In this document: positions 1 to 64,000 of the stretch, in pieces
Position numbering within the stretch: the first letter of the stretch is position 1
How the letters are laid out: each line of letters begins with the position of its first letter
Origin: a virus
Length of the DNA stretch: 64,000 bases
Virus record (IMG/VR): IMGVR_UViG_3300005098_000017
Span: 64,001-128,000 of that record
Strand: one strand, 5' to 3'
Program-made: the position numbers and the translations under genes
The notes under the pieces: generated by a model
Databases searched by the model: none
Seen by the model: only the letters and a program-made list of their open reading frames with translations
What the model was told of the DNA's origin: nothing

Positions 1-195
1 CTGGAAGTAATCTATTGATACTATTGTATATTCATCTGATTTATATAGCCCTTTGGGCATGGATTCATATATAATAATTCCTGCCACATAAGATGCAAGG
101 CATACGAGCACAACATGTATGATATCTAACCTCACTTTCTTGAATAATAAACGCAAAATAATAACGAGACAAATTGGTAATATAAGCCAAACCAT
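1..195 (-). CDS. Membrane-anchored protein, paralog of 209..679 (runs off the window start)
   Basis: Hand translation MVWLILPICLVIILRLLF...ASYVAGIIIYESMPKGLYKSDEYTIVSIDYFQ; GGAGG RBS upstream; shares W-ILPI, ASY, YES and YKxDEYTIVSI with the next ORF. Confidence 0.8.
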   Translation of the reverse strand, partial: MVWLILPICLVIILRLLFKKVRLDIIHVVLVCLASYVAGIIIYESMPKGLYKSDEYTIVSIDYFQ

Positions 196-208
196 AAGCA
201 GCCTCCTT

Positions 209-679
209 TCACAAGACAAATTGCTTCAACATAGCGCCTTTTGGTACATGTATTATGTAATGGTGAATGGTTGGTTTACCGATAGCAACTAATTTCCACT
301 TAGGAAATCGCGGCTTCATTTTATAAACACACACGCTACCATAATATGTGCTATCTTCTAGAATAATAGATTTGGATGCCGGGACATATACCAATTGAAA
401 TTCATCACCAACCTTTTTATAGGCTACATATACCATCTTCTCCTCGATATGACCTACACCTAAGAAAAACTCTTCCCGCATATGTTGAGATGAGTTGATC
501 GATACGATAGTATACTCATCATCCTTATATACCTCCTTATTCAACGATTCATACGCAAGCATCCCAAAAAGAATGGTCCCCGCATATGACGCTATCATTA
601 CAGGTATGGAAATAATAATACTACGTGTACGCAATAGGGCATATAACATAATCAATATTGGTAATATAAACCAAATCAT
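209..679 (-). CDS. Hypothetical membrane protein (two N-terminal hydrophobic segments)
   Basis: 156-aa ORF, AGGAGG RBS. Confidence 0.75.
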   Translation of the reverse strand: MIWFILPILIMLYALLRTRSIIISIPVMIASYAGTILFGMLAYESLNKEVYKDDEYTIVSINSSQHMREEFFLGVGHIEEKMVYVAYKKVGDEFQLVYVPASKSIILEDSTYYGSVCVYKMKPRFPKWKLVAIGKPTIHHYIIHVPKGAMLKQFVL

Positions 680-688
680 AAGACCTCC

Positions 689-1051
689 TTAGCTTGTCCT
701 TAGATATATCAGGACTGTTACAATATCATCATCAGTAATGCTTCCATAAGCCTGCTTCAACTGGTACTTTAACGTATTATAATCCCTTGCTGCCATATTG
801 TGTTCAATCTCAAGAAGCGGGCGTGGTATATCCTTTAGCTTACCGACCCAATGACCTAATATCCACCCCGTACCGACAAGCTCGTACACAAAGGGAGGCC
901 GGCACCTTCCATAATGATCCTTGTGACACACCCATAATTCAAGCTCTTCACCCAATTCAACCTTAGCCCATCCAGTACCCTTCCTTACTGTCGTAGCAAT
1001 ATGCCCTACAGGTACATCGAATTCATGACACCTGTTTCTCAATCGTCTCAT
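689..1051 (-). CDS. Hypothetical protein, possibly ASCH/PUA-like
   Basis: TTVRKG near the N-terminus and LKQAYG...IVTVL at the C-terminus resemble the ASCH pattern. Confidence 0.45.
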   Translation of the reverse strand: MRRLRNRCHEFDVPVGHIATTVRKGTGWAKVELGEELELWVCHKDHYGRCRPPFVYELVGTGWILGHWVGKLKDIPRPLLEIEHNMAARDYNTLKYQLKQAYGSITDDDIVTVLIYLRTS

Positions 1052-1134
1052 TATGATTCTCCTGAATCTTTTCTAATATATTTATAGAAAACAAATCCTA
1101 ATATAAGCCCCACAACGAACCAAAAGAATCCCAT
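1051..1134 (-). CDS. 27-aa single-TM peptide (MGFFWFVVGLILGFVFYKYIRKDSGES)
   Basis: Hand translation; GGAGG RBS at 1141-1145; fills the gap exactly and its stop overlaps the next start. Confidence 0.6.
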   Translation of the reverse strand: MGFFWFVVGLILGFVFYKYIRKDSGES

Positions 1135-1137
1135 AGC

Positions 1138-1749
1138 TCACCTCCTTGTTTTTATTATTACATCACCTTGAATTTCCAAGTCAAAGAAGCAGTTAGGCGC
1201 GCGCTCCTTGAGAATCTTTAAGATATCAATAAATATCCGCCTTATCTCCCATTGTGCTGAAGCCGCGCCCCTTAGCTCTATCATATGTCTCCATTGGCGG
1301 AAATTAGCAGTCACAACGATCTGCGATGTACATGCATTGGGTAAAACAAATCTCGCATCCTCTTTAGGAATACCTAATGTCAGGAGGACGCTATATAACT
1401 TCTGTAAATATCGCATTATTTCTTCATATAGAAGGCGGGCTTCCTCATTACCTTCTATTGAAGGTGGTACTATATAAGTGAAGCCGGCCTCCTTTACATA
1501 TCTTTGCGATCTTTGTGTATAGGAACATAACCTGTGCCTAACAAGCTGGTGAGTCGCCGCACGGGATATATTCTTAATAAGGAAGGTAGCAGATGCATGC
1601 TCTAATACTGATAGATGACCCCACTTTATAAGCTTACGTATGAGTTCACCAGGTTGACCTTTAGGTTCCGATGCATGTGATACTCTACCAGCCTGCTCAA
1701 TAAGCTCCTCAGCATTGGGAGTTATTGATAATAATGTTATGTCAGCCAA
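1138..1749 (-). CDS. thyX: FAD-dependent thymidylate synthase
   Basis: GHLSVLEH and the ThyX signature HQLVRHRLCSYTQRSQRY; EDARFVLP; AQWEIR. Confidence 0.97.
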   Translation of the reverse strand: MADITLLSITPNAEELIEQAGRVSHASEPKGQPGELIRKLIKWGHLSVLEHASATFLIKNISRAATHQLVRHRLCSYTQRSQRYVKEAGFTYIVPPSIEGNEEARLLYEEIMRYLQKLYSVLLTLGIPKEDARFVLPNACTSQIVVTANFRQWRHMIELRGAASAQWEIRRIFIDILKILKERAPNCFFDLEIQGDVIIKTRR

Positions 1750-1806
1750 CTGCTCCTCCTTTTAATGAATACATTATCATCATCCTCTTGCAATATCTTT
1801 AACTAA

Positions 1807-2148
1807 TTATCCATTATGATCCTTTTCCTTTAATTTATTAACTATATTTTCCAAGTTTTTAAATTTATTAATATAATAACCCATAATTTCTATTGCCGTA
1901 TCAATATCAATGGGAATGTCAAAAGCAACAGCCATAATTTCTTGATCATCATAATTCAATTCACAAGATATTGTTAACACCCCTTCATCAAATTCTAAAT
2001 CAAAATCCCCTACTGCCCCCTCAAATGCTAATGGATCTTTCTCTTTTATAAATTCATCATCATAAATCTGTCTTGCTTTTCGTCTTGCTTCTTCTACATA
2101 AGATTCAAACCTCTTATTAAATACATCTATGAATGCCGATAGACTCAT
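1807..2148 (-). CDS. Acidic hypothetical protein
   Basis: 113-aa ORF in the overlapping gene string. Confidence 0.7.
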   Translation of the reverse strand: MSLSAFIDVFNKRFESYVEEARRKARQIYDDEFIKEKDPLAFEGAVGDFDLEFDEGVLTISCELNYDDQEIMAVAFDIPIDIDTAIEIMGYYINKFKNLENIVNKLKEKDHNG

Positions 2149-2351
2149 AATCCCTCCTTTTTTATTTTTGGAACATACATTACCTCTCCATTACTAACTA
2201 TCTTATGTGCAGGCATGCAATTTCTACAATCAGCACCACATGGCATCAGATCATCAACACCACATCCGCAACCCTCATCCGGTGAACATAATCCATCATA
2301 ACCATGATTGACTAACCATTCCTTTACAATCTCCTCTACTGTTTTATCCAC
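2145..2351 (-). CDS. Small Cys-rich hypothetical protein
   Basis: GYDGLC...CGC..DDLMPC...C..C. Confidence 0.7.
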   Translation of the reverse strand: MDKTVEEIVKEWLVNHGYDGLCSPDEGCGCGVDDLMPCGADCRNCMPAHKIVSNGEVMYVPKIKKEGL

Positions 2352-2363
2352 AATTCCTCCTTG

Positions 2364-2576
2364 TCAAGATTCTAACAATTCCTCATCAAATATTTTTATT
2401 AACCGCTGCCTGCAGTCATTCCAGCCACTAAAATAAGCCTGCAATTCTCTCTCTGATTCTGATGGAATGTTTTCTTGCCGTAATCTTGCAAGCACAAAAT
2501 TTTTAATGTCTTTAACCAACTCCTTCACAAACCTCTCATAGATAATTCTCTCATAATAATCATTGGATAATAACAT
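2364..2576 (-). CDS. Hypothetical protein (start probably ATG 2576 after AGGAGG)
   Basis: ORF track 2364..2609; RBS at 2581-2587; contains YFSGWNDCR. Confidence 0.65.
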   Translation of the reverse strand: MLLSNDYYERIIYERFVKELVKDIKNFVLARLRQENIPSESERELQAYFSGWNDCRQRLIKIFDEELLES

Positions 2577-2641
2577 ATCCACCTCCTTTTTTCCCACTAT
2601 AATATGCATAGAAGCCTAAATGTCAAGGTATAATTTCAAAG

Positions 2642-3331
2642 ATGAAACGAATACAACACATACTGTTATTAATAATAGTATTAATAATTATCGCTATAGG
2701 ACATCCCTTCCGTCCATTTTATGTCTTCTTCCAAGAGGGCTATAATGACACAGCATATGTGGACACTACAGATGCATGCATCCCTTGTTCAACATCATAT
2801 AATGTAACGATCTGCACAACAGCTGTCATATCATCGCTACCTATTGACACAACAGACGATACACTATGGCATGGTTACTTATTAAAGCTGTGGATAAAAG
2901 ACACCTCAGGATACACAAGCGATACATTTTATGTGAATGATACATGCTTCAGAACATTGTATCAAGTAGTACCTTGCAATATAGCACCTACATGTTCACT
3001 GGTATGGGGATACCATTTCTGGGTCATAAATCTAGATTGCATCAATATACAATATGGCATCTATGTAGGCGATGGTGATAGCGTATGTGTTTACATCGGG
3101 AAAGATATGCAACATGGACAAAAATGCGTAGCGATAAATAGTAGCACACCAGTACATCAACTAAGAGTGATAGCCGGAGATACAACACCCGTTTACATAA
3201 GTGAATTCCCTGTCATCCCATATCCAGCTTATTCGGATACGTACTGGTATGACATACGTGGAAGAAGAACACTACCGTATAGAAGTGGCGTTTATCTACA
3301 TAGAAGACGGGTTATCGTAATAATAAAATAA
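2642..3331 (+). CDS. Secreted Cys-rich protein with a T9SS/Por-type C-terminal sorting-like tail (paralog A)
   Basis: Signal peptide MKRIQHILLLIIVLIIIAIG; C-terminus WYDIRGRR...SGVYLHRRRVIVIIK. Confidence 0.75.
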   Translation: MKRIQHILLLIIVLIIIAIGHPFRPFYVFFQEGYNDTAYVDTTDACIPCSTSYNVTICTTAVISSLPIDTTDDTLWHGYLLKLWIKDTSGYTSDTFYVNDTCFRTLYQVVPCNIAPTCSLVWGYHFWVINLDCINIQYGIYVGDGDSVCVYIGKDMQHGQKCVAINSSTPVHQLRVIAGDTTPVYISEFPVIPYPAYSDTYWYDIRGRRTLPYRSGVYLHRRRVIVIIK

Positions 3332-4033
3332 TCATTTGAGGTGCACCTTCACCTTACCATCTTCTATATAAACAGTAGGTGGGGTCCCTCGAAGCCGGCG
3401 TCCTCTAAGATCAAATCGCCCTTTTAGGTAGGGAAGCCGCGGCTTCTTCTTATCATCCTCTATAATAAGACTACTTGTATCGGGCAGAACAATCCTCATA
3501 ATTTGATAAAGTGATAGATTATCATATGCAATGCACTTGCGTCCCCAAATGCTGCCTTTCGTTATATAGACACATAATGAATCACCACTTGCTAAACTAG
3601 GATATGCACTTCTGCCTATATCAATGATCCAAAGGTGATAACCCCAAACAGTACTGCATGTTGGAGCAAGATGATCTATGCAAGGCTGCACCCTCCACAA
3701 AGGTATAGATGCTGATGGACATGAATGTATGTCACAGCTATCCCAAATGGTATCCGCAGAACTATCATAGATAAAAAACTTGAGAGAGAACCCATACCAT
3801 ACATCATCAGTACTATCCGTATCAGTACCCATTGACGATATTACTTGTAGTGTACATAGATTGCGGTTGAAAGAAGCCGCGCACTTTGAACAGATGCCCA
3901 TCGTATCAACATAAGCTGTATCATTATATCCCAACTGGAATAGAACAAAGAACCACCGAGGTGGCGGAGGTGGGTCGGCAGCAACCAATGATATCCCGAT
4001 CGCTAATAGTATAATAATACTAATCTTCTTCAT
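3332..4033 (-). CDS. Secreted Cys-rich protein with a T9SS/Por-type C-terminal sorting-like tail (paralog B)
   Basis: Signal peptide ending LVAA; shares GYNDTAYVDT, APTCSxVWGYHxW and GDSxCVYI with paralog A; C-terminus RFDLRGRR...VYIEDGKVKVHLK. Confidence 0.75.
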   Translation of the reverse strand: MKKISIIILLAIGISLVAADPPPPPRWFFVLFQLGYNDTAYVDTMGICSKCAASFNRNLCTLQVISSMGTDTDSTDDVWYGFSLKFFIYDSSADTIWDSCDIHSCPSASIPLWRVQPCIDHLAPTCSTVWGYHLWIIDIGRSAYPSLASGDSLCVYITKGSIWGRKCIAYDNLSLYQIMRIVLPDTSSLIIEDDKKKPRLPYLKGRFDLRGRRLRGTPPTVYIEDGKVKVHLK

Positions 4034-4223
4034 CTTTATCTTTTTTAGATGGCATAAGCAATTTAGCTATAAGTACAATCACACCTACAATTACAACACC
4101 AATTATGCCAAATGTCCCTATCAGCGCCAATGCATCCATCTCGGGACCTGTGAATGGATCCTGAGCAAAAGCGACGTTAAAGATACCAAGTGCCCATAAT
4201 ATGTAATATAGTCTCGCCATCAT
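4020..4223 (-). CDS. Small membrane protein (signal peptide plus one TM helix)
   Basis: AFA cleavage motif, hydrophobic core IGTFGIIGVVIVGVIVLIA, charged tail. Confidence 0.7.
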   Translation of the reverse strand: MMARLYYILWALGIFNVAFAQDPFTGPEMDALALIGTFGIIGVVIVGVIVLIAKLLMPSKKDKDEED

Positions 4224-4248
4224 TCAATAATACCTTAATCAAAATTCA

Positions 4249-4276
4249 TTGAAGATTCCCAGAAATACGGTATAAT
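4249..4276 (+). promoter_or_regulatory. Sigma70-like promoter for the glycosyltransferase
   Basis: TTGAAG-16 bp-TATAAT, followed by an AGGAG RBS. Confidence 0.55.
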
Positions 4277-4299
4277 CAGACCAAAAGAAAGGAGCGTGT

Positions 4300-6204
4300 A
4301 TGATTATAAAGGTCCCACTCAGGCAAGACACAAAAACTGTTTCACAGAAAGGTTACCCTGTCATAGCGGTAATATCTGGTAATACACATTTTTATTCCGG
4401 TGGGAGATATTATATGTACGAGGTAGCTGTTGCATTATCTGAATTAGGAGCCGAAGTGCATTTCATTACGAATGTGCGTCCAAGGCATTTTGAAAAGGAT
4501 TTCAAAGATTATGATATCAGTAAAATTCATTGGCATGTTGATAGAAATTATAAAGCCGATCTACCTCCCTTAGATGCTGTTATCGGCTCCCCTCTTCATA
4601 CAGCTCTCATAGCCGTTGATCTTGCGGGCTTACATTCATGCCCTTCAATTATCATTGTCTTTGAAACACCTAACTGGTATGCAAAATATGAAGAGGATGA
4701 ACATAAATATATGCCACGAAAACCACCATTTGAGATGTTCAAGCAAGCCTTAATAGAGTGTGATCGTATTATAGCAATTAGCCACGAAGGTGCCAAACAT
4801 ATCCCCCAATGGGATAGCAGGATTCCACCAGATAAAATTAGTGTTATAAGACCCGTTGTAAATCATAAATGCGCTGATAAATATAAAAATAAATCCGCAA
4901 GAGAACGTAGTGTTACATACGTGGGTAGATTGGTGTTTAATAAACAATTTTGGGAGCTCTATGATGTTATAATGAATGATCCCGAACCATATGTATTTCA
5001 TGTTGTTACATCAACGATATCAGAAGCCGAGCGCAAAGCACACATGGGAAATGAGAAACACCCCGTCCAGTGGCATCTTAAGGTTGGTGATGACAAAAAA
5101 TTCGAAATATTATCAAAAACATCAGCCTTAATTTTACCAACCAAGTTCGAGGGTTATGGTATGCCTCCACAGGAATCATTATATCTGAATACACATACTA
5201 TTGTTACGGATCTACCTGTTTTCCGTAATGAGCATGCAATAAAGGATGATGCACACTTTGTTAAGGACATGAAAGAAATTCCAAGTGTAGTTCACAAGGT
5301 ACTTGGTAAGACATGTACACCTAAGGGACACATACCAACGATGGAGGATATGAAAAGAGAGCTTCTGCAGGTTAAGGAGATACCATTTAAGTGGCGCTCC
5401 GAAGACGATATCCTCATAAGCTTTTCATGTTGCGTCTTTAATAATGCTAAACATATAAGAGAGTGTATTGAATCAATTTATGATCATGCATATGAGATAA
5501 TCATTGTTGAAGGAGCTACCGATTGGTGGGCTAACTACTTTAAGAGTCCTACAGGTATCAGCACTGATGGAACACATGAAATAATTATGGATCTTATAAA
5601 AAATGATAGCAAGGGGGTTATAAAATATTATGGTCCCCTGCGTTTCCCTCATAAGGTACAGATGAGGCGTTATGCGGTAAATAAAATTGATAAAGAAGCT
5701 GTGAGAAGCGGGCGCCTCGTCTATTGGATCGTGGATGCTGATGAAATCTATACTGATGAAAGCATTAAAGCAATGAAACGCGCCATCCTAACGCATCAAA
5801 GAGGCATTGTTTTTCAACCAACATACAGACATCACTGGATTGATCCACGGTATGTCATAGAAGGCGGGCCATGGAGCGCGCCTCATACAAGAGTCGTCGT
5901 GTGGAATAGGAAATATGGTTACCATAAGCGTGATCAATATTATATACAGAGACATAACGAACCATTGGATGAGCAGGGCATAGGGCTTAATATAATGAGG
6001 CCAAAGTATTATGTAAGCCGCGGCTTAGGTGTATTAGTCCCTGACTGCATCGTTGACCACTATGCATATGATTATAACCTAGAAGCCAAAATGCAATTCT
6101 ATAAGGAACGTGGCGATAATGCATACAAATTAATGGTTGCTGTTATGCAATGGAAGCCTGGCAAACCATTACCAAAAGGTATTACGATTAAGCGCATAAA
6201 TTAA
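4300..6204 (+). CDS. Two-domain glycosyltransferase (N-terminal GT-B/GT4 plus C-terminal GT-A/GT2)
   Basis: SGG near the N-terminus, YVGRL, PTKFEGYGMPPQES (GT4 E-x7-E); then CVFNN...EIIIVEG...STDGT...WIVDADE (GT2 DxD). Confidence 0.9.
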   Translation: MIIKVPLRQDTKTVSQKGYPVIAVISGNTHFYSGGRYYMYEVAVALSELGAEVHFITNVRPRHFEKDFKDYDISKIHWHVDRNYKADLPPLDAVIGSPLHTALIAVDLAGLHSCPSIIIVFETPNWYAKYEEDEHKYMPRKPPFEMFKQALIECDRIIAISHEGAKHIPQWDSRIPPDKISVIRPVVNHKCADKYKNKSARERSVTYVGRLVFNKQFWELYDVIMNDPEPYVFHVVTSTISEAERKAHMGNEKHPVQWHLKVGDDKKFEILSKTSALILPTKFEGYGMPPQESLYLNTHTIVTDLPVFRNEHAIKDDAHFVKDMKEIPSVVHKVLGKTCTPKGHIPTMEDMKRELLQVKEIPFKWRSEDDILISFSCCVFNNAKHIRECIESIYDHAYEIIIVEGATDWWANYFKSPTGISTDGTHEIIMDLIKNDSKGVIKYYGPLRFPHKVQMRRYAVNKIDKEAVRSGRLVYWIVDADEIYTDESIKAMKRAILTHQRGIVFQPTYRHHWIDPRYVIEGGPWSAPHTRVVVWNRKYGYHKRDQYYIQRHNEPLDEQGIGLNIMRPKYYVSRGLGVLVPDCIVDHYAYDYNLEAKMQFYKERGDNAYKLMVAVMQWKPGKPLPKGITIKRIN

Positions 6205-6599
6205 ACATGCCGTTCAAAATGGGGTACATCCTTGAATGTCTTAAAGTTGCCGCCCCATCTGTTCTTCTTATCAAGACTCTCCCAGTACTCACCAAACGGT
6301 TTAATATCATTATAGTCCCATGTTAAAGTGTAATATTTCCCATCAACAACAATAATCGTCTGCTCATACTTATACTTTTCACCCTCCTGTATTGGCTTAA
6401 AGAAATTAAGGTCAATAGCGAGCCGCTTCAAATGATATGAATTCATTGTCTTACTGCGCCCCGTTTCCACATATATCCGTTGCGTTTCAGGAGAGCGCCA
6501 GAGTTCTCCCCCCGTAACAACCCAGCCTCTTTCTTCGACATACTTAATCAGTTTCGCTACATCCTTCAGAAACTCCCACTGTTCCTTCACTAATGACAT
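6201..6599 (-). CDS. M15-family peptidase (L-Ala-D-Glu peptidase-like endolysin)
   Basis: R-S..Q, SYHLKRLAIDL, WGG and DVPHFE zinc-binding motifs. Confidence 0.9.
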   Translation of the reverse strand: MSLVKEQWEFLKDVAKLIKYVEERGWVVTGGELWRSPETQRIYVETGRSKTMNSYHLKRLAIDLNFFKPIQEGEKYKYEQTIIVVDGKYYTLTWDYNDIKPFGEYWESLDKKNRWGGNFKTFKDVPHFERHV

Positions 6600-6876
6600 C
6601 TTCCTGAACCTCCTCTTCTTTTGGTTTCTCCTTTGACCCTTGGAAAATAAGACGATGCCCTTCTTCCTTGCTTATTAATGCAATGGTACCTCCAAAGTCA
6701 ATCTTACCAATATAATTTTCATCCTCATATTCAATATAGATCCATCCAGTGTGCTGCCCACTCGCATCTACAATTTTACCATCCTCTTCGATATAGAATG
6801 CTGGATCACCACGTTGTGTAATAAGACACGCCTTATAGTTACCATAATCATAATAAAATTTGTGAAAAAATAGCAT
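6544..6876 (-). CDS. Hypothetical protein
   Basis: 110-aa ORF with AGGAGG RBS. Confidence 0.65.
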   Translation of the reverse strand: MLFFHKFYYDYGNYKACLITQRGDPAFYIEEDGKIVDASGQHTGWIYIEYEDENYIGKIDFGGTIALISKEEGHRLIFQGSKEKPKEEEVQEDVISEGTVGVSEGCSETD

Positions 6877-6887
6877 CTAACACCTCC

Positions 6888-7601
6888 TTATGCTATAAGC
6901 CCTGCCTTTACCTTTGATAAATATGATAACAAACATTGTTCCTTCTCTTCATCTCTATATTCTTTTGTTATTACAGGCCAGCCGCGCTTCTTACAACTAT
7001 TATTAATCCATGAGCGACGGTGGAATATAGTAAGCCCGCGGCTTCTCATCTCATCAATTGCCTGCTTACTAAACCCACCGCTATATTTATATCCAAATAA
7101 TTCAACAAACAACCTCCGAAACTCATCATAGACATATCGTGCAATGATGCTTGCCGCCGCTATTGAATAATGCGTCTCATCACCACCATGAACACCAAAT
7201 TGAGGCACACTTAATCCATCAACATCATAATAATCCACGAATACAACCGCATTACCATTATCCTTAGTGATTCGATCTACTATATTCTTAATAACATCTA
7301 ATTCGTGCTTACGATAATTGCCACCACCATCTACAATGTGGAAATCACAGTAATCAACATAAACAGGAAACCTTTCCATAAGTGATAATGCCACCTTCTT
7401 GCGTTCCTTTACCGTAAGTACCTTGCAATCAGCAACAGGTATTAATGGATATTCAACAGGCGGAATAATTTTAACTGCACCCACAATAATAGGTTGCAGG
7501 GAAGAAAAGACATTTACCTCATCAAATCCAATGATAGTCATACCTTCATCAATGTACTGTTTCTCATCAGGATCAAAATCTGTTAACCAATGCTTTCCCA
7601 T
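6888..7601 (-). CDS. rnhB: Ribonuclease HII-like protein
   Basis: IGFDEV, DCKVLT (for DSKKL), VFVD, GD....SIAAASIIAR, HRRSW. Confidence 0.85.
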   Translation of the reverse strand: MGKHWLTDFDPDEKQYIDEGMTIIGFDEVNVFSSLQPIIVGAVKIIPPVEYPLIPVADCKVLTVKERKKVALSLMERFPVYVDYCDFHIVDGGGNYRKHELDVIKNIVDRITKDNGNAVVFVDYYDVDGLSVPQFGVHGGDETHYSIAAASIIARYVYDEFRRLFVELFGYKYSGGFSKQAIDEMRSRGLTIFHRRSWINNSCKKRGWPVITKEYRDEEKEQCLLSYLSKVKAGLIA

Positions 7602-8068
7602 TATTCCTCATAAACATTTTGTGTTGCCCAATACCCTAAACAAATAGCATCTGCTATATTATGGTTATCTATCTCCTGTCCTGATAGCTCAGACGCGAGC
7701 CTCATAGAATAACGTTTGCGATCAACACGTTTTGTCTGTGACGAACATTGCAATATATTTGTTTGCCATGTCTGGGGTTGCACAACCACAGGAATCCACC
7801 CATTACATTCAAAAATTGTTGCAATAGAAGCCCGCACCTCAACCAATCTTTCAAAAGTTAATACATTTCTCTTACTTGCCCGGGGATGAAGCCATTGACC
7901 TTCTATAACAAGCACCCGCGTATCTTTATCATATGTTGTGGATAGCTTGTGCATTTTATCCAAAAATTCTTCATCTCTTTCAATTAAACCCCAGCTTTTC
8001 AAGCGTCCATCCTCCCATATACTATAACCAATACGTTTCGTATCAGGATCAATAGCTATAATGATCAT
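7601..8068 (-). CDS. RuvC-like Holliday junction resolvase
   Basis: IIAIDPD, VIEGQ, PQTWQ, HNIADAICLG. Confidence 0.85.
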   Translation of the reverse strand: MIIIAIDPDTKRIGYSIWEDGRLKSWGLIERDEEFLDKMHKLSTTYDKDTRVLVIEGQWLHPRASKRNVLTFERLVEVRASIATIFECNGWIPVVVQPQTWQTNILQCSSQTKRVDRKRYSMRLASELSGQEIDNHNIADAICLGYWATQNVYEE

Positions 8069-9000
8069 TTCTTAAGCCTGCTTTCTATAAATTCCTTTAG
8101 GTTATCTTTATTTTGATAAATCTCTAGAGGATAGATACCGTTTTCAAGTAACCGATCAATCGAATATTTTTTACCATCAATTTTTATAGAATTACCTTCC
8201 ATTGGTATGCCAAAATCTGAAGCCGGCGCCAAATCAGACCACATATCAATCAAACCAATGTTCGGTTCAACCAACAAAATGTGATTCTTGCCCTCAATAA
8301 TGCTTGATGTTTTGGTTTTGACAATCGTAATCTTCACTGTGTCAAACTTATATTTACCACTTATACGGTGGAAAAACAATTTCAAATGATAAAGGTGTTT
8401 TAACAAATAAGGACCTGGCTCCCTATAACTCATATAAGCTTTAGTATATCTGGTAACCTGTCCACCTATGAGATCTCTTATTTGATTTATAATGATCGCA
8501 AGAATTTCTTTTTCACCTATCGCCGGAGCCCATACCTTAAGCTCGCGGCTTAATAAGCGCGCCAGTTCTGATACCTTCTGCTCCTGTGGCTTCGCTCTCT
8601 TCTCAAATTCAGTACTCATAGCCACAGCACTATCGAAGACAAACCCAACAATATCATCCAGATGTTTGGCATAAACATTACGCACATCCTCAAATATCTC
8701 CTCAGCTGTTGAACCACGTATAACAATCATTTCATCAAGCTTGCAACCTTGGATCTCAGCCCATCTTCCATCAAACATACGCTCTGCATCAACATAGACA
8801 GTAAGCCCGCCCTTCTTTTGTTCCTGTAAAAGACCTATTAGCGATAGGGCCAATGTTGTCTTACCAGTAGAAGGGCCACCCCAAAATCCTATGAACCTGC
8901 CTAACGGTATGCCATATAATGCTTTCGCCATAAAGGGGAAACGGGCTGACAGATCCAAATACTTGGTACTTGATAGTTCAGTCGCTTTTATTATTGCCAT
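8065..9000 (-). CDS. RecA/UvsX-like recombinase
   Basis: GIPLGR, Walker A GGPSTGKTT, YVDAE, FDSA, IIINQIR. Confidence 0.9.
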   Translation of the reverse strand: MAIIKATELSSTKYLDLSARFPFMAKALYGIPLGRFIGFWGGPSTGKTTLALSLIGLLQEQKKGGLTVYVDAERMFDGRWAEIQGCKLDEMIVIRGSTAEEIFEDVRNVYAKHLDDIVGFVFDSAVAMSTEFEKRAKPQEQKVSELARLLSRELKVWAPAIGEKEILAIIINQIRDLIGGQVTRYTKAYMSYREPGPYLLKHLYHLKLFFHRISGKYKFDTVKITIVKTKTSSIIEGKNHILLVEPNIGLIDMWSDLAPASDFGIPMEGNSIKIDGKKYSIDRLLENGIYPLEIYQNKDNLKEFIESRLKK

Positions 9001-9015
9001 CTTAAACCCCCTTTA

Positions 9016-11391
9016 TCAATCACACTTCCCACCATACCCACATTTTGGACATGGGTTATTACAATCAAATGCATATTCAACACCTCTGGTTATAATTTTA
9101 TAACCACACATGGGGCATACATTTATTATAGCATCATCTGGTACCTCACCATCCGGTAGAGCACCATTATACATATTTGATGCTTCTTGCACAGCCCTCT
9201 TGCGTTGCTCATATTCCTCCTCAGGCGTAATACCACGCAAGAAGTACTTTAGTGCTAATCCCCAGAATCCCACAGGAGATGCAATCTTGTGTCCTTTATA
9301 CCATGTCATACCATCAGCAGATTTTATGCTTGCAAACTCATTAATAATATGGTCAACAACACGGTGATATAACTCTTCATCTCCAAGGGCATAAATCTGC
9401 TTGAGGAATATCGATGTGATCACATCTAGAGCAATAATAAAATCCGAATGTGGTATATCCTTACTGCCCAAAAAGATTTCTAGTGGTTTACCCTCAACAC
9501 CCGCTACGATAAGATAATAGTTTCGGTCCCTATAAGGAAACTTATAAGCCTTCGCATCAAGTGTATCAGGCCTCTTCCAATCAGATAAAAAGAGGAACTT
9601 GCTCTTCTTCTTGCCACTTCTTATTACAGCCTGCCGGCTTCCTTCTCTGAACACAGTTATACCTTTTACCCCATTTTTCCAAGCATCAATAAAGAAGCGC
9701 GACAGATCATCCGTTGTCCATTGAGCTGGTATCGTATATGTATTGCTAATAGCATTATCGATATGTTTCTGTATCGCTGCATGGATGGCTAATTTATCAT
9801 AAGGATCAACATCATGTGCTGTAACCATGTATGGTGCATTTACATCATAACCATCGGTATTTTCTACCCATTCATATATAGGTTGCTTAAATTTCATCAT
9901 CTTATTGAAGCTCTCGCTCCACCGTTCGATCTCGAAATAAAAAATTGGCTCAAATGCTGCATTAACCCCTGTTAATAATGATATTGACCCCGTCGGCGGC
10001 ACAGTTAACAACGCAACATTCCTTATACCGTGTTCAGCTACCTGCATCATAAAGTCCTTATTAAAATGCTTTTTGATAAATAGCGCCTGCTCAACATAAT
10101 CCTCGTATGAACCATCCCTTTTAAATTGTTCAACAGCAGGCGCGGGGCCTAACTGCTGGGCGAGCTTAACAGATTCATCATATGCTATGTTACATATAAA
10201 TTCAGCTATGCGCTCGGCTTCCCTGACAGACTTAAGGGTACCATACTTAATGCGTTTAATAATAAAATAATCAGCCAGTCCCATAAACCCTATACCAACC
10301 CGCCTCTCAAACTGAGCCTGCTCCTTTACCTTATCTATAGGATAATATGCCCTGTCAATAATAGCATCACCTAATCTAACGGCAAATCGCACCGTTTGTT
10401 CTAACTTCTTCCAATCCATACGGCGAGTAGACAGATCCACATGAGCAACAAGATTGACGCTTAAGAGGTTACAAACGGAATAAGCCGGCAGCATCTGTTC
10501 CCCACACGGATTGCTTGTGGCAATCTTTGCATAACCTGATGAATTTGATGTGCGTTCGACATTGTCTATAAAAATAAGCCCCGGCTCCGCTGACTCCCAT
10601 GCGGTCCTTACAATCGTATCCCATAACTTCTTCGCCCTTATACTACGCTGGACCTTCACAACATCATTTTTGAATGATAGAGTGAAGTCATCATCAGAAA
10701 TCATAGCATCCATAAATTCATCAGTGACCTTAACAGATATGTTAGCATAGCGTACCTGAAGCCGGCTTAATATATACCTCACAAAATCGGCCTCCTCATC
10801 ATCAACATTCAGAAGAGTAAAATAACTCTCCATCGCATTGTTTAAATCACACTTCATTTTTACGAATCGCTCGATATCAGGATGTGTTATGTCAAGACTT
10901 ATCAACAGAGCTCCACGACGCCCGCTCTGACCAACCAACCCTGTAACAGCAGAATATAACTCAGCCCAGCTCCATGCACCCGTAGAAACCTTCGCAGATC
11001 CTGTGTGAACCTTTGCACCCTCAGGACGTAGCGTTGATATATCTATACCACATCCACCACCTGACTTATAAACGATTGCCAATTCCTTCGCCGTATCAAA
11101 AATGCCCTCCATGCTATCCTCTGGTGATGCTATGACATAACAGTTAAATGGCGTTATACGTTGTTCAACACTCCTTCCAGCCGCATACAAAACACGACCG
11201 CCAGGAACAAGCCGCCAGCTTAAATTACAATCATCATCAAAAAAGATGTTATCTGTCTCTATAGGATATGGTTTAAGGAAGTAATCATACACACGCTGAA
11301 AGATTGACTCAATCGGTTCATCAGGTTCTGCCTGATATTTTTTGGCTATCGTATCTCTTATGGTCTTATACTCATCAGATATTGGAATCAT
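9016..11391 (-). CDS. nrdJ: Class II (adenosylcobalamin-dependent) ribonucleotide reductase
   Basis: PGGRVL, FNCYV, GGGCG, SNPCGEQ, PPTGSISLL, KGITVFR, C-terminal CxxC...CxxCG...C; no beta-subunit gene adjacent. Confidence 0.9.
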   Translation of the reverse strand: MIPISDEYKTIRDTIAKKYQAEPDEPIESIFQRVYDYFLKPYPIETDNIFFDDDCNLSWRLVPGGRVLYAAGRSVEQRITPFNCYVIASPEDSMEGIFDTAKELAIVYKSGGGCGIDISTLRPEGAKVHTGSAKVSTGAWSWAELYSAVTGLVGQSGRRGALLISLDITHPDIERFVKMKCDLNNAMESYFTLLNVDDEEADFVRYILSRLQVRYANISVKVTDEFMDAMISDDDFTLSFKNDVVKVQRSIRAKKLWDTIVRTAWESAEPGLIFIDNVERTSNSSGYAKIATSNPCGEQMLPAYSVCNLLSVNLVAHVDLSTRRMDWKKLEQTVRFAVRLGDAIIDRAYYPIDKVKEQAQFERRVGIGFMGLADYFIIKRIKYGTLKSVREAERIAEFICNIAYDESVKLAQQLGPAPAVEQFKRDGSYEDYVEQALFIKKHFNKDFMMQVAEHGIRNVALLTVPPTGSISLLTGVNAAFEPIFYFEIERWSESFNKMMKFKQPIYEWVENTDGYDVNAPYMVTAHDVDPYDKLAIHAAIQKHIDNAISNTYTIPAQWTTDDLSRFFIDAWKNGVKGITVFREGSRQAVIRSGKKKSKFLFLSDWKRPDTLDAKAYKFPYRDRNYYLIVAGVEGKPLEIFLGSKDIPHSDFIIALDVITSIFLKQIYALGDEELYHRVVDHIINEFASIKSADGMTWYKGHKIASPVGFWGLALKYFLRGITPEEEYEQRKRAVQEASNMYNGALPDGEVPDDAIINVCPMCGYKIITRGVEYAFDCNNPCPKCGYGGKCD

Positions 11392-12095
11392 ATGCCACTC
11401 CTTTCGCTACATGCCTCCCTGCTTCTTAATAATAATGACACACGCTTTATAAATGCATAAAATAACCCGAGATATACAAGATAGTCTCTCACAGCATCCT
11501 CGTACGAATCGTTCTCAACTAATAGTTCACCCTTTTTATTAAATGTTATCATCCTGCTGACCTTATCAGCCATGCGCCATATGAAGCCGAGGCCTATATC
11601 ATAAAAATCCTCCCATTCATTGTATTCCCGGGGAAGCCGCGGCTTCATAACAGCAACAAACATAAAATTAGCCAACGCATCACCACCCAACCCCGTTGCA
11701 TAATCATGGTTCTTTTTGGTATGTAACTCCTTTATTGATTTGATAATATCATCCAATGGCTGGCGCTTCATAGATGTATAGTAGTTAAGCAATTTAGCGC
11801 CTTCTATAATGATAATTGACAACATTAAATCCAACCCCTGGCGGCGGACCTCATCACAGTTGCACTTAGGATGCGCAATGATCTTTACTAAATTACGCAG
11901 CTGCGCTAGTGATCTTACTCTATCCGATATATCCAACCTATCAAGGCGTATACCTCTCTTCGATATGAGATCTAAATATTCCAAAAACAGACGGTCACCT
12001 CTAAACCCATCCTTCTCAATAATAAAATCATCGCGATAAAAATAACACAAGGTGGGGTCAATAACAACATCGGATGGACTTGAACCCATATCCAC
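11388..12095 (-). CDS. Protein with a C-terminal DUF1599/Nmad1-like (nucleotide-modification-associated) helical domain
   Basis: KKNHDYA...ANF...RMADKVSR...DSYEDAVRDYLVY pattern. Confidence 0.7.
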   Translation of the reverse strand: MDMGSSPSDVVIDPTLCYFYRDDFIIEKDGFRGDRLFLEYLDLISKRGIRLDRLDISDRVRSLAQLRNLVKIIAHPKCNCDEVRRQGLDLMLSIIIIEGAKLLNYYTSMKRQPLDDIIKSIKELHTKKNHDYATGLGGDALANFMFVAVMKPRLPREYNEWEDFYDIGLGFIWRMADKVSRMITFNKKGELLVENDSYEDAVRDYLVYLGLFYAFIKRVSLLLRSREACSERSGI

Positions 12096-12133
12096 CTCCT
12101 TTTGTCATACATTATAATTATTTACTATATGTT

Positions 12134-12556
12134 TTAATATAAGTGATGGCGTATGGCATTGCGGAAGATTTTGGCAGGTAATCCCATCAAGGACCTCATA
12201 ACCCTGTTGAGCAAACCGCGTCTTGTTATCCTTCCTATCTGCCACTTCTTGCTCCTCATCAGATTCATCACAAATGTATCGATGCGCTTCGATGCTGTCA
12301 AGTGATTTTTTAATATAGGTATTGGTTGATCTATCTTCTTTACCATCTCAGGCGCCTTGGATAGAGCCGCAAGACGTGTCCCAACCTGCGATATCTCCCA
12401 CTTTAATCCTGCATATCGTGCTGGCATGCGTAACAAGGATGGTTTGATGCGTAATGGTAGGTCTACATAACGAGGGGACCATAGCCTTTTGGTATAACGA
12501 TTCGTATCCTTTATATTACGACCTAACTCTAATAACCTGTGATTTAACTTAAACAT
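12134..12556 (-). CDS. Very basic (R/K-rich) hypothetical protein
   Basis: 140-aa ORF with few acidic residues. Confidence 0.65.
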   Translation of the reverse strand: MFKLNHRLLELGRNIKDTNRYTKRLWSPRYVDLPLRIKPSLLRMPARYAGLKWEISQVGTRLAALSKAPEMVKKIDQPIPILKNHLTASKRIDTFVMNLMRSKKWQIGRITRRGLLNRVMRSLMGLPAKIFRNAIRHHLY

Positions 12557-12559
12557 CTC

Positions 12560-14251
12560 TCACTGTGTGTCGGCCCCGAACCATCTCCGCTGTCGGACAC
12601 CCTCGGGGTTCCCACCTCCACACGGAGGTGAGTTTATCCGCACGGGGCCTGAAACTTTTTTTGTTCCCCTCACTGTCCCACCATGAAGCCCCGCCAAGGG
12701 CTCATTGTCTATGTTAATTATACCACCTATCGATTTTACATATCCATGCTTTTGCAACAGATACAGGAGAGATGTGTGTATATAGACCAAACGACTTGTG
12801 TTCCTACATTCAAGTCTACCGAACTCCTTATAGGTTCCGATAGGTAATCCTATCTTCTCAGCTATGTCATATAGACACCTTACAGCATCGATGAGTAACT
12901 TGTACTTAAACGTATAACGATTGCGGTCCTTAAGGACTCTTATCTTACCGTCAGGTATGTCGATATCCGTCAGTTCCAATGGTTGATTACGCATGTACCG
13001 TACGTATAGATCAATTATATGATTAATGTCATTTTTTATAAGTATGTTATCTAATAGATATTGATGTGATGATAGGATCTTGTGTAAACATCTTGCTATT
13101 ATGTGTAGCAATGGCTGCCTTCGTAGGAATTTCATATTGGTAAGTCGTCTGGGTGTTATGCGTCGTATCTGTAGGTTATGTATGGCCTGTGCTATGGGTT
13201 TGTAGTGATGAGCAAGCTGGTGTATGTGTCGTTGGCGTATGTACTTTAATGACTGTAGTTTCTTATCGAATGTGGTGTTTAGTGACCATGTTGATGCATA
13301 TGAGTAGTCAGGTGATGTTGATGGTCGTATGTTATAGACTGATATGTATGCGTCGTTAGATGGTGATGCATCCTTATACTTACTATGTATAATGTGCTTT
13401 TTGTAATATTTACGTATCTTAATGGCATGATTAGTCTGTTCCGTGGTTCGTTTATAGGATCTGATGTGACGGACGGTTAGAGGTAGTGCATACCACTCGG
13501 ACTGAGGCAGGCTGTAGACTTTAATGTCCTTATGAGGAATGTATCTATATGCAGATGGCTGGTATGCGATCTGTGTGTTGATGGGATCGTTGCGGTAGTA
13601 GGTACCTTTATTAGTATGTTTTTTTCTTATGAAATGATATGTTGGTATAAGGCGGAGAAGTTTATGTTTTTTAAGATATGTTATGTGCCGCCTTATAGTT
13701 GGTATGGATAGCTGAAGAAGTGAGGATATGAAATCTTGTGACTTGGGCATGTGTTTGGGATCGGCGGCAAGGAATGATAGGAGTGTTATTATCTGTGTTT
13801 GGGTATGTGCTGGTAGATTATTTAAGTAACTATATAATTGATCTGGTATGTAGACGAGCTTGAGAGGCCAGCCCTCTGGTGCGAGAAGCCGCGGGTTTAT
13901 GTCCTTTAGATCCTTGAGAGAGAATGAAAATGATGCATATGATGTATTAGTATCTTTATCATATTTTATCTTGAAGCCGATGGTTCTTGTTATGTTATAA
14001 ACCTGTGTGTAGTGTTTTTTAAAGGCCGGCAGGTTCTGTCTGACATATGATTTGAAATCATCATAGGGGATAAGCCCGCCGTTGTGCCATATGTAAAGGA
14101 GTGCGTTGAGTGTTTCGTAGAGAAGCCGCGGCTTCAAAGGACTGCGAGGTGCATAATAATTTGATAGAGCATCACCTACATACCTGAGAACGCCGCCTAA
14201 TGTGCTCACTATAATACAGTCATGTATGTCATCAGTGTAATACTTCATCAA
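12560..14251 (-). CDS. Putative replication-initiator-like protein with a winged HTH
   Basis: KSQDFISSLLQLSIPTIRRHITYLKKHKLL HTH pattern; own promoter; spans the strand-skew switch. Confidence 0.5.
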   Translation of the reverse strand: MMKYYTDDIHDCIIVSTLGGVLRYVGDALSNYYAPRSPLKPRLLYETLNALLYIWHNGGLIPYDDFKSYVRQNLPAFKKHYTQVYNITRTIGFKIKYDKDTNTSYASFSFSLKDLKDINPRLLAPEGWPLKLVYIPDQLYSYLNNLPAHTQTQIITLLSFLAADPKHMPKSQDFISSLLQLSIPTIRRHITYLKKHKLLRLIPTYHFIRKKHTNKGTYYRNDPINTQIAYQPSAYRYIPHKDIKVYSLPQSEWYALPLTVRHIRSYKRTTEQTNHAIKIRKYYKKHIIHSKYKDASPSNDAYISVYNIRPSTSPDYSYASTWSLNTTFDKKLQSLKYIRQRHIHQLAHHYKPIAQAIHNLQIRRITPRRLTNMKFLRRQPLLHIIARCLHKILSSHQYLLDNILIKNDINHIIDLYVRYMRNQPLELTDIDIPDGKIRVLKDRNRYTFKYKLLIDAVRCLYDIAEKIGLPIGTYKEFGRLECRNTSRLVYIHTSLLYLLQKHGYVKSIGGIINIDNEPLAGLHGGTVRGTKKVSGPVRINSPPCGGGNPEGVRQRRWFGADTQ

Positions 14252-14272
14252 CCTCTATCTTGTTTTTGTATG

Positions 14273-14300
14273 ATTATAATCATAATGTACATGGAGTCAA
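14273..14300 (-). promoter_or_regulatory. Leftward sigma70-like promoter
   Basis: Minus strand TTGACT (14300-14295)-16 bp-TATAAT (14278-14273). Confidence 0.65.
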
Positions 14301-14311
14301 GAAAAAAATTG

Positions 14312-14341
14312 TTGACAAGATTTATCTGATGAATATATAGT
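14312..14341 (+). promoter_or_regulatory. Rightward sigma70-like promoter (divergent pair with the previous one)
   Basis: TTGACA 14312-14317, TATAGT 14336-14341, AGGAGG RBS downstream. Confidence 0.65.
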
Positions 14342-14369
14342 AGTTGAAACCTATATCAGGAGGTTATCC

Positions 14370-14642
14370 TTGATCAAAATGATTGGTGATCATGTTCTTT
14401 TGAAGCCGCGCAAAAAGGAGCAGGTGGGTGGGATATATCTCCCCGAGGCAAAGGTTGAATTTTTTGAGGTTGTTGATGTCGGTGATGGTATACCGCTCCC
14501 TAATGGTACATATGCACCAGTTGATGTCCATGTTGGTGATATCGTTTTGGTACCAGAACATGTAGGTGTTGAATATGAAGATGGTGATACTACATACGTT
14601 ATTGCCCGCCTATCCGATATTGATGCCGTTGTAGAGGAATAA
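14370..14642 (+). CDS. groES: Co-chaperonin GroES/Cpn10-like protein 1
   Basis: GDHVLL, GGIYLPE mobile loop, VVDVGDG, VHVGDIVL, SDIDAVVE. Confidence 0.92.
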   Translation: MIKMIGDHVLLKPRKKEQVGGIYLPEAKVEFFEVVDVGDGIPLPNGTYAPVDVHVGDIVLVPEHVGVEYEDGDTTYVIARLSDIDAVVEE

Positions 14643-14657
14643 GAGGAGGATGGAGAC

Positions 14658-15119
14658 TTGCGCGTCAAGCGATCTGACAAGGTCCTTCTATTTTCATCAG
14701 ACAGGCAGTTGAAATTACACCTATCCGAACGGTATAAGGTTGTAACTCCGGAATCTAATCGATTACCATTATTTATTATATTGGATGCTGTTTCACGGTA
14801 TCAGCACCTCGATGTCTTTTCATTATTAACGTATATGTTTGGTTACTTATATTTTAAGTTAGGTGAGTATGCGCGTCATAAGCAGCATTGTTATTTGGTT
14901 GTGTTGATGAAGCCGCGCGTTTTGAAGGTTTCATTGCTTGAAAAGAGATTAGTCAACCCCTTAAGCCGGTTGTTTAAGACTAAGAGATTTATACGTCAGA
15001 CGTCAGTTCAATCTGTGCGGTCGTTATCGCAGCTTATATCCCACCTTGGTGATTATTATAATGATAAGGGTTCGTATAAGGTTGCTATTTATCGGATAGG
15101 AGGATTTCATGAACGTTGA
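14658..15119 (+). CDS. Hypothetical protein
   Basis: 153-aa ORF in operon. Confidence 0.65.
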   Translation: MRVKRSDKVLLFSSDRQLKLHLSERYKVVTPESNRLPLFIILDAVSRYQHLDVFSLLTYMFGYLYFKLGEYARHKQHCYLVVLMKPRVLKVSLLEKRLVNPLSRLFKTKRFIRQTSVQSVRSLSQLISHLGDYYNDKGSYKVAIYRIGGFHER

Positions 15120-15717
15120 TATTACAGCAAAGAGGGTTGTTGATGATTATTTGGACAAGGCTGGTATCGTTAGTTCAATAGAGACACCAGATGATTTAGC
15201 TCTTTATATATTAAGGTATGGTCATCGTTATCCGTCTTTATTGGTTGATGCAGTACAGAGGGTATGGAATGAGAAGATTGATCATTATGATGATGTCATA
15301 TATGTAACGGCAGATAAGTTTGCGCAGTCGTATTTGAAGGAGCTTGAGGGGATTGTATATGATTATAGGAAGCCCGCCGGGCTTATTGACACATATCTCC
15401 ATTTATTAGATGTAGCGCCGGCTTCAACACTAATGTTCGGTTACTACTTTTACATACATTCATCGGAGCTTATATTAGTTGCGCCTCTTGATTATTATAA
15501 CATGATAAAAGGTGCTTATGAATCATATTTCTGGGATTTTGAACCTAATTTAACGATTTTTGACCTTATAACATATGCATTTTTCGCCAAGTCCTTGAAC
15601 ATGGGTGTTGCAATTTTAGAAGGCAGTGATATATCACTTAGTATTGTAAAGAAGTTTATGTATCGCGTTAAATCCTTATATACGACAGAGGAGGTGATGG
15701 ATGATTCAAAGGAGTGA
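15109..15717 (+). CDS. Hypothetical protein
   Basis: 202-aa ORF, AGGAGG RBS. Confidence 0.7.
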   Translation: MNVDITAKRVVDDYLDKAGIVSSIETPDDLALYILRYGHRYPSLLVDAVQRVWNEKIDHYDDVIYVTADKFAQSYLKELEGIVYDYRKPAGLIDTYLHLLDVAPASTLMFGYYFYIHSSELILVAPLDYYNMIKGAYESYFWDFEPNLTIFDLITYAFFAKSLNMGVAILEGSDISLSIVKKFMYRVKSLYTTEEVMDDSKE

Positions 15718-16981
15718 ACCTGTTGTTATACCGTTACCTGTTAATATTTACACACAGTGGGATGAAATCAAAAGGTTCATTATTGAACACAAACACGATA
15801 TGGTTAGTATAAATAAGTTGCTTCACGATGTTTTTGGTTTGCCAAAGTCGACTGTCTATGCATTGTTAAAGACATTGGATCTGTTTATTGGTAGCTGGAA
15901 GGAATTAGACCGTATTGATGTTGAACCAGTATTGGGGCAGAAATTGTCCGAGCAGGATGTAATGGATTTATGGCCGGAGATTGAGAGTTATAAGAAGTTA
16001 GGGCGCGAGGGCTTCATAAAAACGCTAATGGACAAGTATAGATTGACATATTGGGCGGCGAGTAAATTATATTATCATGAAGGCGGGCATTCTAAGTATG
16101 ATAAGCGGAAGCACGAGGAGCCTATAGGGAAGGGATTCAAATCTGATGAAATATTAGACTGGCGGGCTTACTTGGAGGAAATGGAACATTTTCGTCATCG
16201 TATAAATTATAGTGAAGGTGATGTGAATTATGATTCCGTTTATGAGTGGCATGTACCGTCATCAAAGGTTGGTGTCATTTTTACATCCGACTGGCATCTT
16301 GGTTCCCGGTTTACTGATTATAAACGTCTTAGAGAACACATAGAGCTTCTTATGGATAATTTTCATGTATTTCTGGTTGGTGACATGGTCGATATGTTTT
16401 TATCATTTAAGAGTAAAGCTGTTGAGTTTCAGCAGATCGTGCCGCCAACGACGCAGTTGAAGCTATTGTATAGTATATTATTGGAGTTACAGCAGAAGGG
16501 GCGGCTTCATGTGATTTTATTGTCAAGCCAGCGCGTTCATGACTCAGCTGTTAGTGCTACGGCCGGCTTCGATCCTTACCAGTTTTTTGATGGTTTAAAT
16601 ACAGTCTATTTCAGGAATAAGGGTACTGTTTATGTACGCATGCCACAGAGAACATGGGAGGTATTAATTTTACATAAATATGGTCGTAATTCTTATAGGA
16701 ATCCGTTTAGCAGACATGTTTATGCTATTGATAATGTTTCAGCGACAGCGGATGTGATTGTTATGGCTCATCTACACCGCAGAGATTATGCCAGCTTCTA
16801 CTTTGGTGGAAAGCAACGAGTTTGTATAAACCTGCCGGGCTTCAAATATAACGATCCTTATACACAATCATATTTTGATCAACATGAAGCGCCGTTCCCT
16901 GTTGTTGTATTTGATGATGATGACAATACGGTTGATGTATATCCATCACCGGAGGTAGCGCGTTATGTTATTAGCAATTGA
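15701..16981 (+). CDS. Calcineurin-like metallophosphoesterase with a helical N-terminal extension
   Basis: SDWHLG, VGDMVD, VHD, ILH and MAHLH motifs. Confidence 0.85.
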   Translation: MIQRSEPVVIPLPVNIYTQWDEIKRFIIEHKHDMVSINKLLHDVFGLPKSTVYALLKTLDLFIGSWKELDRIDVEPVLGQKLSEQDVMDLWPEIESYKKLGREGFIKTLMDKYRLTYWAASKLYYHEGGHSKYDKRKHEEPIGKGFKSDEILDWRAYLEEMEHFRHRINYSEGDVNYDSVYEWHVPSSKVGVIFTSDWHLGSRFTDYKRLREHIELLMDNFHVFLVGDMVDMFLSFKSKAVEFQQIVPPTTQLKLLYSILLELQQKGRLHVILLSSQRVHDSAVSATAGFDPYQFFDGLNTVYFRNKGTVYVRMPQRTWEVLILHKYGRNSYRNPFSRHVYAIDNVSATADVIVMAHLHRRDYASFYFGGKQRVCINLPGFKYNDPYTQSYFDQHEAPFPVVVFDDDDNTVDVYPSPEVARYVISN

Positions 16982-17070
16982 TTACAATGTTGTTCATAAA
17001 ATTTACAGGTATATGATGCATATAACATTAAATTATAATGAAGATTTACCAATTGAGGATTTGATAGGAG

Positions 17071-17466
17071 GTGTATATGCGAACGAGGCGAGAGGGCAGG
17101 TATCTGTTGATACAGGGTATCGATCCTCCGATAACGAGGGATGATGTATCCGCTGCAACAGCGATCCCGTTACGTCGTTTGTGTGATATTATGCATGTTA
17201 CTGATGATGGTCGTTCTGCGAAGATTGATTTAAGGTCTGTTGGGTTAGCTGAGTTGCTTGCTATAACATCATATCTTACCTTGCCGTGGGTTCCTGTGGC
17301 GATTGATTGGTTCCGTGTTAATATGAAGGCGCGATCTACATATGCTGTTGGTGTTATATTAGGCCGCGCGGCTTCATATATCCGTAAACAATTAGGCATA
17401 AAATTAGAGGGGGCAGATGAGGAAGATTCAGTACAATCTGAAGAAACGGTTGAGGCCAATCAGTGA
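17071..17466 (+). CDS. Hypothetical protein
   Basis: 131-aa ORF, AGGAGG RBS. Confidence 0.65.
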   Translation: MYMRTRREGRYLLIQGIDPPITRDDVSAATAIPLRRLCDIMHVTDDGRSAKIDLRSVGLAELLAITSYLTLPWVPVAIDWFRVNMKARSTYAVGVILGRAASYIRKQLGIKLEGADEEDSVQSEETVEANQ

Positions 17467-17857
17467 GGTTACGGCTGTTGTTGTTGATCTGCTTATCAGG
17501 CCGCAGACAAATCTGTACATTCCGGAGTCTGTGTTCGTGTTGCAGTTTGGGCTTGTTCTAAATCCGGGGATTATCAAAAGATTGCCATTGGATTTACATG
17601 AGGGGGACATAATTTTGCGGGCTGCATGGAAGGCCGACCTCATACGAACATGTAGTGGTGAGTATGTTAAGTCTGCTGATTATGTTGATATAGATGTACC
17701 AGATGTACCGGGCTTCATCATCAAACCGGATGACTATCTCAAGCTAGTTTATCATAGAGATATTATAGCAATTTTCGATGATGTTGATGATTGGGTAAAA
17801 TTTGTTAAACATTTAAGCAAGATGGAGGGAAATTATGGGAATCAGTGTACCAAATAA
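17417..17857 (+). CDS. Divergent GroES-like protein 2 (with insertion)
   Basis: LRPI...NLYIPES...GLVLNPG...LDLHEGDIIL...LVYHRDIIAIF follows the Cpn10 pattern. Confidence 0.6.
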   Translation: MRKIQYNLKKRLRPISEVTAVVVDLLIRPQTNLYIPESVFVLQFGLVLNPGIIKRLPLDLHEGDIILRAAWKADLIRTCSGEYVKSADYVDIDVPDVPGFIIKPDDYLKLVYHRDIIAIFDDVDDWVKFVKHLSKMEGNYGNQCTK

Positions 17858-18188
17858 TGTTAGGGATGAGATGGAACGAGAGCGTCGTGAGAAGATTGTG
17901 AAGCACGCGCTCCTTGGTGAGTTGATGCCTATTATGGTCGATCTTACGCGTCTGGTTACTGAAATACGTCATATACGTAACAAGGATGGTGATGATGCAC
18001 CACATCCTCATGTGAAAGATGATGTGCTTAATAAAATTGATTCATTGGTTGAGCTATTCTTTACGACATATACTGACTTTATGAAGACTTATATCAATGA
18101 TATCGATGGTCTTGCGCGTAGTGCGCTTGAGCGTATGATGCAGGAGAGTATGACAATGGGGCCGGGGCCTCGCATACCACGAGAGTAA
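17835..18188 (+). CDS. Hypothetical helical protein
   Basis: 117-aa ORF. Confidence 0.65.
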   Translation: MGISVPNNVRDEMERERREKIVKHALLGELMPIMVDLTRLVTEIRHIRNKDGDDAPHPHVKDDVLNKIDSLVELFFTTYTDFMKTYINDIDGLARSALERMMQESMTMGPGPRIPRE

Positions 18189-18189
18189 T

Positions 18190-18534
18190 ATGAAACTATG
18201 TAATGGATACTACATAGGTGAGATCATCGATGATGGATCTGTTGCGCAGCGTACTGATATTATTGTGCCATTTGGGGAATTGTCGTATTTGTTAAGAGTG
18301 CGCATTAAGTGGAAGGCATCATCTGCTTTGGTATATTCAAGGAGACAGGACAAGTATATTGACCTACCAGTTTCAGTTAACGTTGGTGATGAGGTGTTGG
18401 TTCTGAGGTTTGATACGCAGCCTCTCGCTTTACGTGGTACCAATGAGCCGCGCTTCGTTATCGGTAGGTTGGTAGACATCTTGGGAGTATATGGGAATAA
18501 GAACAATATTGGCGAAAATAAAGAAGCGCGATGA
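18190..18534 (+). CDS. Divergent GroES-like protein 3
   Basis: DIIVP, PVSVNVGDEVLV, VIGRLVDILGV mirror Cpn10 and paralog 1 (VIARLSDIDAV). Confidence 0.65.
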   Translation: MKLCNGYYIGEIIDDGSVAQRTDIIVPFGELSYLLRVRIKWKASSALVYSRRQDKYIDLPVSVNVGDEVLVLRFDTQPLALRGTNEPRFVIGRLVDILGVYGNKNNIGENKEAR

Positions 18535-18985
18535 GGCTGCTAATTATGATTATAAATACGAGAAAAAATATGGAATCCTGAGGCGTAAAGGACGCAAGTG
18601 GGATTCGGAACAGGAACGTATATTATATAGTATATTAAGGCAGATATATACGGGTCGTAAGATCTTTAACCATGTTCGTTTTGAGGAAGCGCCGACCCTT
18701 GAGTATGATTTTTTTATACCTGATGAATCCCTTGTTATTGAATATAACGGTCAGGAGCATTACTGTGTCGTTGAAGGTATGACTGTATATGATTTCTATG
18801 GCCGTGTGTATCGTGATCGTTGTAAATTAAATAATGCTTGCAAGCGTGGTTATACATACATACCCATTCCATTCGATATAGGTCTTACTGTTGGTATAGT
18901 AAAGAAGTGGATTGATAGTGGGTGGGATAAGGAAAAGGTAATACAACATTATCTTGAGTACTACGAAAAAAACAAATTCGGATAA
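18491..18985 (+). CDS. PD-(D/E)xK endonuclease (Vsr/DUF559-like)
   Basis: SEQE...EYDFFIPDESLVIEYNGQEHY...DRCK. Confidence 0.8.
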   Translation: MGIRTILAKIKKRDEAANYDYKYEKKYGILRRKGRKWDSEQERILYSILRQIYTGRKIFNHVRFEEAPTLEYDFFIPDESLVIEYNGQEHYCVVEGMTVYDFYGRVYRDRCKLNNACKRGYTYIPIPFDIGLTVGIVKKWIDSGWDKEKVIQHYLEYYEKNKFG

Positions 18986-19598
18986 GCTTGCGCGGGCTTA
19001 TGATGAAACAATCCAGCGTGTCTGGGATACATTTTTCCCCGGTGTTGATATCGATTTTGTCGTTGGTATGAGGGATGCTGCATCTGTTGCCAAGCTACCT
19101 ATCAAAAAATGTACCCCGGCGTGTCCATTGTATGATCAGTGTGAGGTAAGGAAGAAGTATTCGCCCTCATATTGCCCTATGGAGTTTGTTAAGTTCTTTG
19201 AGCAGTTGACTAACATGGCAAAGGAGCTTGATATTGATCCTGATAATGTAGTTGAGGCATCGCGTGTATTGGATTACCAGCTATTATCTCTTATACAGGA
19301 TGCGATATTGGAAAAAATACAGCATAATGGAATAAGTCAGTATGTGCCTGTTGTATCGGGGGAGGGTGTTATAGCGGAGGTTGAGGAGGTATCACCGTTT
19401 GTGAAGACGCTTATGGAGATTGCGAAATTGAAGGGTAAGATATTGGAGGAATTTTTAGCAACGCGTCAGTCGAAGAAAAAATTTGGTGAGGGCGAGGATA
19501 GTGATCCCGCGCGTTACTTATCAGGTTTACCTATTGTTGATGCGGAGGTTGAGGATGTAGATACTGAGAAGAAGGATGATGATAAAAAAGCAGATTAA
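18954..19598 (+). CDS. Putative terminase small subunit with a Cys cluster
   Basis: Upstream of terL; C-x3-C-x5-C...C; SPFVKTL...EFLATRQSK resembles a P27-type TerS C-terminus. Confidence 0.45.
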   Translation: MSTTKKTNSDKLARAYDETIQRVWDTFFPGVDIDFVVGMRDAASVAKLPIKKCTPACPLYDQCEVRKKYSPSYCPMEFVKFFEQLTNMAKELDIDPDNVVEASRVLDYQLLSLIQDAILEKIQHNGISQYVPVVSGEGVIAEVEEVSPFVKTLMEIAKLKGKILEEFLATRQSKKKFGEGEDSDPARYLSGLPIVDAEVEDVDTEKKDDDKKAD

Positions 19599-20103
19599 AA
19601 TATTAGAGGGACTTGCTAAGTCAGGTAAAGAATTCGTGAGGCATTTTGGACAGTTCTTGCGTGGTTCACATAATTTAGAGCCGCTGATTGAGTTACCCGC
19701 GAAGACATTTAGGAAGCCGCCGCCTCTCCTTCTGTTCAAGAGATCAGCGGGTTTAATAGAAACAAACATCGTTAAACCTAAGTTGGTAAGATCTACGGTA
19801 AGGCGGTTGGAATATGCTATGACACAAGATGTAATTAAGCGGATGCGGCAGAAGCTTAATTATAAGTTTTTGAAGAATAAGGTCGTACCGTTGACCAAAA
19901 ATGTAAGAAGGGCGCGGCTTCGTACATCTTATAAGCTTATGAGACCCAAACCGACAGGCAGGCATATACGTGATGTGATGTCTATACAAGGTGCAGGTAT
20001 TGCTTGGGAGAATTTACATAAGCAGTCTTTAAATAAATTAGAGGTAACAAGGATAGGTTTTAGACCGAGGGTCAGGAAGCAATGGATAGGTTCGATCAGT
20101 TAA
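19576..20103 (+). CDS. Very basic hypothetical protein
   Basis: 175 aa, R/K-rich. Confidence 0.7.
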   Translation: MMIKKQIKILEGLAKSGKEFVRHFGQFLRGSHNLEPLIELPAKTFRKPPPLLLFKRSAGLIETNIVKPKLVRSTVRRLEYAMTQDVIKRMRQKLNYKFLKNKVVPLTKNVRRARLRTSYKLMRPKPTGRHIRDVMSIQGAGIAWENLHKQSLNKLEVTRIGFRPRVRKQWIGSIS

Positions 20104-20864
20104 ATTTATATGCGCAGCAGACTGATGAGTATTTCCTTCCCGAAGATAAATATAGACCATTGCCATGGAGGGTTGCTGCTAGTTATGTAGGTCTTATCAA
20201 ATCACCTTTTACGGCAAGTATTGGTATTGGTAAGGCCTATGCTACCTTAGCAGGCACATCAATCTTATATCATTATGTGTATCGTCCCAAGATATGGCGT
20301 ACTGCTGTTAAGACAGGAGAACTTAAGTGGGTTGGTTTCCCGGGCTTCAGAGGATTTGCGCAGGGTCCACGTGGTGGGGTGATGCGCAAGACAGGTCACT
20401 GGTTGTTTGGGCAGATGTTGAGACCTGTATTGAAGACGCAGGCTTATGATCTGTATAGGAAGCGCGGCTTAATGGGTGTTGCCATGTATATGAAGCAGGC
20501 TGGTAAGCCGGGTCTAGCGAGAAAGATTTATAAGGTTGCTCGTGTTTTGGGTGGTGGCAGCATCAAGGTTGGACGTGTTGCTGCAAGCTTGGGTCGTACT
20601 GCTGCTTGGGGTATGCTTGCGTATGATGTTGTTCGTGGTGGTATAGCACTAGCAGGGGCGGCTATGAACCGCGGGCTTCGCATTCTGGATAGAGTGCATA
20701 CTACATTAGTGCGTCTCAGGAGAAATCAATTACCGGAGGCCTATAGGATGCCTCAAGCGGCAACACTAAGGTCGTTGGCATTACAAGAGATTCATACATC
20801 ACGTACTAATGTAAGAAGTGTTTTACTGGGTAATGAGGCAGCTTATATGCATAGGGCATTATGA
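20082..20864 (+). CDS. Basic Gly/Ala-rich protein with hydrophobic segments
   Basis: 260 aa. Confidence 0.7.
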   Translation: MDRFDQLNLYAQQTDEYFLPEDKYRPLPWRVAASYVGLIKSPFTASIGIGKAYATLAGTSILYHYVYRPKIWRTAVKTGELKWVGFPGFRGFAQGPRGGVMRKTGHWLFGQMLRPVLKTQAYDLYRKRGLMGVAMYMKQAGKPGLARKIYKVARVLGGGSIKVGRVAASLGRTAAWGMLAYDVVRGGIALAGAAMNRGLRILDRVHTTLVRLRRNQLPEAYRMPQAATLRSLALQEIHTSRTNVRSVLLGNEAAYMHRAL

Positions 20865-21208
20865 GAGCATTACGTAGATTAAGGGAAATATATAATAGGC
20901 CGCAGATAGCACCACGGAATGTTTACCATTTTGTTGATCCTTTAGCTCGTGTCAAACGGTTACGGTTGTGGAGGGGTCGATTAGTTAACAGTCAAGGCAA
21001 AAAGGTTGTTAACAAGATTTTGCCGTCTATAAAGCGCAGGAGGCCGCGGGCTTCAATGGCATTGAGTCGTAAATTACTAAAATTAACCAAACGCAGCTGG
21101 ATTGGATCGCGGCTTAGTCATTTTATGGTCTCAAAGGGGCGGCTTCGTAAGTGGGTTGGTGTATTAAATATATTGAAGGATGCTATAAGAATTAGGATGG
21201 TAGCATGA
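20861..21208 (+). CDS. Extremely basic (Arg-rich) small protein
   Basis: 115 aa with only a few acidic residues. Confidence 0.65.
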   Translation: MRALRRLREIYNRPQIAPRNVYHFVDPLARVKRLRLWRGRLVNSQGKKVVNKILPSIKRRRPRASMALSRKLLKLTKRSWIGSRLSHFMVSKGRLRKWVGVLNILKDAIRIRMVA

Positions 21209-21930
21209 CAACTCAGATAATAAAAAGTTTACGCTCCCAAGTTTTTATACCGCCGTCGTTGCAGGAAATGGAGCATATTGCTACACGTATGCGACATTTT
21301 ACACAGTTGAAGCAGGCACGTAGCGCGTTCCAGCGGGCGTGGAGTTTCGCACGCAAGACTGGTTTAGGAGCTGAGTATATTGCATCAGCGCGTCCATATA
21401 TTTTAGGTAAGTATTGGAAAGCTGTAACTGGAATATCAGGTGGTTATAAAGGTAAGGTATGGGCTGAAGAGGTTTTTAAAACGCTGAGTACGCACTATGC
21501 TAGGTTTACAAGGGCGCCGTTGACTACAACTGTGGGTGTGCGTCAGGGACTGCGTACACCATTACTTGTATCGGAGTCGATTTTAGGTAAGCGAGTTATA
21601 TCATTGAAATCTGTTGCTGGTGCTGCAGCGGCTTCCCGTGCTGCTGCACAGGCTGGTGCTACAGGTGCTGCGAAGGGAGTAACAAATAGGATAATGAGGA
21701 ATCGTTTATTGAAGCGTATTGCTCAGGGAACGTTTAAATTTGCACAGAGCAAAACGGGTGCTTTTACAGCTGCTGTGCTCGGCGGGCTTATAGCATTAAC
21801 AATTGCTGGTGCAAGTTATGTAAGAAGGAATCCATCAGAGGTTGCTTTGGCCCAGCTTAGGCAGCGTAGGGCCACACGTTATCCAAGGGCGCCTTCTGGT
21901 TTGGTCTTTGCACTACATGCAACAAGATAA
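21205..21930 (+). CDS. Basic Ala-rich protein with a C-terminal TM segment
   Basis: 241 aa; AFTAAVLGGLIALTIAGA. Confidence 0.7.
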   Translation: MTTQIIKSLRSQVFIPPSLQEMEHIATRMRHFTQLKQARSAFQRAWSFARKTGLGAEYIASARPYILGKYWKAVTGISGGYKGKVWAEEVFKTLSTHYARFTRAPLTTTVGVRQGLRTPLLVSESILGKRVISLKSVAGAAAASRAAAQAGATGAAKGVTNRIMRNRLLKRIAQGTFKFAQSKTGAFTAAVLGGLIALTIAGASYVRRNPSEVALAQLRQRRATRYPRAPSGLVFALHATR

Positions 21931-21931
21931 T

Positions 21932-24388
21932 ATGGAAGGGAAAAGGTTATCATTAAAAGAGCTGAGTGCTGATGAACTTTTGCGCATACGCAAATCCGCT
22001 TCTTACTTTGTTGAATTATTCCTGCGTGATCCAACCGATCCGCGCCGGCCTCTAAAACTCTACGATTACCAGCGTGAGGTTTTGGATTATCCCGGTAAGA
22101 AGGTTGTTATAAGAGGCGGCCGTGGTGTCAGCAAAACAACAATGATGGCATGGAAGGCATTACACCGTGCCTTCACAATACCAAGGCATGTTATTATTTA
22201 TTTAGCACAATCGGAGACGATGCTGCTCAGATTTTTTACTGATTACCTTGACCGCTTCATTACAGATTCACCTCTAAGTAAATCGAAGGTTGCCTACCGC
22301 AAGCAGCCTCAGTATGAGATTGTATTGAGTAATGAGTCAAAAATTTTGGGGTTTGTTGGTAATTCTACGCAGACAATCAGAGGCCCGCGGGCTGGTACCA
22401 TTCTTATTGATGAATGTTTTCACGGTATGACGAAGGTCTTAACACAGCGCGGGCTTATTCCCATCAGTCGTGTTAGGGATGGTGATTATGTTCTTGATGC
22501 TGATAGCAAATGGGTGCGTGTTATCCGCGCTGCGATGACGGGTGTTAAAGAAATGTGGGTTATTGAGCTACCTATATCAGATGAAAAATTGGTTGTTACA
22601 CCTGATCACCCTGTTTTAACAAAGGATTCAGGGTTTCAGCCTCTTAATACGGTTGATGAGATACCGATTAGCTGTCGTTATTATGAGCCTTTTGAGTATC
22701 CTAAGGAAGCGGCGCTGGCGCTTATTTATGCACGATATATAAGCGAGCGTGAATCACTTGTATTTAATAATGAAGGTGTGCGGCTTATTATGTCTGGTTA
22801 TCCCAGATTCCGCACATTTTATGAGCGTTTCACGGCGGGCAGACATATTAATCCTGTGCTTATTGAGAAGGATTTTATAGACGGAAAAATTGATCAGCGT
22901 CTTTTTGTATATTATCTAGCTGCATTTGTTAATAGATTTCCTAAGATTGTCATCGATTATCTGACGGGGTTGGGTTATAAGGTTATAGCGGGTTCGCTGG
23001 CTAGTGATGATGTACCTAGATATGAAAAGGAGATAGGTTTTCCATTTTTTGAGTCAGGATGGTCAACGATTGTAAAATTAGCTGATAAGTTGAACCGTGA
23101 TCCTGTTGAGTTATATAAGGAGATGAATTGGTACAATACAGGCATATTTGTTCCTTATAAGAAGAAATCTACCATTAAGGCGGCGGCTTATAACCTTACT
23201 ACCGAATCGGGGACTTATTGTGTCTTTATTGGTGGATTCCGCATTCCTGTTCACAATTGTGATTATATACCTGAGCGTAAGTTTGTAGAGGTATTTGGTA
23301 CAACAATGTCAATGGAGGATGTTGTTATATGGTTATCATCCACACCCAGTCCTAAGAGAGGTTACTTTTGGCGTGCATGTAATGATGAACGCATGGGATT
23401 CAAGGAGTTTCATTTACCAAGTTGGTTGCATCCGACATGGACGTGGATGAAGGATGCTGAGAGATTGGGCATACCTATCGAAGAGACAACAGAGTATCAA
23501 ACTCGTGTTGAGTTTCCTAATCAAGCTGACTGGTTGCGTGAAATAGCCGCTGAGTTTGTTGATCTTGAGGAGAGCGCTATACCATCAAAATATATAGATG
23601 AAGCATTCCAGCATTATGACGGTGAGGTGAGCAGGAAGCGCGGCTTCCGCATCCTTGGTATCGATTGGAATGCGATGGCAGCAGGGGTTGTTATGGTGTT
23701 AGTAGAATACGATAATAAAAATAATGTATTTAGGGTTATCCATTCAGAAACGATTTCTAATGTTGAATATCATCACCAGAAGGCATTGCAACGTATTGTT
23801 GAGATGGTTAAACAATATCGCATTGATGCTATTGCAGCTGATTGGGGTTATGGAGAAAGTGATATACAGCAGCTCCAGCTTATTGGTAGAGCTAAAGGGA
23901 TTCGCGCGCTTACTGACATTATGGCCGTAAAGTTTAATGAGAAGATAAAAATACCGCTTTTCTCTGGTGGTTATGATGAATGTTATGCTAAGGAATACCT
24001 TATGCGGTTGGTCAGGAAGTTATTTGAGATGGGTGCTATCATGCTGCCTCCATCGGAGGATGAAAGGTTGCCTGAAAATTACGCTGATGCTACGAATATG
24101 TTGGGATACCAGTTGCGTAATTTGCGTGCTAAGGTAACAGGGACTGGTCACCTTACCTATGTTGTTGAACCAGACCATAAATTTGCTGCATTTTTAGCTG
24201 CTGTCTATGGGTTTTATAGAACATTCCAACCACGTATAGACCCGGTGCAGGGGCTTATTATTTATAATGATTTAGAACGGCAAGAACAGAAGTTGGATCA
24301 TGTTCCTAGTATAACATTACAGCCGAAGAAGACACAGCGGTTTGTCCATAGAGTTACAAATAGGTATAAGCCAATAAGAACTGTATGA
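21932..24388 (+). CDS. terL: Terminase large subunit, intein-containing
   Basis: LYDYQ, Walker A RGGRGVSKTT, Walker B ILIDE, SSTP coupling motif, nuclease LGIDWN, AADWGYG, PDHKFAA; probable start ATG 21932. Confidence 0.93.
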   Translation: MEGKRLSLKELSADELLRIRKSASYFVELFLRDPTDPRRPLKLYDYQREVLDYPGKKVVIRGGRGVSKTTMMAWKALHRAFTIPRHVIIYLAQSETMLLRFFTDYLDRFITDSPLSKSKVAYRKQPQYEIVLSNESKILGFVGNSTQTIRGPRAGTILIDECFHGMTKVLTQRGLIPISRVRDGDYVLDADSKWVRVIRAAMTGVKEMWVIELPISDEKLVVTPDHPVLTKDSGFQPLNTVDEIPISCRYYEPFEYPKEAALALIYARYISERESLVFNNEGVRLIMSGYPRFRTFYERFTAGRHINPVLIEKDFIDGKIDQRLFVYYLAAFVNRFPKIVIDYLTGLGYKVIAGSLASDDVPRYEKEIGFPFFESGWSTIVKLADKLNRDPVELYKEMNWYNTGIFVPYKKKSTIKAAAYNLTTESGTYCVFIGGFRIPVHNCDYIPERKFVEVFGTTMSMEDVVIWLSSTPSPKRGYFWRACNDERMGFKEFHLPSWLHPTWTWMKDAERLGIPIEETTEYQTRVEFPNQADWLREIAAEFVDLEESAIPSKYIDEAFQHYDGEVSRKRGFRILGIDWNAMAAGVVMVLVEYDNKNNVFRVIHSETISNVEYHHQKALQRIVEMVKQYRIDAIAADWGYGESDIQQLQLIGRAKGIRALTDIMAVKFNEKIKIPLFSGGYDECYAKEYLMRLVRKLFEMGAIMLPPSEDERLPENYADATNMLGYQLRNLRAKVTGTGHLTYVVEPDHKFAAFLAAVYGFYRTFQPRIDPVQGLIIYNDLERQEQKLDHVPSITLQPKKTQRFVHRVTNRYKPIRTV
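22415..23257 (+). mobile_element. Intein in terL (281 aa), inserted right after Walker B DE
   Basis: Starts CFHGMTKV, block B VTPDHPVL, block F AYNLTTE, ends PVHN followed by Cys+1. Confidence 0.93.
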
Positions 24389-25776
24389 AAATATATGTAA
24401 GTAACATAAGTGAGGATGATGTTATATCTTATGAGGGGCGGCGCAACCGTGTGCTTGTAGTTTATGAAGGTGGCCGCAAGGATGTTGTCTATGCTGAGTG
24501 TGGTAATGGATTCATTGATGTTGATACTGATAGGCGTGATATAAAGAAGATCAAGGGTGTGTTAAAGGGCGGGCGCTTAATTGACATTGATGTCCATGCA
24601 GACATGTTTGATTTTATACCTGATGTTGTAGAAAAACCCACCAGAGAGCGCAGACCTGCTGAACCCTTAAGGGTTGAGACACCAGAAACGCTGACGCCCG
24701 AGAAGGAGGAAGAACTAAAATTAGAAATGTTGGGGATTCTTACCAGCATTATCACTGGTTTACAGTATGCGCATAATTTGAAGACGTTAAATGAGGTTGA
24801 AAAAGTATTGGATGAGAAGCTTGCCAATTTATGCGTTAAATTTGACCCATCAGAGCGTCCTATGCTAGTTAAATCGTTGGCTTTTGTTCGCGGGTGTAAG
24901 GAAAATCAGGTTGGTAATTGCGCTTATGTTGAGGATTTTAATAGAGCAATGAATATTATTAATGCCGCGCCTATATTATTAACAGGTACGAACCCTTTAT
25001 TAATACCTGCTAGTGAAAAGGTTCCTCGTTATAAACTACCGGCGGGGCTTCCTCCGAACATCATAGCACGTAAGGATTTTTATAGGCAGTTAACAGTTGA
25101 CAGAGATGTATCGACGAGTGCTATTGAGGATTTAAGGAGCGTTCAGCTTATTGATGTATGGCGTATTATGATCCTTAAGGCTAGTATTGAGTTTTTGAAA
25201 TTATTGCGTAGCATATTTAGTGTTCTAAGCAAGGTACCGGGGTTAAAAGCGATTCCTCGTACGCTTGATCGATGGATTGAGGATTTAGGTAAACAGTTAT
25301 CGCATTATGTGGATCCTCAAGGTAATGTGTATGTAGGTAATGAAGGATATACCCCGCCATTATCTGTAATACTGGATGAAGAAACTGATTATAGTGATGA
25401 GGATATAGACGATGCAGTAAGTGAATATGAACAATTTAAGGGTGAGCTTAACAAGGGTGTTGCGGGTATAGGTGGTGTTGAATCTTCTAATGCCTTAACA
25501 TATGCTAATACCATTATTAAATTTTTTGCAGCTGAGTTCCCCAAGCAGTATCCTGATAAGATGCATTTGTTAACAGCAAAGTATTATTTACCGCAAGCCA
25601 AGGATAAGGTTATGGCGGCAATTGGTACTGATTGGATGCACTTATGTACCCCTGAGAGGAAGGCTATAATGCGTGAGATTGAAGCGGATCCGCGGCTTAA
25701 CTTTTACTGGGGTACTCTTATTAACCGTTTGGAATCCGAGGAAGGTGTTCATTGGGTGATGGGAGAGAATGGCTAA
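24385..25776 (+). CDS. Hypothetical protein (463 aa) between terL and portal
   Basis: ORF track; overlapping start and stop codons. Confidence 0.75.
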   Translation: MKIYVSNISEDDVISYEGRRNRVLVVYEGGRKDVVYAECGNGFIDVDTDRRDIKKIKGVLKGGRLIDIDVHADMFDFIPDVVEKPTRERRPAEPLRVETPETLTPEKEEELKLEMLGILTSIITGLQYAHNLKTLNEVEKVLDEKLANLCVKFDPSERPMLVKSLAFVRGCKENQVGNCAYVEDFNRAMNIINAAPILLTGTNPLLIPASEKVPRYKLPAGLPPNIIARKDFYRQLTVDRDVSTSAIEDLRSVQLIDVWRIMILKASIEFLKLLRSIFSVLSKVPGLKAIPRTLDRWIEDLGKQLSHYVDPQGNVYVGNEGYTPPLSVILDEETDYSDEDIDDAVSEYEQFKGELNKGVAGIGGVESSNALTYANTIIKFFAAEFPKQYPDKMHLLTAKYYLPQAKDKVMAAIGTDWMHLCTPERKAIMREIEADPRLNFYWGTLINRLESEEGVHWVMGENG

Positions 25777-27622
25777 ACTTAGTGAAATATTAGCGGATGT
25801 TGAGGGCTATGTTTCGTCTCATTACCCTGAATACATGAATTTTATAAATGATAGATCTGTTGAATATGCTAGGGTATCTGAGTCTGAAAGAGATCGTTGG
25901 TGGAATTTTTGGTATAGTGCGATACGTTCATCTACTGAGTATGTATGCGAGAGTATTTGGCGGGATGCTGAAAATGATGTAGGGTTAACGTATGTTATTT
26001 TTGTACGGGATGTTGTTGTAGATTTATTAGAGGAACGATTTAGGGGTAATGATGTGTATATAAACTCGATAATAACCGATATAGCTGGTGAATCATCATA
26101 TATTTATGCTGTGAGGGAGGGTACGGCTGGTGAAGATGAGCGTGGTAGCGAGGATGAGGCAGAAGAAGGTGATATACAATCTAAGATTTTAAATCTGATT
26201 GAGTCAGTAGATTGGCGGGCGCTTAGCGTTGCTTATGAAGAGGATAAAGGATTTCATCTACGTGCGTTGGGTACTTATCATCTTGAGATGTTATCCCGTC
26301 CTGATACATTTATAAATCAAGTGTGGAAAGAATACCGTTCATGGGCAAGAGAGAATGGTTTATCACTAGATGTTACGCATACCAATATTAGGGCATTTTT
26401 GGCGGCTAGGTGGGGGCTTCATTATCCAACAGATGCAGATGTAAAGGTTGATGAAGGGCGTATGGTTACGGTTACGGTTGCCCGTCCCGGTGAACCTTTT
26501 GCAATAGGTCTTGGGTTTGATGATTCATGGAATATTATAAAGGAGGATATGCAGCACATATGGAATTCGTTTGTTAGACGTTATGATGTCCTCAAATCAT
26601 TTGATTGGAAAACCTATTTTATGAAGCAAGTGCAGGATATCGTTGATCATTTTGTTCATATAATTGATGTTGATCCTATTTATATGGCATGTTGTCTTTT
26701 GGATACGGGTTTAACATTGGAGAGATATCTGAATCCAAGGCTTCTAGGAGCTATAGGACGTATTCTTGAGATCTTGACATACTCGCCTTATATAGGATTG
26801 TCATTTGGGTTTGATTTCATGAAGGCAATAAATGCTACATTAAGTTTCATGATACGATCCGGTTGGATAATATTTTTGAAATTTACTGTTTTTAATGCTG
26901 TTTCCAGCATTTGGTATAAGATTGATAGATTTTTGTATGAGTTGGGGACTTGTATTACAGGGCCGGGCATAAATAGGGATTGGTGTAAGGGTTGGATGGC
27001 TTTTTTGAGGTGTGTCCCGCTTATGGATTTTTTGTATTTCCTATATAATAAGCTTACAGGTATAAAGAATAGTATACTAGCATTTTATTTTAACTTATTA
27101 GATGATTTGAAATTTCGGGAATGGCATTTTTTGGAACATTTAAGGGGTATAACACGCAATGCTATTAATATTAACATAATTAATAATTGGCGTACTTATT
27201 TTAATAAATTATTAACAATAGCTGATGCATTAGCATTGTGTATATCATCAGCTGATGTGCAGGATTACAAGGGTCGGTTCAGACAATATAGAGAGCCTAT
27301 TATACCACCGCCGGGTGGTATACCGGAGGATGAAGAGCATATCCATACGTCGGGACGTATACCTAGTGAGCACCATGATGTTGCCAGACAGAGGAGTCGG
27401 CGTTCATCATTTTATTATAGTCCTGTTGGTATAAGCGCTGATGATATGGTAAATATGCCTGTAGACAGCGTTATTGCTACAGTTGTACCAAATGAATTGT
27501 ATAGAAGACTTGTGGAATGGTATAATTTTGTGCAAGAACACGTTCATACAGAAAGTAAGGATGAATGTGATCGCCGGTTGATAACCGGCTTGTTTAAGCT
27601 AATGGAGGACTTGTATGAATAG
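25769..27622 (+). CDS. Hypothetical protein (617 aa) with hydrophobic helices
   Basis: ORF track. Confidence 0.75.
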   Translation: MAKLSEILADVEGYVSSHYPEYMNFINDRSVEYARVSESERDRWWNFWYSAIRSSTEYVCESIWRDAENDVGLTYVIFVRDVVVDLLEERFRGNDVYINSIITDIAGESSYIYAVREGTAGEDERGSEDEAEEGDIQSKILNLIESVDWRALSVAYEEDKGFHLRALGTYHLEMLSRPDTFINQVWKEYRSWARENGLSLDVTHTNIRAFLAARWGLHYPTDADVKVDEGRMVTVTVARPGEPFAIGLGFDDSWNIIKEDMQHIWNSFVRRYDVLKSFDWKTYFMKQVQDIVDHFVHIIDVDPIYMACCLLDTGLTLERYLNPRLLGAIGRILEILTYSPYIGLSFGFDFMKAINATLSFMIRSGWIIFLKFTVFNAVSSIWYKIDRFLYELGTCITGPGINRDWCKGWMAFLRCVPLMDFLYFLYNKLTGIKNSILAFYFNLLDDLKFREWHFLEHLRGITRNAININIINNWRTYFNKLLTIADALALCISSADVQDYKGRFRQYREPIIPPPGGIPEDEEHIHTSGRIPSEHHDVARQRSRRSSFYYSPVGISADDMVNMPVDSVIATVVPNELYRRLVEWYNFVQEHVHTESKDECDRRLITGLFKLMEDLYE

Positions 27623-30035
27623 ATTGCTTAAGCAGTTATTGCAGCGTCTTGCAGGTAGGGACTTGAATGCGGAAGCGTTATCTAGTATCACTGCTGAGCT
27701 GCCTCGTGCGGCAGTACATACGGTTAAGTATATGGATCCAAACAGAAGTATTATTTATGACGAACCGCCGCGGCCTCGCAATGCTGTTATGATCCATCCG
27801 CATTTTGATATGCACCAGTTAGCACAAATCTATGATTCTGTAGCGGGCGACCGGCCTATAATAGTTAAATTCAGAGATGATATAACTATAACAACACATG
27901 CTTTTTTATTTTCATGGATGGGTAGCCTGTTTGGTATAAGGAATGAACATCCATATGAGGTTGTTTATCCTGATGATCTGGAAACAATCGTACCTGTATC
28001 AAGTGATGGGTTTGTGTTTACAGGGACCTTTAGGCCTGTAAAAAAGCTTATCCGTCATGCTGTTGATAAGGATTTGGTTATGTTCCGTAGCACATTAGGT
28101 GAAACGGTGGTAACAAAAGATCATTCTTTAGTATTTATAGATGGAAGCACTGGCACTGTAGATGATGTTGAAAAGAAGGTGCCTGGTATTATTGCATATG
28201 TAAAGGATGTATCATTTTCTAAGGCGATAACATATAAACATTCGACGAGCACGTTTTTGGGATTCGCACGCAATAGAGTTGTTGTACATGCACCATCTCT
28301 AGCTGAATTTGTGAAATTCATGATTGTATTATTTGAGCATGGTGATTATGGTGTTTTTAATGATCAGTTAGGGTGGCGGCTTCCCGTCTGCCCATTTTTA
28401 ATAAGGTTAATTGATGATAATAATTATCAGGTTACATATGATGACGAGTATGTTTTTGTACCGAATGATAGTGCATTAGGAGAGGTTCTTTCCTACTTGT
28501 TACCATATGGGTTGGATGCATTGCCAAAGTGGTTCTTTGATGAAAAGTTTATTAATATTGCTATATCAGTCTTTTATAATGAATGGGAAGGGTATTTAAG
28601 GAGTCATATACCATTAATTGCATCGTATATATCATTTTTATTAAGGCATAAAGGTGTACAATTTGCGTTAAATTATGATGAGAACGGTTATAAATTCATG
28701 GATATACGCAATTTTGAGATTCCTATTATTTATTCGGATATACAGGTGTTGCCATATATGAGTGATGATCCATATGTTTATGATATATCAGTTGAGGGTG
28801 AGGTTTTTGTAGATCCTGTTGGATTTTTGACATTACATAATACAGAGGCCATTGTCCGCCGCGGGATTGAGGAATATGTTATTCGTATTCCATGGCATGA
28901 GGTTGAGGTTATTAGTGATAGCATAAAGGCTAAAAATCACTTATTGCGGCGGCTTCAAATTATGAGGCGCCGCTTCAACTGTGACCTATTAGGTGAATTT
29001 TCGCAGTCATTTATAAGACAATTATTATTATTTGGTAATGTTTTTATCAGAATTGTATATTCACGTGAAACCTATGAAGGCCGCAAGCTGCCACTCTATC
29101 CTGAATTGCTCTATCCACCTGATGTAGCTATAATGTATGATATAAAGAGAGATAAGATTATTGGGTATACATATGATCGTTATGTATTTAAACCTGAACG
29201 CATTATTCATGTGACCTTAGCAAAGTTTCCCGGGTATTTTTATGGAAATTCTATCCTATCTGCAACTGTGGAGGATGTTAAGGTTCTCAGGTTATTGGAA
29301 CAGCAAGCAGAGATTATGTCTGTTTTATATTCGTCACCACAGATATTTTTGAAGGTTGGTACGCCAACGATACCAGCTGGGCGGCCTCCTAATGATCTTT
29401 TAGATAGACCGATGATGATTGATGCATTAACAGAGGAGGATTTAGCGCGTGAAGGGCGCCGGCTTGAAGGTTCGGAGCCTCATTCACTAAAAATTATTCC
29501 ATATTATGATGAACCTGTGGCTATATCACCGGAGGCACCGATTGATTTGGAACCGTTCTTGAAGCATTTTAAGAATCGTGTCTATCAAGCGCTTGGGATC
29601 GATCCTGTTATATTGGGTGATCCCCAGGGGTCAAATAGAGATACATCTGTTATTGGTGAGTCAGCAACGAATAAACGCATTGAATATATAGCACGTCTTT
29701 GGCAGAGACATATTAATTTCATTATAAATGATATATTTATGAGTGAGGTGCCTTATACAGAGCCTGTTTATGTGCATTTACCGAAGATTGATACAACAGA
29801 TTACATGGCACGCATAAGATTAGGGCTGAACTTGTATCAAAATGGTATAATTACCAATGACGAAATGCGTCGTTTGTATCTTGGTTATGATCCATTAAGT
29901 GATGATGGACTTGCGAGGACCATTTTTGGTTTAACGGGGCGCTTAGTAATTAACACAAATGAAATTGAGTCTCAGTTAAGCCCCGAGAATCAATATGGGA
30001 GGCAGATGGCGCCTCCTAAGGTGAAGAGGAGGTGA
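27615..30035 (+). CDS. Portal protein, intein-containing
   Basis: QLLLFGNVFI, ERIIHV, YFYGNSIL, ALGIDPVILG, NGIITNDEMR portal motifs; position in head module. Confidence 0.9.
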   Translation: MNRLLKQLLQRLAGRDLNAEALSSITAELPRAAVHTVKYMDPNRSIIYDEPPRPRNAVMIHPHFDMHQLAQIYDSVAGDRPIIVKFRDDITITTHAFLFSWMGSLFGIRNEHPYEVVYPDDLETIVPVSSDGFVFTGTFRPVKKLIRHAVDKDLVMFRSTLGETVVTKDHSLVFIDGSTGTVDDVEKKVPGIIAYVKDVSFSKAITYKHSTSTFLGFARNRVVVHAPSLAEFVKFMIVLFEHGDYGVFNDQLGWRLPVCPFLIRLIDDNNYQVTYDDEYVFVPNDSALGEVLSYLLPYGLDALPKWFFDEKFINIAISVFYNEWEGYLRSHIPLIASYISFLLRHKGVQFALNYDENGYKFMDIRNFEIPIIYSDIQVLPYMSDDPYVYDISVEGEVFVDPVGFLTLHNTEAIVRRGIEEYVIRIPWHEVEVISDSIKAKNHLLRRLQIMRRRFNCDLLGEFSQSFIRQLLLFGNVFIRIVYSRETYEGRKLPLYPELLYPPDVAIMYDIKRDKIIGYTYDRYVFKPERIIHVTLAKFPGYFYGNSILSATVEDVKVLRLLEQQAEIMSVLYSSPQIFLKVGTPTIPAGRPPNDLLDRPMMIDALTEEDLAREGRRLEGSEPHSLKIIPYYDEPVAISPEAPIDLEPFLKHFKNRVYQALGIDPVILGDPQGSNRDTSVIGESATNKRIEYIARLWQRHINFIINDIFMSEVPYTEPVYVHLPKIDTTDYMARIRLGLNLYQNGIITNDEMRRLYLGYDPLSDDGLARTIFGLTGRLVINTNEIESQLSPENQYGRQMAPPKVKRR
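27837..28841 (+). mobile_element. Intein in portal (335 aa, Ser1 / Thr+1)
   Basis: Starts SVAGDRPII, block B VTKDHSL, block F YVYDISVEG, ends TLHN followed by Thr. Confidence 0.9.
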
Positions 30036-30036
30036 T

Positions 30037-31383
30037 ATGGCTATAAAATATAGGGATGAAGATGGTAATCTTATTATAGAGGGTGTTGAAATATCACATC
30101 CCAATGTAGTTAATGATAATTTTAGGTTCTATGTTAATGCAGCTGAAAAAATAAATACTCTTTTGGAGCCGGCTCCTGTGCCAGTGCTTTTATATCATCA
30201 GGATCATGTAGATCCGATAGGAGAGGTGAAGGATGCTAAGTTTACTGACTCGGAGTATGTTGAGGGTGCAAAAGCTATTAGTGCTACGCTTGTAATAAAG
30301 GATGAGGAGGCGGCTAAAAAGTTTGAAAAAGGTTTATATAAGAGGTTTTCTATTGGGACAAAACCGAAGAAGGTTGTCTGCAGCATATGTGGCAAGGAGC
30401 GTGGTGAATGTGAACATATAGTAGGCAAAATTTATGATGGCAAGCTTTGTTATGATAAGGTTTTCGTTGATAGGTTTCTGGAGGTATCTGTTGTTAATAT
30501 TGCAGCTGATAAATTTGCTGTATTACATGAGAAGGATGATTTGAAAGATGCCCTTTTTGACGAAATAAATTTAGAATTAGACACGGAGGAAGATATGGCA
30601 GATAAGGACAAAACGATTGATACAGATTTCGTTGAATATGCTGAGAGTATTTTAGGGGAGGATCTTAGTGAGGAGGAATTGAATGATCTTGAAACGATTA
30701 TAGCGGGGCTTGATGAATGTGATGAGTGTGGTGATGAGGATGTTGAAGATAGCGAGACAGAGGATAGGAAGCTTCCTCCTGCGGGATCAAAAGCACGTAA
30801 GAAAATGAAGACCACATTCTGCGGTCCTAATAAGACATTTCCTGTTCCTGATTGTAAACATGGTGCTGTCGCGTTGGCGATGCTTAATTGGCCGCGTGTC
30901 AAAGCAAAGTATAAAGGCCAGATTTCGAAGATACGCGCTTGCATAATGAGAGTTGGCCGCAAGCTTGGCTGCGCATATGCGAAGAAGAAAAAGGATGAGC
31001 TTCAGGCAGCTCTTGATGATCTCAAGCAGATTGTTGATTCTATGAACCAGGCGCCGGCTTCACTCGATATAGATTTCACCCCCATTAATGAGCGTTTTGA
31101 CCGTATTGAGGAAACGCTGGCTGAATTGGTGGCACTTATGAAGGATCTTATAAAAGGTATAACGGATAAGATGACAGTACCTGTGCCTGTTAAGGAATAT
31201 GCTGCTGGTGGCAAGCTTCTTGATGAGATTAAGGCGTCGCTTAGTGAAGCCGTGAAGGAAAACACTGATAAAATATTGGAGTTTTTATCCAAAGCTACAT
31301 CGGAAACCGATGATACGAAGACCGATGATGAGGTACCTAATAAGGTACTCGATGGAAGTGTGTTTGGGAAAATAAAATCGTAA
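30037..31383 (+). CDS. Prohead protease (HK97-type) with Zn-ribbon insert and C-terminal scaffold-like region
   Basis: VLLYH..PIG, FSIG, CSIC..CEH, EVSVVNIAAD; acidic and coiled C-terminus. Confidence 0.85.
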   Translation: MAIKYRDEDGNLIIEGVEISHPNVVNDNFRFYVNAAEKINTLLEPAPVPVLLYHQDHVDPIGEVKDAKFTDSEYVEGAKAISATLVIKDEEAAKKFEKGLYKRFSIGTKPKKVVCSICGKERGECEHIVGKIYDGKLCYDKVFVDRFLEVSVVNIAADKFAVLHEKDDLKDALFDEINLELDTEEDMADKDKTIDTDFVEYAESILGEDLSEEELNDLETIIAGLDECDECGDEDVEDSETEDRKLPPAGSKARKKMKTTFCGPNKTFPVPDCKHGAVALAMLNWPRVKAKYKGQISKIRACIMRVGRKLGCAYAKKKKDELQAALDDLKQIVDSMNQAPASLDIDFTPINERFDRIEETLAELVALMKDLIKGITDKMTVPVPVKEYAAGGKLLDEIKASLSEAVKENTDKILEFLSKATSETDDTKTDDEVPNKVLDGSVFGKIKS

Positions 31384-31409
31384 ACTAAGTAATATTATAG
31401 GAGGAAATT

Positions 31410-32609
31410 ATGGCAACACTTAGGCCTGAAGGTTATTACCGTAATATGGCGCTTCGTGACATTCCGTGGAAGCATAAGCGGAATGTCGTTCCTTCAATAG
31501 GTGTTATAGCGGATATAAGAGCGGTTGGTCCGTTTGCACCACATCCTGCCCTGCCAACAGCGTGGATTAATAAGGTTGATGAGAGACCATTTGTCATACC
31601 TGTTGGTAAGATTGTATGTGTGGTGCCTATAGATTATTCAACAGCGAAGACACTTGGCAGAACAGATCTTTATACAGAGATGATATATCGTTCTGGGGAG
31701 AAATCTACTTATAAATGGACGATACCTGAATCGGAGCTGGGTTCAACCACATATGCTGATCCCTATTATGGTTATGGTGGAATACTGGGATTTATGATAC
31801 CTTTTGGTAGAGGTACCGGAGGTGCTCATTATAGTCTTACGCCTGGTTATAAAATATCTGGAGAGGATGCTATGCCTTATTTTGTTGAAGGTGAATATGA
31901 CTATGAAGGTTGGGTCCCATTTGGATTTGTAATACATGATGTGGAGAGGTTTGTTGCAGGGGATGATCTCAACTATAGGACGCGCCAAGCATATCCCATA
32001 TGGAAGGAAGGGCTTCTTACTCTTCCATTCATGAATATATTGGGCCTTGTGCATGAACTGGAAGGTGATGATAATATTGAGAGAATAAATGCATGGATTA
32101 GGCATGATTTGACATCAACGGAGTCTGAGCCTACTAGTTCGAATGTGTATATGACTTATAAATATCTATCTAGATATTATACAGCTGCTGTTGGGAGTGA
32201 GTGTTCATCGGATTATGCAGGAATAACCGTATATACTGGATATGAATTTAATGTAAGGGTTATGAAATCTGGATATGTTGGTGTGACTTGTCATGGGGAT
32301 TATCTTCTTACATCAGCATTTTCGGGTACAGAAATGTGGTGTGTTGGTACGATTGTTAATGTTGATTATGAATTCCCGAAGAGCTTTATGGAGATGGTTG
32401 ACGCACCACCTGCTTCAGGAATAGGTACAGCTAATGGTGGGATACCTGAAATTGTATATCAGTACATGCATGATTTTGTGGTGATATATAATGAGCTAGC
32501 GGGAACAGATACATTGAGTTTGAAACCAGCAGATCTGATAAGTTATATAGATAAAGGTTATTTCGGTGCTGCTTATATTTTGGCTGACTTTAACCCTCTT
32601 GGTAAATAA
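31410..32609 (+). CDS. Putative head decoration / minor capsid protein
   Basis: Lies between protease and capsid; strong RBS; assignment by position. Confidence 0.55.
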   Translation: MATLRPEGYYRNMALRDIPWKHKRNVVPSIGVIADIRAVGPFAPHPALPTAWINKVDERPFVIPVGKIVCVVPIDYSTAKTLGRTDLYTEMIYRSGEKSTYKWTIPESELGSTTYADPYYGYGGILGFMIPFGRGTGGAHYSLTPGYKISGEDAMPYFVEGEYDYEGWVPFGFVIHDVERFVAGDDLNYRTRQAYPIWKEGLLTLPFMNILGLVHELEGDDNIERINAWIRHDLTSTESEPTSSNVYMTYKYLSRYYTAAVGSECSSDYAGITVYTGYEFNVRVMKSGYVGVTCHGDYLLTSAFSGTEMWCVGTIVNVDYEFPKSFMEMVDAPPASGIGTANGGIPEIVYQYMHDFVVIYNELAGTDTLSLKPADLISYIDKGYFGAAYILADFNPLGK

Positions 32610-32651
32610 GATCGTAATAATTTAAGTTTAAAATAAATTTGGAGGAGGAAA

Positions 32652-34136
32652 ATGGAAATTTTGAAGGATACACTATATGAGGCGCTTTTGCACAATGGAC
32701 GCGTTCAGGTAACTGATAAGCTCCGTGAGGAGTTTAAGTCCGAGATACCAGAGATTGCTGAGGCGAGTGAGATACGGTTTACACTTCGGGATGTACTTAC
32801 TAATAGCATGCTTGCGCCTCTCTTCCCTGAGGTTATAACGGTTATTGTTGAGGACACGATGGAGCCGCTGCTTCTTATAACCAAGCTATATGATGTTGTC
32901 AGGGGTATACCCAATGCTCTTACAGTAAGAATCCTGCTGCCGACACCGATGCCTGTAGTTAAGCTTTCACCTAATGCTCCCACACCGAATCTTGGAAATC
33001 CATCGCTTCATGAGATAGGTGGTACCGTATCCATAACTGCGGAGAAATGGGGTGTTATATGGAGTGTTGATGAGCATGTTATTAAGAACAACCAGTGGGA
33101 TATCCTTAAGATGTCTCTTAGGAATGCTGCTCGAGCGCTTGCTAGACATAAGGAGAAGCAGGCCTATGAGCACATAAGGCATGGTGGGATAATACTATTC
33201 TCGAACTGGAGAAAGAATCATGCTGTTTTCAAGAACTTCCTCAGGGGGCGTGATATAAAGTTAAGGCAGAACGGTAGCCTTTCACCGAGAGACTTTTTCC
33301 AGGGTTATGCGTACTTCCTGCAGAATGAATTTATCCCTGATGTTGTTATTATGAACTCATGGTCGTGGCTTGTATTTCTGTACTCACCTCTTACCAGAGA
33401 GATTGTTATGAATGGTAATACCATTGCGCCTGACTTTACCAACTTTAACATGAGAGTCCGCAGCAGATGGCGTGAGGTATGGAACTCTCTTGGTAAGAAG
33501 GGTATTCTTGGTGGCAACAGCCCTGATGATATATTTGGTAAGATAGGTCTGAGCATTTTTGAGCCGACGAATGCTCCTTGGAGCTGGAATCCGCTTGGTG
33601 TTGAGGTTTATCATAAGCCTTCTTGGATGCCGGCTGGTATAACATTCCTTATTTCACCATATGCTGATTGGTCGGCCAATGCAACTGATTACATGAATAA
33701 ATACTTTAGTGGTTGGGACTTTACAGGTGCTCAGTCTTGGGCAGATACGGCAACCCCGAAGGACCCGCTTAATATATTTGCGCACAACGACGCCGCGAAT
33801 AAGAATGATCCTACGAAGACGACAGGTTTCAAAGAAGATGGTACTGTGGCAACATCACCTAGTGATGCACGTACTTATGCAGATCCGACGCTTAATCTAA
33901 CCGATATAATCATGGTTGATAGTTCAGAGGTCGGAATTCTTTATCAGTATTCAGATCCGACGACTACTAAGTGGTCTGATGCAATGCTGGATATACAGAA
34001 TAATAAGATTGCTGAGGAATACGGTTTCGCTGTTAAGTGGGGTGGACGTGCAATTGGTATCTTTGAGGCTGTTGTCATTGATGAGCAGTATACCGCTGAG
34101 CTTGTAGCACAGAATGAGATAGCAAAACCGCTCTAA
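32652..34136 (+). CDS. Major capsid protein (HK97 fold)
   Basis: LFPEVI...EP, KWGV...WDIL...AARALARHKE, PDVVIMN, EEYGFAV; position; strong RBS. Confidence 0.85.
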   Translation: MEILKDTLYEALLHNGRVQVTDKLREEFKSEIPEIAEASEIRFTLRDVLTNSMLAPLFPEVITVIVEDTMEPLLLITKLYDVVRGIPNALTVRILLPTPMPVVKLSPNAPTPNLGNPSLHEIGGTVSITAEKWGVIWSVDEHVIKNNQWDILKMSLRNAARALARHKEKQAYEHIRHGGIILFSNWRKNHAVFKNFLRGRDIKLRQNGSLSPRDFFQGYAYFLQNEFIPDVVIMNSWSWLVFLYSPLTREIVMNGNTIAPDFTNFNMRVRSRWREVWNSLGKKGILGGNSPDDIFGKIGLSIFEPTNAPWSWNPLGVEVYHKPSWMPAGITFLISPYADWSANATDYMNKYFSGWDFTGAQSWADTATPKDPLNIFAHNDAANKNDPTKTTGFKEDGTVATSPSDARTYADPTLNLTDIIMVDSSEVGILYQYSDPTTTKWSDAMLDIQNNKIAEEYGFAVKWGGRAIGIFEAVVIDEQYTAELVAQNEIAKPL

Positions 34137-34144
34137 TATAGATT

Positions 34145-34202
34145 AGGCCCGGTCTTCTAGCTCGTTAGACATTGTGATTCTTGTGGCTAGAAGGCCGGGC
34201 TT
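34145..34202 (+). terminator. Long stem-loop after the capsid gene (terminator, processing or stabiliser element)
   Basis: AGGCCCGGTCTTCTAGC-24 nt-GCTAGAAGGCCGGGCTT, about 17-bp stem with G:U pairs, no long U tract. Confidence 0.55.
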
Positions 34203-34219
34203 CCTATAGGAGGACTATT

Positions 34220-34723
34220 GTGTATTGGGTAAAGCTATCAGGGCGCGCACCTGTAGCTACGATAACTTGTGGGCATCGTGTTGCACAGGTATCAGTCCGG
34301 TGCCCTATTTTTCCTCTTAAGGATTTTACGCCTCATTGTATAGCTCAGTTTCAAAGACATGTTGATGTATATATCATAGAGGAGAATTTTCCTATTGATG
34401 AGGACCGGAAGGTAGAAATTTTCTCTACGCTTATGGATGGTGATATTGATATCGAACCTTCTGAGGAGGAATTCGTTATGTGGTTAATCTCCAATGGGTT
34501 CCAGCCTAAGGGTACCTATCATAAGGTTGTAGTGAAGGAAACGGAGTCAGAAGAGGAAAATATTGTGTCTCCTGAAGTAAGTGAAGAGGATGGTAAGGTT
34601 GATGATGTTTCTGTACAGGAGTCTGATACAGTTAATGAGGTAACTAGTGATGAAAAACCTAAATCGGTAGGGAAGAAGAAAGGTGCGCGTCGAGGTAGAA
34701 CAAACAAGCGTAAACGTAAATGA
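34220..34723 (+). CDS. Hypothetical head-associated protein with acidic/basic tail
   Basis: GTG at 34220 after AGGAGG, in frame with track ORF 34181..34723. Confidence 0.65.
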   Translation: MYWVKLSGRAPVATITCGHRVAQVSVRCPIFPLKDFTPHCIAQFQRHVDVYIIEENFPIDEDRKVEIFSTLMDGDIDIEPSEEEFVMWLISNGFQPKGTYHKVVVKETESEEENIVSPEVSEEDGKVDDVSVQESDTVNEVTSDEKPKSVGKKKGARRGRTNKRKRK

Positions 34724-35933
34724 TACGATTATAATTTCATGTGATCAGACACCTGATAGTAGTACTGTAGATGAAACGACCATCCGTCTTTATTATAAAG
34801 ATTATCCCCTGCCGCCTTCCTATGATTGCAGGGTCAATGGAAATAATATTGAGGTAATACCAGTTGAACCGTGGTTGGCTGGTTATACAATAATTTTAAC
34901 AGTAGTTGGTGAACAGTATGGTGTTAAATCTGTTGAAGGGGAGTCACTTGAGGAACCGGTTTATACATTTACAATAGCTGTATTACCTGCAGAGGAACCC
35001 GGCACGGCGCCTTCATATGAGCATGCATTAATTGTAACGGCGACAATACCAGAGGATTATTATACAAATTATACGGATAATCATATTAAATTTTTCTTCA
35101 ATGTTCCTATTGATCCGAGTATTGAGGATGCATATGAGGAACATGTTTTTATACATGTTAAGCCCGTAATAGTCCTGCCTCCTAATAGTCATCTGCCGGT
35201 GCCGCCTCAAGGCTATCTTGCGCCCGAGGCTTATTCTGTTGATGTTGATGGTACTACAATGACTGTAACAATAGGTGTGCCTATCTATAATGCAGAAATA
35301 AATGTCAAGATTGTTGATATCCATGCATTGAATATAAGTTATGTTCCTATATCAAGTTATGAAATAGTATTTACATATAGATATTCACCTCTTCTTTATA
35401 CACCTGATTATTTTGAGGTTGATCTACCAGATGATGTTATCTATCGGTACATTTTAAGGGCGGAGGCAATAGCTGACACACTTTATCCGGGTGTTCTTGA
35501 TTGGAATGACCCTGAGTGGTGTGTTGTTATGTTTGTTTATTATATGACGCAGCGGCTTATTTTAGAGCGTCTTTATGGCATATTAGCAATAATGGGTGGT
35601 TCATTTAGCAAGAGATTGGGCGATTTGCAGATATCGTATAACATTAGGCCTGATAATGATTTGAATAAGTTGCTAGGTCCTCTTTCTGCATTGGTGCGTA
35701 ATAGGTGTGCTAAGGTAGCTTTACATGGTGTCATACCGGGCCGTCTTGTCTATCCAATACCATATCACCGTCCTGATGTAGCATGGCGCCGCTTCCCTAT
35801 ATTAAAGGATTATTTTATTGAGGAGCCTACGGTATTTATGGGTGATCGGGCATGGGATTATGGTGTGTTTTTCAGGAAGCATATGGATCAATTGGAGACA
35901 GGTAGAGAGGTGCTTGGTGAAGAGAATGTATGA
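34683..35933 (+). CDS. Ig-like domain(s) plus putative head-tail adaptor
   Basis: N-terminal Ig-like beta pattern; C-terminal SKRLGDLQISY typical of adaptors. Confidence 0.6.
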   Translation: MRVEVEQTSVNVNDTIIISCDQTPDSSTVDETTIRLYYKDYPLPPSYDCRVNGNNIEVIPVEPWLAGYTIILTVVGEQYGVKSVEGESLEEPVYTFTIAVLPAEEPGTAPSYEHALIVTATIPEDYYTNYTDNHIKFFFNVPIDPSIEDAYEEHVFIHVKPVIVLPPNSHLPVPPQGYLAPEAYSVDVDGTTMTVTIGVPIYNAEINVKIVDIHALNISYVPISSYEIVFTYRYSPLLYTPDYFEVDLPDDVIYRYILRAEAIADTLYPGVLDWNDPEWCVVMFVYYMTQRLILERLYGILAIMGGSFSKRLGDLQISYNIRPDNDLNKLLGPLSALVRNRCAKVALHGVIPGRLVYPIPYHRPDVAWRRFPILKDYFIEEPTVFMGDRAWDYGVFFRKHMDQLETGREVLGEENV

Positions 35934-36465
35934 GAAAACTACCTTTACTGATCCGATAAATCTGCGTGTTGAGATGGATTTTTTTATGGATGGTGGAGGT
36001 GGTATAGGCCCCAAGGGACATTATGTTATTTTACGGCATTATTTAGTTGATCAGAAGTCTGATTATTACTCGCACATAACAGGAGAAGGGCATGGCGGGC
36101 CGGCTTACAAATTTGAGGAAGCTTGTATAAAGACACGGCGAGTGCCATTTAGATCGATGCAACAGGAAGCTGACATGACTCAGATTGGTGAGGTACAGAA
36201 TTATGATTATATTTACTATTTTAGATACGATGATGTGCCGTTTGATTTACTTCCGGGTGATCATATTTATGAATTACAACCTCCTTATGATTTAGATGGT
36301 AGTGCGGATGACGAGGAATTACTCAGAGTTCCGCGTTATGCGCGTTATCGTATAGGATTTGTGCATCATTATAGAGAGCGTTCAGGGCGTGTTGAATATG
36401 TTGCGGCATTAGTAACTTATGACAGTATAGGTGGTGAAGCCCCGCTTATGAAACAAAATGGCTAA
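35926..36465 (+). CDS. Putative head-closure/neck protein
   Basis: Position; probable start ATG 35926; YYF..D...PGDHIYEL, RERSGRVEY. Confidence 0.55.
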   Translation: MYEKTTFTDPINLRVEMDFFMDGGGGIGPKGHYVILRHYLVDQKSDYYSHITGEGHGGPAYKFEEACIKTRRVPFRSMQQEADMTQIGEVQNYDYIYYFRYDDVPFDLLPGDHIYELQPPYDLDGSADDEELLRVPRYARYRIGFVHHYRERSGRVEYVAALVTYDSIGGEAPLMKQNG

Positions 36466-37156
36466 TAGTAATAGTACAGCACAATTTGTAGATCTTATTT
36501 TTGATCCGCGGTTTCTTGATGCGTTAAAGTCTAATGTTATACCGAGGCCGATAAGATATGGCGAGATCTTATCCTTGTCGCAGTTATTTGGTGTTATAAA
36601 GCAGGTTATTGAGCATCTGAGGCCGCAGTGCAAAGTTTATCCGGCATATGGAAAGCATTTTTTGTATGCTTATGGTCTTGTTGATGATGAGCCTGAGGCG
36701 GGCTTCAAAATTCCAGATGAGATTATCGGTTATGTACTATATAGTGCGGAGCCTGCGACGATGGGTGGTTCACAACCTGGTTCAAGTCCACAGGTGCGGC
36801 GGCCTCGTCCGGTACATAATGCTTTAACCGTAGATGTGGATTATGCTGCGCAGTTATATTACTATGCACTTGATGCGTACATTGATTTTTTCTTTTTTGC
36901 AAAGGATACACAGAGCATATATGAGTTGATGGATTGGTTTCAGGAGTTGATGTTTTCGACGCTGTCGCCTTTGTTAAAATATTTGGGTGTAGAGCAGGTT
37001 CATTTTGATTCGGCGGGCTTCGATGAATACATGCGTTCTGTTCGACCAGAGATTGTAATTCCGATAATGAGGTATTATTTTAGGATACAGCGTCTGTATG
37101 TTTCGTATCAGAAGATTATCAAAGCAATTTTGTTTAGTCTTATAGAGGAACAATAA
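36458..37156 (+). CDS. Putative tail terminator/completion protein
   Basis: Immediately upstream of the sheath gene; assignment by position. Confidence 0.5.
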   Translation: MANSNSTAQFVDLIFDPRFLDALKSNVIPRPIRYGEILSLSQLFGVIKQVIEHLRPQCKVYPAYGKHFLYAYGLVDDEPEAGFKIPDEIIGYVLYSAEPATMGGSQPGSSPQVRRPRPVHNALTVDVDYAAQLYYYALDAYIDFFFFAKDTQSIYELMDWFQELMFSTLSPLLKYLGVEQVHFDSAGFDEYMRSVRPEIVIPIMRYYFRIQRLYVSYQKIIKAILFSLIEEQ

Positions 37157-37175
37157 AACATAGGAGTGGGGAAAA

Positions 37176-40100
37176 ATGCCAAGGGATATAAGAGTAAGAT
37201 TCAGGCCTACGTTGGTTACCCCTCAGATAAGAGGGGGGTTTCCCACGCTGGGTGTTTTGATTATTGGTACGGCTACTGATGGCCCGACAAATGAGCCGGT
37301 TATTGTAAGGGGTCTTGAGGAAGCACAGGAGATTTTTGGCAACTTAGGTGAGGGGACTCTGCTGGAGGGTTATCATGAATTTATCACAGGTGCTTCACGT
37401 GGTGCAGACCTGCGTACTGTTGTGGGGCTTATGAGACTGGATTTCGGTGAGTATGCTAGTGTGGAGCTACCAGAGCCATCGACGGGTACAGGGCTAAGCG
37501 AGCCAATGGGTGCAACGGCGCTTACTATTAGAGCAAGATATAAAGGTGAAATATACAATATGTTTACCATATCATATAAGGCAGTAGCTGGCGGGTTTGC
37601 TGTATCTATAGTTGTGCCAGCTGAGAAAGATCCATCAGGAAAAAGCCAAGAATATGTGCTTCTTTGTGACCCATCAGGTAGTAATACAGAGCTTATAAAT
37701 AATCTTACGGAGCTGGCTAATGCTATTAATCATCATCCAGTGCTGGCACGTTGGTTGTATGCGGAGGTAAACCTTCTTGATAGTAGATATTCAACGTATA
37801 TATCCAATGGATTTTATTCGGGAGCTGGTGAGTCATTTAATGCGTGGGGTGTAGGATATAATGATACTGATAAGGTTATAGATTTTGTGAGCCGATTTAG
37901 TGGTTCGCCTAGTAGTGATGTTTTGGATTCAGGTGGTGACGATACATTAGGACAGTATCATCCTTATACGATATTTGGGACGACTCCTGTCAATGTTAGG
38001 GCCACATCACTTGACAACATACAAAATATAAGGAATTTTGGAAAACTGGCATTGTATGATGTGTCTGTAGATGCGAATACAAAGATTGCCAATTTAGGTG
38101 TCTATCCTCTTATACAGACCAAAGCCGGTGCAACAAAATTTTATCCCATAAGCGCATATAATGATTATGATGATGATGGTATGTATATTGATGTACCTAA
38201 TTATCTAAGGAATTGGGACACCCCCGCGACAGCTAAATATCTTATACCGGGTAGATTTCCTGTATCGGAGGCTGTCTTCTATATGGATGTGATTCTGAAC
38301 CCCAGCGGGGCTTCAGGGGATGTGAATTATGTCGAAACTAATATGTTCCTGCCTGTGGATGTTTATGGTGATGTATCACTAGCTAATCTTATTAATGCAT
38401 CAAGTGTTAGTGATACAAGACGGTTTAGTTATAAATGGATAATACAGACAGAAGCCGGGACGGTTTATGATAGTGGGGCATCTACTTATACAGGTTGGAT
38501 GTTGCCTCTTTTCCATTCTCCAATGTCATCTATCGGTGGATTAATATTATTCCATCAGAAAGATGGATCGCCGGTTGATGAGTTGGATACGATATTTGGT
38601 TCATGGAAATATCTCTATTTAGGTGTGCCTTCACAGGTAGGTGGATCAGCGCCTGATTGGTATTCTACGACACCGGATGCAGCTACATTAAAACTTATTG
38701 ATACAGGGGATAGTGAGAAGGTCCATATAGGTTTGGGTCCTGCATCAGCATTTTTCACGAAGACTGATGTAACGAGCCATTATGGTAATGAGACATCACC
38801 GGATGAGAATTATACTAATGCCATAAATACGGATGTAAAAGATTTTGATGGTTCATATTCAGGTAATGAGTTCAAGCTCTATTATTCAACGGATGGTTCA
38901 TCTTGGCATGAGATCCCTTTGTATTATGAATATGATGGCAAATATTGTTCTGGCCTTACATTAGAGTGGACATTTAATGGTCAAACAGATCTGGCCGCCT
39001 TAACTGATTTGAATACATTCAAGATCAAATTCTTTGATGGGATCACATGGTCCTCGGAGGATGATCCCGAGATCAAAGAAATCCAGTCGAAGTATCCATT
39101 CCTTGAGGTTGCGAAGGATACCAGCACTGGTGAATATTATCTCGTAATAGCTGCTGGAACAAGAATAAGACTAACGGGTTATACACCGAAGGTTATGTTG
39201 AAGTACCTGCCTTCGAGAGCGGCGCTTAATGACTGGTATGAGTATACTGTCTATCAGGATAGGATTGAGTTTGGTACACCTTATCCATACACAATTAAAT
39301 TCAAGGTTCATTATCTCAAGGAGTTTGTTGAGAATGTTGATTACATATATGATTCCGCACAAGGTACATTCCAGATGCTTGACTCTGAATTGATACCACC
39401 TGATAAGCTAACATTGCTGTATATGGATTATCAGTTTGAGCCTGAGTGGTTTGATACATCTCGTATCTATACATTATCAGGTGGTTCATCTGGGTTTGAG
39501 AGGGCGCGGCCTCTTGAATACTATGCAAAGTTCCGTACGGCTTTGCAAGCTATAAGCACAGATGATAGATTTGACATTATAGTGCCGAAGGGTGCTTATA
39601 TAGACACAGTTGATGAGGTATATGATGCATCTATATCTTCGACGACATATGTTAATGTAGGCTATGTGGATCTCTTTGATGAGTTTACGCAGAAACGTGC
39701 TGATGATGGCAACCCAACGATTGTTATCCTAGCAGCGGAACCTTATAAACCTGAGACAGCTATTGTAGGTTATACCCGTGAGGGTATAGCTAATTGGGTA
39801 ACAAGGATGACCGATACTACATCAATTGATCCCCGTTCGCCGGCGGGCTTAATTGCCTCTGTGACTGACAATCCAATGATGTGTGTTACTGTTGTACCGA
39901 TAGCACTTATAGCACCGGGCGGCGCTTATTACATATCGGATGGAGCTGCATTCCTTGCGGGTCTTGCTGCAAGATTCCATTATGTGCCCCGCACTGCAGC
40001 TAATGAGAGTCTTTACAACCTTGCACTTCCTAATGGTGTCAGACCTGCGTTTAGATTATCGGAGTCGCAGGTTGATGCATTGCTCAACATGCGTTACATA

Positions 40101-40460
40101 GTGTTCCACATGGGTCAGGATGGAGCGCCGCGGCTTATGAGAGATACAACACTTGCCCAGCCATTTAGTTCATTGAGTGCGCTAACCCACCTAGCTGTGT
40201 TGCTGCGTATTAAGCAGGGATTTATAAGAAGGCTGCGGCCTCATATCGGTAAGATCGTTAACGCTCAGACGAAGATGGAGGTTGATGCAGCTATAACATC
40301 CGAGTTGGCACTATGGCAGAAGAGTGGGATTATACAGCAGGCTATAGTTGATATTGATTGGGCAAGTCTTGAAGGTACATTGGGAGTATTACCAGTGCAT
40401 ATTACGATTGTGAGATCACCCATTCTGAAGGGTGTTGAAATAGATATTGTTGTGCGGTAA
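37176..40460 (+). CDS. Contractile tail sheath protein (1094 aa, large central insertions)
   Basis: IIGTATDGPTNEPV...EAQEIFG N-terminus; TIRARYKG; LSGG; sheath-like C-terminal domain. Confidence 0.9.
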   Translation: MPRDIRVRFRPTLVTPQIRGGFPTLGVLIIGTATDGPTNEPVIVRGLEEAQEIFGNLGEGTLLEGYHEFITGASRGADLRTVVGLMRLDFGEYASVELPEPSTGTGLSEPMGATALTIRARYKGEIYNMFTISYKAVAGGFAVSIVVPAEKDPSGKSQEYVLLCDPSGSNTELINNLTELANAINHHPVLARWLYAEVNLLDSRYSTYISNGFYSGAGESFNAWGVGYNDTDKVIDFVSRFSGSPSSDVLDSGGDDTLGQYHPYTIFGTTPVNVRATSLDNIQNIRNFGKLALYDVSVDANTKIANLGVYPLIQTKAGATKFYPISAYNDYDDDGMYIDVPNYLRNWDTPATAKYLIPGRFPVSEAVFYMDVILNPSGASGDVNYVETNMFLPVDVYGDVSLANLINASSVSDTRRFSYKWIIQTEAGTVYDSGASTYTGWMLPLFHSPMSSIGGLILFHQKDGSPVDELDTIFGSWKYLYLGVPSQVGGSAPDWYSTTPDAATLKLIDTGDSEKVHIGLGPASAFFTKTDVTSHYGNETSPDENYTNAINTDVKDFDGSYSGNEFKLYYSTDGSSWHEIPLYYEYDGKYCSGLTLEWTFNGQTDLAALTDLNTFKIKFFDGITWSSEDDPEIKEIQSKYPFLEVAKDTSTGEYYLVIAAGTRIRLTGYTPKVMLKYLPSRAALNDWYEYTVYQDRIEFGTPYPYTIKFKVHYLKEFVENVDYIYDSAQGTFQMLDSELIPPDKLTLLYMDYQFEPEWFDTSRIYTLSGGSSGFERARPLEYYAKFRTALQAISTDDRFDIIVPKGAYIDTVDEVYDASISSTTYVNVGYVDLFDEFTQKRADDGNPTIVILAAEPYKPETAIVGYTREGIANWVTRMTDTTSIDPRSPAGLIASVTDNPMMCVTVVPIALIAPGGAYYISDGAAFLAGLAARFHYVPRTAANESLYNLALPNGVRPAFRLSESQVDALLNMRYIVFHMGQDGAPRLMRDTTLAQPFSSLSALTHLAVLLRIKQGFIRRLRPHIGKIVNAQTKMEVDAAITSELALWQKSGIIQQAIVDIDWASLEGTLGVLPVHITIVRSPILKGVEIDIVVR

Positions 40461-40485
40461 GATTGGTGGAAGGAATATCAAGTAG

Positions 40486-40517
40486 AAGGCCCTCCGTATG
40501 AAGCGGGGGGCCTTTTT
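40486..40517 (+). terminator. Rho-independent terminator after the sheath gene
   Basis: AAGGCCCTCCG-TATGAAG-CGGGGGGCCTT followed by a T run. Confidence 0.85.
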
Positions 40518-40538
40518 GTTTTGGTATGTTGTCTTGAG

Positions 40539-40772
40539 ATGAAAGATGTGAAGATATACATTGATGATGGTATTTTATATGTGGAATTTCATGAGTTCTA
40601 CGATCGGGCCGATATATTGATTTATGATGTGAAGGGCCGGCTTATTCATGAAGGGACTGCGGCCGGCTTAAGCGTCTATACATATGACATGTCTCGTTAT
40701 GCAAGTGGTCCTTACATTGTTGTTATTTTGGTTAGTGGTAGAAAATATAGTAAGGTAGTCACATTGCATTAG
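40539..40772 (+). CDS. Stand-alone T9SS type-A C-terminal sorting-domain-like protein
   Basis: ILIYDVKGRLI...YDMSRYASGPYIVVI...YSKVVTL matches the I-Y-D/N-x-x-G...L-x-x-G-x-Y...K pattern; no signal peptide. Confidence 0.75.
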   Translation: MKDVKIYIDDGILYVEFHEFYDRADILIYDVKGRLIHEGTAAGLSVYTYDMSRYASGPYIVVILVSGRKYSKVVTLH

Positions 40773-40787
40773 TATTAGGAGGTTATT

Positions 40788-41645
40788 ATGGGACTGACAT
40801 TAAGTTCTAATAAATATGCTAAGACATTTAATTCCTTTTCAGGTGCTGATATATTCATAATCTTTGAAAATGCTACTGTTGGGACAATAACCCAGCTATC
40901 TTGGAATATAACGAGGGAGAAGGCCCCTCTTTATGTTCTTGGCCATGTTGATGCTGTGGGTACATCACGTGGTAAGAGAAGCATTGCTGGTTCACTTACA
41001 GGTCTAATCTTTGACCGTTGGACACTCTTTGATCTGGCATGGGGATCTGACATTACAGGTGAAGGTGGCCGTACCGGTGAGTATGCTGAGTATGCAAGGA
41101 AGACGGGTGATATCTTGGTGCCGGGTGATTTGATGTTTGTGGATTATGCTGATATATATGGCACTGATGTAGCACCGGGTACTAGAGCATGGCCTGTAGG
41201 TGGTGGCGGGTCTGCTGAGGAAGCATGGAAGAAGATGCTTGGTTGGGAGCCTAGTAGGGTTGTATATGCTGACCAAATGCTACCATGTGATGTAACGATT
41301 GTTGGTATTAATGAGGCAGGTAATTTTATGGTTTCGAGGATTTTTGGTATAGATTTGCTATCAACAGGTGCTGGTATATCAATTGATGATGTAACTATGG
41401 AGGAGCAGTATACATGGTTTGCTATGTCAATGCTACCATTTTTACCGAGGTATACAGGCGGTGAAGGTACTGGCTTAGAACTTTATAATCTCCTTAAGGA
41501 GTATTGGGGACTACCGGGTTCAGAGATGGCGTCGTTAAAGTCAGCTATGGAGACAATAGCTAGAGCAAGTCGTTCTGGTTTAGGTACTGGTAGCACTACT
41601 GGTGGAACAGGTACTGGAGGAACTGGTACTGGTGGAGGAGGTTGA
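40788..41645 (+). CDS. Putative tail tube protein with a Gly/Thr-rich tail
   Basis: SFSGADI...TREKAPLYVLG...RGKRSIAGSL; follows the sheath gene. Confidence 0.7.
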   Translation: MGLTLSSNKYAKTFNSFSGADIFIIFENATVGTITQLSWNITREKAPLYVLGHVDAVGTSRGKRSIAGSLTGLIFDRWTLFDLAWGSDITGEGGRTGEYAEYARKTGDILVPGDLMFVDYADIYGTDVAPGTRAWPVGGGGSAEEAWKKMLGWEPSRVVYADQMLPCDVTIVGINEAGNFMVSRIFGIDLLSTGAGISIDDVTMEEQYTWFAMSMLPFLPRYTGGEGTGLELYNLLKEYWGLPGSEMASLKSAMETIARASRSGLGTGSTTGGTGTGGTGTGGGG

Positions 41646-42820
41646 TGAGATTAGAGGATGCTGAAAGCAAGCAGTATGTATTTAGTTTTAGTGGTGCTGA
41701 TTATATACCATTTGCTTTTGTGGGGGGGCGGCTTCGTGCGCTCCCCCTTGTTATGACGATAACGGCTTCTTTCGTTGCTGACCAAGCGCCGGCCTTAACC
41801 CTTGGTAGTAAGGTACCATTAACGATACGACCTGGTCATGTTACTGTCGCGGGCTCCATTATAGGAGCTGTCAGTGATGTACACCCTCTCTTTCCATTGA
41901 CATCATTGTTTGTTAGGGATGTGCGCTTCGGTACTGATGTTGCGCTAAGGACATATGAATTACCCCTTTTTGATATTATTATTGTTGGTATTAATGAGGT
42001 AGGTAGGACAACTGTTGCGAAGGTTTATGGTGCGCGTATTCAGCAGGGAGGATATACATATTCAATCCAGGATCTTTACACAGAGACAACATTTCAATAT
42101 AGGGCGTTGGATATGGATGAACCTCAGGTAGCACCTGTTATGGAAGGTGAGATGATGCATTATATCAATCCAGCCATATTTTTTGACCGGCTTAATAGGA
42201 TTCCTATCTTAGCGAAGAATAAAGCGGAGGTTGGTGCTGTATTGGGTGTTATATTATCATTGCGTGCGAAACTTATTGACATCTATGACAAGATTGCTAA
42301 TGCAAAGAGCATAGAAGAGCGTGAGCATTGGTTGCAGGAAGCTAAAAATGTGCAGGAAGAAATCCGCAGGTATGAGGATGCGCTTAATACGACATTGAGG
42401 TTATATTCGAGGACTGTTATATCAGGTAATCAATTTGCGGATGCTGTATTTGGGGATTTGGTTTGGCCGCGGGATTTGAAGTATGTTGAAGTGGAGAAAT
42501 CTTATGTATATCCGCAGCGTTATTATGCATCTGTTGGGGATACACAGAAGATTGGTACCTATCAGTGGCGTTCTGAACATGAGACTGATATGTGGAATAT
42601 ATATACCTATTTCCAACAGATTTATATAATGTTACGAGATTCGTATCGAAAAGGAGATGTACCTATGCATGATTTATATAGGAGGTGCTTAGATTTCCGT
42701 GCGAAGTTAATAAGTGCTATGTCAACCTTTAAGGAGGATAAATATTTACATCCATATTATGGTGAAGCTTTATTGAAGCGTTATGATGAGTTAATTAAGC
42801 AGATAAGAGAGAGACTATGA
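41642..42820 (+). CDS. Tube-fold paralog 2 (tube initiator / hub-like) with helical extension
   Basis: SFSGAD...LTLG...TVAGSI...LPLFDIIIVGINEVG...SIQDLYTE aligns with the preceding ORF. Confidence 0.7.
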   Translation: MMRLEDAESKQYVFSFSGADYIPFAFVGGRLRALPLVMTITASFVADQAPALTLGSKVPLTIRPGHVTVAGSIIGAVSDVHPLFPLTSLFVRDVRFGTDVALRTYELPLFDIIIVGINEVGRTTVAKVYGARIQQGGYTYSIQDLYTETTFQYRALDMDEPQVAPVMEGEMMHYINPAIFFDRLNRIPILAKNKAEVGAVLGVILSLRAKLIDIYDKIANAKSIEEREHWLQEAKNVQEEIRRYEDALNTTLRLYSRTVISGNQFADAVFGDLVWPRDLKYVEVEKSYVYPQRYYASVGDTQKIGTYQWRSEHETDMWNIYTYFQQIYIMLRDSYRKGDVPMHDLYRRCLDFRAKLISAMSTFKEDKYLHPYYGEALLKRYDELIKQIRERL

Positions 42821-44823
42821 TAGTCCGCCGTTTTGTAAACACTAACATATATAAGAATCTACAGGAGAAGCAGGGCATAACAGACAATGATGGTACTGTT
42901 TCCTATAAGCCGGCTGAGGAAACGACTTTTGATATACCTTATTTAGAGGATTTTTATACCCCTGCGCTTATTACGCTTTACTTTGATGGCATAAGGATAG
43001 CTGAGGCTGTTTTTGTGGAATATGTTTATAATGATCAGAAGATACCTGTTTATGGTTATGGGGATCGTTATGTTCGTGCATTTGAGGAGGGGCATCATTT
43101 AATAAGCGGGCGCATGGGGTTTTTATTTAAGGAGACGGCTTATTTATCGAGTGTTATTGATTTGGTATCAGGAAGCCGGCTTATTACCACACCCGGAGGT
43201 GAAAGTGCTGTATATGCATTGCTGCAGAGAGTACTGAGCGATCCTGAGGTTAATGAAAAAGTTGAATATATGAGGCAGATTTTGACATCGGTATTTGGGT
43301 TGGAGCCCTTCAAGGTTGGGCAGCTTAATGCTAATCAGATGATTAATTTATTAAAGATTTATAAGTCTGTTATTTATATGACTGTGAATCCCCGCTATGG
43401 CGCCACAGGTCCTTTGGTGACAGAGGCAATGAACAGTAGCGAAGCGCTTAGTTCTCCCTCATCGCCACTGGTATGGAAGATCGGCTCGCCTCATGTTATA
43501 TCGGCAATGTTAGATATGGAGGATGTCTTTGGTGAGGTGGCTATTGAAGGATTGTGGGAATCAGTGGAAGATGCATTATGGAGTAAGGAGGTGCCGGGCT
43601 TAGACATTGCACCCATCGTAGAGCATGATTTAGGTTATACAGGTTATGGGTATGTAATATCTGACAAAACATTTGATGTTTTTATAAGGTATGGTGCTGA
43701 TGGATCAAGCATTACAGACCATACAGTTGAGGTTATCAATGATGTCCATCTTGTATCAAGTGGCAAGAGCATCAATGTTGGCTCGCCTGATCTTGTTGTT
43801 GAGGTTTTGGAGTTCATAGCGCGCACTAACAATCGGCGGCTTAATATCTACCAGCATAAACAGGTATCGGAGACGGATGAGCTTATTCCACCGCAAATGG
43901 ATAGTGGTATGAGCGAGGGGAAGAAGTATTTTAGTTATAAGAAAGAAGAAATGGAGAATGCGAGGGTCGGGGATCAGGAAAAGGAGAAATATAGAAAGCT
44001 TTCAGAAGAGGAATTGAAAGAAATGCGGGCTACCTTGTGCGGTCGTTGTATTGATGAAAGATGTAGTATCAAGGTGGGTAGTTTTGGGTTTAACACGTTG
44101 AAAGATAGCTTGTTTGAACATACAGGTATAACATTAGATATTAGCTATCGAGGTGAGACTCATTTTGGTCCTTTGGTCATATATGAAAAACCGACATTTA
44201 CTTTGAGTGTGGAGAAGACAGTTGATAATTTGTTGGCTAATATTGCAAAATTATCGCAGGCTGCTACAAGGGGATCATTGGGTGGATTTGTAGTAGAGAA
44301 AGGTTTGTTGGAAGTTGTGTGGGGGCAGCATCCTAAACTTGAGCAGCAGGGCCCTCATAAAGTAAGGACAGTTGGTTGTCCTTTTGCGTTTGCGGAGGCG
44401 GTTGTAGAAAATTTGAAGCCATCATTTTGTTTACGCTACTTGAATGCTCTTTTAAGGTATAGTGCCCCACCGAGTGCTATTATTGATGATTTGCGTGCTA
44501 TTTTAGATTATGTTACTTCGCATTCAGGTATCGCAAGTTTGAAGTTTCCTATAGCTATTGCTATGGCTGGTCATGGTGATGAGTTTAATAAAAACATTTC
44601 GCAATATATGAAAGGGGTTCATGTGCCACAATTTGATGTATATGATGGATTAAAGATAAGTGTAAAAAAAGCACTACTACAAATAAATGAAGGGGAAAAT
44701 ACTCCTTATAAATTGGCTGTTTTGCCGTTGTACATAATTATGATTGATTTAGCTGACCGTGAATCGGTATTGAATTTTAAAAATAAGCTTGACACATGGA
44801 CATTCCATCATTATTATTACTGA
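42817..44823 (+). CDS. Tube-fold paralog 3 / baseplate-hub-like protein
   Basis: QKIPVYGYG...GHHLISGRM...TFDVFI...EFIAR. Confidence 0.6.
   Translation: MIVRRFVNTNIYKNLQEKQGITDNDGTVSYKPAEETTFDIPYLEDFYTPALITLYFDGIRIAEAVFVEYVYNDQKIPVYGYGDRYVRAFEEGHHLISGRMGFLFKETAYLSSVIDLVSGSRLITTPGGESAVYALLQRVLSDPEVNEKVEYMRQILTSVFGLEPFKVGQLNANQMINLLKIYKSVIYMTVNPRYGATGPLVTEAMNSSEALSSPSSPLVWKIGSPHVISAMLDMEDVFGEVAIEGLWESVEDALWSKEVPGLDIAPIVEHDLGYTGYGYVISDKTFDVFIRYGADGSSITDHTVEVINDVHLVSSGKSINVGSPDLVVEVLEFIARTNNRRLNIYQHKQVSETDELIPPQMDSGMSEGKKYFSYKKEEMENARVGDQEKEKYRKLSEEELKEMRATLCGRCIDERCSIKVGSFGFNTLKDSLFEHTGITLDISYRGETHFGPLVIYEKPTFTLSVEKTVDNLLANIAKLSQAATRGSLGGFVVEKGLLEVVWGQHPKLEQQGPHKVRTVGCPFAFAEAVVENLKPSFCLRYLNALLRYSAPPSAIIDDLRAILDYVTSHSGIASLKFPIAIAMAGHGDEFNKNISQYMKGVHVPQFDVYDGLKISVKKALLQINEGENTPYKLAVLPLYIIMIDLADRESVLNFKNKLDTWTFHHYYY
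44789..44817 (+). promoter_or_regulatory. Near-consensus sigma70 promoter
   Basis: TTGACA (44789-44794)-17 bp-TATTAT (44812-44817). Confidence 0.6.
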
Positions 44824-44850
44824 TGTTAAATCTTAACAAAGGGGTGGTAT

Positions 44851-45528
44851 ATGGATCCCAAAGAGTATAAACAGCAGCATGGTGTTGATATTTTTGCGGT
44901 TGGTTGTAATGTTCTGAAAAATACTTATAAGGCATATTTTCCTATTATGTCTGTTGCTGATCTTACGACTGATGTTATGTATAATGACCCTGCGCGGGTT
45001 CATCTATTAAATGTTGTCCGTAACCTTGTTGAAAAGATAAGTTTAGGAACGATGACTGATGATGATTTGGTTGCTGTCATGGGTGGTTGCATTCATCTCG
45101 AAAAGAATATGCAACCTATTGATCCGATGTCTGTAGAGAATGCTATAGCTAAGCTCTTAGCTGAACGGTGGATTACTGCGATGGGCTTCTTTGATACACC
45201 GCGGGTTTATGTTGCTGAGGTGGATGGGCAAACATGCGATGTTGTTGAAACTGTTTATGCAGGTAAGGTTTACAAAATTTATCTAAAGCCTATATCAGGT
45301 GACAATGATCCTCGTATTGAGCATGTGTTGAAGGTCTTGGGTAGAGAGTATACGATTGATCAGACATATGATGTATTTAGAAGCTCGGTTGTGAAGGTTG
45401 AAGCCGCGCCCTTTGGGCAGCTATCGTTTGAGGATGTTGAACTTAATGATAAAGTGCTGTTTGCAAGTGCTGTTATGGCGTGGATTGAGAATACAGGTAG
45501 CATTGAATATGATTACGAAATTATATAA
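44851..45528 (+). CDS. Hypothetical protein (tail assembly chaperone position)
   Basis: 225-aa acidic ORF. Confidence 0.6.
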   Translation: MDPKEYKQQHGVDIFAVGCNVLKNTYKAYFPIMSVADLTTDVMYNDPARVHLLNVVRNLVEKISLGTMTDDDLVAVMGGCIHLEKNMQPIDPMSVENAIAKLLAERWITAMGFFDTPRVYVAEVDGQTCDVVETVYAGKVYKIYLKPISGDNDPRIEHVLKVLGREYTIDQTYDVFRSSVVKVEAAPFGQLSFEDVELNDKVLFASAVMAWIENTGSIEYDYEII

Positions 45529-45905
45529 TGAATCTTATACGTATTAAGTATGAGGATACCACCTATGAATTTAATTATCCCACCCTATTTGATTACTACT
45601 TGTTTATTGATGGTCAAAAAGTTCGGGTATTTGATCGCCTCGCATTAAAGGATTATAGTATTCCATCAATTAAGAAGGTGCGCATTATAACCATCCTCTT
45701 TCGTCACTTCCCCGCCTTTGCTACAGAGGATGAGGTATTTTCCAATATACCGGATGCTGGTGGTTTAATTTATTTAATACGGGTGTTTGGATATAAACCT
45801 CACGAATTATTGCAGTTAAATCCTTATGAGCTTGATTTTGCGGTAAGGTTGGCGGAATATATAAACAATCCAAAACTAGAGAATGACAGTAGTCCGCAGG
45901 AATAA
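45528..45905 (+). CDS. Hypothetical protein (tail assembly chaperone-like)
   Basis: C-terminal FGYKPHELLQLN resembles the second TAC segment; precedes the giant ORF. Confidence 0.55.
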   Translation: MNLIRIKYEDTTYEFNYPTLFDYYLFIDGQKVRVFDRLALKDYSIPSIKKVRIITILFRHFPAFATEDEVFSNIPDAGGLIYLIRVFGYKPHELLQLNPYELDFAVRLAEYINNPKLENDSSPQE

Positions 45906-48900
45906 GCCCTTTCTTTTCCAGAGTGATTTAGCACGCATACGCACAGATGAGACATTGCGCAGCCGTTATGGGTGGGGTCGTACACTTTTGCGTTTTGGAG
46001 TGGCGATGGCTTCCTTTGCTGTTTTGTCTTATGGTGCGCGTTCCTTATCGCGTGCATGGCGTGCATTGGCCACATCTGGAGCATTATCACGGAAGTTTGT
46101 TGAAGGCGTTAAGGTAGTAAAGAAGTTAGGGCTTGAGCAGGGTAACTTACTTGATGTAATATTATCAGTATCTAGGCGTGCGCGTCGAGTTGCTTATAAA
46201 TATGTTAAGTGGTCGCAAGATTATAGGGATGCGTCGCGGCTTCTGCATTTTGGTAAGGCATTAAGGAAAATATGGAGCGGTGGTAAAGCATCATTAAAGG
46301 GTTTTAGGAAGGCGCGTGAGGCTTATCGACGGGTTGGATTACGAGGTGCATTGTTTGGTGCCTTTTTGCGTGGTGCAGAAAGAGGTGTTGGATTTGCGAT
46401 TTTATCTTCGGCTGCTGATGCATTAACACATTCATTTATAACACCTGCGGATAGAGAGAAGACAAGAAAGTATGGTCCTGTTGCTCGTGTGAAGCGTTTT
46501 TTCACTGATGCTGTCCTATTTAGTGGATTACAAGGACTTTGGGGTGTATCAAAAGTTGCCTTTCCTACCTATATACATAGGTATAGCCCACAAATACAGC
46601 GTTTTCTTACCCGCATTGGAGCGCCTACTTATGTGGCTAAGTTTTATGGATGGAGGCGTCGCTTCTATGATTATCTAATTCGTGCTATAGAATATAAGCA
46701 GAAGTTTACTCAGAAATTGCAAGGTGCTAATATATGGCAGCACATAAAGCAGCAGATGAAGGAGCATCCCGGGTTAGGTGCTATTGCAACCTATTTGCGG
46801 GAGCAGATAAGGGAAGCTCATCTACATGCTAAGAAATCGTTTAGGAGGCCGGGTGGATTTCCACCAAGGAGTGGTTATGATACAGTTATAACAATGATGA
46901 ATTATGCGAAAGAGGTTAATGTTAAGGATCCTAAGTTTGCAGCGGAGATTGCAGCTCAAGCTGTTGGACGTTATAAAGGTGTGAGTAAGTGGCGGCGGCT
47001 TCTTAATATCGAACGTGAAAGGTTGACCAAGAAGCAGGCTGTTGCTTTCAGGGAGATGCTTGAGAAAATGGGGTTTAGCAAGTCATGGATCGAGACATTA
47101 AAGGGGGAGGAACGCAAGTTTTATGAGAATCTGTATTACCGTGTGATGAGGGGACCATTGTTCCATGGTCCCGGATGGTTTGAAGTAGCCGGGCAAAAGT
47201 TTTCACAGTATGAGACGCGTTATTTTGTAAAAAGAATTCTCCAGAATCTATATGCTGGTCGATGGAGGGGGGTTACACGCATTTTGGCTTCTGCGGCGGG
47301 CTTAGACCTCTATGCCAACCGCAGACCTGTATTTATCTTCCATCCTACCATGGATATTCCGATGAGCGTTCCTATACCGACTGATGAGGGTGTTCGTATG
47401 CTACGCTTGGTAACCGAACGTGGTAATGATCGGGTTCGTCATGGGATTGTATTCTTACAGAATAAATTGTACAGATTATCGCCAACGGAGGAGGGTGGTG
47501 AATACTTTGTGGATAGGGTTATAGAGAATGTTAAATTATATGAGAGCCCGGCTTATAACATATTAAAGAGGGAGTTAACGCAGTATTATATCAAGCAGAG
47601 GCGGCGCACGGATGAGATAGGTTTGCGTCCACCAGGTGAATATGTTAGGGATATAATCAGGAAATTATCGCGGGGTGTTGATAAGGCTAGCTTAGAGGAA
47701 TTGGTTAATGTATATAAGTCAACCCGTTCGACGGCCCATATTATCTTTGGTAAATTGTTATCAAAGAAGGAGGTCCGTGAGGTTGCATCGCAGATCTTGG
47801 AGCAATTAGGCGCGAGTAGAGCGCAAAGGATCTTGCAGATGGATGAGGCATCATTAATCAGGGAACTTGAGAAGGTTATAGAAAAGCCTGCACAAGTAAC
47901 AGAGCGGCTTCGTAACAAGTTTATCTATCTTATAAACGCATCACGGAGTAGGATGAGGACTATGAAGGATCTTTTGAATCAGGAGTTTATAGGTTCTGGA
48001 TATGCAGAAGCACGGGCTAGGCATGTTATTGAGTCGTTCTTAATTGAGCAGCATTTGACACCAGAAATAAGGGCGAAATTCTTTAGCAGGCTTGCTGAGG
48101 AGCAGTTGATCGGGAAGTGGATAAGGAAGCCGGCTTATACACATTTCTTCAAAGCATTAGCAGAGCTAGCACCTGTTGAGATGGATGCAGAAGCTCTAAG
48201 GTCTACTATAAAGGGCGCGCTTAATGATATTGTAGTCGGTTGGAAAAAATTACCTACAGTTGATCCATTTAGGCCGATATCTGCCTTATTCCAGTATGGT
48301 GGATTGGGTATCCACAGGTTATTTGAACCTACCATAGAAGGTATACGGGTAATGGGTACTACAGTACCATTTACTGTTGTTAGAGAAGGTATGAGTCCAT
48401 TTAAACGGTATACGGTAACAAGTTTATTGTTTTCCCATCACTTACGGCGCATATGGGGATTTATGGATTATGTAAGCAAAGCTCCTCGCAAGTTTCCTAT
48501 TATCAGGCATTTATTAAGGCGATTAGACCCTAGATTGGCTGATACGGCGCATATCTTTCCATTTGAGACTAATACTACTGGTTGGACGGCTTCAGATATG
48601 ATAAAGAATTTATGGAAGCCGGCGGCTACATTATTGGCATTAGGTGTAGGATATAAGGCTGTTGATACATTCTTTGATGAAAGTGGTTTATTTGAAGGGA
48701 CTGCATTAGGAGAGGGGTTGACACCTGCTATACTGGATGCATATGCATTAGGTCGTCTTTCTTTGGCAAGAGTATTGGATATTGCAGGTGTAACTGATGC
48801 AGCGCGGTATTTAGAGGGATTAATGCCGGGGTCTATGACATGGTTACCAGGTGCACTATATGGCGTATGGAAGTTTGCACCTGCGGGGCCGGCGGCTTCC

Positions 48901-51714
48901 GCTATGGGTGCATTAATAATGGGTGCTGTTAATAAAATGTTAGCGCCATTTTTGCCTGATTTAACAAAGAGTTACGATCAGCTGAAGAGGATATATAGAG
49001 GTGAGGAGTATGTGCCTGTAAGGAGAGCAAGGTATTGGCCTTTATCTTTAACCCCTTGGGAGGGTTATGATATTGAATATTGGCGGCCTTCTCTATGGTT
49101 CATTGTAAGACAGCAGGCAAAATATACTCCTGATATAAGTGGTAGCAAGATACAATCCTTATTACAGGGTGATTGGTTATTTGGATTTAATCCATTGCGT
49201 GCATTTGATCCATATGCTAAAGAGAGGCAACATTATTTCTCTAGGCCGGCGCCTCTCACACAGTTGCCATTTTGGGATGTGCCAGTTATAGGGCCGTTTT
49301 TAGCTTTAACTGTTGGGCAGGTATTGAAACCACAGCAGATGATGCATACAGCCTTTTTGAAGGAGATGTATCCCGGTGAGTATGGTGTGCCGAAGGGTGA
49401 AGTTGTCACACCGGAGGATTTATCTAATCCTGATCAATATGTATCAGCTATGCAATCCAATCAAGCTGTTGCAATGTTAATGAATAGATATGCGGGGCGG
49501 GCTTACAGGCATGTCACAGGAGATATGCTTAATAGAGGTATAACAGAAACTCTGTATAGATCGATGGAGATGGCGGGCTTAAGAGGTTACCTAACATCGT
49601 TATTATTAGGAACACAGACACCGCTTAATTTCAGTAGGTACCTAGAAATGTATGGTGAGAACGAAGGGTTTTTATCTGAATACTGGAACATGGAACTTAA
49701 TGATGTAGCTGGTGGGTTATCTGAGATGATAAGAAGATTCCGGCCTGACAAGCGGATAAATACAGTTAACCCTATCCCCAACCTTATGGCACAATTTTTA
49801 CCCGAAGGAGAGTATGGTGGTAGCGATTTTCTACATGGTGATCCTTATACTAAAATTCCTATGGGTTTCATAAGATTGCCGGGGACTGGATATGAGGCAA
49901 CACATAATGTAATGCATACATTTCCTGCATCGTTAAGAATGTTGGGTAAGACAGTAACAGAGATAAGGGACATTATGGCCGGGTGGGAGGATATTATTGA
50001 GGAGAGAACGGAGCGGGAGCTAAATAGATTTTATGATGCTAAGAAGATTGTGCAGGGATTGCTTGAGATATCAGGACAGAATGTTGAGATGGATGTGCAG
50101 ATTTACGATCCATATAACAACATTGTTGGTACCGTTGATGCAGTTGTGAGGAGAGGGCGATTTAGGCAACCTATTATTATACGTCCTGTTAGTGAGGAGG
50201 AATTTAGGGAGCTTGTTGCCCCGAAGGAGGAGCATGCGAGTCAGGTAAATTTTGCTATGAAGTTTTTTGGTGCGAAGACGGGTAAGTTGATTTATGTGAA
50301 TGTAAGATCGCCTGAACAGATTAAGACATATACCATCTTTTTTGATCCATCAAGGTTAAGAGAGGATATAAGTGCATTAAAGAGGGCGAGGGAACAGGCT
50401 GGTGAGTTGTTAAGGGCAGGAGCTGTTTTTGATTATGGTCGTAGTTATAGCTGGTTTGATAGATATAGAATTTTAGCTGATGTTGCTCCTTTATCTGATC
50501 AATATAAGCAGGCGCGTGCTATTATATTGAAGCAATTGCAACAGGGATTTTTGCCACCTGAGTTATGGGATGAGGTGCATGAGATTGAGCGAAGGCGGCG
50601 GCTTCAGCTTTTAAAATATCCTATGTATGTGCGTCGTTTTACTGGTGAAAATGTTGTTGAAACGGTGCAGAAGCTTTTGCATCCGCCCAGGCTTTCCGGC
50701 AGGGAGTTATCGCTATCTTTGAATCCATATTTAAGGTCGCCTGATGAATACAGTTTACCAGAAAGGATCGTAGGTAGTATCTGGGAGACATTTACACATT
50801 TACCAACACCTTATAATAGGAAATTCTTTTTCCAGTACTCACCGTCAGAGATTTATAAGTATTTCCATTTATATGATCGGGAGTATAAAGCATGGACGCG
50901 GCCTATTGAGGATTGGGTTAAGCCGCAGGTTAGGACGATGCTTGCTTCACAAGGCGTAATGGAGGGCGTGGCTTCATGGGCTACAGCAGGTTATGCTGTT
51001 GGTAGGTTATACGGCGGGCTTATAGGTGCAGTGGCTGGATCCATATATGGGTTGATACCTAAGCCGCCGATGATACCGGAGGATGTGGAGAAGGCGCGCG
51101 AGGCTTATTCGTATTATGATAAATTGAAATATGCACGTAACATGCAGTTTTATGTTATGACAGGTAATAGAATATATGAGGAGCGTGCTGAGCGGACCTT
51201 ATTGGGTGCGAAGAACTTACGTGATTATGTAAGAGCATTACCACGTTTTGAGCGCCCATTTACTGTAGCGTTTATGAACATAACTGATGAGAGTGAAAGA
51301 GAAAGGATAAGGCAGATTATATCACCTGAGGCGCGTCGTGCCTTGGATGCAGCATGGGCGAGACGTGAATTGCGGTATAGTGTTGAAGAAGGTGGTTATG
51401 AAGAGGTACCGAGAACACCAGCTAATTGGGCTGGTTGGATTTTTGCGATACCTGATGAGGATATTTATGTGAAGGAGCTTGAGCAGCGGGGTGTTGATCC
51501 TCTAGATTTTGGTTATGGTTATCATGGTCAGGCAGCTGCTGTACGCCGTCTATCTGAAGATTTTGCTATACCTGATCAGACGGTAGATGTAGTCAATATT
51601 ATGGATGTACAGGAAACAATAGTCAGGTCATTGCAGGCGCAGGGTATTAGTGCTTCTGTATCCATCATGGGATTTGATAATAGTAGAAGAGTTGATGTCG
51701 TTATTTATAAATAA
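45883..51714 (+). CDS. Giant virion protein (1943 aa), tape-measure position, with TM segments and a degenerate PD-(D/E)xK domain
   Basis: Basic helical N-terminus, hydrophobic Gly/Ala segments, IVGTVDAVV...PIIIR...HASQV...GKLIYV. Confidence 0.65.
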   Translation: MTVVRRNKPFLFQSDLARIRTDETLRSRYGWGRTLLRFGVAMASFAVLSYGARSLSRAWRALATSGALSRKFVEGVKVVKKLGLEQGNLLDVILSVSRRARRVAYKYVKWSQDYRDASRLLHFGKALRKIWSGGKASLKGFRKAREAYRRVGLRGALFGAFLRGAERGVGFAILSSAADALTHSFITPADREKTRKYGPVARVKRFFTDAVLFSGLQGLWGVSKVAFPTYIHRYSPQIQRFLTRIGAPTYVAKFYGWRRRFYDYLIRAIEYKQKFTQKLQGANIWQHIKQQMKEHPGLGAIATYLREQIREAHLHAKKSFRRPGGFPPRSGYDTVITMMNYAKEVNVKDPKFAAEIAAQAVGRYKGVSKWRRLLNIERERLTKKQAVAFREMLEKMGFSKSWIETLKGEERKFYENLYYRVMRGPLFHGPGWFEVAGQKFSQYETRYFVKRILQNLYAGRWRGVTRILASAAGLDLYANRRPVFIFHPTMDIPMSVPIPTDEGVRMLRLVTERGNDRVRHGIVFLQNKLYRLSPTEEGGEYFVDRVIENVKLYESPAYNILKRELTQYYIKQRRRTDEIGLRPPGEYVRDIIRKLSRGVDKASLEELVNVYKSTRSTAHIIFGKLLSKKEVREVASQILEQLGASRAQRILQMDEASLIRELEKVIEKPAQVTERLRNKFIYLINASRSRMRTMKDLLNQEFIGSGYAEARARHVIESFLIEQHLTPEIRAKFFSRLAEEQLIGKWIRKPAYTHFFKALAELAPVEMDAEALRSTIKGALNDIVVGWKKLPTVDPFRPISALFQYGGLGIHRLFEPTIEGIRVMGTTVPFTVVREGMSPFKRYTVTSLLFSHHLRRIWGFMDYVSKAPRKFPIIRHLLRRLDPRLADTAHIFPFETNTTGWTASDMIKNLWKPAATLLALGVGYKAVDTFFDESGLFEGTALGEGLTPAILDAYALGRLSLARVLDIAGVTDAARYLEGLMPGSMTWLPGALYGVWKFAPAGPAASAMGALIMGAVNKMLAPFLPDLTKSYDQLKRIYRGEEYVPVRRARYWPLSLTPWEGYDIEYWRPSLWFIVRQQAKYTPDISGSKIQSLLQGDWLFGFNPLRAFDPYAKERQHYFSRPAPLTQLPFWDVPVIGPFLALTVGQVLKPQQMMHTAFLKEMYPGEYGVPKGEVVTPEDLSNPDQYVSAMQSNQAVAMLMNRYAGRAYRHVTGDMLNRGITETLYRSMEMAGLRGYLTSLLLGTQTPLNFSRYLEMYGENEGFLSEYWNMELNDVAGGLSEMIRRFRPDKRINTVNPIPNLMAQFLPEGEYGGSDFLHGDPYTKIPMGFIRLPGTGYEATHNVMHTFPASLRMLGKTVTEIRDIMAGWEDIIEERTERELNRFYDAKKIVQGLLEISGQNVEMDVQIYDPYNNIVGTVDAVVRRGRFRQPIIIRPVSEEEFRELVAPKEEHASQVNFAMKFFGAKTGKLIYVNVRSPEQIKTYTIFFDPSRLREDISALKRAREQAGELLRAGAVFDYGRSYSWFDRYRILADVAPLSDQYKQARAIILKQLQQGFLPPELWDEVHEIERRRRLQLLKYPMYVRRFTGENVVETVQKLLHPPRLSGRELSLSLNPYLRSPDEYSLPERIVGSIWETFTHLPTPYNRKFFFQYSPSEIYKYFHLYDREYKAWTRPIEDWVKPQVRTMLASQGVMEGVASWATAGYAVGRLYGGLIGAVAGSIYGLIPKPPMIPEDVEKAREAYSYYDKLKYARNMQFYVMTGNRIYEERAERTLLGAKNLRDYVRALPRFERPFTVAFMNITDESERERIRQIISPEARRALDAAWARRELRYSVEEGGYEEVPRTPANWAGWIFAIPDEDIYVKELEQRGVDPLDFGYGYHGQAAAVRRLSEDFAIPDQTVDVVNIMDVQETIVRSLQAQGISASVSIMGFDNSRRVDVVIYK

Positions 51715-54700
51715 TGGCAGTTATAAGGAAAAAACATACATATTTGCGTACTTTTACACGCAGGAAGGAACGGGAGAAGGGCAACCGTTTTGCGAAGTTT
51801 GGACTGGGGGTTGCTGCTCTTGTGCCTATTGTTTATTTGGTCAGGGGGCGCGGCTTCGAAAGGCTACATGATTTTCTTAAGACCTTTGCTGAGGCTTCAT
51901 ATAAGAAAGAGGCGCGGGCTTCAGAAGCATCTCTATGGGCGTATGGGCCTCTTGATAGGATAAAAAAGGCATTCATGGATAATCCATTTTTGTCAGTACT
52001 GGGTAATGTTACCAAAAAAGAGGCACAGGGGAGATCTGTAAGGGAGGTATTGAATAAGTTAAAAGATATTGTTGAGCTTCTGCGTGAATATTATTCAGTA
52101 GCTGAAATAAGAAAATTATTTAATGAGGATATTATTCCTTATGCTGATAAAGCGTCTAAGCTTATTGTTGAGGAGGAGAAGCAATTAGTATATAAGTATC
52201 AGTTAATGTTTGAGCGGGCGCTTAAGATTCTCACGAGGAAGATTAATGAAAAAGGGTGGCTTCCGCGAGACCCATTTCATTTTCGTCTCCTAAGTAAGTA
52301 TTTACCACATAGCTACAAATTTGGATTGTTTTATGGTACGATGCCGAGTTTTTCGGCGCCTCTATTTGAGATTTCTACAGCTAGTGGGCAGTTTGCACAG
52401 ATTTTCCAAAGGGAGGTAAAGAATCTATCAGAAAGTGAGGTTTTACTTGGTCAACATGTTGAGCAGGTTATAAAAGATTATGTAAAAAAGCATGTGGTTG
52501 TGAATCCTGAGTGGGAGCTTGCTGCTAGTGAGGTGTTTAAGCATCTATCAGCTGAGGAGCATTTACAGGTCCGAAATCTTGTTACAAGAATTACAGAGCA
52601 GGTAGCTAAGTGGTTGCATCGTCATGCCGGTATTGATGCAACAGATTTGCCTGATGTGCATGTTGTTATAAAGGCGCAGCGTTATTATGATGTTCCTATG
52701 CTAGTTGCTCAGCTGTCGGTTGTTGATCTGCGTGGGGTCAAAAGGAGTATAGAGATCAAGCTTGGTGTTCCCCAGAAAAGTGGATTGATGGCAGCTATAG
52801 GAAATTATCCAACAGCAAATGTCAGATTTGCTCAAGGTAACAGGGTAAGGTCGATCTTTTCCTTGAAGCTGGAGCGCTTAGGCGAGATGTTTGAGCATGC
52901 CTTGAACGATTTATACGAAGGGAAGTCAGAGGATTATGTTACCAGACGCATTCATAGAATCATTGGACGATATGATTTATATGGAACTGGGCGTAATGAT
53001 AAAGCATTCCAGTTGGTGCATTCCATTGTTGATAAGGACTTTAAGGATTATGCGGCTTATAATGCTAAAAAGAGATTTTTGAAGCGCGCCGCTGAGTTGG
53101 TGCTTGGTGTGAGAAAAGGTAAGTATCGGGTGTTTATGGATGCTGAGTGGGTTATGGCTGGTATATCGAGTACTGGGACTCAATATGCAGTGACTGAATC
53201 CCGCCGGCGCTTGATATGGAGTTTTGCCATACAAGTTTTTGATGATCTTGGTAATGAGGTTGATAAGTTGGTTGTATTTATAGATCCGAAGACGATAAGC
53301 GATGAGTTCTTCATGTCGCAGGTGCGTCGTTTTGGATTATCAAAGGCAGCTGCTGAGGAGGCATTAAAAGCGGTTAGAGGTCGTGTTGCGATGCCTGCTG
53401 GATATGTCAGAGTTGATAGTGAGATGGAGGCCAGCCGGCTTATATGCAAGAAAATAAAAGACATAATTAATAAATATGGTAAGGATGATCTACTTGTTAT
53501 GGGTAAGAACTTCTGGAGCTCAGAGGTTGCATTGTTGGAGCGGGCCTTTAAAGCTGACAGTAATATATTAAATTATATCAAAAGAAAGTTAGTTGATATA
53601 GAGGATATATATAGGTTGGTATATGGTGCTAAGGCTATTAACAGGTCATTAAGTGTTGAGGCTATTCTCGATTATGTAAAGGTATCGGATGAAGGATCGA
53701 AGCTATTGGGCCGGCTTCTTAATTATGAACCGAGGGTTGAGGTCCAAGCGTTTGCTAATTTAGTTAGGTCGCTACATTTTGGTGAGCAAGATAACAGGAT
53801 TGCATACATCCTATCAAAAATTGCGGAGAGCATGGTTAATAATGATCCTGAGTTGCGTGAGAGAGTACTAAGGATTTATGATATTGTAGCGAAGTCACAG
53901 GGAGCTGTTTTATCATTTACAACGCAGCAGGAGTTCATGCAGCGGGCTTATAATTATGTAAAGGAGCAATTGAAATCTGTTGGTGTTGGTTCGCCTAATG
54001 CTGCGCGTAAGTGGCGTTTTGAATATCCGTTTAATCCAGCTGATTGGGTTCCGCTATTTGTTCCCACCTTGGAGAAACAGAGGTATCAGTTAGGCCGCGG
54101 CTTACCTTTATCGGAGGCATCGAAAAGATTGCTTGAAACTCTTAAGAAGGAATATGCTAGGCGCGTATTAGGGTTGGGTGAGGCTGATATCAATTATCTA
54201 GGACCGGCGCTTATTTCTATGCCATTTAAGAGATTCCTAGAACAGCAGATGTTATATAATGTCCGTAGTGTATTTACGATACCTGTCTTCTCAACATTTT
54301 TCCCATTTGCTGGCGAAGGACATATGTTTATACACAGGAGACTTACTGAGCTATCGACAGTAGTGCAGGAGGTGATTAGTCAGAAAATTCCGATAAGTAG
54401 GTTGGAGAATATGGATGCTCGTATGCAGTTGTGGGCGAAGCTTTTTGAATCTGCCATGGAGGCTGTTAAGACATCTCCGAAGCTGGGTGAGTTAATTAAG
54501 AGCAAATTTAATAATGATATTGTTAAGTTTTTGAGAGCTGTAGATTTGTCGATTGTTATTGGTAGATATCGTGGATGGATAAAGGATTCTGAGCGGTTGG
54601 CTAATGTTTTAGCGCAGTTGTTTCCGGGGTTTCCTATCAAGCGTTTTGTTGGTCATGCTATTGGTAGGAATCTAAGAGGTCTTACTATAAAACAGTATAT

Positions 54701-57700
54701 GGCATTGCGCCGCGGTGTGCGTGCACCAAAAATAAATTTGGGGGATATATGGAAGGAGATATTTAGCGACAAAGCAGCTGCTCATCCGTTATACGACATG
54801 TTGAGTAATGATAATATGTTGAAACTTGGATTGATGGATGAGTCTGCTCAGGCAGGTTATGCACAATGTGCATTAATAAGGGAGATCTTTAATAGATTGG
54901 TAGAATCGGGGCTTCATCTTACCAACCCAGAGCAGTACATCAAGTATGGTACTTTCGTAATGACGGACCGGCTTCAGCTTGGTGATAAGGTTGTAAAAAT
55001 TGGTTATAATGGTAAATTGGTTTTTAATAAGGTAATTACATCTTATGATCTTACAGGTATACCTTCATTAGATTTTTCACTTACCTATGAGATAGTTTTG
55101 CCAACCCCCTTAAAGTGGGTTACATATTATCAAAAAGGTATGGGGACAGCACAGCGCTGGTCCTTAAGTCAATTTCCGTATTATCTTATAGAGCCGGCAC
55201 GTTTTATGGAGCGTGGTGAATTGGGCATCTTTATAGAGACAGAGATGACCCGGCTAAAGGAGGCATTAATTAAAAAATATGGTGTGCGGGAAGCCGCCAA
55301 TGTTATGTCAAAGATGACAAAGGACCTCAATGATTATATGAATAGAGTGGTTAATTACGCTATTAAGGAGCACGGGCTTCCCATCAAACTTACCAGTCCG
55401 TTGTTTATATTCAATCCCAAAATGATGGCAATAGAGGGCAATTATGATTTGTTTAACACATTGACAACAGAACAAAAGGGATTATTGTGGACAGTATTTT
55501 TGGAGGGTTTACCTGAGAAGGTGGGAAAGATTGGTGGATATCCAAGCTTGTTTGATTATCTTGAGGCTAAATTCAAGGAGCATGGTATTGTTGTAACTCC
55601 CCAAGAAAGGAGGATATTCAGAAGATATGTACAGAAACAATATGCGTTGTATAAGAACAAAAAGATAAGCGAAAAGGAATTTTTTGAAACAGTCTTGCTG
55701 AAGGACATAGCTGATGAGAGGATACGAAACTGGTTTAGCAGATTATATTATGGAGATGATAGGGAGCAGCTGGCGCGCTTATTCGATATATATCAGATAA
55801 AATTAGGTAAAAGGGTTGTTGAACTTATTGGTTTGGGCCGTCATAGCCCCTTTGGGTTGGGTGATACGGCTCTAACTAGTACCTACAAAAGTTTTGTTCG
55901 TATACCAATGCAGATGTATTGGGATATCCATCGCTGGCCTCATTTGGAGGGTATGGCTCAATTTATTGATGCCTTCCAAGCTCAGAATCTACCTATTTAT
56001 GAGACACTTCTTAAGATGGCTGATATGCTAAAAATGAGTCAGTCATCTATTGATGAGTTGGTGAAGGCAGGGGGTATCTATGCTGTACCGGTGCGGCGCT
56101 TCTTTGACTTTGTGCGCAAACATATGAATCTTCTTAGGTCAATAAGGGAGGATATATATGTACCAGAAAAGATATTAGAGGAGGCTCATGGTGATATGGT
56201 TCGTGCTGTCCAAATGATGCTTGATCTGGGTGTATCGTTAACGGATTTTAAGGAGAATGCTATAAAGTTTGAAGGCGCGCAGGTCCGTGCGCAGGTTGCC
56301 AAGGAGGTGCAGGATTTCCTCAGACAGATATTTGAGGAGGCGCAAGGGAAGCGCGTTGTTATCGATGTAGGCAGGGCAATGTCTGTTTCCTATAAGAACC
56401 TTGAGTCGATGATTGGTCAGAATGATGCTATTATTAGGGATCTTATAAAATATTTAGAGAGAATGGGTTACAACAAGCTGAAGTATATACCATTGGGGAC
56501 AAGGGAATTTTGGGATCTGTCATTTCACCAGATTGGTAGAGACCAAGTTATTGTTGAGCCTCAGGTTAAGAAGTTGCTGCAATTAATGGCATCGATTGCA
56601 TCAATTAAGGGTAAGGTGCAAGCAACTGGTGTGCCATCGGCGCAGGTTAAATTTGAAGAGAGAAATGTATTTTATAAGCAGTTTGTTAATTATCTTGGTT
56701 CTATAGCTAGTAGCTTTATAGGCCGGCAATCCTTATGGGCACGCACTGCTGTAACACATCTTCCTGGTGTTGAGGGTGTTGGACTTCCGTCCTTCTTGCT
56801 TTTTAATAAGTCGCGGCTTCTTGACACAGTTGTATGGGAGCCATTTACGACCTATGTTGATGCTTCTGTTATTGAGAATCTCAGAGGTATGTTGGAAGCC
56901 GCCGGCTTCTCCAAAGAATTTATCGATGCTTTTTACAAGGGTAGTCCTAATGTAGCATTTTTAGGTATGCCCGGACGTATGCCATTCCACCCCGGTATGG
57001 GATTGATAGGATTTATAAAGAGTTTAACCAAGCAGCAGAAGAAACATGTTTCATCTGTAAGCGATGCTGTTAAAATATATATGGATCCTTTATTGATAAC
57101 GAAGGTTCTATTGGGTGACTGGGATACAGATAGATTGATGGCGTTACTAACAATGACATCTCCGAAGGGTGCTGAGGATATAACAAGGATATGGAAGTGG
57201 GTCTATGGTTTATCAGATCAGGATGTTGCATTTCTTATGTCGTATGGTAAGTTTAGAGCTGGTGACAGGAAGGCTATAGGTGAATTGCAGACATTTTTTA
57301 CGTCTGTTTTTGAGAAGATGACAAAAGAGCAGAAGGAGGCATATATACAGAGCAAAGAGTTTGAGGATATGCTCCACAAAAGATTATCAGCCATTGTTGC
57401 AAGAATGAAGGAAGGATATTTGAGCTGGTTTGGTAAGTCTGAGGCAGAAGAGTTAAGCGAGCGGGTCGAGTTTTTAGTGACAGGTGATGTGACGAAGATA
57501 CCGACAACGGAGGGTAAGGTTATTTATTTACCGACTATATTAGCGCAGATGCGTGGTTATACGATGAAGATTGAAAAAATGTGGCCGTTTATACAGGAGG
57601 CTAAAGAGATTGCGAGGAAGGAAGGAATTCCATTCAAGGAGGCGTTAGCTAAGCATATGGCTGACGTTTTTGCTAATAGGGAGCTTAGGAATGTACTGGG

Positions 57701-58775
57701 TACATCGATGGCTGGTAAAGCTGATGTGATAAGAACAGGGTATGCATTAGCATTGCAGCATATATATAAATTAAGAGCTGAAGGGCTTTCATATCAGGAT
57801 ATAAGTAAGATCATGGGATTAAGCATTCCAGAAGCATTTGGTCAAGTATTTGATAAATGGATGGCGGCGGGTTCTGAAAGACAGAAGATGATTCTCACAT
57901 TTGAAAGGGAAATACTCGATAAGGTATTAAAGATGAAGCGTGGTGGTTCTCCAGAGGCGATGGCTGAAGCAATAAATAATCTTGCTAATGAGTTGCTGGA
58001 GTATAGTAAGGTTTCATCATCTGTTGCGAAGAAAGGACATGAGTTAATAGATAAATTTGTTGCAGAAATTGATTGGGAGAAGATGGGATTGAAGCCGCGT
58101 GATGCTTTATACATGATGGGGTGGTTATTAAGAAACACGCAATGGACTATCCGTAATTCCAGTTATCTTGTTACGAGACAATCGATAAATAGAGGTCTTA
58201 TTGAAGCATATGCGATGTTTGCATCCCGTTTGCTGAGTCAACCGACGGGTCCTACGGTAAGCCCGACATTGTTAGATGCATTGTCGGGTGAGGTATTAAG
58301 GGGCATGGCAAAGGAGCCGAAGCCATTGAATGAATTACTTGGCGAGCAAACAGCAAATATGAGGTTTAGGGAGGCATTGGCGGGCTTCCTTACAAAAACA
58401 TTTGAGAATTTATCTAAATCAAGAAAACATAGATTGCTATTAGCAGGTGCATTGGCTGGGATAGCGGGATATATATTAAGCGGGCCGAAATTAAGAGGAG
58501 ATATATTTTCATTTGGTATCGATATAGGCACAGTGCATGGATTGGAGCCGAGCTTCTTTGATGGTAGATGGACATACCCTGAGTTGCCCCGAGGGGAGGA
58601 TATAAGGGGTTTGGAGAATCCATATCATAAAAGGAAAATTTATATTCTACGTAATATAAGGCGCAGGAACCCTGCATTATTTAATGAGTTAAGGAGGCGC
58701 GGTATAATTCAAGAGTGGGAAATGTCGGCGCCTTATGATTACCCACGCAGAGAAAGGAAGGTGATCTATGTATGA
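51714..58775 (+). CDS. Giant protein (2353 aa): putative single-chain two-barrel RNA polymerase with an N-terminal DEDD exonuclease-like domain
   Basis: Colinear GEGHMFIHRRL, KWVTYYQKG, GRMP and MDP...LGDWDTDRL motifs; exonuclease-like MDAEW/GKN/HFGEQD. Confidence 0.65.
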   Translation: MAVIRKKHTYLRTFTRRKEREKGNRFAKFGLGVAALVPIVYLVRGRGFERLHDFLKTFAEASYKKEARASEASLWAYGPLDRIKKAFMDNPFLSVLGNVTKKEAQGRSVREVLNKLKDIVELLREYYSVAEIRKLFNEDIIPYADKASKLIVEEEKQLVYKYQLMFERALKILTRKINEKGWLPRDPFHFRLLSKYLPHSYKFGLFYGTMPSFSAPLFEISTASGQFAQIFQREVKNLSESEVLLGQHVEQVIKDYVKKHVVVNPEWELAASEVFKHLSAEEHLQVRNLVTRITEQVAKWLHRHAGIDATDLPDVHVVIKAQRYYDVPMLVAQLSVVDLRGVKRSIEIKLGVPQKSGLMAAIGNYPTANVRFAQGNRVRSIFSLKLERLGEMFEHALNDLYEGKSEDYVTRRIHRIIGRYDLYGTGRNDKAFQLVHSIVDKDFKDYAAYNAKKRFLKRAAELVLGVRKGKYRVFMDAEWVMAGISSTGTQYAVTESRRRLIWSFAIQVFDDLGNEVDKLVVFIDPKTISDEFFMSQVRRFGLSKAAAEEALKAVRGRVAMPAGYVRVDSEMEASRLICKKIKDIINKYGKDDLLVMGKNFWSSEVALLERAFKADSNILNYIKRKLVDIEDIYRLVYGAKAINRSLSVEAILDYVKVSDEGSKLLGRLLNYEPRVEVQAFANLVRSLHFGEQDNRIAYILSKIAESMVNNDPELRERVLRIYDIVAKSQGAVLSFTTQQEFMQRAYNYVKEQLKSVGVGSPNAARKWRFEYPFNPADWVPLFVPTLEKQRYQLGRGLPLSEASKRLLETLKKEYARRVLGLGEADINYLGPALISMPFKRFLEQQMLYNVRSVFTIPVFSTFFPFAGEGHMFIHRRLTELSTVVQEVISQKIPISRLENMDARMQLWAKLFESAMEAVKTSPKLGELIKSKFNNDIVKFLRAVDLSIVIGRYRGWIKDSERLANVLAQLFPGFPIKRFVGHAIGRNLRGLTIKQYMALRRGVRAPKINLGDIWKEIFSDKAAAHPLYDMLSNDNMLKLGLMDESAQAGYAQCALIREIFNRLVESGLHLTNPEQYIKYGTFVMTDRLQLGDKVVKIGYNGKLVFNKVITSYDLTGIPSLDFSLTYEIVLPTPLKWVTYYQKGMGTAQRWSLSQFPYYLIEPARFMERGELGIFIETEMTRLKEALIKKYGVREAANVMSKMTKDLNDYMNRVVNYAIKEHGLPIKLTSPLFIFNPKMMAIEGNYDLFNTLTTEQKGLLWTVFLEGLPEKVGKIGGYPSLFDYLEAKFKEHGIVVTPQERRIFRRYVQKQYALYKNKKISEKEFFETVLLKDIADERIRNWFSRLYYGDDREQLARLFDIYQIKLGKRVVELIGLGRHSPFGLGDTALTSTYKSFVRIPMQMYWDIHRWPHLEGMAQFIDAFQAQNLPIYETLLKMADMLKMSQSSIDELVKAGGIYAVPVRRFFDFVRKHMNLLRSIREDIYVPEKILEEAHGDMVRAVQMMLDLGVSLTDFKENAIKFEGAQVRAQVAKEVQDFLRQIFEEAQGKRVVIDVGRAMSVSYKNLESMIGQNDAIIRDLIKYLERMGYNKLKYIPLGTREFWDLSFHQIGRDQVIVEPQVKKLLQLMASIASIKGKVQATGVPSAQVKFEERNVFYKQFVNYLGSIASSFIGRQSLWARTAVTHLPGVEGVGLPSFLLFNKSRLLDTVVWEPFTTYVDASVIENLRGMLEAAGFSKEFIDAFYKGSPNVAFLGMPGRMPFHPGMGLIGFIKSLTKQQKKHVSSVSDAVKIYMDPLLITKVLLGDWDTDRLMALLTMTSPKGAEDITRIWKWVYGLSDQDVAFLMSYGKFRAGDRKAIGELQTFFTSVFEKMTKEQKEAYIQSKEFEDMLHKRLSAIVARMKEGYLSWFGKSEAEELSERVEFLVTGDVTKIPTTEGKVIYLPTILAQMRGYTMKIEKMWPFIQEAKEIARKEGIPFKEALAKHMADVFANRELRNVLGTSMAGKADVIRTGYALALQHIYKLRAEGLSYQDISKIMGLSIPEAFGQVFDKWMAAGSERQKMILTFEREILDKVLKMKRGGSPEAMAEAINNLANELLEYSKVSSSVAKKGHELIDKFVAEIDWEKMGLKPRDALYMMGWLLRNTQWTIRNSSYLVTRQSINRGLIEAYAMFASRLLSQPTGPTVSPTLLDALSGEVLRGMAKEPKPLNELLGEQTANMRFREALAGFLTKTFENLSKSRKHRLLLAGALAGIAGYILSGPKLRGDIFSFGIDIGTVHGLEPSFFDGRWTYPELPRGEDIRGLENPYHKRKIYILRNIRRRNPALFNELRRRGIIQEWEMSAPYDYPRRERKVIYV

Positions 58776-58939
58776 AAATTATAGTTAGAGTATCACCAAA
58801 TGCAGATATTGTTCGTGTTGAAGCGGCAATACGTAATGCTTTGATGGCGTATGATTTAGATGTACGGTCGATACAAGTGGTAACAACAGCTTTCGGACAG
58901 GAGGAGTATGCCAGAGGACCCGAAAAAACCGAGGCTTGA
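58772..58939 (+). CDS. 55-aa hypothetical protein
   Basis: Hand translation MKIIVRVSPNADIVRVEAAIRNAL...; ATGA overlap with the upstream stop. Confidence 0.6.
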   Translation: MKIIVRVSPNADIVRVEAAIRNALMAYDLDVRSIQVVTTAFGQEEYARGPEKTEA

Positions 58940-61900
58940 TTACAGGACAGCTATTATAGGTACTGTTCCTGTGATTGTTACAGATTTTAGAGTTGTTGAG
59001 AATTTTTCCTACCAGCAGATACAGACGCTACGTATGGATAATAATGTTATTTACCAGATACCCGGAAGGAATTTGTATGTTATTATTGGATTAGAATTTC
59101 CTGATGGTTATTCCATTAATACAGGACTGCGTGAGCTCCATGCCATGATGTTTCTTGCTTCCATTGTACCTATTTATAGTCCGTGGCTTAATGACATGGT
59201 TATTGCATCGTTTGATCAATATAGAGGGCTTGCTGAATTAATGGGTGTTAATACAGATGTAAACATTTATGCATTGCGTCGTTTAACGATGAGATCTGTT
59301 GAGTCGCCTTATGCTATTGGTGTTGAGATGGAGATTGCTCCCATGGATTTAGATGCGGCGCGGCTTAAACCCCAATTCCTTGTGGATGAAGAGGCAGCGC
59401 GGGCTAAATCTGAATTTATAGCGAGGTTGTTTGAGTTATATGAAACGATGAAGAGAAGTGAGGACCCGCTGGCTTATTTGGATGGCTTTACATCTATCTA
59501 CAATGATTACAAGAGGGCTGTTGCTAATAAGGTTGTCGACTTCCTATGGCAGTCAGAATTATTTAAAAGGTGGATAAGCATAATATATCCTGAGGGTGAT
59601 AAGTCACTTTTACCAGTTCAAGGGGTGCGGCTTAAACGGCAGCTTGGTATATGGAGACAAACGCCATTTGCTAATATTGTTATTCATTATCTTCATATGG
59701 CTGATGATATCGTATCGTTGCGAGATGAAATCCATAAGTATGTTTCAGATGTGGCTAGTAGTACAGCGAAAATGATCCGTGATTATGTAGCTGATTACGA
59801 ACAAATTCAGCAGGTTGGCGCGCCTCGACGATTTTTTCAAGTATTACAGACATTATATAATAGCATTAAAGGTGGCATACGCACCCGTGTTGATAGTTCA
59901 TTAATGGGTACTATAGCATTTGGCAATCAGATAAGAGAGATGTTACTTGAGGTTGCATTACGTATGGATAATGGGCAGAGAGGTAAGTTTACTAACTATG
60001 TGCAAAGGATTCTATCTCTGACGGCGGGGCCTAATCTAGTAGTCCCTGAGATGATGATGGAAGGTGAATCAGCTATTGTTACAATGTCTGATTTTCTTAC
60101 TAGATTTTTTGCGGAATTAGGTAAGAAGTTGGATACGGATTCATACAAAATTTTTGTTGATTTATTTGCTGATGTTATGTCTGAACGTATTGCGTATTGG
60201 GAGTTGTTTTCAAAGGTGATGAAATATGAGACATTTGATTTTGGTAAGTATCGTGCTACTCCAACCAGATGGGAATACACTGTGACTAATAAATTTGTAC
60301 CTCTGAGGATTGGTGATGCAGTAGCTCCCTTGTTGCAACATCTTGGTACTGACAGTCCTATATTTAGGGTGCAGTATGCATGTGGTGATGGTCTGGCCAT
60401 AAGGCAGCTAAAACAGTTAAGAGATGATGTTGATAAGGCTGTGCAACAGATAAATGAAATAGGGTCATATTTCCCTTGGATTACGAGATATATAGAGCCT
60501 ATAATATTATCCTCAACGGACGGCTTAATTGAATTTCTGGGCATGCAGCATGCGGTTTTAGATTCAGTAAGTATTAATCCGATGGAAGAAGCCGCGATGG
60601 TTGCTGAGGCTACATGTACATTTGTTGCCTCTGATATAACGATTTTTGATTACGAGCAGTTTGAGTTTGCCGATACTGTTGGTGCCAATAATTTATCATG
60701 TCTATTATTATTCTATGCATTGCGTAAATGGTACCAGGAAATTTTTGGCAAAGACCTTCCTCCGAGTGGTACTGTTGCAGAGACGGTGCAGCCATTAAAG
60801 GAAGGTGAAGATATTTCGAAGCTAAGGATTCCGTTTAAATTGTTTGATGTTATGGATTCACAGAATGTAACGAAGCGTGCATTTCAGTATGCGATGACAT
60901 TATCCAAAGCTGAGAATCAGAATTATTATAACTTCACTATCTATAATTCAGATAAAAAGGCTGTATATGCATTAAATGAGGGTGTGGTTACTAACGTAAC
61001 TAATAATCTGGTTGATGGTTATATAGTTCGTGTGAAAAACGGTGATTTTGTAACGGAGTATAGGAATCTGGGGAAATTGGCAGAGGATATTAAGCCGGGC
61101 GAAAAGGTGTTGGGTGGACAATATTTAGGGGAGGCGCGCTTCTTTGCTAGTGGAACATATCCAACCGAAGTACAGGAAAAAGAAGTTAAAATGCTACCTA
61201 ACCTATTAGGATTAGGGGTGCCTGAGGTTGTTCAAGAATACAAGAAGAAAGTAAAAACATCTGGTCCTGCGCCTTATGGGGTGTTTATATTATTTATGTA
61301 TAAAAATATTCCATTGGACCTAGAAATTTATAAAGGTAAGGAGGTTTTTGAAAAAGCAGCTAATATATCTGCGCCCACAGATATATATGCATATTTTTGG
61401 ACCCATACTAAGGATGATAAAATAACATGGGCTGGGCATACCTATGATGTGAAAAATAATCCTTATGTCCAAGGATATGTAAATAGTGTCTTAGGTGGGA
61501 TACCTATTTTAGAATCAATTTCGAATCGTGTTTTTGATGAGAAGACATTTTTTGATGTCCTTATTCGATTACTGATGGAGAAATGTATGACATGTGTATC
61601 GTCATTTGATATTGCTGGCTTGGAGCAGAAACTTGCAAATGAATTGGGTATGGAGCCGGCTTCTGCAACTGATAAAGCTGTTCCAACACAGGAGGAATAT
61701 GTGCCCGTTCTTGGCCGTCCATACTTTACCCACCCATCATTGGAAGAGATGAAACTACCAGAGCCACAATTACCTCCTAAGGTAACTCCGGCACCAGAGG
61801 AAGGAAAAATGGAAGTACCTGAGGAGAAAGTAGAGAAACCGCAGCTTTCTGCACCAAAAGAATTACCTGAGGAGGCCCCGCCAGTAGAGGTGCCGCCTAG

Positions 61901-64000
61901 TGAACCACCAATGATAGAAGAAGGTGAAAAAGAGGAGGGTGATCTTTTAAATAGACTCATAGCACGTTACATGGCGCTTGTATCGCAAGATATGAAATAT
62001 TTACAGCAGTTACCACCTACCCCTATAGTTGATATGGAAGCGGTGCCTACTGATGATGAACTTATACATAGGAGAAATAGTGGTTTATGGGAGCATTTAA
62101 AGCAGCATTACACAGAGTTTGTAAAATTGGAAGCTGTATTGTCACAGAAATTTGGTGATGAATTCTTTAAGGATTTTGATGAACGGGTAAAAGCTGAGCG
62201 TGAGGAATTACGGAAACTAGAAGGTGGTGGATTATACCGTTGGGTTGTTGCAGATCGTTACCGTGAAATAATTAATGATGAATATGTGACATATGGTATA
62301 CCGTGGCAAAGTTTGAAGGATCAGGCACCCTTTGATGAATTGTTGCCATTGATAAAACAGAGACATGCTGTTGTTGTCAGTCTTATGAGGAATTTATTTG
62401 AACTGGGGAAAAATTCTTCTGAACGTGATTTCTGGGCCGTGGCTTCTTCAAGATTTGAAAATAGGCTGTCCTTCTTTAACAATGGTCTTGATCAGATTGC
62501 TGCTGAATACGGTGATAATTCAATGGAGATAATTGAATTTTATGATAATGCTTTGGTGAAGGAGCAGGATTATTTATCAGCTCTCGAAGAGGCTTATGAG
62601 AGTCAGTTGGTTAGAGAGGAAAAGAAAGAATCTATAGAGAAAAAGGATATGCCATCCAGTACTATACCACCAGCTGGTACTCCAAATCGTCTGCCTGAGT
62701 TAGAAGCAAAATATAAGGAGATCATAGGATATGAACGAGATCTATTGGAAGCGGCACAGGATTTAAAAGATCCTTATTGGAAGAATGCATTGGAGGAGTT
62801 TAACAAGCGTGTGGCTAATTATGAGAGGGATATTGAGGAGGCCGCGGGCCCAGATTTAGAAAAAATTTATGAGAATGCTATAGCTTATGAGACAATGATG
62901 CTTGATAATTATAAGACCAAATATCAGAAGCAGAGGGCTATTGGAGATTATACGAAGCCGCCAATGCCCCAGCATGTGGCGCCGGTGACGGTTCCGAGGG
63001 CTAAACCAGTAAAACCACCTACGGAAATTGTTATTCCACCAGATGAGGTAGAGATGTGGCGTGAACTGTTAGATTTTATGGCTGATAGCTATATTAGGGG
63101 TAATTTGTTTAAAGATGTTGATTTGGTAAGTAAGATAGATGCAAATGATATAGATGGGTCATTTAATGCTATTTTATCACAGATAGCATCTTCTCATATG
63201 GAATTAGATAGTGTAGATGCTGTTGCTGTGCATATAACAGCTAGTGGTCCAGCAAGTGATAATTTTATTGGAGGTTGGGAAAGATTAGCTAGAAGTTTTG
63301 ATTTACAGGGTGGTGTTGAGAAAGCTCGACGTAAGCATAAAGGAGCATATAGTATTTATCATATATTAATTGGTAATGGTTTTATAAAACATTATCGTGA
63401 TAAAATTCGGGGATTTGATTCTAAATATGATGGTTTGATTATGGTATGCCGTCCATTGACACAGATGGCGAATCATATTGGGGGATTGAATCGTCAATCT
63501 ATTAGTGTTGCATGGGTTGGTATGCCATTTATGCAAGTTCTTAGGAATAGTCGTGCATGTAAATATCCTATACAGACAGCTACTCCATTTCCTCATATAG
63601 GTTTTTGGGAATATGTGATCGAGCCGGCATATCAGTCGTTGCTAAGAGAGCATAAGCCGCCGACTTATACTGCTTTAAGACAGAGGGCATTTGAAATATT
63701 GGATGATAATGGTTGGATAGAGCCTCCTGATAAAAGTATAAATAGTCAGGTTGTGGCATTTACAAATGAGTTTTACGATAAAGTGCCGGCTTATGACTTT
63801 ACTCATTATATAGCGAATGGTGGGGTTATAACATGGCCGAGTTGGGGAGATTTGCTACAGGGTGGTAAGATGAAAATAGATGCACATGCAATACCGGGGA
63901 TAGGAGAGCGTAAGAGTGGTATATGTGTAAGCAAGATAGGGGGTAAATTTGCTCTTAAATATATTTATGGTATGAGTCCGCGTGCTTGGGATAGATTAGT
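58908..64000 (+). CDS. Giant virion protein (>1690 aa, runs off the window end) with degenerate M23 domain, Pro/Glu linker and Amidase_2-like domain
   Basis: ATG after GGAGGAG; same frame read at 60.9 kb (AVYALNEGVV...IKPGEKVLGGQYLG) and 63.2 kb (VAVHITA...YHILIG...DG...RP...HIGGLNRQSISV); absent from the track, consistent with no stop before the end. Confidence 0.8.
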   Translation, partial: MPEDPKKPRLDYRTAIIGTVPVIVTDFRVVENFSYQQIQTLRMDNNVIYQIPGRNLYVIIGLEFPDGYSINTGLRELHAMMFLASIVPIYSPWLNDMVIASFDQYRGLAELMGVNTDVNIYALRRLTMRSVESPYAIGVEMEIAPMDLDAARLKPQFLVDEEAARAKSEFIARLFELYETMKRSEDPLAYLDGFTSIYNDYKRAVANKVVDFLWQSELFKRWISIIYPEGDKSLLPVQGVRLKRQLGIWRQTPFANIVIHYLHMADDIVSLRDEIHKYVSDVASSTAKMIRDYVADYEQIQQVGAPRRFFQVLQTLYNSIKGGIRTRVDSSLMGTIAFGNQIREMLLEVALRMDNGQRGKFTNYVQRILSLTAGPNLVVPEMMMEGESAIVTMSDFLTRFFAELGKKLDTDSYKIFVDLFADVMSERIAYWELFSKVMKYETFDFGKYRATPTRWEYTVTNKFVPLRIGDAVAPLLQHLGTDSPIFRVQYACGDGLAIRQLKQLRDDVDKAVQQINEIGSYFPWITRYIEPIILSSTDGLIEFLGMQHAVLDSVSINPMEEAAMVAEATCTFVASDITIFDYEQFEFADTVGANNLSCLLLFYALRKWYQEIFGKDLPPSGTVAETVQPLKEGEDISKLRIPFKLFDVMDSQNVTKRAFQYAMTLSKAENQNYYNFTIYNSDKKAVYALNEGVVTNVTNNLVDGYIVRVKNGDFVTEYRNLGKLAEDIKPGEKVLGGQYLGEARFFASGTYPTEVQEKEVKMLPNLLGLGVPEVVQEYKKKVKTSGPAPYGVFILFMYKNIPLDLEIYKGKEVFEKAANISAPTDIYAYFWTHTKDDKITWAGHTYDVKNNPYVQGYVNSVLGGIPILESISNRVFDEKTFFDVLIRLLMEKCMTCVSSFDIAGLEQKLANELGMEPASATDKAVPTQEEYVPVLGRPYFTHPSLEEMKLPEPQLPPKVTPAPEEGKMEVPEEKVEKPQLSAPKELPEEAPPVEVPPSEPPMIEEGEKEEGDLLNRLIARYMALVSQDMKYLQQLPPTPIVDMEAVPTDDELIHRRNSGLWEHLKQHYTEFVKLEAVLSQKFGDEFFKDFDERVKAEREELRKLEGGGLYRWVVADRYREIINDEYVTYGIPWQSLKDQAPFDELLPLIKQRHAVVVSLMRNLFELGKNSSERDFWAVASSRFENRLSFFNNGLDQIAAEYGDNSMEIIEFYDNALVKEQDYLSALEEAYESQLVREEKKESIEKKDMPSSTIPPAGTPNRLPELEAKYKEIIGYERDLLEAAQDLKDPYWKNALEEFNKRVANYERDIEEAAGPDLEKIYENAIAYETMMLDNYKTKYQKQRAIGDYTKPPMPQHVAPVTVPRAKPVKPPTEIVIPPDEVEMWRELLDFMADSYIRGNLFKDVDLVSKIDANDIDGSFNAILSQIASSHMELDSVDAVAVHITASGPASDNFIGGWERLARSFDLQGGVEKARRKHKGAYSIYHILIGNGFIKHYRDKIRGFDSKYDGLIMVCRPLTQMANHIGGLNRQSISVAWVGMPFMQVLRNSRACKYPIQTATPFPHIGFWEYVIEPAYQSLLREHKPPTYTALRQRAFEILDDNGWIEPPDKSINSQVVAFTNEFYDKVPAYDFTHYIANGGVITWPSWGDLLQGGKMKIDAHAIPGIGERKSGICVSKIGGKFALKYIYGMSPRAWDRL

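What the first reader, a model, noticed from the sequence alone, without database searches (positions are those of the whole stretch)
1..64000. Genome-wide GC-run motif (AAG-S(n) / S(n)-CTT) written into coding sequence in all three frames
Seen: in this AT-rich genome many G/C runs are capped by (G/T)AAG on the 5' side and/or CTT(C/A) on the 3' side. Full palindromes: GAAGCCGCGGCTTC (3433, 11633, 14122) and TAAGCCGCGGCTTA (6014). Variable cores: 7033, 10759, 15370, 23634, 43173, 48127, 56895. Half-sites occur at roughly three per kb by eye. The motif encodes KPRL/RRL/GGL, PAS/AAS and RGF/PGF/AGF in different frames, so selection is on the DNA and not the protein. Half-sites look polarised (AAGCC on + in the left arm, GGCTT on + in the right arm). 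Inference: binding sites for a genome-organising or ejection protein, hairpin signals for the putative virion RNAP, modification or nick sites, or a HIP1/Chi-like host signal.
Basis: seen in the sequence. Interest (0 to 1): 0.8.

Follow-up and report, generated by a model that had tools for sequence, protein, structure and literature searches.

The report
Polar GC-run/GGCTT motif in vent phage
A hydrothermal-vent phage and its closest kin carry hundreds of copies of a short strand-oriented DNA signal (a run of 6-11 G/C bases ending in GGCTT) written through their genes in every reading frame, far above chance and conserved at the DNA level; what reads it is still unknown.

Summary
The window is bases 64001-128000 of a 147-kb crAss-like-layout phage contig from hydrothermal-vent metagenomes. 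G/C runs of 6 or more ending in CTT occur 243 times on coding strands, against 45±6 after synonymous-codon shuffling; the reverse complement occurs 167 times against 50. Long G/C runs without such a flank are exactly at expectation (146 vs 147).

The unit is a half-site, S(3-8)GGCTT[C/A]. The two flanks of a run occur independently, so the palindromes are overlapping half-sites, not selected hairpins. Sites are not insertions. They replace aligned residues with R/A/G/P/L. Their positions are not shared with a relative whose portal is 38% identical, although that relative has the same motif. More distant syntenic phages lack it.

In strains 92-97% identical, third-codon G/C bases inside flanked runs change about 3 times less often than elsewhere. 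The core GCTTM is the most constrained part.

Orientation is polar and switches sharply at window ~15.37 kb.

None of 401 sampled Bacteroidota genomes shows this enrichment.

Best guess, at low confidence: a strand-specific signal used in replication, namely a G/C-clamped priming site. Rivals are a Chi-like signal, a protein-binding, nick or modification site, or a biased-repair drive.

Other first-stage notes recorded the same motif in neighbouring windows of this genome.

The parts
1..64000 (.). Field of half-sites S(>=6, ending C)TT and its reverse complement. There are 109 on + and 76 on - in the window, inside genes in all three frames and also in spacers.
1..15369 (-). Left segment. The stringent motif SSSSGGCTTM lies almost only on the minus strand (18, against 6 on +, of which 5 are the second halves of palindromes).
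   Evidence: the same pattern in the near relative G002 and in L126
15370..15384 (.). AAGCCCGCCGGGCTT, the two-sided element at which the motif orientation switches. It lies about 1 kb to the right of the divergent-transcription point (about 14252-14370).
15376..64000 (+). Right segment (terminase, portal, capsid and giant proteins). The stringent motif is 49 on + and 8 on -.
   Evidence: enrichment 7.1x for sense and 3.3x for antisense against the synonymous shuffle
3433..3446 (.). GAAGCCGCGGCTTC, two overlapping half-sites forming a perfect palindrome.
6014..6027 (.). TAAGCCGCGGCTTA, two overlapping half-sites.
11633..11646 (.). GAAGCCGCGGCTTC.
14122..14135 (.). GAAGCCGCGGCTTC, inside the 563-aa gene next to the divergence point.
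7031..7045 (.). TAAGCCCGCGGCTTC, a two-sided element with an imperfect core.
10758..10769 (.). GAAGCCGGCTTA.
23636..23646 (.). AAGCGCGGCTT, inside the terminase gene.
43173..43182 (.). AAGCCGGCTT.
48127..48136 (.). AAGCCGGCTT.
56895..56909 (.). GAAGCCGCCGGCTTC.
12560..14251 (-). 563-aa protein of no known family at the divergence point, conserved in position in the relative (602 aa). A weak language-model lead points to HTH_36/DnaD_N-type initiator-like proteins. It is a possible origin-side factor and is not shown to read the motif.
   Evidence: no family or PDB hit; synteny; weak lead, score 0.91

Best explanation
The motif is a strand-specific cis-signal in the DNA. It has two parts: a sequence-specific core 5'-GGCTT(C/A)-3', and directly 5' of it a stretch where only base-pair strength matters (any G or C; total run 6-11).

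I propose that it is read on the unwound template during replication as a G/C-clamped start site for primer synthesis. A primase-like enzyme would recognise the CTT/GCT triplet and copy towards the run, making a primer that begins (A)AGCC and continues with G/C only. Such a primer would stay annealed in an AT-rich genome at vent temperatures.

Sites are needed mainly on the lagging-strand template, so their orientation follows fork direction and flips at an origin near window 15.4 kb. Sites on the other strand, which are also enriched about 3-fold, would serve restart or forks moving the other way.

Shown: the excess, the half-site anatomy, the DNA-level constraint, the polarity and its sharp switch, and the restriction to one clade. 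Inferred: that replication is the process, and that priming is the act.
For: (1) The pressure is on the DNA. Counts are 5-7x above synonymous and codon-order shuffles, and unflanked G/C runs are exactly at expectation (146 vs 146.9).

(2) In strains 92-97% identical, third-codon G/C bases in flanked runs differ at 5.9%. The rate is 15-22% elsewhere and 16.5% in unflanked long runs. All three codon positions in flanked runs evolve at similar rates. The core positions G, C, T, T, M vary 11 times against 33.5 expected.

(3) The half-site is the unit, so it is read one strand at a time.

(4) Upstream of GGC, G and C are equally frequent. This suggests a requirement for duplex or hybrid stability rather than base-specific contacts.

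(5) Run length falls from 24 at 11 nt to 1 at 12 nt. A primer of A or AA plus at most 11 S is 12-13 nt, near the 10-12 nt, purine-started primers of E. coli cited in PMC2532735.

(6) Polarity: 61:13 in the right arm, 27:6 the other way at 53-79 kb, and a crisp switch at one point that is conserved in three strains. Orientation is heterogeneous within the all-minus-gene left arm (permutation p<1e-4).

(7) The motif type is conserved but its positions are not. The relative with 38% portal identity has sense sites at 12 vs 1.3 expected, at different codons.

(8) Precedent: primases recognise template triplets (T4 GTT, T7 GTC, SP6 GCA, E. coli CTG), and the hyperthermophile Aquifex uses G/C-only triplets, which was interpreted as thermal adaptation (PMC2532735). 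The phage NrS-1, also from vents, has 3-8-nt recognition sites (PMC8718748).

(9) Habitat: hydrothermal-vent metagenomes. The phage encodes PolB, RNase HII, an RNase H/FEN-like protein and a ligase, that is, Okazaki-fragment processing functions.
Against: No primase or replicative helicase was found in the 147-kb contig: Toprim_2, Prim-Pol and DnaB_C searches were negative and family scans found none. The contig is only 84% complete, however.

The direction of replication is unknown. GC and AT skews at four-fold sites do not follow the motif's orientation in the left arm. Explaining all orientation blocks would need two origins.

The antisense excess in the 30.5-40.5 kb block is not significant against a synonymous-shuffle null, although that null is partly circular.

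Spacing is Poisson-like, not regular.

Known primase sites are not reported to be enriched like this. The polarity also mostly coincides with the coding strand, so a transcription-linked process is not excluded.
Confidence: 0.3

Rival explanations
1. The motif is a duplex recognition site for a clade-specific phage enzyme or structural DNA-binding protein, such as a site-specific nickase (T5-like interruptions), a modification enzyme or a condensing/ejection protein. The G/C run would act as a clamp that keeps the duplex closed next to the site.
For: There is a specific 6-nt core plus a run where only strength matters. The constraint is at the DNA level. The motif is confined to one clade and absent in the next syntenic relatives. 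Both orientations are enriched everywhere, at least 3x. The phage encodes a small DNA methyltransferase, an HNH-like protein and a ligase.
Against: A duplex binder does not by itself predict a 5:1 strand polarity with a sharp switch. About 450 nicks would fragment one strand into pieces of roughly 600 nt, far beyond any known nicked phage. No candidate reader was identified.
Confidence: 0.2
2. The motif is a Chi-like polar signal that modulates a RecBCD/AddAB-type nuclease or the phage's own recombination machinery. It would protect linear or broken phage DNA and seed recombination-dependent replication.
For: Strand polarity of about 70-80% with switches resembles Chi and other polar oligomers. 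Chi sites of low-GC bacteria are G/C-rich 5-7-mers; one is recalled from memory as GAAGCGG in S. aureus, and this was not checked here. The phage encodes a RecA/UvsX-like protein.
Against: The G/C run is degenerate, whereas Chi is a fixed word. Density is 10-50x higher than typical Chi. No enrichment was seen in 401 Bacteroidota or 4 other genomes. No other AT-rich viral contig carrying the 14-mer has the motif, apart from fragments of this same lineage.
Confidence: 0.12
3. The motif has no function and is the footprint of a context-dependent biased repair or mutation process. An example would be a very-short-patch-like repair that converts W to S next to ..GGCTT and restores lost sites, acting more on one replication strand.
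For: Differences between strains at sites are mostly single transitions, so the dynamics are gradual. Spacing is random and density is similar in genes and spacers. A drive would also mimic conservation at synonymous sites. The motif overrides protein composition.
Against: No known process writes runs of 6-11 strong pairs with an upper bound next to a specific hexamer. The core is more constrained than the run. Unflanked runs show no sign of any general GC drive. The motif is lineage-specific.
Confidence: 0.15
4. The motif acts at the RNA level or is coupled to transcription. The S-run plus CUU in late mRNAs, or the non-template strand in the transcription bubble, would be read by the phage's unusual RNA polymerases or by an RNase.
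For: In the two largest polar regions the preferred orientation is the sense strand (61:13 and 27:6). In the distant relative only the sense orientation is enriched.
Against: The antisense orientation is enriched about 3x in every segment. Orientation switches about 1 kb away from the transcription switch. The 30.5-40.5 kb block is 1:10 antisense. There is no selected hairpin. Any frame and any G/C sequence is accepted.
Confidence: 0.1
5. The motif is a chance or codon-usage artefact, or an assembly artefact.
For: None remains after testing.
Against: z = 35 against synonymous shuffles. The reversed-pattern control gives 0 against 203. The motif is present in independent assemblies from several metagenomes and studies.
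Confidence: 0.01

Closest known systems
Primase template recognition sites (T4 GTT/GCT, T7 GTC, SP6 GCA, E. coli CTG; Aquifex aeolicus CCC/GCC/CGC; NrS-1 PrimPol GTG and TTTGGTTA)
   Same: These are short template words read on one strand, with synthesis proceeding towards the 5' side of the word. The thermophile precedent shows G/C-only initiation (PMC2532735). The core here contains GCT and CTT triplets, and a primer would start with a purine.
   Different: Known sites are 3-8 nt and are not reported as massively enriched or as carrying a 6-11-nt G/C run. No primase gene was found here. There is no biochemical evidence.
Chi, KOPS and other polar over-represented oligomers ('architecture-imparting sequences') of bacterial chromosomes
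   Same: They are over-represented, tolerated inside genes in any frame, strand-skewed, and switch orientation at defined points.
   Different: Those are fixed 5-8-mers at roughly 0.1-3 per 10 kb and belong to the host chromosome. This motif is a degenerate run plus a hexamer at about 3 per kb. It is confined to one phage clade and was not seen in the sampled bacteria.
HIP1 (cyanobacteria), USS/DUS uptake sequences
   Same: They are hundreds to thousands of copies of a short word written into coding DNA in all frames, sometimes as inverted pairs.
   Different: They are fixed words. HIP1 is itself a palindrome, and uptake sequences are host features. Here the palindromes are by-products of independent half-sites.
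Hairpin promoters of the phage N4 virion RNA polymerase (recalled from memory: 5-7-bp G/C-rich stem, 3-nt loop)
   Same: Some two-sided elements here, for example GAAGC-GCG-GCTTC, look like such hairpins.
   Different: N4 has three such promoters, lying upstream of early genes. Here there are about 450 sites inside genes, and the hairpin is not the selected unit.
Site-specific single-strand interruptions of T5-like and phiKMV-like phages
   Same: They are strand-specific sequence-defined sites in an AT-rich phage genome. T5 nick sites are recalled as G/C-rich.
   Different: Those phages have a handful to about 14 sites per genome, all on one strand. Here there are hundreds with orientation switches. 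The presence of nicks was not tested.
Mobile G/C-rich mini-elements (yeast mitochondrial GC clusters, Rickettsia palindromic elements)
   Same: They are G/C-rich patches inside coding sequences of AT-rich genomes.
   Different: Those are insertions of 30-150 bp. Here the sites occupy aligned codons, with no excess of gaps (6/92 vs 153/4014) and changes one base at a time.

Membership tests
Primase initiation sites | A short template word with a non-copied 3' base, and a primer that starts with a purine | tested here: inconclusive
   The core GGCTT[C/A] contains CTT and GCT. The complement would start A-A-G or G-C-C. This is compatible but not diagnostic.
Primase initiation sites | Preferential location on the lagging-strand template, with a flip at an origin | tested here: inconclusive
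   There is a sharp flip at window ~15.37 kb that is conserved in three strains. Fork direction is unknown, and four-fold-site skews do not corroborate it.
Primase initiation sites | A cognate primase is available | tested here: not met
   There is no Toprim_2, Prim-Pol or DnaB_C match in the contig. The contig is 84% complete, and a host primase remains possible.
Primase initiation sites | Primers map to the sites | not testable with these tools
   This needs mapping of primer or Okazaki-fragment ends.
Chi-like / polar host oligomers | A fixed word of 5-8 nt | tested here: inconclusive
   The GGCTTM hexamer is fixed, but the adjoining 3-8 positions accept any G or C.
Chi-like / polar host oligomers | Strand skew with switches | tested here: met
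Chi-like / polar host oligomers | The same word is enriched and skewed in the host chromosome | tested here: inconclusive
   None of 401 Bacteroidota or 4 other genomes exceeds about 3x over the reversed control. The host is unknown, and other vent phyla were not testable.
Hairpin or cruciform signals (N4-type promoters, terminators, palindromic repeats) | The inverted repeat is the selected unit | tested here: not met
   The flanks are independent (odds ratio 1.17, p=0.38). The stem-length distribution is near the core-shuffle null, with stems >=6 at 14 vs 6.7.
Mobile G/C-rich mini-elements | Present as an insertion relative to homologues | tested here: not met
HIP1 / USS-type genome-wide words | A fixed word shared with, or belonging to, the cellular genome | tested here: not met
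   The run is degenerate. The motif is restricted to a phage clade and was not found in the sampled bacteria.
Nick or modification sites | A physical interruption or a modified base at the motif | not testable with these tools
   Only assembled contigs of older runs are available.

The most novel reading that the evidence does not exclude
One clade of hydrothermal-vent phages has evolved a new class of genome-wide polar cis-element. It is a G/C-clamped start site (or nick site) of defined maximal length, written about three times per kb through its genes at the cost of changing its proteins. It lets an AT-rich genome be primed or processed at high temperature, and its reader is a still unidentified, clade-specific enzyme.
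Probability: 0.25. Interest if true: 0.85.

Novelty: new variant of a known kind. Interest (0 to 1): 0.66.

Why it matters
If the motif is a priming or processing signal, it shows how much a replication requirement can reshape a proteome. At motif codons 73% of residues are R/A/L/G/P, against 40% in the orthologue.

It would also give a sequence-only read-out of fork direction and origins in uncultured phages. And it would point to an unrecognised enzyme in a phage clade where no primase or helicase can be found.

Even if it proves to be a repair drive, it would be a mutational signature of unusual specificity. Practically, the motif is a cheap marker for recognising fragments of this clade in vent metagenomes.

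Tried and rejected
- **Hairpin or palindrome as the unit:** rejected.
- **Insertion or mobile element:** rejected.
- **Codon or dicodon artefact:** rejected.
- **Regular spacing:** not found. The CV is 0.9-1.2, like random placement.
- **Independent skew evidence for fork direction:** four-fold-site GC/AT skews do not track motif orientation in the left arm.
- **Antisense block at 30.5-40.5 kb:** significant against a 50:50 null or by permutation, but not against a synonymous-shuffle null, which is partly circular. Left open.
- **Host search:** TnpB has no close relative in 185,579 species genomes. RNR hits are only about 30% identical and taxonomically scattered. The T9SS-type cargo proteins noted by another reader give no NCBIfam hit. 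The MAG contig L023 that shares a protein with the relative is not held.
- **Relatives in IMG/VR:** only strains >92% identical were found. The phage collection gave no match.
- **Primase and helicase hunt:** negative. The 563-aa protein gave only a weak language-model lead. Its alignment with the orthologue is 21% identical, so no structure was predicted.
- **Expression:** no RNA holder is listed among the sequencing runs. Read laying was not used because only assembled contigs are kept, and these cannot show ends or nicks.
- **Literature:** searches for a described equivalent in crAss-like phages found nothing relevant.
Full report
**Context**

The window is bases 64001-128000 of a 147,433-bp IMG/VR virus contig that CheckV rates 84% complete. 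The contig is 40% G+C and has two divergent gene arms.

The right arm carries a large terminase (848 aa), a portal (806 aa), a capsid protein (494 aa) and giant proteins of 1094-2353 aa. The left arm carries a family-B DNA polymerase, ribonucleotide reductase, a RecA-like protein, RNase HII, an RNase H/FEN-like protein, an ATP-dependent ligase, thymidylate synthase, PhoH, a small DNA methyltransferase and a TnpB.

Sequencing runs that hold the portal gene are mostly labelled hydrothermal-vent metagenomes, with a few labelled sediment, marine sediment or marine, and come from about 21 studies.

Yes. GGCTT is the most over-represented pentamer, and CGGCTT and GGCTTC are the top hexamers, under a maximal-order Markov model. 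G/C-run lengths follow a geometric decay up to 6 and then show a shoulder: 174, 131, 66, 41 and 29 runs of 7-11, against 120, 51, 22, 9 and 4 expected.

Of 450 runs of 7 or more, 141 are preceded by (G/T)AA and 191 are followed by TT(C/A). Short runs show no such flanks.

After shuffling synonymous codons within each gene, which keeps protein sequence and codon usage, runs of 6 or more ending in CTT number 44.6±5.7 against 243 observed. The reverse complement gives 49.8±7.0 against 167. Two-sided elements give 18.7 against 75. Shuffling codon order gives the same picture.

The excess is wholly in flanked runs (runs >=7):

| Flank type | Observed | Expected |
|---|---|---|
| CTT only | 142 | 20.4 |
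| AAG only | 62 | 20.7 |
| Both | 63 | 4.0 |
| Neither | 146 | 146.9 |

**Anatomy**

I aligned 447 half-sites on the run/TT boundary. The result is S S S [C/G] G G C T T [C/A]. At -3 and -2, G dominates (334 and 365 of 447). At +3, C (250) or A (140) dominates. Further upstream G and C are equally frequent, so only 'strong pair' is required there. Run lengths are 6-11 (87, 122, 111, 54, 43, 24) and then drop to 1 at 12.

The AAG flank and the CTT flank of a run occur independently (2x2 table, odds ratio 1.17, p=0.38). Stem lengths of two-sided elements are close to what shuffling their cores gives. The hairpin is not the selected object.

Sites lie in genes and spacers in proportion to their lengths. 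Their spacing is indistinguishable from random, and density is 2-5 per kb in all large genes. Among sense sites the boundary falls in codon positions 1, 2 and 3 in 75, 88 and 40 cases.

**Not insertions, and costly to proteins**

The nearest distant relative found by an exhaustive profile search has a portal 38% identical. It lies on a 111.8-kb ENA scaffold with the same gene order.

In eight orthologous pairs the motif codons sit in aligned columns. Gaps opposite them are not enriched (6 of 92, against 153 of 4014). Identity there is 30%, against 36% elsewhere. At those columns this phage has R/A/L/G/P in 73% of cases, while the relative has them in 40%.

Only one motif position coincides between the two genomes. 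Yet the relative (33% G+C) has the same motif: 12 sense sites against 1.3 expected, with 0 of 500 shuffles reaching 12. Across the 58 kb assembled from its scaffold, 27 of 81 runs of 6 or more end in CTT.

A third lineage, known only from a 3.3-kb contig, shows 6 of 11. Two more distant syntenic phages (portal 28% identical; 37% and 50% G+C) show 1 of 29 and 9 of 157, which is no enrichment.

So the kind of motif is conserved within one clade, while its positions turn over.

**DNA-level constraint**

Seven contigs from other metagenomes are 92-97% identical to this genome over 81.6-104 kb. Differences at sites are mostly single transitions.

Divergence by codon position:

| Class | Position 1 | Position 2 | Position 3 |
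|---|---|---|---|
| G/C bases in flanked runs | 2.5% | 2.7% | 5.9% (14/237) |
| G/C bases in unflanked long runs | 1.1% | 0.4% | 16.5% |
| Isolated G/C bases | – | – | 15.1% |
| G/C bases in short runs | – | – | 22.0% |

In flanked runs the three codon positions evolve at similar rates, whereas unflanked runs behave like ordinary coding sequence.

Per position, matched for codon position and base class, the core G-C-T-T-M varies 11 times against 33.5 expected. The upstream run varies 26 times against 37.6, and the outer flanks 23 against 23.3. These relatives overlap and are not independent, so the p-values are rough. The direction of the effect is clear.

**Polarity**

For the stringent pattern SSSSGGCTTM the genome has 119 on + and 84 on -, and the reversed control has 0.

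In the window, left of 15376 there are 18 on - and 6 on +, five of which are halves of palindromes. Right of it there are 49 on + and 8 on -. The switch falls at the two-sided element at 15370-15384. That is about 1 kb to the right of the point where transcription diverges (14252-14370, where a GroES-like + gene begins). The same switch is seen in a 33.6-kb strain contig, with almost perfect polarity, and in another strain.

Outside the window the left arm is heterogeneous although nearly all its genes are on the minus strand. The 53-79 kb segment is sense-oriented (27:6). The 30.5-40.5 kb segment is antisense (1:10). The rest is mixed. A permutation test for homogeneity within the left arm gives p<1e-4.

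Against a synonymous-shuffle null the antisense block is not significant. That null keeps the amino acids the motif itself imposed, so it is partly circular.

Relative to shuffles the sense orientation is enriched 3-7x and the antisense orientation about 3x in every segment. In the distant relative only the sense orientation is enriched.

**Host signal?**

The stringent pattern occurs at 1.4 per kb in the phage. In 401 Bacteroidota genomes drawn evenly from the phylum, and in 4 genomes of other phyla, it never exceeds about 0.4 per kb. The highest densities are in genomes with equally high reversed-control counts, and the ratio to that control never exceeds about 3.

Among about 100 viral contigs that contain the 14-mer GAAGCCGCGGCTTC, the only AT-rich ones with a high motif density are fragments of this same lineage.

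The host is unknown and other vent phyla could not be sampled. A host-read signal is therefore unlikely but not excluded.

**What it most likely is**

The anatomy is a specific hexamer plus a run where only pair strength counts. It is read per strand, bounded in length, polar, conserved in kind but not in place, and found in an AT-rich genome from a hot habitat.

In my judgement this fits best a start site for primer synthesis whose product must stay annealed. Primases read short template words and copy towards the 5' side (T4 GTT, T7 GTC, SP6 GCA, E. coli CTG). Aquifex primase uses G/C-only triplets, which its authors read as thermal adaptation (PMC2532735). The vent phage NrS-1 PrimPol has recognition sites of 3-8 nt (PMC8718748). 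A primer started opposite the T of GGCTT would read (A)AGCC followed by G/C only and would be at most 12-13 nt long.

Against this reading: no primase or replicative helicase is detectable in the contig, the fork direction is unknown, and four-fold-site skews give no independent support. I hold it at about 0.3.

The rivals are a duplex site for a clade-specific nickase, modifier or binder (0.2), a biased-repair drive (0.15), a Chi-like signal (0.12) and a transcription- or RNA-linked signal (0.1). None is excluded by sequence alone.

**Novelty and verdict**

Polar, over-represented words written through coding DNA are known (Chi, KOPS, uptake sequences, HIP1). Primase words are known too. I found no description of a degenerate G/C run of bounded length fused to a hexamer, at about 3 per kb, 5-7x above codon-preserving expectation and confined to one phage clade.

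I class it as a new variant of a known kind, real and unexplained. It is worth an experiment as soon as an isolate or virion DNA is available.

Noticed in passing
window 25769-27622 (genome 89769-91622): The 617-aa gene between the 463-aa gene and the portal is replaced by unrelated sequence of similar length in all near-identical strains. Alignments break at genome 89843-91469. This is a strain-variable cassette inside the head-morphogenesis block.
   Followed up: no
window 14371-14642 (+): A small ORF reading MIGDHVLLKPRKKEQVGGIYLPE... looks like a GroES-type co-chaperonin. It is the first + gene after the divergence point. A naive longest-ORF call puts a spurious minus-strand ORF over it.
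   Followed up: partly
window 21842-24388 (+): The large terminase is 848 aa, and its two matched stretches (residues 63-203 and 558-679) are far apart. More distant relatives carry an intein with a LAGLIDADG domain in this gene. The insert here was not examined.
   Followed up: no
window 6888-7601 (-), 8065-9000 (-), 9016-11391 (-): Phage-encoded RNase HII, a RecA/UvsX-like protein and a ribonucleotide reductase with a C-terminal Cys-rich tail. RNase HII lies next to the 602-aa orthologue in the distant relative as well.
   Followed up: partly
genome 36-56 kb (outside the window; loci L015/L016): A block of raised G+C (0.42-0.47, against 0.37-0.40) that includes the ligase gene, which has the highest motif density (9.6 per kb). 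Within and next to it the motif orientation is reversed or mixed.
   Followed up: partly
L016:18512-19756 (-) (genome 58512-59756): A TnpB (OrfB_IS605 plus a Cas12f-like TNB domain) with no close relative in 185,579 species genomes.
   Followed up: partly
L023 (NCBI GCA_027077125.1, contig JALTGI010000669.1): A 2.1-kb contig binned into a MAG encodes a protein identical to one of the distant relative phage. It is either a binning artefact or a host clue. The genome is not held, so its taxonomy could not be read.
   Followed up: no
whole contig: No tRNA genes were found in the window. No recognisable primase or replicative helicase was found anywhere in the 147 kb, despite a full set of other replication and nucleotide-metabolism genes.
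   Followed up: partly

Follow-up and report, generated by a model that had tools for sequence, protein, structure and literature searches.

Two small genes, A and B, that converge near the start of the window analysed here (64,000 nucleotides, positions 64,001 to 128,000 of the IMG/VR record IMGVR_UViG_3300005098_000017) raise the question of whether a phage can send Cys-rich proteins of its own to the surface of its host by way of type IX secretion (the T9SS). A sequence-only reading of the window had held that the genes are phage-encoded, and this is right, because the window belongs to a 147-kb virus record in which genes for terminase, sheath, RNR, ThyX and an endolysin are present. The phage is uncultured and hydrothermal, and its endolysin gene lies 2 kb from A and B. 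The same reading had described A and B as convergent paralogs with no intergenic bases, each with a Sec signal peptide and a short terminal tail, and this description stands. The stop codons abut (TAA at 3329-3331 for A; TCA, the reverse complement of TGA, at 3332-3334 for B), BLASTP aligns the two proteins over their full length with 38% identity (E 8e-46), far above chance, and every shared motif that had been quoted is found (GYNDTAYVDT, C-x2-C, APTCSxVWGYHxW, GDSxCVYI and KC). The tails, too, have the sequences that had been noted: A ends in WYDIRGRR..SGVYL..VIVIIK, B in RFDLRGRR..TVYI..VKVHLK (Table 1).

Table 1. Position of genes A and B, of their tails and of two further elements in the window.
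Feature	Coordinates	Strand	Description
Paralog A	2642..3331	+	229 aa; signal peptide ~aa 1-21, Cys-rich core ~23-185, linker 186-201, tail 202-229
Paralog B	3332..4033	-	233 aa; architecture as in A
Tail of A (aa 202-229)	3245..3328	+	motif B Y-D-I-R-G-R-R, motif D S-G-V-Y-L, motif E V-I-V-I-I-K (C-terminus)
Tail of B (last 28 aa)	3335..3418	-	R-F-D-L-R-G-R-R ... T-V-Y-I ... V-K-V-H-L-K
67-aa small membrane protein	4020..4223	-	two hydrophobic segments, charged C-terminus
Stand-alone long-CTD-like domain	40521..40772	+	83-codon open frame in the frame of the sheath gene, behind the single stop of the sheath (40458-40460)

Each of the two proteins has nine Cys residues. By inspection, both N-termini comprise two to three basic residues, a hydrophobic stretch of 13-17 residues and a small-x-small site, the putative signal peptidase sites falling between AIG and H in A and between VAA and D in B; a Sec-type signal of this kind, with a basic n-region and a small-x-small site and without a lipobox Cys, is apparent by inspection in all members of the family. 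The linker of A is Pro-rich and poorly conserved. A and B have no match in Pfam, NCBIfam, PHROGs or PADLOC, and the two AF2 models that cover the core, of A and of a cellular paralog, are poor (mean pLDDT 58 and 53). A Foldseek search of the PDB with the core returned nothing below E 0.01, only generic beta-sandwiches, and comparison with the ESM Atlas gave scores below 0.9, which are leads only. Spanins were ruled out, as A and B have neither a lipobox nor a coiled coil, and so was an OMP beta-signal, as both proteins end in K and not in an aromatic residue; the motifs of PEP-CTERM, LPXTG and GlyGly-CTERM sorting signals are absent.

The pair is kept in two sister phage contigs (L001, 96% identity; L002, 93%), and orthologs of B are 93% identical in L001 and P0001. 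In L002, B is a 147-aa version (P0002) with an in-frame internal deletion that has taken away most of the core and, therefore, at least one copy is dispensable. B and the 67-aa ORF upstream share 14 nt, where the start of B lies over the end of that ORF, and the two are probably co-transcribed and translationally coupled; the 67-aa ORF is 94-97% conserved in L001 and L002 and has no family match in Pfam, NCBIfam, PHROGs or PADLOC. A strong Shine-Dalgarno site is absent from both A and B, a scan for promoters and terminators around the genes came out near shuffle expectation, and a search of the same surroundings for repeats found nothing relevant.

The sequence-only reading also proposed to check the tails against models of the T9SS C-terminal domain (CTD), and the tails go undetected by these. 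A, B, P0004 and P0005 have no match in Pfam or NCBIfam at E<=10, the phage proteins do not match the FlgD Ig-like domain PF13860, whose 27-bit cut-off is not reached (the curated cut-offs of PF18962 and TIGR04183 are 27 and 23 bits), and six-frame scans of the phage with TIGR04183 and PF13860 found nothing. With a long-CTD HMM that we built from 29 CTDs of five FCB genomes, the phage tails score 1.7-4 bits, which does not rise above the background seen in 504 phage ORFs. This forward score argues against membership among the long CTDs; it is not a disproof of descent from a CTD. Of the claim that the tails are of the T9SS type, the part that concerns their derivation holds up, on the strength of the homologs, motifs B, D and E, the HMM ranks, purifying selection and the modelled PorV dock set out below, whereas the curated models miss these tails of ~28 aa.

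The derivation is most readily followed in the homologs of the family, which comprises only 6 proteins among the 1.84 billion representatives covered by an exhaustive HMMER search. Word-based protein searches added only close copies, a protein search with the CTD region returned only the cluster of the query itself, and the GTDB species set held no relative of the family. The Cys-rich core domain is common to four phage lineages and one bacterium. The only cellular homologs are two paralogs of an uncultured thermophile-like bacterium, P0006 and the product of a neighbouring gene (302 aa), which sit on bacterial chromosome fragments beside thrS, clpC and a 23S-5S rRNA operon and share the core with the phage proteins at E 1e-8 to 1e-14. 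Both cellular paralogs end in full CTDs (PF18962, 30.5 bits; PF13860, 32.1 bits, the latter in the homolog L005:2-739; cut-off 27 each), which score 73 and 48 bits with the 29-CTD HMM, and residues 224-300 form a multi-strand CTD in the structure model of a cellular paralog. In alignments A1 and A2, the phage tails and these CTDs coincide in D-x-x-G-R of motif B, G-x-Y of motif D and the terminal K of motif E, and the aligned motifs are split by two clean deletions, one of the segment before motif B and the other of the segment between B and D. D204, G207 and R208 never vary among the phage and cellular homologs, and conservation reaches at least 90% at Y218 and K229. The alignments mark the phage tails as descendants of a T9SS type A CTD and, with a Sec signal peptide at one end and a CTD-derived tail at the other, A and B have the predicted two-signal layout of T9SS cargo.

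The tail that remains, 28 aa behind a linker of ~15-16 aa (~44 aa for linker and tail), has a gap of 4-5 aa between motifs B and D, a GRR or GRK and an end rich in K and R. The AF2 model of the tail of A (pLDDT 70-80) has a hairpin (216-220/223-227) and other short strands at 202-203 and 209-210; it falls short of a seven-strand beta-sandwich of ~70-100 aa, four of the seven canonical strands being missing. When residues 186-229 of A were modelled with a stand-in PorV, taken from an Ignavibacteriaceae MAG and thus from another phylum, the score was 0.85, against 0.00 for the best of three controls, a difference that may reflect the model's memory of CTD-PorV complexes. The docking mark is reached by 58 of 80 solved complexes and by 2 of 110 mismatched pairs, counts that are only rough because our own alignment was used. 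The runs agree in at least 84% of contacts, with a partner pLDDT of at least 74, and the modelled contacts lie at 203-210, 213-217 and 222-229 of A, that is, in motifs B, D and E. The model supports a putative binding of the tail to PorV; a PorV was not found in the phage itself.

The best explanation, to which we give somewhat better than even chances, is that A and B belong to an accessory family of bacterial origin with a trimmed CTD for export through the T9SS to the host surface, and we predict that the phage probably displays its own Cys-rich proteins there. A and B would be two ancient paralogs within one small family of accessory, 'moron'-like phage genes, a family that would have come from bacteria in which the same Cys-rich domain is exported by means of a complete type A CTD. 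In the common ancestor of the phage copies, a seven-strand CTD of ~85 aa would have been cut by two deletions to a beta-meander of ~28 aa and a linker of ~15 aa, the meander keeping only the parts that contact the PorV shuttle, namely motifs B (Y/F-D-x-x-G-R-R/K), D (S-G-V/I-Y) and E (basic, with a terminal K). To judge from the N-termini, Sec would export the precursor and signal peptidase I would cut off the signal peptide, and the 9-Cys core may then fold and become disulfide-bonded in the periplasm. Homology, the conservation of the motifs and the model with the stand-in PorV suggest that the mini-CTD would bind either a barrel of the PorV type or the host's SprA translocon, and that the outer membrane would be crossed in this way. 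More speculatively, the tail might be cut in the variable linker, with the core released or anchored at the surface, and the core might alter the surface of the infected cell, for instance by blocking the adsorption of further phages; superinfection exclusion or receptor masking as the function of A and B is pure conjecture.

We regard it as unlikely, though well worth weighing, that the tail is instead the vestige of a decayed CTD. A and B would then be periplasmic, or fixed to the inner membrane by an N-terminal segment that is not cleaved off, and would act without the T9SS, for example on the cell wall, on DNA injection by rival phages or, with the 67-aa membrane protein, on the timing of lysis. 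Two thirds of the CTD are indeed missing, the tails fail all curated models as well as the long-CTD model, and A has a long hydrophobic N-terminal segment (16-17 aa), a possible signal anchor; the probable translational coupling of B to a small membrane protein and the nearby endolysin gene fit the same reading. A relic should drift, however, yet among the four phage lineages conservation of the tail matches that of the core and far exceeds that of the linker (identity 0.44, 0.43 and 0.15, respectively, with 0.29 for the signal peptide), and when the phages are compared with the cellular homolog of the P0006 type, the tail is the part that is kept best (0.36-0.54, against 0.28-0.31 for the core). 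Relative to sister phage L001, the tail of A has 9 synonymous and 2 non-synonymous changes and that of B has 9 and 3. These counts and identities indicate that the tails are under purifying selection and are conserved as much as the core. Moreover, if the modelled dock is a guide, the residues retained are exactly the PorV-contact motifs.

If the tail is a working signal, as in the T9SS export that we favour, the machinery that reads it need not be the canonical one. It could serve a PorV-like barrel system outside the canonical T9SS of Bacteroidota, with a dedicated pairing of cargo and barrel in deep-branching thermophiles, a reading to which we give little credence. It draws on the closest cellular match to the phage ThyX (59%), which is on a chromosomal contig of the Guaymas MAG G006; no close cellular relative was found for the phage RNR. 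G006 encodes at least 12 CTD proteins above the Pfam cut-off and 10 PorV-like barrels, all under the PorV equivalog cut-off, and several of these barrels directly adjoin CTD genes (contigs C156, C67, C18, C80 and C155); its SprA_N signal is faint and PorU was not found in it. It also draws on the bacterium that bears the homologs, which is known from 22 kb, has a ClpC at most 55% identical to those of GTDB species representatives and sits on a long branch of the ClpC tree, without placement. However, G006 is an incomplete MAG of 1.4 Mb, and because of this the missing PorU and SprA prove nothing. The family is absent from G006, as it is from the 26 genomes of its phylum, the 23S identity of the homolog-bearing bacterium to that phylum is 71-72%, which is not close, and canonical PorU-PorV-SprA sets are present in non-Bacteroidota FCB genomes such as G001. 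As for the homolog-bearing bacterium and the phage, there is no link between them beyond the shared family; the GC-word of the phage is absent from the contigs of the bacterium, and their tetranucleotide correlation (0.46) lies inside the background range.

The kinship of tails and CTDs is also seen when the comparison is run in the opposite direction. A tail HMM built from 9 phage tails alone, and scored on 29 true CTDs and 711 other C-termini, ranks the CTDs above the other C-termini (AUC 0.953, p 2e-17), and its top 6 are all CTDs. The AUC is 0.46 for the reversed model and averages 0.55 over 30 column shuffles (maximum 0.80), and the matches on true CTDs are co-linear, B then D then E. Comparison of the tail profile with an independent CTD profile by hhalign gives P 3.7e-4 and a probability of 36%. 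Outside the family, the best match of the tail HMM in the phage genome is the stand-alone domain of Table 1, which scores 23.8 bits (E 9e-7) with the CTD HMM and was not picked up by the genome scans with PF13860 and TIGR04183. That the tail is an unrelated basic beta-hairpin, binding membranes or nucleic acids for example, and its alignment to CTDs an artefact of short motifs is highly improbable: single motif matches cover few residues, the forward HMM scores lack significance and the hhalign probability is low, but whole-protein homologs bear CTDs at the same position, the matches are specific to order, and three motifs occur in the right order and reach the C-terminus.

A bolder proposal, which we hold tentatively and at somewhat less than even chances, is that the tail is the shortest natural T9SS signal so far (~28 structured residues), that it arose apart from that of Prevotella, through deletions in a long CTD, and that it lets the phages, whose host would be an uncultured thermophile outside the Bacteroidota, hijack PorV and the T9SS so that a phage protein is shown at the surface of infected cells; the tail would be a naturally minimised, portable tag, and A and B would be the first phage T9SS cargo with a signal missed by standard annotation. 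If the tails work, Prevotella and this phage family would be at least two cases in which evolution pared the T9SS signal down to one and the same three-strand core, which would pin down the true needs of PorV and of the translocon and provide a natural surface-display tag of ~30 residues. The use of the T9SS by phages would take in hydrothermal lineages besides hosts of the Bacteroidota type, and HMM annotation would overlook some of it, so that surveys of phage-encoded secreted proteins and of T9SS cargo would undercount. The orphan Cys-rich domain would, in addition, be flagged as a candidate surface factor for superinfection exclusion. If, on the other hand, the tails are relics, A and B are an ordinary host-derived exported moron.

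Surface proteins of the moron or lysogenic-conversion type, such as Llp of T5 and Bor and Lom of lambda, block superinfection, and are lipoproteins or OMPs that take the Lol or Bam routes. Like them, A and B are small, accessory and, by prediction, exported; the family is patchy across unrelated phages and has an odd gene orientation in one of these, L003, in which the family gene is the lone plus-strand gene among minus-strand genes. Unlike them, A and B bear no relation to these proteins in sequence or fold.

Compared with the T9SS type A CTD (TIGR04183/PF18962, with the related FlgD_ig PF13860), the phage tail has the same place, at the extreme C-terminus behind a linker in a protein with an N-terminal Sec signal, and its motifs B, D and E (D..G, GxY and a basic end, respectively) follow one another as they do in the CTD. 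However, a type A CTD is a seven-strand sandwich of 70-100 aa, whereas the phage tail has ~28 aa (~44 with the linker) and three to four short strands, and fails the curated HMM cut-offs. Tails of about 30-45 aa are documented only in Prevotella intermedia, as short CTDs; the three strands of these correspond to 3, 6 and 7 in a long CTD, motifs B, D and E persist, with 1-6 aa between B and D and extra basic residues, and the short CTDs are cleaved and glycosylated in vivo and have been modelled in PorV like long CTDs (PMC11969387). The phage tails share the three-strand layout, the three motifs, a B-D gap within that range (4-5 aa) and basic motifs B and E, and they agree with the short-CTD class in length (~44 aa), strands 3/6/7, gap and basic residues when set against its published description. 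They differ in being encoded by phages and not by a Bacteroidota chromosome, and in being as short as or shorter than the short CTDs described there (40-55 aa). The short tail of the phages appears to have originated independently, because its deletions can be mapped onto a long CTD that bacterial homologs of this very family carry.

Finally, the sequence-only reading knew of no description of phage-encoded T9SS cargo as a strategy, but such cargo has been proposed for the 'Cryophage' of cryoconite holes (PMC7468147), and ORFs with T9SS sorting domains have been noted in gut crAss-BACON phage clusters (PMC6949934). Those cases resemble A and B in joining a cargo domain to a T9SS sorting signal, in being variable accessory genes and in the proposed hijack of host secretion (PMC7468147, PMC6949934). 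All of them, A and B included, are predicted. The sorting signals of the Cryophage and of the gut phages are, however, full-length type A domains found by standard annotation and carried on endoglucanase, GH39, PA14 and BACON, whereas A and B join an orphan Cys-rich cargo domain to a minimised signal that standard models miss.

A and B, which the sequence-only reading had described as paralogs converging without intervening bases, each with an N-terminal export signal and a short terminal tail, are just so in the ORF listing, in the raw sequence and by BLASTP: their stop codons abut (intergenic bases, 0), the products are 38% identical from end to end (E 8e-46) and contain nine cysteines each, and both N-termini run from 2-3 basic residues through 13-17 hydrophobic ones to a small-x-small site. 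The parent IMG/VR record is 147,433 bp long; the window takes up its bases 64001-128000 and includes terminase, tail sheath, RNR, ThyX, RecA-like, RNase HII and M15 endolysin genes. The ATG of A lacks a Shine-Dalgarno site and has a perfect TATAAT only ~9 nt upstream (interval 2610-2641 of the window), so that the A mRNA may be leaderless or near-leaderless; the opposite strand of this interval carries TTGACA-16-TATTAT for the leftward gene. The small ORF that overlaps the start of B matches no family; conservation in the sister phages is 94-97%, and its product combines two hydrophobic segments with a C-terminus highly charged in K/D/E, a topology that could be either holin-like or a signal peptide plus one transmembrane segment. 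The family also keeps N-x-T sequons (GYNDT, VNDT; window 2735-2750, 2933-2945) and has about ten DT/DS dipeptides per protein; together with the neighbouring glycosyltransferase, these make glycosylation a candidate link. The short tail was not found on other proteins of this phage described as Sec-exported and rich in DT/DS.

Features of the window and of related contigs (window coordinates unless a contig is named)
Feature	Coordinates	Strand	Length	Remarks
ORF A	2642..3331	+	229 aa	ORF listing and raw sequence
ORF B	3332..4033	-	233 aa	ORF listing and raw sequence
Small ORF	4020..4223	-	67 aa	overlaps B start by 14 nt
Two-domain glycosyltransferase (GT4/GT1 + GT2)	4300-6204	+	634 aa	neighbour of A/B pair
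Tail sheath gene	37176-40460	+		single stop 40458-40460, in frame with CTD-like ORF behind
Stand-alone long-CTD-like Ig domain	40521..40772	+	83 codons	long-CTD HMM 23.8 bits, E 9e-7
P0002, B copy of sister phage L002	L002 9102-9545	-		in-frame deletion of ~86 core residues; signal peptide and tail kept
Locus of the interrupted 23S rRNA, homolog-bearing bacterium	L005 1854-5832; L007 1562-5540
LAGLIDADG homing-endonuclease ORF inside 23S rRNA	L005 4154-4669

The family has very few members, most of them viral: when 1.84 billion representative proteins were searched exhaustively with HMMER, six members were returned in total, and the libraries Pfam, NCBIfam, PHROGs and PADLOC gave no match for them. 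The pair is present in viral contigs of two sister phages, of which one (L001) has both copies and the other (L002) has A and a B copy shortened to 147 aa by an in-frame internal deletion; as that deletion leaves both termini in place, the B copy seems dispensable or decaying in L002. Single copies occur in two further phages. One (L004), from Guaymas Basin hydrothermal sediment (IMG sample 3300021472), has about seven genes in common with the window phage, and the other (L003), small and unrelated, carries the family gene beside its packaging genes as the sole plus-strand gene among minus-strand ones, the layout of an accessory 'moron'.

The sixth match, P0006, maps to three metagenome contigs (L005-L007) that are bacterial chromosome fragments, with the gene order thrS 3' end, clpC, a 410-aa secreted protein, the family gene, a 302-aa paralog, 23S rRNA and 5S rRNA. 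The full-length cellular protein shares the signal peptide, the N-terminal C-x2-C region and the core with the phage proteins, and it ends in a domain of ~85 aa behind a Pro-rich linker similar to the phage one. With a cut-off of 27 bits in each case, this domain passes PF13860 (FlgD_ig) at 32.1 bits, and that of the 302-aa paralog PF18962 (Por_Secre_tail) at 30.5 bits. Against an independent HMM for long C-terminal sorting domains (CTDs) of type IX secretion (T9SS), built with 29 PF18962 domains taken from five FCB genomes (Ignavibacteriaceae, Calditrichaceae, Fibrobacter, Eisenbacteria and Rhodothermales), the two score 73 and 48 bits, and by sequence both are bona fide type A sorting domains. 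Their bacterium appears to belong to an unplaced, probably thermophilic lineage; GC is 0.59-0.67 in rRNA (23S, 59-61%) against 33-47% in coding sequences, and ClpC, to which no GTDB species representative is more than 55% identical, forms a long unplaced branch next to Fibrobacterota. Apart from the shared family, no link was found between this bacterium and the window phage.

Three blocks align the phage tails to the cellular CTDs (alignments A1 and A2): Y/F-D-x-x-G-R-R/K, corresponding to motif B, with D, G and R invariant in all 12 rows; S-G-V/I-Y, corresponding to motif D, with Y at least 90% conserved; and a final hydrophobic strand with a terminal K, corresponding to motif E and likewise at least 90% conserved. 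The tails lack two CTD segments: strands 1-2 (NPFN...), which precede the first block, and strands 4-5, a stretch of ~25 residues between the first and second blocks. Very probably, then, the tails derive from a CTD, and they would correspond to the cellular domain minus these two pieces. In the tree, all phage copies group together to the exclusion of the cellular ones (support 99), which implies that the trimming happened once; A, B and the L003-L004 pair form a polytomy, so that the split between A and B is as old as that between the phage lineages. Across the four phage lineages, mean pairwise identity is 0.29 in the signal peptide, 0.43 in the core, 0.15 in the linker and 0.44 in the tail, and between phage and P0006-type proteins the tail columns (0.36-0.54) exceed the core (0.28-0.31). 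Codon changes in the tail between the sister phages are synonymous in nine cases and non-synonymous in two (A) or three (B). The tail is thus under selection; its conservation and synonymous excess would not be expected of a decaying relic.

Forward searches did not recover the tails, which is one half of the outcome that had been named in advance as counting against a T9SS signal: curated CTD models gave no match, and the long-CTD HMM scored them at 1.7-4.0 bits, a level within the background of 504 phage ORFs, even if their local alignments fall on the correct HMM positions. In the reverse direction, an HMM made from nine phage tails only was applied to 29 true CTDs and, as controls, to C-terminal ends from 711 long ORFs of 80 unrelated bacterial loci. 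It ranks CTDs over controls (AUC 0.953, Mann-Whitney p 2e-17), with CTDs taking all of the best six matches, and its co-linear matches within the last 100 residues place motif B at ~46, motif D at ~78 and motif E at the end. Since ranking is lost with the columns reversed (AUC 0.46) or shuffled (mean 0.55, maximum 0.80 over 30 shuffles), the signal is in residue order and not in composition. Direct comparison of the tail and CTD profiles by hhalign gave P 3.7e-4, on motif B only.

Other genes point to a possible gene pool shared with CTD-using bacteria. For the phage ThyX, the closest cellular relative (59%) is encoded by a chromosomal contig of MAG B21_G15 (G006), a 'Caldiserica' genome from Guaymas. 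In this MAG we found ten PorV-like barrels, of which several adjoin CTD genes, and at least 12 CTD proteins that exceed the Pfam cut-off; the SprA_N signal is faint, and neither PorU nor the A/B family was found there. On five of its contigs (C156, C67, C18, C80 and C155), PF18962-CTD genes are each followed directly, or flanked within ~100-700 bp, by a PorV-like barrel gene; the paired barrels score 50-70 bits, below the PorV equivalog cut-off. The pairing of cargo and barrel is thus repeated in a genome with PorU not found and SprA faint. The window itself contains a second CTD-like domain, missed by six-frame Pfam and TIGRFAM scans. As it shares the frame of the tail sheath gene, with a single stop in between, it could extend the sheath by read-through or stand as a small gene of its own (ATG 40539).

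The mature PorV of an Ignavibacteriaceae MAG (256.6 bits, over cut-off; PorU, 634 bits, is the gene directly upstream) was modelled with A residues 186-229, alignment A2 being supplied. The model scored 0.85, and the best of three controls 0.00. Of solved complexes, 58 of 80 reach the mark of the model, as do 2 of 110 mismatched pairs, counts that are a rough guide with our own alignment in use. At least 84% of contacts recur between runs, the partner has a pLDDT of 74 or more, and confident contacts cover motif B at 203-210 (with the lowest error at G207), motif D at 213-217 and motif E at 222-229. The model supports PorV binding by the tail, as a likeness only: the PorV is a stand-in from another organism, and for a family with known complexes a pass can reflect what the predictor has already learned. 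The core (~160 aa, nine Cys) is probably beta-rich; its models are of low confidence (pLDDT 58 and 53), and it has no match among solved structures; a surface role in superinfection exclusion, adhesion or otherwise is conjecture.

The best reading, which we favour by somewhat more than an even chance, is that the tails serve as working short T9SS or PorV signals. The original T9SS interpretation holds up in part: the tails very probably have CTD ancestry, and they are under selection. Recognition by forward CTD models does not hold up, nor does the idea of an undescribed strategy, since phage T9SS cargo has been proposed before, for the 'Cryophage' of Bellas et al. (PMC7468147), and a further paper (PMC6949934) records sorting-domain ORFs from clusters of gut phages. 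In Prevotella intermedia, 48 CTDs are 'short' (40-55 aa); each is predicted to form one three-stranded sheet that corresponds to long-CTD strands 3, 6 and 7, with motifs B, D and E kept, a B-D spacing of 1-6 residues and a preference for extra basic residues; cleavage was shown for five, the cargo was glycosylated, and AlphaFold3 models seat them in PorV in the manner of long CTDs, the loop of motif B being the deepest part inside the barrel (PMC11969387). The phage tails have exactly the same layout, their motifs B and D being 4-5 residues apart. They would represent a minimised sorting signal that standard annotation misses, on phage-encoded accessory proteins outside Bacteroidota, whereas the Cryophage and gut-phage candidates, proposed from sequence, carry full-length domains.

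Follow-up and report, generated by a model that had tools for sequence, protein, structure and literature searches.

The window analysed here, bases 64001-128000 (64,000 nucleotides) of a 147,433-bp IMG/VR virus record that is estimated to be ~84% complete, carries a gene for a stand-alone, DUF3244/T9SS-CTD-like β-sandwich between its tail sheath and tail tube genes (40539..40772, plus strand). The gene runs from an ATG at 40539 to a TAG at 40770-40772, spans 234 nt and encodes 77 amino acids; it was defined by the open reading frame (ORF), profile, model and homology evidence described below and is demonstrably a real protein-coding gene. Phage proteins that carry T9SS C-terminal sorting domains (CTDs) are already known (Bellas 2020), and so are stand-alone CTD-like cellular proteins (DUF3244). 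New is the combination: a copy that lacks both a signal peptide and a cargo and that has been fixed and selected at the sheath-tube junction of a contractile-tail module. We regard it as a curiosity, albeit a well-documented one, and not as a new mechanism.

The structure predicted by AlphaFold2 from the single sequence (pLDDT 91.4, pTM 0.79) consists of seven strands that take up residues 4-76, and the 77-aa ORF therefore corresponds to one complete domain and nothing else. The charged N-terminus (MKDVKIYIDDG) is folded as strand 1, and hence a signal peptide is not present. An earlier note on this DNA, made from the letters alone, had described the ORF as free of both a signal peptide and a cargo; this holds, with the first strand starting at residue 4 and the domain filling the whole ORF.

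In Foldseek comparisons, the model matched the DUF3244 structure 3sd2 with a TM score of 0.89 and the CTD of NucA (8glk_D) with a TM score of 0.78. The best structural match is BT_3571 (3sd2), with Z 13.1, an rmsd of 1.5 Å and 26% identity over 77 aligned residues, and two additional DUF3244 proteins, BT_1867 (4g5a) and BVU_0276 (3d33), reach Z 11.2 each. The T9SS CTDs of RemA, NucA, RemZ, mirolase and RgpB superpose with TM scores of 0.69-0.79 and Z values of 9.9-10.7 (8gl6_D, 10.7; 8glk_D, 10.1; 8qb1, 9.9; 5ag8, 9.9), which is a small margin over generic Ig-like domains at Z ~9. The superposed CTDs of RemA and NucA were solved inside the SprA-PorV translocon. At the profile level, the Pfam family DUF3244 (PF11589) scores 31.3 bits against a cutoff of 25 (E 2.1e-7), with residues 3-66 aligned to positions 21-86 of the 96 profile positions, and the same profile recovered the ORF with 29.9 bits in a six-frame scan of the genome. 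The scores for Por_Secre_tail (PF18962; 23.9 bits, cutoff 27) and TIGR04183 (18.5 bits, cutoff 23) stay below their cutoffs. The protein thus lies within the DUF3244/type-A CTD superfamily and is formally a DUF3244 member by curated thresholds. The earlier note had seen only a type-A CTD-like β-sandwich and had proposed to check for a profile and structure match to Por_Secre_tail/FlgD_ig; the complete, single seven-strand sandwich and the CTD-group fold bear this out, but the family name and the profile match do not follow from the curated thresholds.

The last two strands contain the sequences ASGPYIVV, in which GxYIV is present and the leading P is absent, and RKYSK (RxxxK/KxxK). They resemble the PxGxYVV and KxxxK motifs, which are the most conserved CTD signals according to a review. 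Both GxY[IV]V and RKYSK are unchanged in every phage lineage that carries the ORF and in the CTD of the nearest non-phage relative, P0006, which is described below. The PNP-type N-terminal motif, which we take to belong to the T9SS CTD consensus, is missing from the 77-aa protein.

Close relatives of the ORF occur in contigs L001-L007 and L009, so that, with the window, nine contigs from three lineages carry it. Its slot is identical in every carrier, between a gene for a 1094-aa sheath protein and a gene for a 281-285-aa tube protein, and all nine copies are intact at 234 nt and free of indels. The encoded proteins are 85-90% identical, with a dN/dS of 0.15-0.19 at a dS of 0.28-0.55, whereas the sheath gene, the tube gene and the upstream gene show a dN/dS of 0.02-0.05 and protein identities of 95-99% (Nei-Gojobori in both cases). 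In an example pair, 19.3 synonymous changes at 49 sites compare with 14.7 non-synonymous changes at 182 sites (pS ~0.39, pN ~0.08), and the substitutions are mostly conservative (I/V, D/E). Non-synonymous evolution of the ORF is ~5x faster than that of its neighbours. The gene is thus under purifying selection that is clearly more relaxed than in the structural core, and the look at presence and dN/dS in related phages that the earlier note had proposed gives an intact rather than a decayed gene.

These data also bear on the idea that the ORF is a functionless hitch-hiker, i.e., a recently captured fragment that persists harmlessly in an untranslated leader. Its absence from all more distant relatives, its weak translation signals and the relaxed constraint in comparison to its neighbours would fit such a fragment. 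Nevertheless, nine of nine copies have stayed at full length despite the synonymous divergence given above, which reaches 1.2 in the sheath gene of the same lineages, and the excess of pS over pN and the predominance of conservative substitutions also speak against it. We therefore consider a functionless passenger improbable.

The neighbouring genes form a tail module that is well conserved. The tail sheath gene (37176..40460, plus strand) encodes a protein of 1094 aa with a large variable middle (approximately residues 80-760); it was identified by matches to PHROG sheath families (2e-8 and 6.4e-8), weak matches to the Pfam families Gp18_domIII_N and Phage_sheath_1, its gp139 position and the alignment with relatives. 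The tail tube gene (40788..41645, plus strand) encodes 285 aa with 31-35% identity to gp140 of 0305phi8-36 and to the tail tube protein of KLEB27-3. The AlphaFold2 model of this tube protein is of low confidence (pLDDT 61), and its top Foldseek matches are all tail-tube or Hcp proteins. Among its 92 homologs, the cultured relatives are Bacillus phage 0305phi8-36, KLEB27-3, Moorella MTATph1 and Acinetobacter ME3. A second tube paralog of 392 aa (41642..42820, plus strand) has PHROG 34314 and 9206 in common with the tube gene and occupies the position of gp141, the 'tail tube paralog', and a third tube-related structural protein of 668 aa (42817..44823, plus strand) matches PHROG 9206 at 1.2e-5 and sits at the position of gp142, a virion structural protein. 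These three successive paralogs (40788-44823) are far longer than ordinary tube proteins and keep the order of gp140-142 in 0305phi8-36; the first has a Gly/Thr-rich end (GTGSTTGGTGTGGTGTGGGG).

Altogether, positions 37176-51714 of the window are collinear with 0305phi8-36, comprising the sheath (gp139), the tube (gp140), its paralog (gp141), gp142, two chaperone-like genes (gp143/144) and the giant gp145. Most of the tail-module proteins of 0305phi8-36, including sheath and tube, have been identified in virions by mass spectrometry. Downstream of the tail chaperone-like genes, three giant ORFs of 1943, 2353 and more than 1697 aa occupy positions 45883-63998; the first is found at the gp145 position, and only the last has a Pfam match, a sub-threshold Peptidase_M23. 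Upstream of the sheath gene, a 416-aa protein (34683-35933) has an N-terminal Big_5 Ig-like domain, with 23.8 bits against a cutoff of 23.6 and no single stretch that passes alone. This protein is present at the same position in L011, L013 and L016 and is annotated as an Ig-like structural protein in KLEB27-3.

The likeness to 0305phi8-36 concerns both the gene order and the tube protein (31% identity, E 5e-25). In contrast to the window, 0305phi8-36, which has Firmicutes hosts, contains no gene between sheath and tube, and the two genes are separated by a gap of 59 nt. The corresponding gap measures 61 nt in KLEB27-3 and 142, 165, 13, 57, 19 and 22 nt in the contigs L011 to L016, respectively. 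In these eight more distant relatives, the sheath gene is directly followed by the tube gene, which confirms that the ORF breaks the usual sheath-tube adjacency, as had been noticed earlier. A search for remnants of the ORF in the eight relatives found none; in the intergenic regions of L011 and L012, tblastn and gap-tolerant DNA alignments were no better than shuffles (64 versus 54 +/- 6.6 and 40 versus 46 +/- 5.7), and a deletion that left a remnant in these relatives was rejected for this reason. As eight distant relatives have neither the ORF nor a remnant, the most parsimonious reading would be a gain in the ORF-bearing clade within an otherwise rigid tail module.

The ORF is placed tightly between expression signals. 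The sheath gene, which stops at 40460, is followed by an intrinsic terminator (40484..40520, plus strand) that was recognized by a consensus scan and RNA folding and that consists of a 14-bp GC-rich stem and a T-tract. The stem (40484-40516) has a predicted folding energy of -26.2 kcal/mol (z -5.2), and none of 200 shuffled sequences was equally stable; the lineages L002 and L005 have this hairpin as well, albeit with other loops. The terminator stem is followed after 22 nt by the ORF, in agreement with the earlier description of its location, and the ORF is followed after 15 nt by the first tube gene at 40788. Direct reading of the sequence shows an AGGAGG Shine-Dalgarno motif of this tube gene at 40777..40782 (plus strand), which begins 4 nt beyond the stop codon of the ORF, and GGAGG sites are likewise present upstream of the tube gene in L011 and L012. 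Different from the tube gene and from ~42% of the crude gene calls, the ORF is not preceded by a GGAGG-type ribosome-binding site. Because the strong Shine-Dalgarno motif typical of this genome is absent, the 77-aa protein may be synthesized at a low level. Another possible start is a TTG at 40521, which would add six residues (83 aa). With a GC content of 0.38 compared to 0.40 for the phage and a GC3 of 0.37, the composition of the ORF is phage-like.

Between the terminator and the ORF, the sequence TTGGTATGTT (40521..40530, plus strand) resembles an extended -10 element (TGnTATGTT) and, judged by its position, is a putative promoter of the tube operon. This motif is identical across four aligned contigs of the ORF-bearing clade, and a similar one occurs just past the sheath terminator in the ORF-less contigs L011 (TTGGTATATT) and L012 (TTTGGTATAAT). 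The order in L011 and L012 is like that in the window, i.e., sheath terminator, TTGGTAT(A/G)(T/A)T motif and tube Shine-Dalgarno, and in the clade of the window the ORF sits between the motif and the Shine-Dalgarno. Within the window, the motif shows no enrichment, with 2 matches versus 1.5 expected. In L011 (5859-6000) and L012 (3014-3178), both without the ORF, the terminator and the TTGGTATAWT-like motif are followed by a leader of ~70-80 nt before the tube Shine-Dalgarno; this layout suggests a conserved internal promoter that would separate sheath from tube expression. The ORF could then be the first cistron of the tube operon, and, as its ATG lies only 8 nt past the putative -10 element, its mRNA may be leaderless.

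The proximity to the sheath and tube genes also raises the question of whether the domain is a separate protein at all, since it could be a read-through C-terminal extension on a fraction of the sheath subunits or could be fused to the tube protein. The ORF of the window lies in the frame of the sheath gene, from whose TAA it is separated by 26 sense codons without any stop, and also in that of the tube gene. Yet, relative to the sheath gene it is in the +1 frame in L002 and L005, with an intervening stop in L005, and a strong terminator separates it from the sheath gene and two TAG stops from the tube gene. A fused product is therefore regarded as extremely improbable. Read-through or frameshift fusion to the sheath was rejected, as the shared frame is restricted to the window, and recoding of TAG was rejected because TAG is an ordinary stop in this genome (13 of 97 long ORFs), tRNA or suppressor genes are lacking and the frame is not kept in L005. 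The stop-free 26 codons in the sheath frame (40461-40538) contain the terminator hairpin. This stop-free link is not conserved in the relatives and is thus probably coincidental.

Homologues of the 77-aa protein are rare. Among 5.8 billion clustered proteins, only two relatives of the same size were found, with 90% and 84% identity, and an exhaustive HMMER search of 1.84 billion representative sequences added essentially one true relative, P0006. This protein is encoded on a 917-bp contig, and its last 77 residues form a Por_Secre_tail domain (33.9 bits, cutoff 27) at the C-terminus of a longer protein. Over all 77 residues, this domain shares 40% identity with the phage ORF, and both have a terminal YSK..LH in common. 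P0003 and P0005 were rejected as relatives; they are repeat proteins that match the YAxGPY stretch only and were treated as compositional or short-motif matches. No longer, fused forms of the domain were found in the search, no homologue was detected among 50,697 phage records, a search for DNA similarity to phage records likewise gave nothing, and bacterial species genomes and the PHROG families did not contain a match. Neighbours in the ESM-Atlas, which serve as a lead only, are clusters of ~80 aa that are labelled CTD or DUF3244 and are mostly from Bacteroidota.

As the nearest non-phage relative, P0006, carries a true C-terminal CTD with 40% identity, the gene appears to be host-derived: these comparisons point to an ancestor of the clade that captured the sorting-domain fold of a T9SS-type surface protein, minus its signal peptide and cargo. 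Of the earlier suggestion of a captured host fragment, the origin is supported by P0006 and by the absence of the gene from the eight distant relatives; that the fragment would be non-functional is contradicted by the nine intact copies and their dN/dS values. Whole-genome scans of the 147 kb with PF18962, PF11589 and a custom HMM, together with Pfam searches of 18 window proteins and hhalign, found no other CTD domain. The ORF had initially been counted as the third CTD-like sequence in the window, but the two supposed others, at 2642-3331 (plus strand) and 3332-4033 (minus strand), have neither a Pfam CTD match at E<=0.1 nor profile similarity to the ORF. They are tail-to-tail, Cys-rich secreted paralogs; their N-termini are hydrophobic, their short C-termini are basic (YDIRGRR.., FDLRGRR..), and they do not match any Pfam family.

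For the role of the 77-aa protein, we tentatively favour an accessory or adhesion module that is expressed late and associates with the virion. The ORF has been inserted into the 5' leader of the tail-tube operon, in a contractile-tailed phage of the 0305phi8-36 type, and lies between the terminator with the putative promoter and the ribosome-binding site of the tube gene. The protein would be made late in the cytoplasm, together with the tube proteins, would bind non-covalently to the assembling tail or to the virion surface as a small accessory Ig-like module and would leave the cell on the particle. Exposed on the virion, the β-sandwich may help the particle to adhere weakly to the host envelope, an auxiliary function that is known from Ig-like decorations elsewhere. 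It would be dispensable for tail assembly, because relatives build the same tail without the ORF.

This virion-accessory reading is preferred on account of the operon, the fold class, the decoration-like patchy distribution and the lack of a route to the periplasm; virion association would be the most plausible class, given the position of the gene and its placement in a late operon. It is in line with this reading that the lineage already possesses a structural protein with an Ig-like fold (Big_5), encoded a few genes further upstream, and that folds of the CTD type are present in further phage proteins, among them, as a weak match, a structural protein of a Cellulophaga phage. Ig-like domains are common on virion surfaces, reportedly also in the case of T4 Hoc. 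On the other hand, Ig-like decorations of phages as a rule form part of a structural protein or have an anchor, while the 77-aa protein is a bare sandwich without an obvious docking element and its gene lacks a strong Shine-Dalgarno. Against a virion module also count the missing PHROG family and the missing homologue in the 50,697 phage records. The faster non-synonymous rate also fits a non-structural accessory or a conflict gene.

Such a non-structural protein could act in the cytoplasm, with no link to secretion, where it would bind a host or phage protein, for example, in anti-defence, in host takeover or as an assembly helper for sheath or tube, and the leader of the tube gene would merely be a permissive and highly expressed site. 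The protein has neither a signal peptide nor an anchor, it does not match a structural-protein family, its gain is clade-restricted and moron-like, and its higher dN/dS relative to the structural neighbours is common for conflict genes. Nonetheless, anti-defence genes are usually early genes and are not located inside a late tail operon, the fold and the nearest relatives are extracytoplasmic surface-protein domains, and eight relatives assemble their tails without such a factor. A cytoplasmic accessory role is judged unlikely.

The similarity to sorting domains suggests yet another possibility, raised in the earlier note as a decoy or as a cargo-mimicking virion decoration, in which the free CTD engages PorV, SprA or PorU-type machinery, either as a decoy that is released by lysis and that blocks secretion or masks receptors, or as a virion ligand that docks on the translocon. 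The nearest relative is a true sorting domain, the GxY[IV]V and [RK]xxxK-like motifs in the C-terminal strands are invariant across lineages, and the model superposes on the translocon-bound CTDs 8gl6_D and 8glk_D. In addition, phage-encoded cargo proteins with a CTD are known (Bellas 2020), and resistance of Flavobacterium to phages is reported to map to genes for gliding and the T9SS. These arguments are countered by the mechanism of T9SS, which recognizes CTDs only after Sec export (Lasica 2017). Without a Sec signal and a cargo, the 77-aa protein is not a T9SS substrate, and it could meet the T9SS only after lysis or from the virion. Further counter-arguments are the scores below the Por_Secre_tail and TIGR04183 cutoffs, with the better assignment to DUF3244, the fact that DUF3244 structures come from the porT-negative Bacteroides thetaiotaomicron, and the absence of a further CTD protein from the genome.

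The translation signals of the genome also count against such a mimic. Heavy use of Shine-Dalgarno motifs is atypical of classical Bacteroidota and their phages, yet 56 of 132 crude gene starts in the whole genome have a GGAGG within 20 nt upstream. No tRNA genes were found in the genome. The heavy Shine-Dalgarno use contrasts with the FCB-group type of the captured domain. Considering both sides, a T9SS mimic appears rather doubtful, and this applies even more to its most specific form, in which a tail-displayed, cargo-less CTD would serve as a key that docks on the extracellular CTD-binding face of PorV/SprA, or on CTD-processing surface proteins, for a reversible first hold, while copies released by lysis could instead jam the machine on neighbouring cells. 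This specific form is considered a long shot, but, if docking were true, it would be the first case of a virus that uses a secretion signal as a receptor-binding ligand.

Comparison to known systems puts the gene into perspective. Like the DUF3244 proteins BT_3571, BT_1867 and BVU_0276, it encodes a single stand-alone domain with nothing attached. The solved DUF3244 members, however, align from residue 41-54 of their precursors, which implies a leader of ~40 residues that we infer to be a signal peptide, whereas the phage protein is leaderless; moreover, they are small cellular proteins of Bacteroides and not products of a phage tail operon. The literature search found no published functional data on DUF3244. 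With the type-A CTDs of RemA, NucA, RgpB and mirolase, the phage domain shares the seven-strand sandwich, and its nearest cellular homologue is a true CTD; in contrast to them, it is not C-terminal to any protein and has neither cargo nor Sec signal.

Sorting domains of the T9SS type are also found in phages. The 'Cryophage' encodes T9SS cargo proteins (Bellas et al. 2020, PMC7468147), and BFVD contains 'C-terminal sorting domain' proteins from uncultured Caudovirales that match with TM scores of 0.71-0.79. Those proteins, however, are 240-636 aa long, represent enzymes or adhesin-like cargo with the CTD as their tail and are presumably exported through the system of the host, while the domain described here is bare, signal-less and placed inside a tail module; the literature search retrieved no report of a stand-alone CTD in phages. 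The Ig-like decorations of phages, such as T4 Hoc, the C-terminal domain of lambda gpV and SPP1 gp17.1*, are likewise small accessory β-sandwiches in a structural module that are dispensable for assembly and patchy among relatives. They differ in having a capsid- or tail-binding part, either fused or built in, and in belonging to the I-set, FN3 and Big_2 types, whereas the phage domain is bare, is of the CTD/DUF3244 type and would be virion-associated judging from the position of its gene.

Normally, a secretion tag has no meaning unless it comes with a cargo and an export signal, and yet selection has retained in this phage the fold of the tag alone, within the best-conserved part of the tail operon. 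As the DUF3244 proteins look like cellular 'tag-only' proteins, the fold may bind on its own, independent of secretion. Should the 77-aa protein engage the T9SS, CTD recognition would have a natural probe or inhibitor. The DUF3244 family, in any case, gains a second biological context. If the protein is on the virion, the surface modules of phages would extend to a fold that is specific to the cell surface of the FCB group (Fibrobacteres-Chlorobi-Bacteroidetes), and it would offer a way to approach the host range of a large lineage of uncultured phages.

Follow-up and report, generated by a model that had tools for sequence, protein, structure and literature searches.

Polymerases carried in the virion

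Virion-carried polymerases explain how transcription of a phage genome starts without the host enzyme, and their experimental demonstration is confined to few groups, including crAss-like phages, PhiKZ-like phages and P23-45. N4-like phages are also among the groups in which a virion polymerase has been shown experimentally. In Thermus phage P23-45, gp96 is a virion two-barrel RNA polymerase fused to the tape measure protein, and gp64 is a non-virion RNA polymerase (PMC10770324). In this siphovirus the polymerase occupies the N-terminus of a tape measure 5,002 aa long. The Cellulophaga phage phi14:2 possesses gp66 (PDB 6VR4), a giant virion protein of 2,180 aa encoded within the structural block and flanked by giant neighbours.

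The protein described here, P0001, is likewise a giant encoded among giants in a structural block. As in P23-45, a two-barrel polymerase signature occurs in a giant protein of the tail module and a small second candidate is encoded elsewhere in the genome; the differences from gp96 are a contractile tail and a signature placed within the C-terminal quarter of a 2,353-aa chain. Because a conserved beta-prime catalytic-barrel signature is located among tail genes, P0001 is probably a particle-borne transcription enzyme, and we consider it reasonably likely to be a very divergent single-chain two-barrel (cell-type) virion RNA polymerase.

The giant gene, its neighbourhood and its relatives

The window (the whole stretch of DNA analysed, 64,000 nucleotides) derives from the genome of an uncultured 147-kb contractile-tailed phage. 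P0001 is encoded by a real ORF at 51714-58775 on the plus strand, with 2,353 codons and a frame open throughout. Capsid and tail genes belong to the 0305phi8-36 type: MCP, sheath and tube match myoviruses of this type. Between the tube/chaperone genes on one side and the baseplate genes on the other lie four giant genes (1943, 2353, 1797 and 1337 aa), the second of which encodes P0001. It had been predicted to lie next to the tape-measure-position protein, a loose wording for the second of four giants in the tape-measure-to-hub interval. P0001 matched no tape-measure family in Pfam or PHROG; it is possibly, but not necessarily, the tape measure protein.

Among approximately 15 billion proteins, relatives of P0001 occur in three lineages only, with 22-25% identity between lineages. 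One comprises P0001 together with P0002 and L004 (91-95% identity), the second is P0003 (22-24% identity to P0001) and the third is a split gene, L003; no other homologs were found. P0001 itself has zero sequence matches in Pfam, PHROG or PDB and no match to any polymerase in phage databases, and RNA polymerase was never among the matches of the family profiles to PDB. AlphaFold2 returned unusable models both for aa 750-1900 (pLDDT 32.3) and for aa 1520-1870 (pLDDT 37.1).

A beta-prime-type barrel signature

Invariant columns and hhalign delineate a candidate barrel, and alignment with P0003 and P0004 its candidate metal-binding loop:

56715..57203, plus strand: beta-prime-type double-psi barrel candidate, aa 1668-1830
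57117..57131, plus strand: candidate Mg-binding loop D1802-W-D1804-T-D1806

The region reads, in order, F-x-G-[RK], h-P-G-x4-G-L-P-S, a helical insert of ~45 aa, G-R1755-x-P, Y-[VM]-D-P-L and G-D-[WYF]-D-x-D, followed by a hydrophobic strand. These six motif blocks, the upstream G-[KR] and G-L-P strings included, are ordered as in beta-prime ~330-470 and similarly spaced: cellular beta-prime (RNA_pol_Rpb1_2) has G-K, G-L-P, helical insert, N-R-x-P, h-x-h-x-P-L and D-F-D-G-D in the same order and spacing as the P0001 family. Two of the strings singled out in the original prediction, GRMP (R1755) and IYMDP...LGDWDTDRL (D1802/D1804/D1806), were found where it had placed them, and their key residues are conserved across the deep divergence of the family: R1755, P1757, Y1789, D1791-P-L1793, G1801 and all three Asp (D1802, D1804 and D1806) are invariant in 3/3 lineages at 22-25% identity. 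The Asp loop reads D-F-D-A-D in P0004 and canonical D-Y-D-G-D in P0003. The DWDTD loop is present as described, and the weight placed on its 'non-canonical' character was overstated, since a homolog carries DYDGD.

The expectation by chance depends strongly on the pattern. Shuffled proteomes of this genome are expected to contain D[FYW]DxD by itself ~1.4 times each, and the filter [RK]xP-x(20,100)-DxDxD (PMC10770324), which P0001 passes, gives ~3 by chance and 5 observed in the genome. A strict beta-prime-shaped pattern (RxP, h-x-h-x-P-h, D[FYW]DxD), devised post hoc with the data already seen, occurred in 0/200 shuffled proteomes; its single occurrence in the real proteome is in P0001.

The beta-prime-type region opens with the G-K string, and ~10 residues upstream of it the L003 gene is naturally split into two ORFs, which fits a domain boundary at that point. 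Downstream of the barrel, a conserved helical block (aa ~1984-2018) lies at a plausible distance for a bridge helix/trigger loop. Within the barrel region, aa ~1690-1735 gave weak PDB profile matches to Rrf2 wHTH (E 0.007-0.28).

Profile similarity to beta-prime through Bacillus phage giants

Giant proteins in the same slot of a 0305phi8-36-type tail module were identified in Bacillus jumbo myophages: vB_BauM_KLEB27-3 gp34 (OM634661.1 35003-42307, 2,434 aa), vB_BceM_WH1 gp095 and Edson 0920 (2,515 aa). Here as in the P0001 family, the gene is the middle giant, preceded by sheath, tube and chaperone genes and followed by the hub/lysin gene; the proteins are 2,268-2,515 aa long and carry the Asp loop at 76-79% of their length (~77-79% in Bacillus). 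The Bacillus giants have R-Y-P, as in P0003, and D-Y-D-G-D. They also keep K-M-D-M-S-G-R-F, comparable to beta-prime K-R-V-D-Y-S-G-R-S, whereas the P0001 family retains only F-x-G-[KR]. In their records they are called structural or virion structural proteins, not polymerases, and a search of a literature collection found no paper naming them as polymerases.

The barrel region of the P0001 family matched these three Bacillus proteins with an hhalign score of 25.0 (P 0.0037; 0/80 shuffles; null 11.9 +/- 2.1), and the Bacillus family in turn matched 81 beta-prime sequences with 29.2 (P 7e-4; 0/60 shuffles). Both alignments, to the Bacillus family and to beta-prime, place R-x-P and DxDxD in register. 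The direct comparison of the P0001 family with the 81 beta-prime sequences was marginal (18.1, P ~0.02-0.06, equalled by 3/150 shuffles). These similarities concern one region of ~70-150 residues, and the underlying alignments contain very few sequences (Neff below 2); over the full length the Bacillus and P0001 families have no significant similarity beyond the barrel-A region. The Pfam model RNA_pol_Rpb1_2 hit KLEB27-3 gp34 at aa 1877-1944 with E 0.015, below the gathering score; on the genome that encodes P0001 it gave no match at E up to 10.

Kinship with the crAss-like gp66 was considered separately. The gp66 protein and its Crassvirales orthologs have R-x-P-T ... D-F-D-[IV]-D, with a fourth residue other than Gly, like the T of P0001. 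A tblastn search with P0001 against phages returned nothing, although gp66 finds 141 records, and hhalign remained in the noise (24/150 shuffles); capsid, sheath and tube are of the 0305phi8-36 myovirus type. An assignment of P0001 as a crAss-like virion RNA polymerase was rejected, as no homology to gp66 was detected and the module is not that of Crassvirales.

Candidates for a second, beta-type barrel

For a putative second barrel there are three candidate sites (E868 with K1134/K1141; GDK1090...NGK1101; aa 1549-1605), none statistically supported, and such a barrel did not emerge from any of the tests. The stretches considered are:

54297..54338, plus strand: A-E-G-h-x-F-I string (E868), candidate first half of a beta-type barrel, from the alignment; the 'FEDA'-like site of the original prediction
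54981..55016, plus strand: G1090-D-K...N1099-G-K1101, alternative two-lysine candidate, from alignments and hhalign
54996..55250, plus strand: Vtc2/Vtc3 triphosphate-tunnel-like stretch, aa ~1095-1180 (range approximate), from a weak profile match
55113..55139, plus strand: LKWVTYYQKG (K1134/K1141), the two-lysine site proposed originally
56358..56528, plus strand: alternative second-barrel candidate, aa 1549-1605, conserved in three lineages, no statistical test passed

All strings proposed for the beta-like half, QRYQLGRGLPL at ~aa 789, FAGEGHMFIHRRL (E868) and LKWVTYYQKG (K1134/K1141), are present at those residues, and their conservation differs. In the first of them K-Q-x-Y-Q is invariant and GRGLPL is not kept; the E868 column reads E/E/Q. 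The Gly neighbouring E868 is invariant, and the site resembles T-F-[DE]-G-M-x-I of the Bacillus family and F-E-D-A-I of beta; hhalign against the Bacillus family gave it no statistical support. In one alignment K1141 stands opposite K and K1134 opposite R/K; in another the same stretch of P0001 stands opposite gaps. Conservation of the two-lysine site thus changes with the alignment, and LKWVTYYQKG is unlikely to be the catalytic lysine motif. Of the overall proposal, a beta-prime-type barrel in a tail/ejection-block giant, with its Asp triad conserved, is supported, and the two-lysine site was not robust.

The GDK...NGK string fits beta G-D-K-M-A-G-R-H-G-N-K-G better than K1134/K1141 does, not significantly. 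NGK is found at corresponding places in 3/3 lineages and is invariant in one alignment; a second alignment pairs GDK of P0001 with NGK of the other lineages. GDK is shared by P0003, and L003 reads K-M-A-S-R-Q-P-N-G-K. The best hhalign match to E. coli beta sets GDK on GDK with P 0.29. The strings at aa 1549-1605, I-D-V-G-R-A-M-S-V-S and [KR]-x6-[RK]-h-h-h-D, just downstream of which the L003 gene is cut, resemble the barrel-B strings shown for QDE-1 in PMC10770324 Suppl. Fig. 8. For the beta-like region as a whole, hhalign against the Bacillus family was in the noise (11/80 shuffles), pairwise Smith-Waterman tests were not significant, and the Pfam models Rpb2_6 and Rpb2_7 detected no beta-type domain.

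The tunnel-like stretch stems from an unbiased search of PDB with profile A7, which gave Vtc2 (3g3o) at E 0.0026 and Vtc3 at 0.13-0.2, weak matches to a fold unrelated to RNA polymerase. They were not reproduced: Pfam VTC and CYTH were blank on the genome, as were single family members.

Terminal helices and exonuclease-like motifs

Three further features were recognised outside the putative barrels:

51798..51842, plus strand: N-terminal hydrophobic helix, aa 29-43, after a basic stretch, read from the sequence
53121..53813, plus strand: DEDDh-exonuclease-like motifs, aa ~470-700, at motif level only
58431..58703, plus strand: C-terminal hydrophobic helix (aa ~2240-2256) and conserved tail module, from the alignment

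A hydrophobic stretch comparable to the N-terminal helix is present near the N-terminus of P0003, and this helix may associate with a membrane or channel during ejection. The C-terminal hydrophobic helix, pointed out in the original prediction, is real and conserved in the family. The adjoining module, G-D-x-F-S-x-G-x-x-I-G-x-V-x-G-x-x-P-S ... W-x-x-P-E-L-P, is the best-conserved block of the family and has no relative in IMG/VR.

The exonuclease-like motifs consist of D476-x-E478, G597-K-N-F with an acidic residue five positions on, and H688-x4-D693, all invariant in alignment A5. The Bacillus giants have the same three motifs in their N-terminal third (D-x-E, N-F..D and H-F-G-x-x-D). No Pfam or PDB match was obtained for this region, and its hhalign comparison with the Bacillus family was not significant (7/60 shuffles).

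Alternative explanations

P0001 could be a structural ejection or tape-measure-like protein devoid of polymerase activity, whose conserved acidic loop binds metal or serves otherwise and whose resemblance to beta-prime arose by convergence or by chance. Searches with P0001 itself yield no polymerase, the PDB profile matches are weak and all to non-polymerases (Rrf2 wHTH, Vtc2), and D[FYW]DxD alone is frequent by chance. A polymerase is moreover not required in this tail slot, because no DxDxD at all occurs in the proteins encoded at the equivalent position in 0305phi8-36, Moorella MTATph1 and Acinetobacter ME3; gp146 of 0305phi8-36 carries the annotation 'hypothetical tape measure protein'. 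We nevertheless regard a purely structural role as unlikely, given that the invariant residues coincide exactly with the defining positions of the beta-prime barrel, that the in-register match to the Bacillus family, which itself matches beta-prime, beats 80/80 shuffles, and that the strict pattern is absent from all 200 shuffled proteomes.

Two other readings accept the barrel and dispute its task. P0001 might be a polyvalent injected enzyme that makes primers, is RNA-dependent or synthesises DNA (QDE-1-like/PolD-like), equipped with nuclease and triphosphate-tunnel modules, and not the early-gene transcriptase. The two-barrel enzymes do include RNA-dependent and DNA polymerases (PMC10770324). 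The conserved exonuclease-like motifs, the tunnel-domain match at E 0.0026 and another candidate transcriptase already present in the genome are in line with such an enzyme, which we nonetheless hold to be quite improbable: neither Pfam VTC/CYTH nor single sequences reproduced the tunnel match, and the exonuclease is without database support. Among virion two-barrel enzymes studied experimentally, phi14:2 gp66 and P23-45 gp96 are DNA-dependent and transcribe early genes, and those of jumbo phages such as PhiKZ are likewise DNA-dependent transcriptases. P0001 might also be the decayed relic of a virion polymerase, its barrel kept for folding or assembly and its catalysis lost, with the host or the 832-aa enzyme described below transcribing everything. 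The T at the fourth loop position (DWDTD) in place of G, and putative barrel-B lysines without clear conservation, would agree with decay; yet crAss-like enzymes function with I or V at this position, and the invariance of the three Asp, the aromatic residue and the preceding Gly across deep divergence argues for selection on the metal site, which renders a relic very improbable.

Proposed role and implications

Under the favoured reading of P0001 as a virion RNA polymerase, the protein would be assembled into the particle together with tail or ejection proteins; we infer this packaging from the gene position and from the annotations of the positional equivalents. During infection it would be delivered with the DNA, and the conserved N- and C-terminal hydrophobic helices may keep it at the envelope channel or inside it. 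The D1802/D1804/D1806 centre on the beta-prime-type barrel would then transcribe the first phage genes without host polymerase, and the N-terminal DEDDh-like module may contribute 3'-5' nuclease activity. Tail delivery and pre-early transcription are a working model taken over from P23-45.

Elsewhere in the genome an 832-aa two-barrel-like candidate is encoded, with V-D-G-I-F-F-V-S, G-L-K-G and K-S-P...W-D-A-D-G-D. The presence of this second, smaller candidate provides the precondition for a two-polymerase cascade (PMC10770324), and the protein could take over later, as gp64 of P23-45 does after gp96. A more extensive scenario, which we advance tentatively and with some doubt, is that P0001 is an extreme member of an undescribed contractile-tail class combining a proofreading-type exonuclease with a single-chain beta-then-beta-prime RNA polymerase, injected through the tail, anchored by terminal membrane helices and driving a host-independent cascade with handover to the small two-barrel polymerase; the L003 gene would have been re-split.

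If P0001 is a virion polymerase, contractile phages of the 0305phi8-36 structural type would also carry such an enzyme, hidden in a giant gene of the tail module, and these would include cultured Bacillus jumbo phages that are open to bench tests. The pair of a virion and a non-virion polymerase would be the second natural case. A sequence-orphan branch would be added to the tree of two-barrel polymerases, which would bear on the debate on whether single-chain forms derived from the cellular enzymes or are older than them.

Genomic setting and phage type

The virus record comprises 147,433 bases at an estimated completeness of 84%, and the window covers its bases 64001-128000. The gene for P0001 lies on the plus strand at 51714-58775, where the frame is open over 2,353 codons; all strings quoted for it in the original prediction are present. 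Four giant genes stand in a row here, coding for proteins of 1943, 2353, 1797 and 1337 aa, and that of P0001 is the second. Located 5' of these are genes for a terminase with a Hint (intein-like) insertion, a portal, a capsid protein and a 1094-aa protein with a sheath-like N-terminus, while the M23-bearing giant, the endolysin-like giant and a baseplate wedge protein follow 3' of the P0001 gene.

Features around the giant genes (L006 is a stretch flanking the window)
Window 21842-24388: large terminase gene, 848 aa, Hint/Vint-domain matches between ATPase and nuclease halves
Window 40788-44823: three successive proteins of 285, 392 and 668 aa, matching PHROG 9206, labelled 'major head protein'
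Window 58908-64000: third giant gene, 1,797 aa, M23 peptidase match (E 4e-5, below cut-off)
L006:301-4314: fourth giant gene, 1,337 aa, endolysin PHROG match

The Hint/Vint matches suggest an intein in the large terminase gene. The label of PHROG 9206 is misleading here, because its members in phage 0305phi8-36 are the tail tube and a paralog. Relatives of the capsid protein in the phage collection were confined to 0305phi8-36, Moorella MTATph1, Acinetobacter ME3 and Bacillus jumbo phages. The gene order corresponds, gene for gene, to gp139-gp151 of 0305phi8-36; the third and fourth giant genes together fill the slot of the single hub/lysin protein gp147. The phage is contractile-tailed and of the 0305phi8-36 structural type. 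Kinship with crAss-like phages, whose gp66 the original prediction cited for comparison, was dismissed because capsid and tail belong to this different type; a profile comparison with nine crAss-like sequences gave the right register at a score within noise (24 of 150 shuffles).

Elsewhere in the window, the minus strand carries genes for a ribonucleotide reductase large subunit (9016-11391), a RecA-like protein (8065-9000) and RNase HII (6888-7601), and the plus strand one for a 634-aa double glycosyltransferase (4300-6204).

Relatives of P0001

The whole protein had no relevant match in Pfam, PHROGs, the PDB (phmmer) or phages (tblastn). When residues 760-1900 served as query in an exhaustive HMMER search over 1.8 billion cluster representatives, three clusters came back: P0002 (a 91% relative), P0003 (2,268 aa, 24% identity) and P0004 (a 671-aa C-terminal piece). 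Together with three word-index searches it yielded only three lineages, and the sole addition from word-index, IMG/VR and metagenome scans was a 94% variant (L004, from the metagenome scan); scans of IMG/VR by either of two alignments or by a motif pattern turned up no relative. The atlas feature search returned solely unnamed viral clusters, one of them with 17% LPD38, or no usable match. P0003 is encoded on a 111-kb contig with the gene order seen here (683, 243, 134, 1975 and 2268 aa, two small ORFs, 1290 and 1512 aa).

In one contig the homologue is split:

L003:6349-11514: split P0001 homologue, two ORFs of 999 and 671 aa

Between these ORFs lie about 150 bases in which every frame has stops. 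The 999-aa ORF corresponds in alignment to the middle of P0003. The 671-aa ORF begins some 10 residues ahead of the G-K string with which the β′-type region opens, and about 70 residues found in the other lineages are absent at the break. The contig is only 13 kb long and its left half is in the opposite orientation; the split may reflect a natural form with two subunits, the remnant of an insertion or a fault in assembly.

A β′-type barrel signature

The signature resides in residues ~1668-1830. At 22-25% overall identity, the three lineages share as invariant G1670, P1684-G, L1691-P-S, R1755, P1757, Y1789, D1791-P-L, G1801 and the aspartates D1802, D1804 and D1806, the loop reading DWDTD in P0001, DYDGD in P0003 and DFDAD in P0004. 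The spacing in P0004 (G-R-N-P-T-L-T, 20 residues, L-Y-V-D-P-L, 7 residues, G-D-F-D-A-D) resembles that of Escherichia coli β′ (N-R-A-P-T-L-H, 17 residues, I-Q-L-H-P-L, 7 residues, D-F-D-G-D), and in every case an alternating hydrophobic strand follows the Asp loop. Aligned by hhalign with 81 proteobacterial β′ sequences, the region scored 18.1, a value that 3 of 150 column shuffles equalled or exceeded, with R-x-P, D-P-L and the Asp loop all in register. AlphaFold2 models (pLDDT 32.3 for residues 750-1900 with 3 alignment rows; 37.1 for residues 1520-1870 with 5 rows) carry no fold information.

For the helical insert that separates G-L-P-S from G-R-x-P, weak similarity to the winged-helix DNA-binding region of an Rrf2 protein recurred (1ylf, E 0.007-0.28):

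Window 56781-56920 (aa ~1690-1735): helical insert with weak Rrf2 winged-helix match

A bridge was provided by cultured phages, chosen for comparison by the likeness of their capsids. No DxDxD occurs in the giant genes of 0305phi8-36 (gp145-147), Moorella MTATph1 or Acinetobacter ME3, which rules out an Asp motif in this slot of every phage of the type. Three Bacillus jumbo phages do carry it:

L101:19004-26308 (OM634661.1 35003-42307): gp34 of vB_BauM_KLEB27-3, 2,434 aa, annotated 'structural protein', with DxDxD
L102:158-7705 and L103:263-7810: giant 'structural proteins' of vB_BceM_WH1 and Edson, 27% identical to KLEB27-3 gp34

All three contain A-K-M-D-M-S-G-R-F, N-R-Y-P-T-I-N and, at 79% of their length, K-A-D-[YH]-D-G-D; they are annotated only as structural proteins, and their β′-type barrel is unannotated. 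Pfam RNA_pol_Rpb1_2 matched KLEB27-3 gp34 at E 0.015, below the gathering score. The barrel region of this Bacillus family aligned with β′ at an hhalign score of 29.2 (P 7e-4; null 12.6 ± 2.3; 0 of 60 shuffles), and that of the P0001 family aligned with the Bacillus family at 25.0 (P 0.0037; null 11.9 ± 2.1; 0 of 80 shuffles), the register holding at R-x-P and at the Asp loop. Outside the barrel region the similarity of the two families was not significant. This profile chain, built from very few sequences and one region, is the strongest evidence that residues ~1668-1830 may form a β′-type barrel.

Candidates for the second barrel

The β-type barrel would lie upstream. E868 belongs to a conserved A-E-G-h-x-F-I string (E, E and Q across the lineages) that resembles T-F-[DE]-G-M-x-I of the Bacillus family and F-E-D-A-I of β. 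The two-lysine site originally proposed, K1134/K1141, proved conserved in one alignment and fell opposite gaps in another. Forty residues upstream of it is a string that looks more promising, G-D-K(1092), six residues, N-G-K(1101); all three lineages have NGK in an equivalent position, and P0003 has GDK too; K-M-A-S-R-Q-P-N-G-K of L003 may be compared with G-D-K-M-A-G-R-H-G-N-K-G of β. Scores for the string were not significant (hhalign P 0.29; Smith-Waterman P 0.1-0.23, other registers being favoured in two lineages), and the score of the β-like region against the Bacillus family was reached by 11 of 80 shuffles. Another candidate, without statistical support, is aa 1549-1605, just upstream of the β′-type barrel, where I-D-V-G-R-A-M-S-V-S is followed by [KR]-x6-[RK]-h-h-h-D; it recalls the barrel-B strings of QDE-1 (PMC10770324 Suppl. 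Fig. 8) and ends just upstream of the split in L003.

The only unbiased match for aa ~1095-1180 was of another kind and was not reproduced with Pfam VTC and CYTH models or single sequences:

Window 54996-55250 (aa ~1095-1180): triphosphate-tunnel match, family profile against the PDB, yeast Vtc2/Vtc3, E 0.0026

The same genome encodes a smaller protein of interest:

L005:2579-5077 (genome 50578-53076), minus strand: 832-aa ORF (P0005), ~11-13 kb before the window start

Its motifs V-D-G-I-F-F-V-S, I-G-L-K-G-I-A-V and K-S-P-I-L-P...V-H-P...W-D-A-D-G-D constitute the set tabulated for small single-chain two-barrel polymerases of the YonO/gp64/QDE-1 type (PMC10770324). P0005 had no match in Pfam, the PDB or the phage collection; by these motifs it is a candidate non-virion polymerase. 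Pfam Rpb1_2, RdRP, Rpb2_6, Rpb2_7, VTC and CYTH models found nothing in the genome at E up to 10. BLASTP of P0001 against P0005, 0305phi8-36 gp146 and KLEB27-3 gp34 was not significant, and hhalign scores of its family against the crAss family, E. coli β, P0005 and the full-length Bacillus family were within noise.

Exonuclease-like motifs and protein ends

Three strings like those of DEDDh exonucleases, D-x-E, G-K-N-F...[DE] and H-x4-D, are conserved within residues ~470-700. They recur in the Bacillus family, where H-F-G-x-x-D is among them; model and structure searches gave no support for the assignment. At the level of these motifs, the P0001 family may combine an exonuclease with the putative polymerase. 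Conserved hydrophobic helices are present at both ends of P0001, and the last ~90 residues are the best-conserved block in the family.

Proposed role of P0001

We lean towards reading P0001 as a single-chain two-barrel RNA polymerase, very divergent and housed in the particle within the tail/ejection complex. The open frame, the conserved signature, the profile chain and the gene slot were observed; fold, second barrel, packaging, ejection and activity are inferred from them. It might instead be a non-enzymatic ejection protein whose acidic loop arose by chance or convergence. In a shuffled proteome of this genome one would expect 1.4 occurrences of bare D[FYW]DxD and 3.0 of the published filter [RK]xP-x(20,100)-DxDxD (PMC10770324 supplement), for which five were seen; both are common by chance, so neither is evidence by itself. 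A stricter β′-shaped pattern, written post hoc with the data already seen, was absent from all 200 shuffled proteomes and had a single occurrence in the real proteome. With this pattern and the in-register profile chain set beside those counts, we regard the non-enzymatic explanation as unlikely.

Rather less likely still is a polyvalent enzyme whose barrel serves something other than early transcription; the exonuclease-like strings and the Vtc-like match speak for it, the lack of support for either from further searches against it. A decayed relic, to which the T in fourth place of the DWDTD loop might point, seems the least probable, all three aspartates being invariant.

As a polymerase, P0001 would be injected and would transcribe the first phage genes; the 832-aa enzyme might then take over, by analogy with phage P23-45, where the gp96 polymerase hands over to gp64 (PMC10770324). 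A virion two-barrel polymerase is a known kind of protein, of which P0001 would be an unusually divergent case; our literature search found no paper describing its family, its place in a contractile-tail module of the 0305phi8-36 type or the probable exonuclease fusion. KLEB27-3, WH1 and Edson offer cultured, testable stand-ins for this class of proteins.
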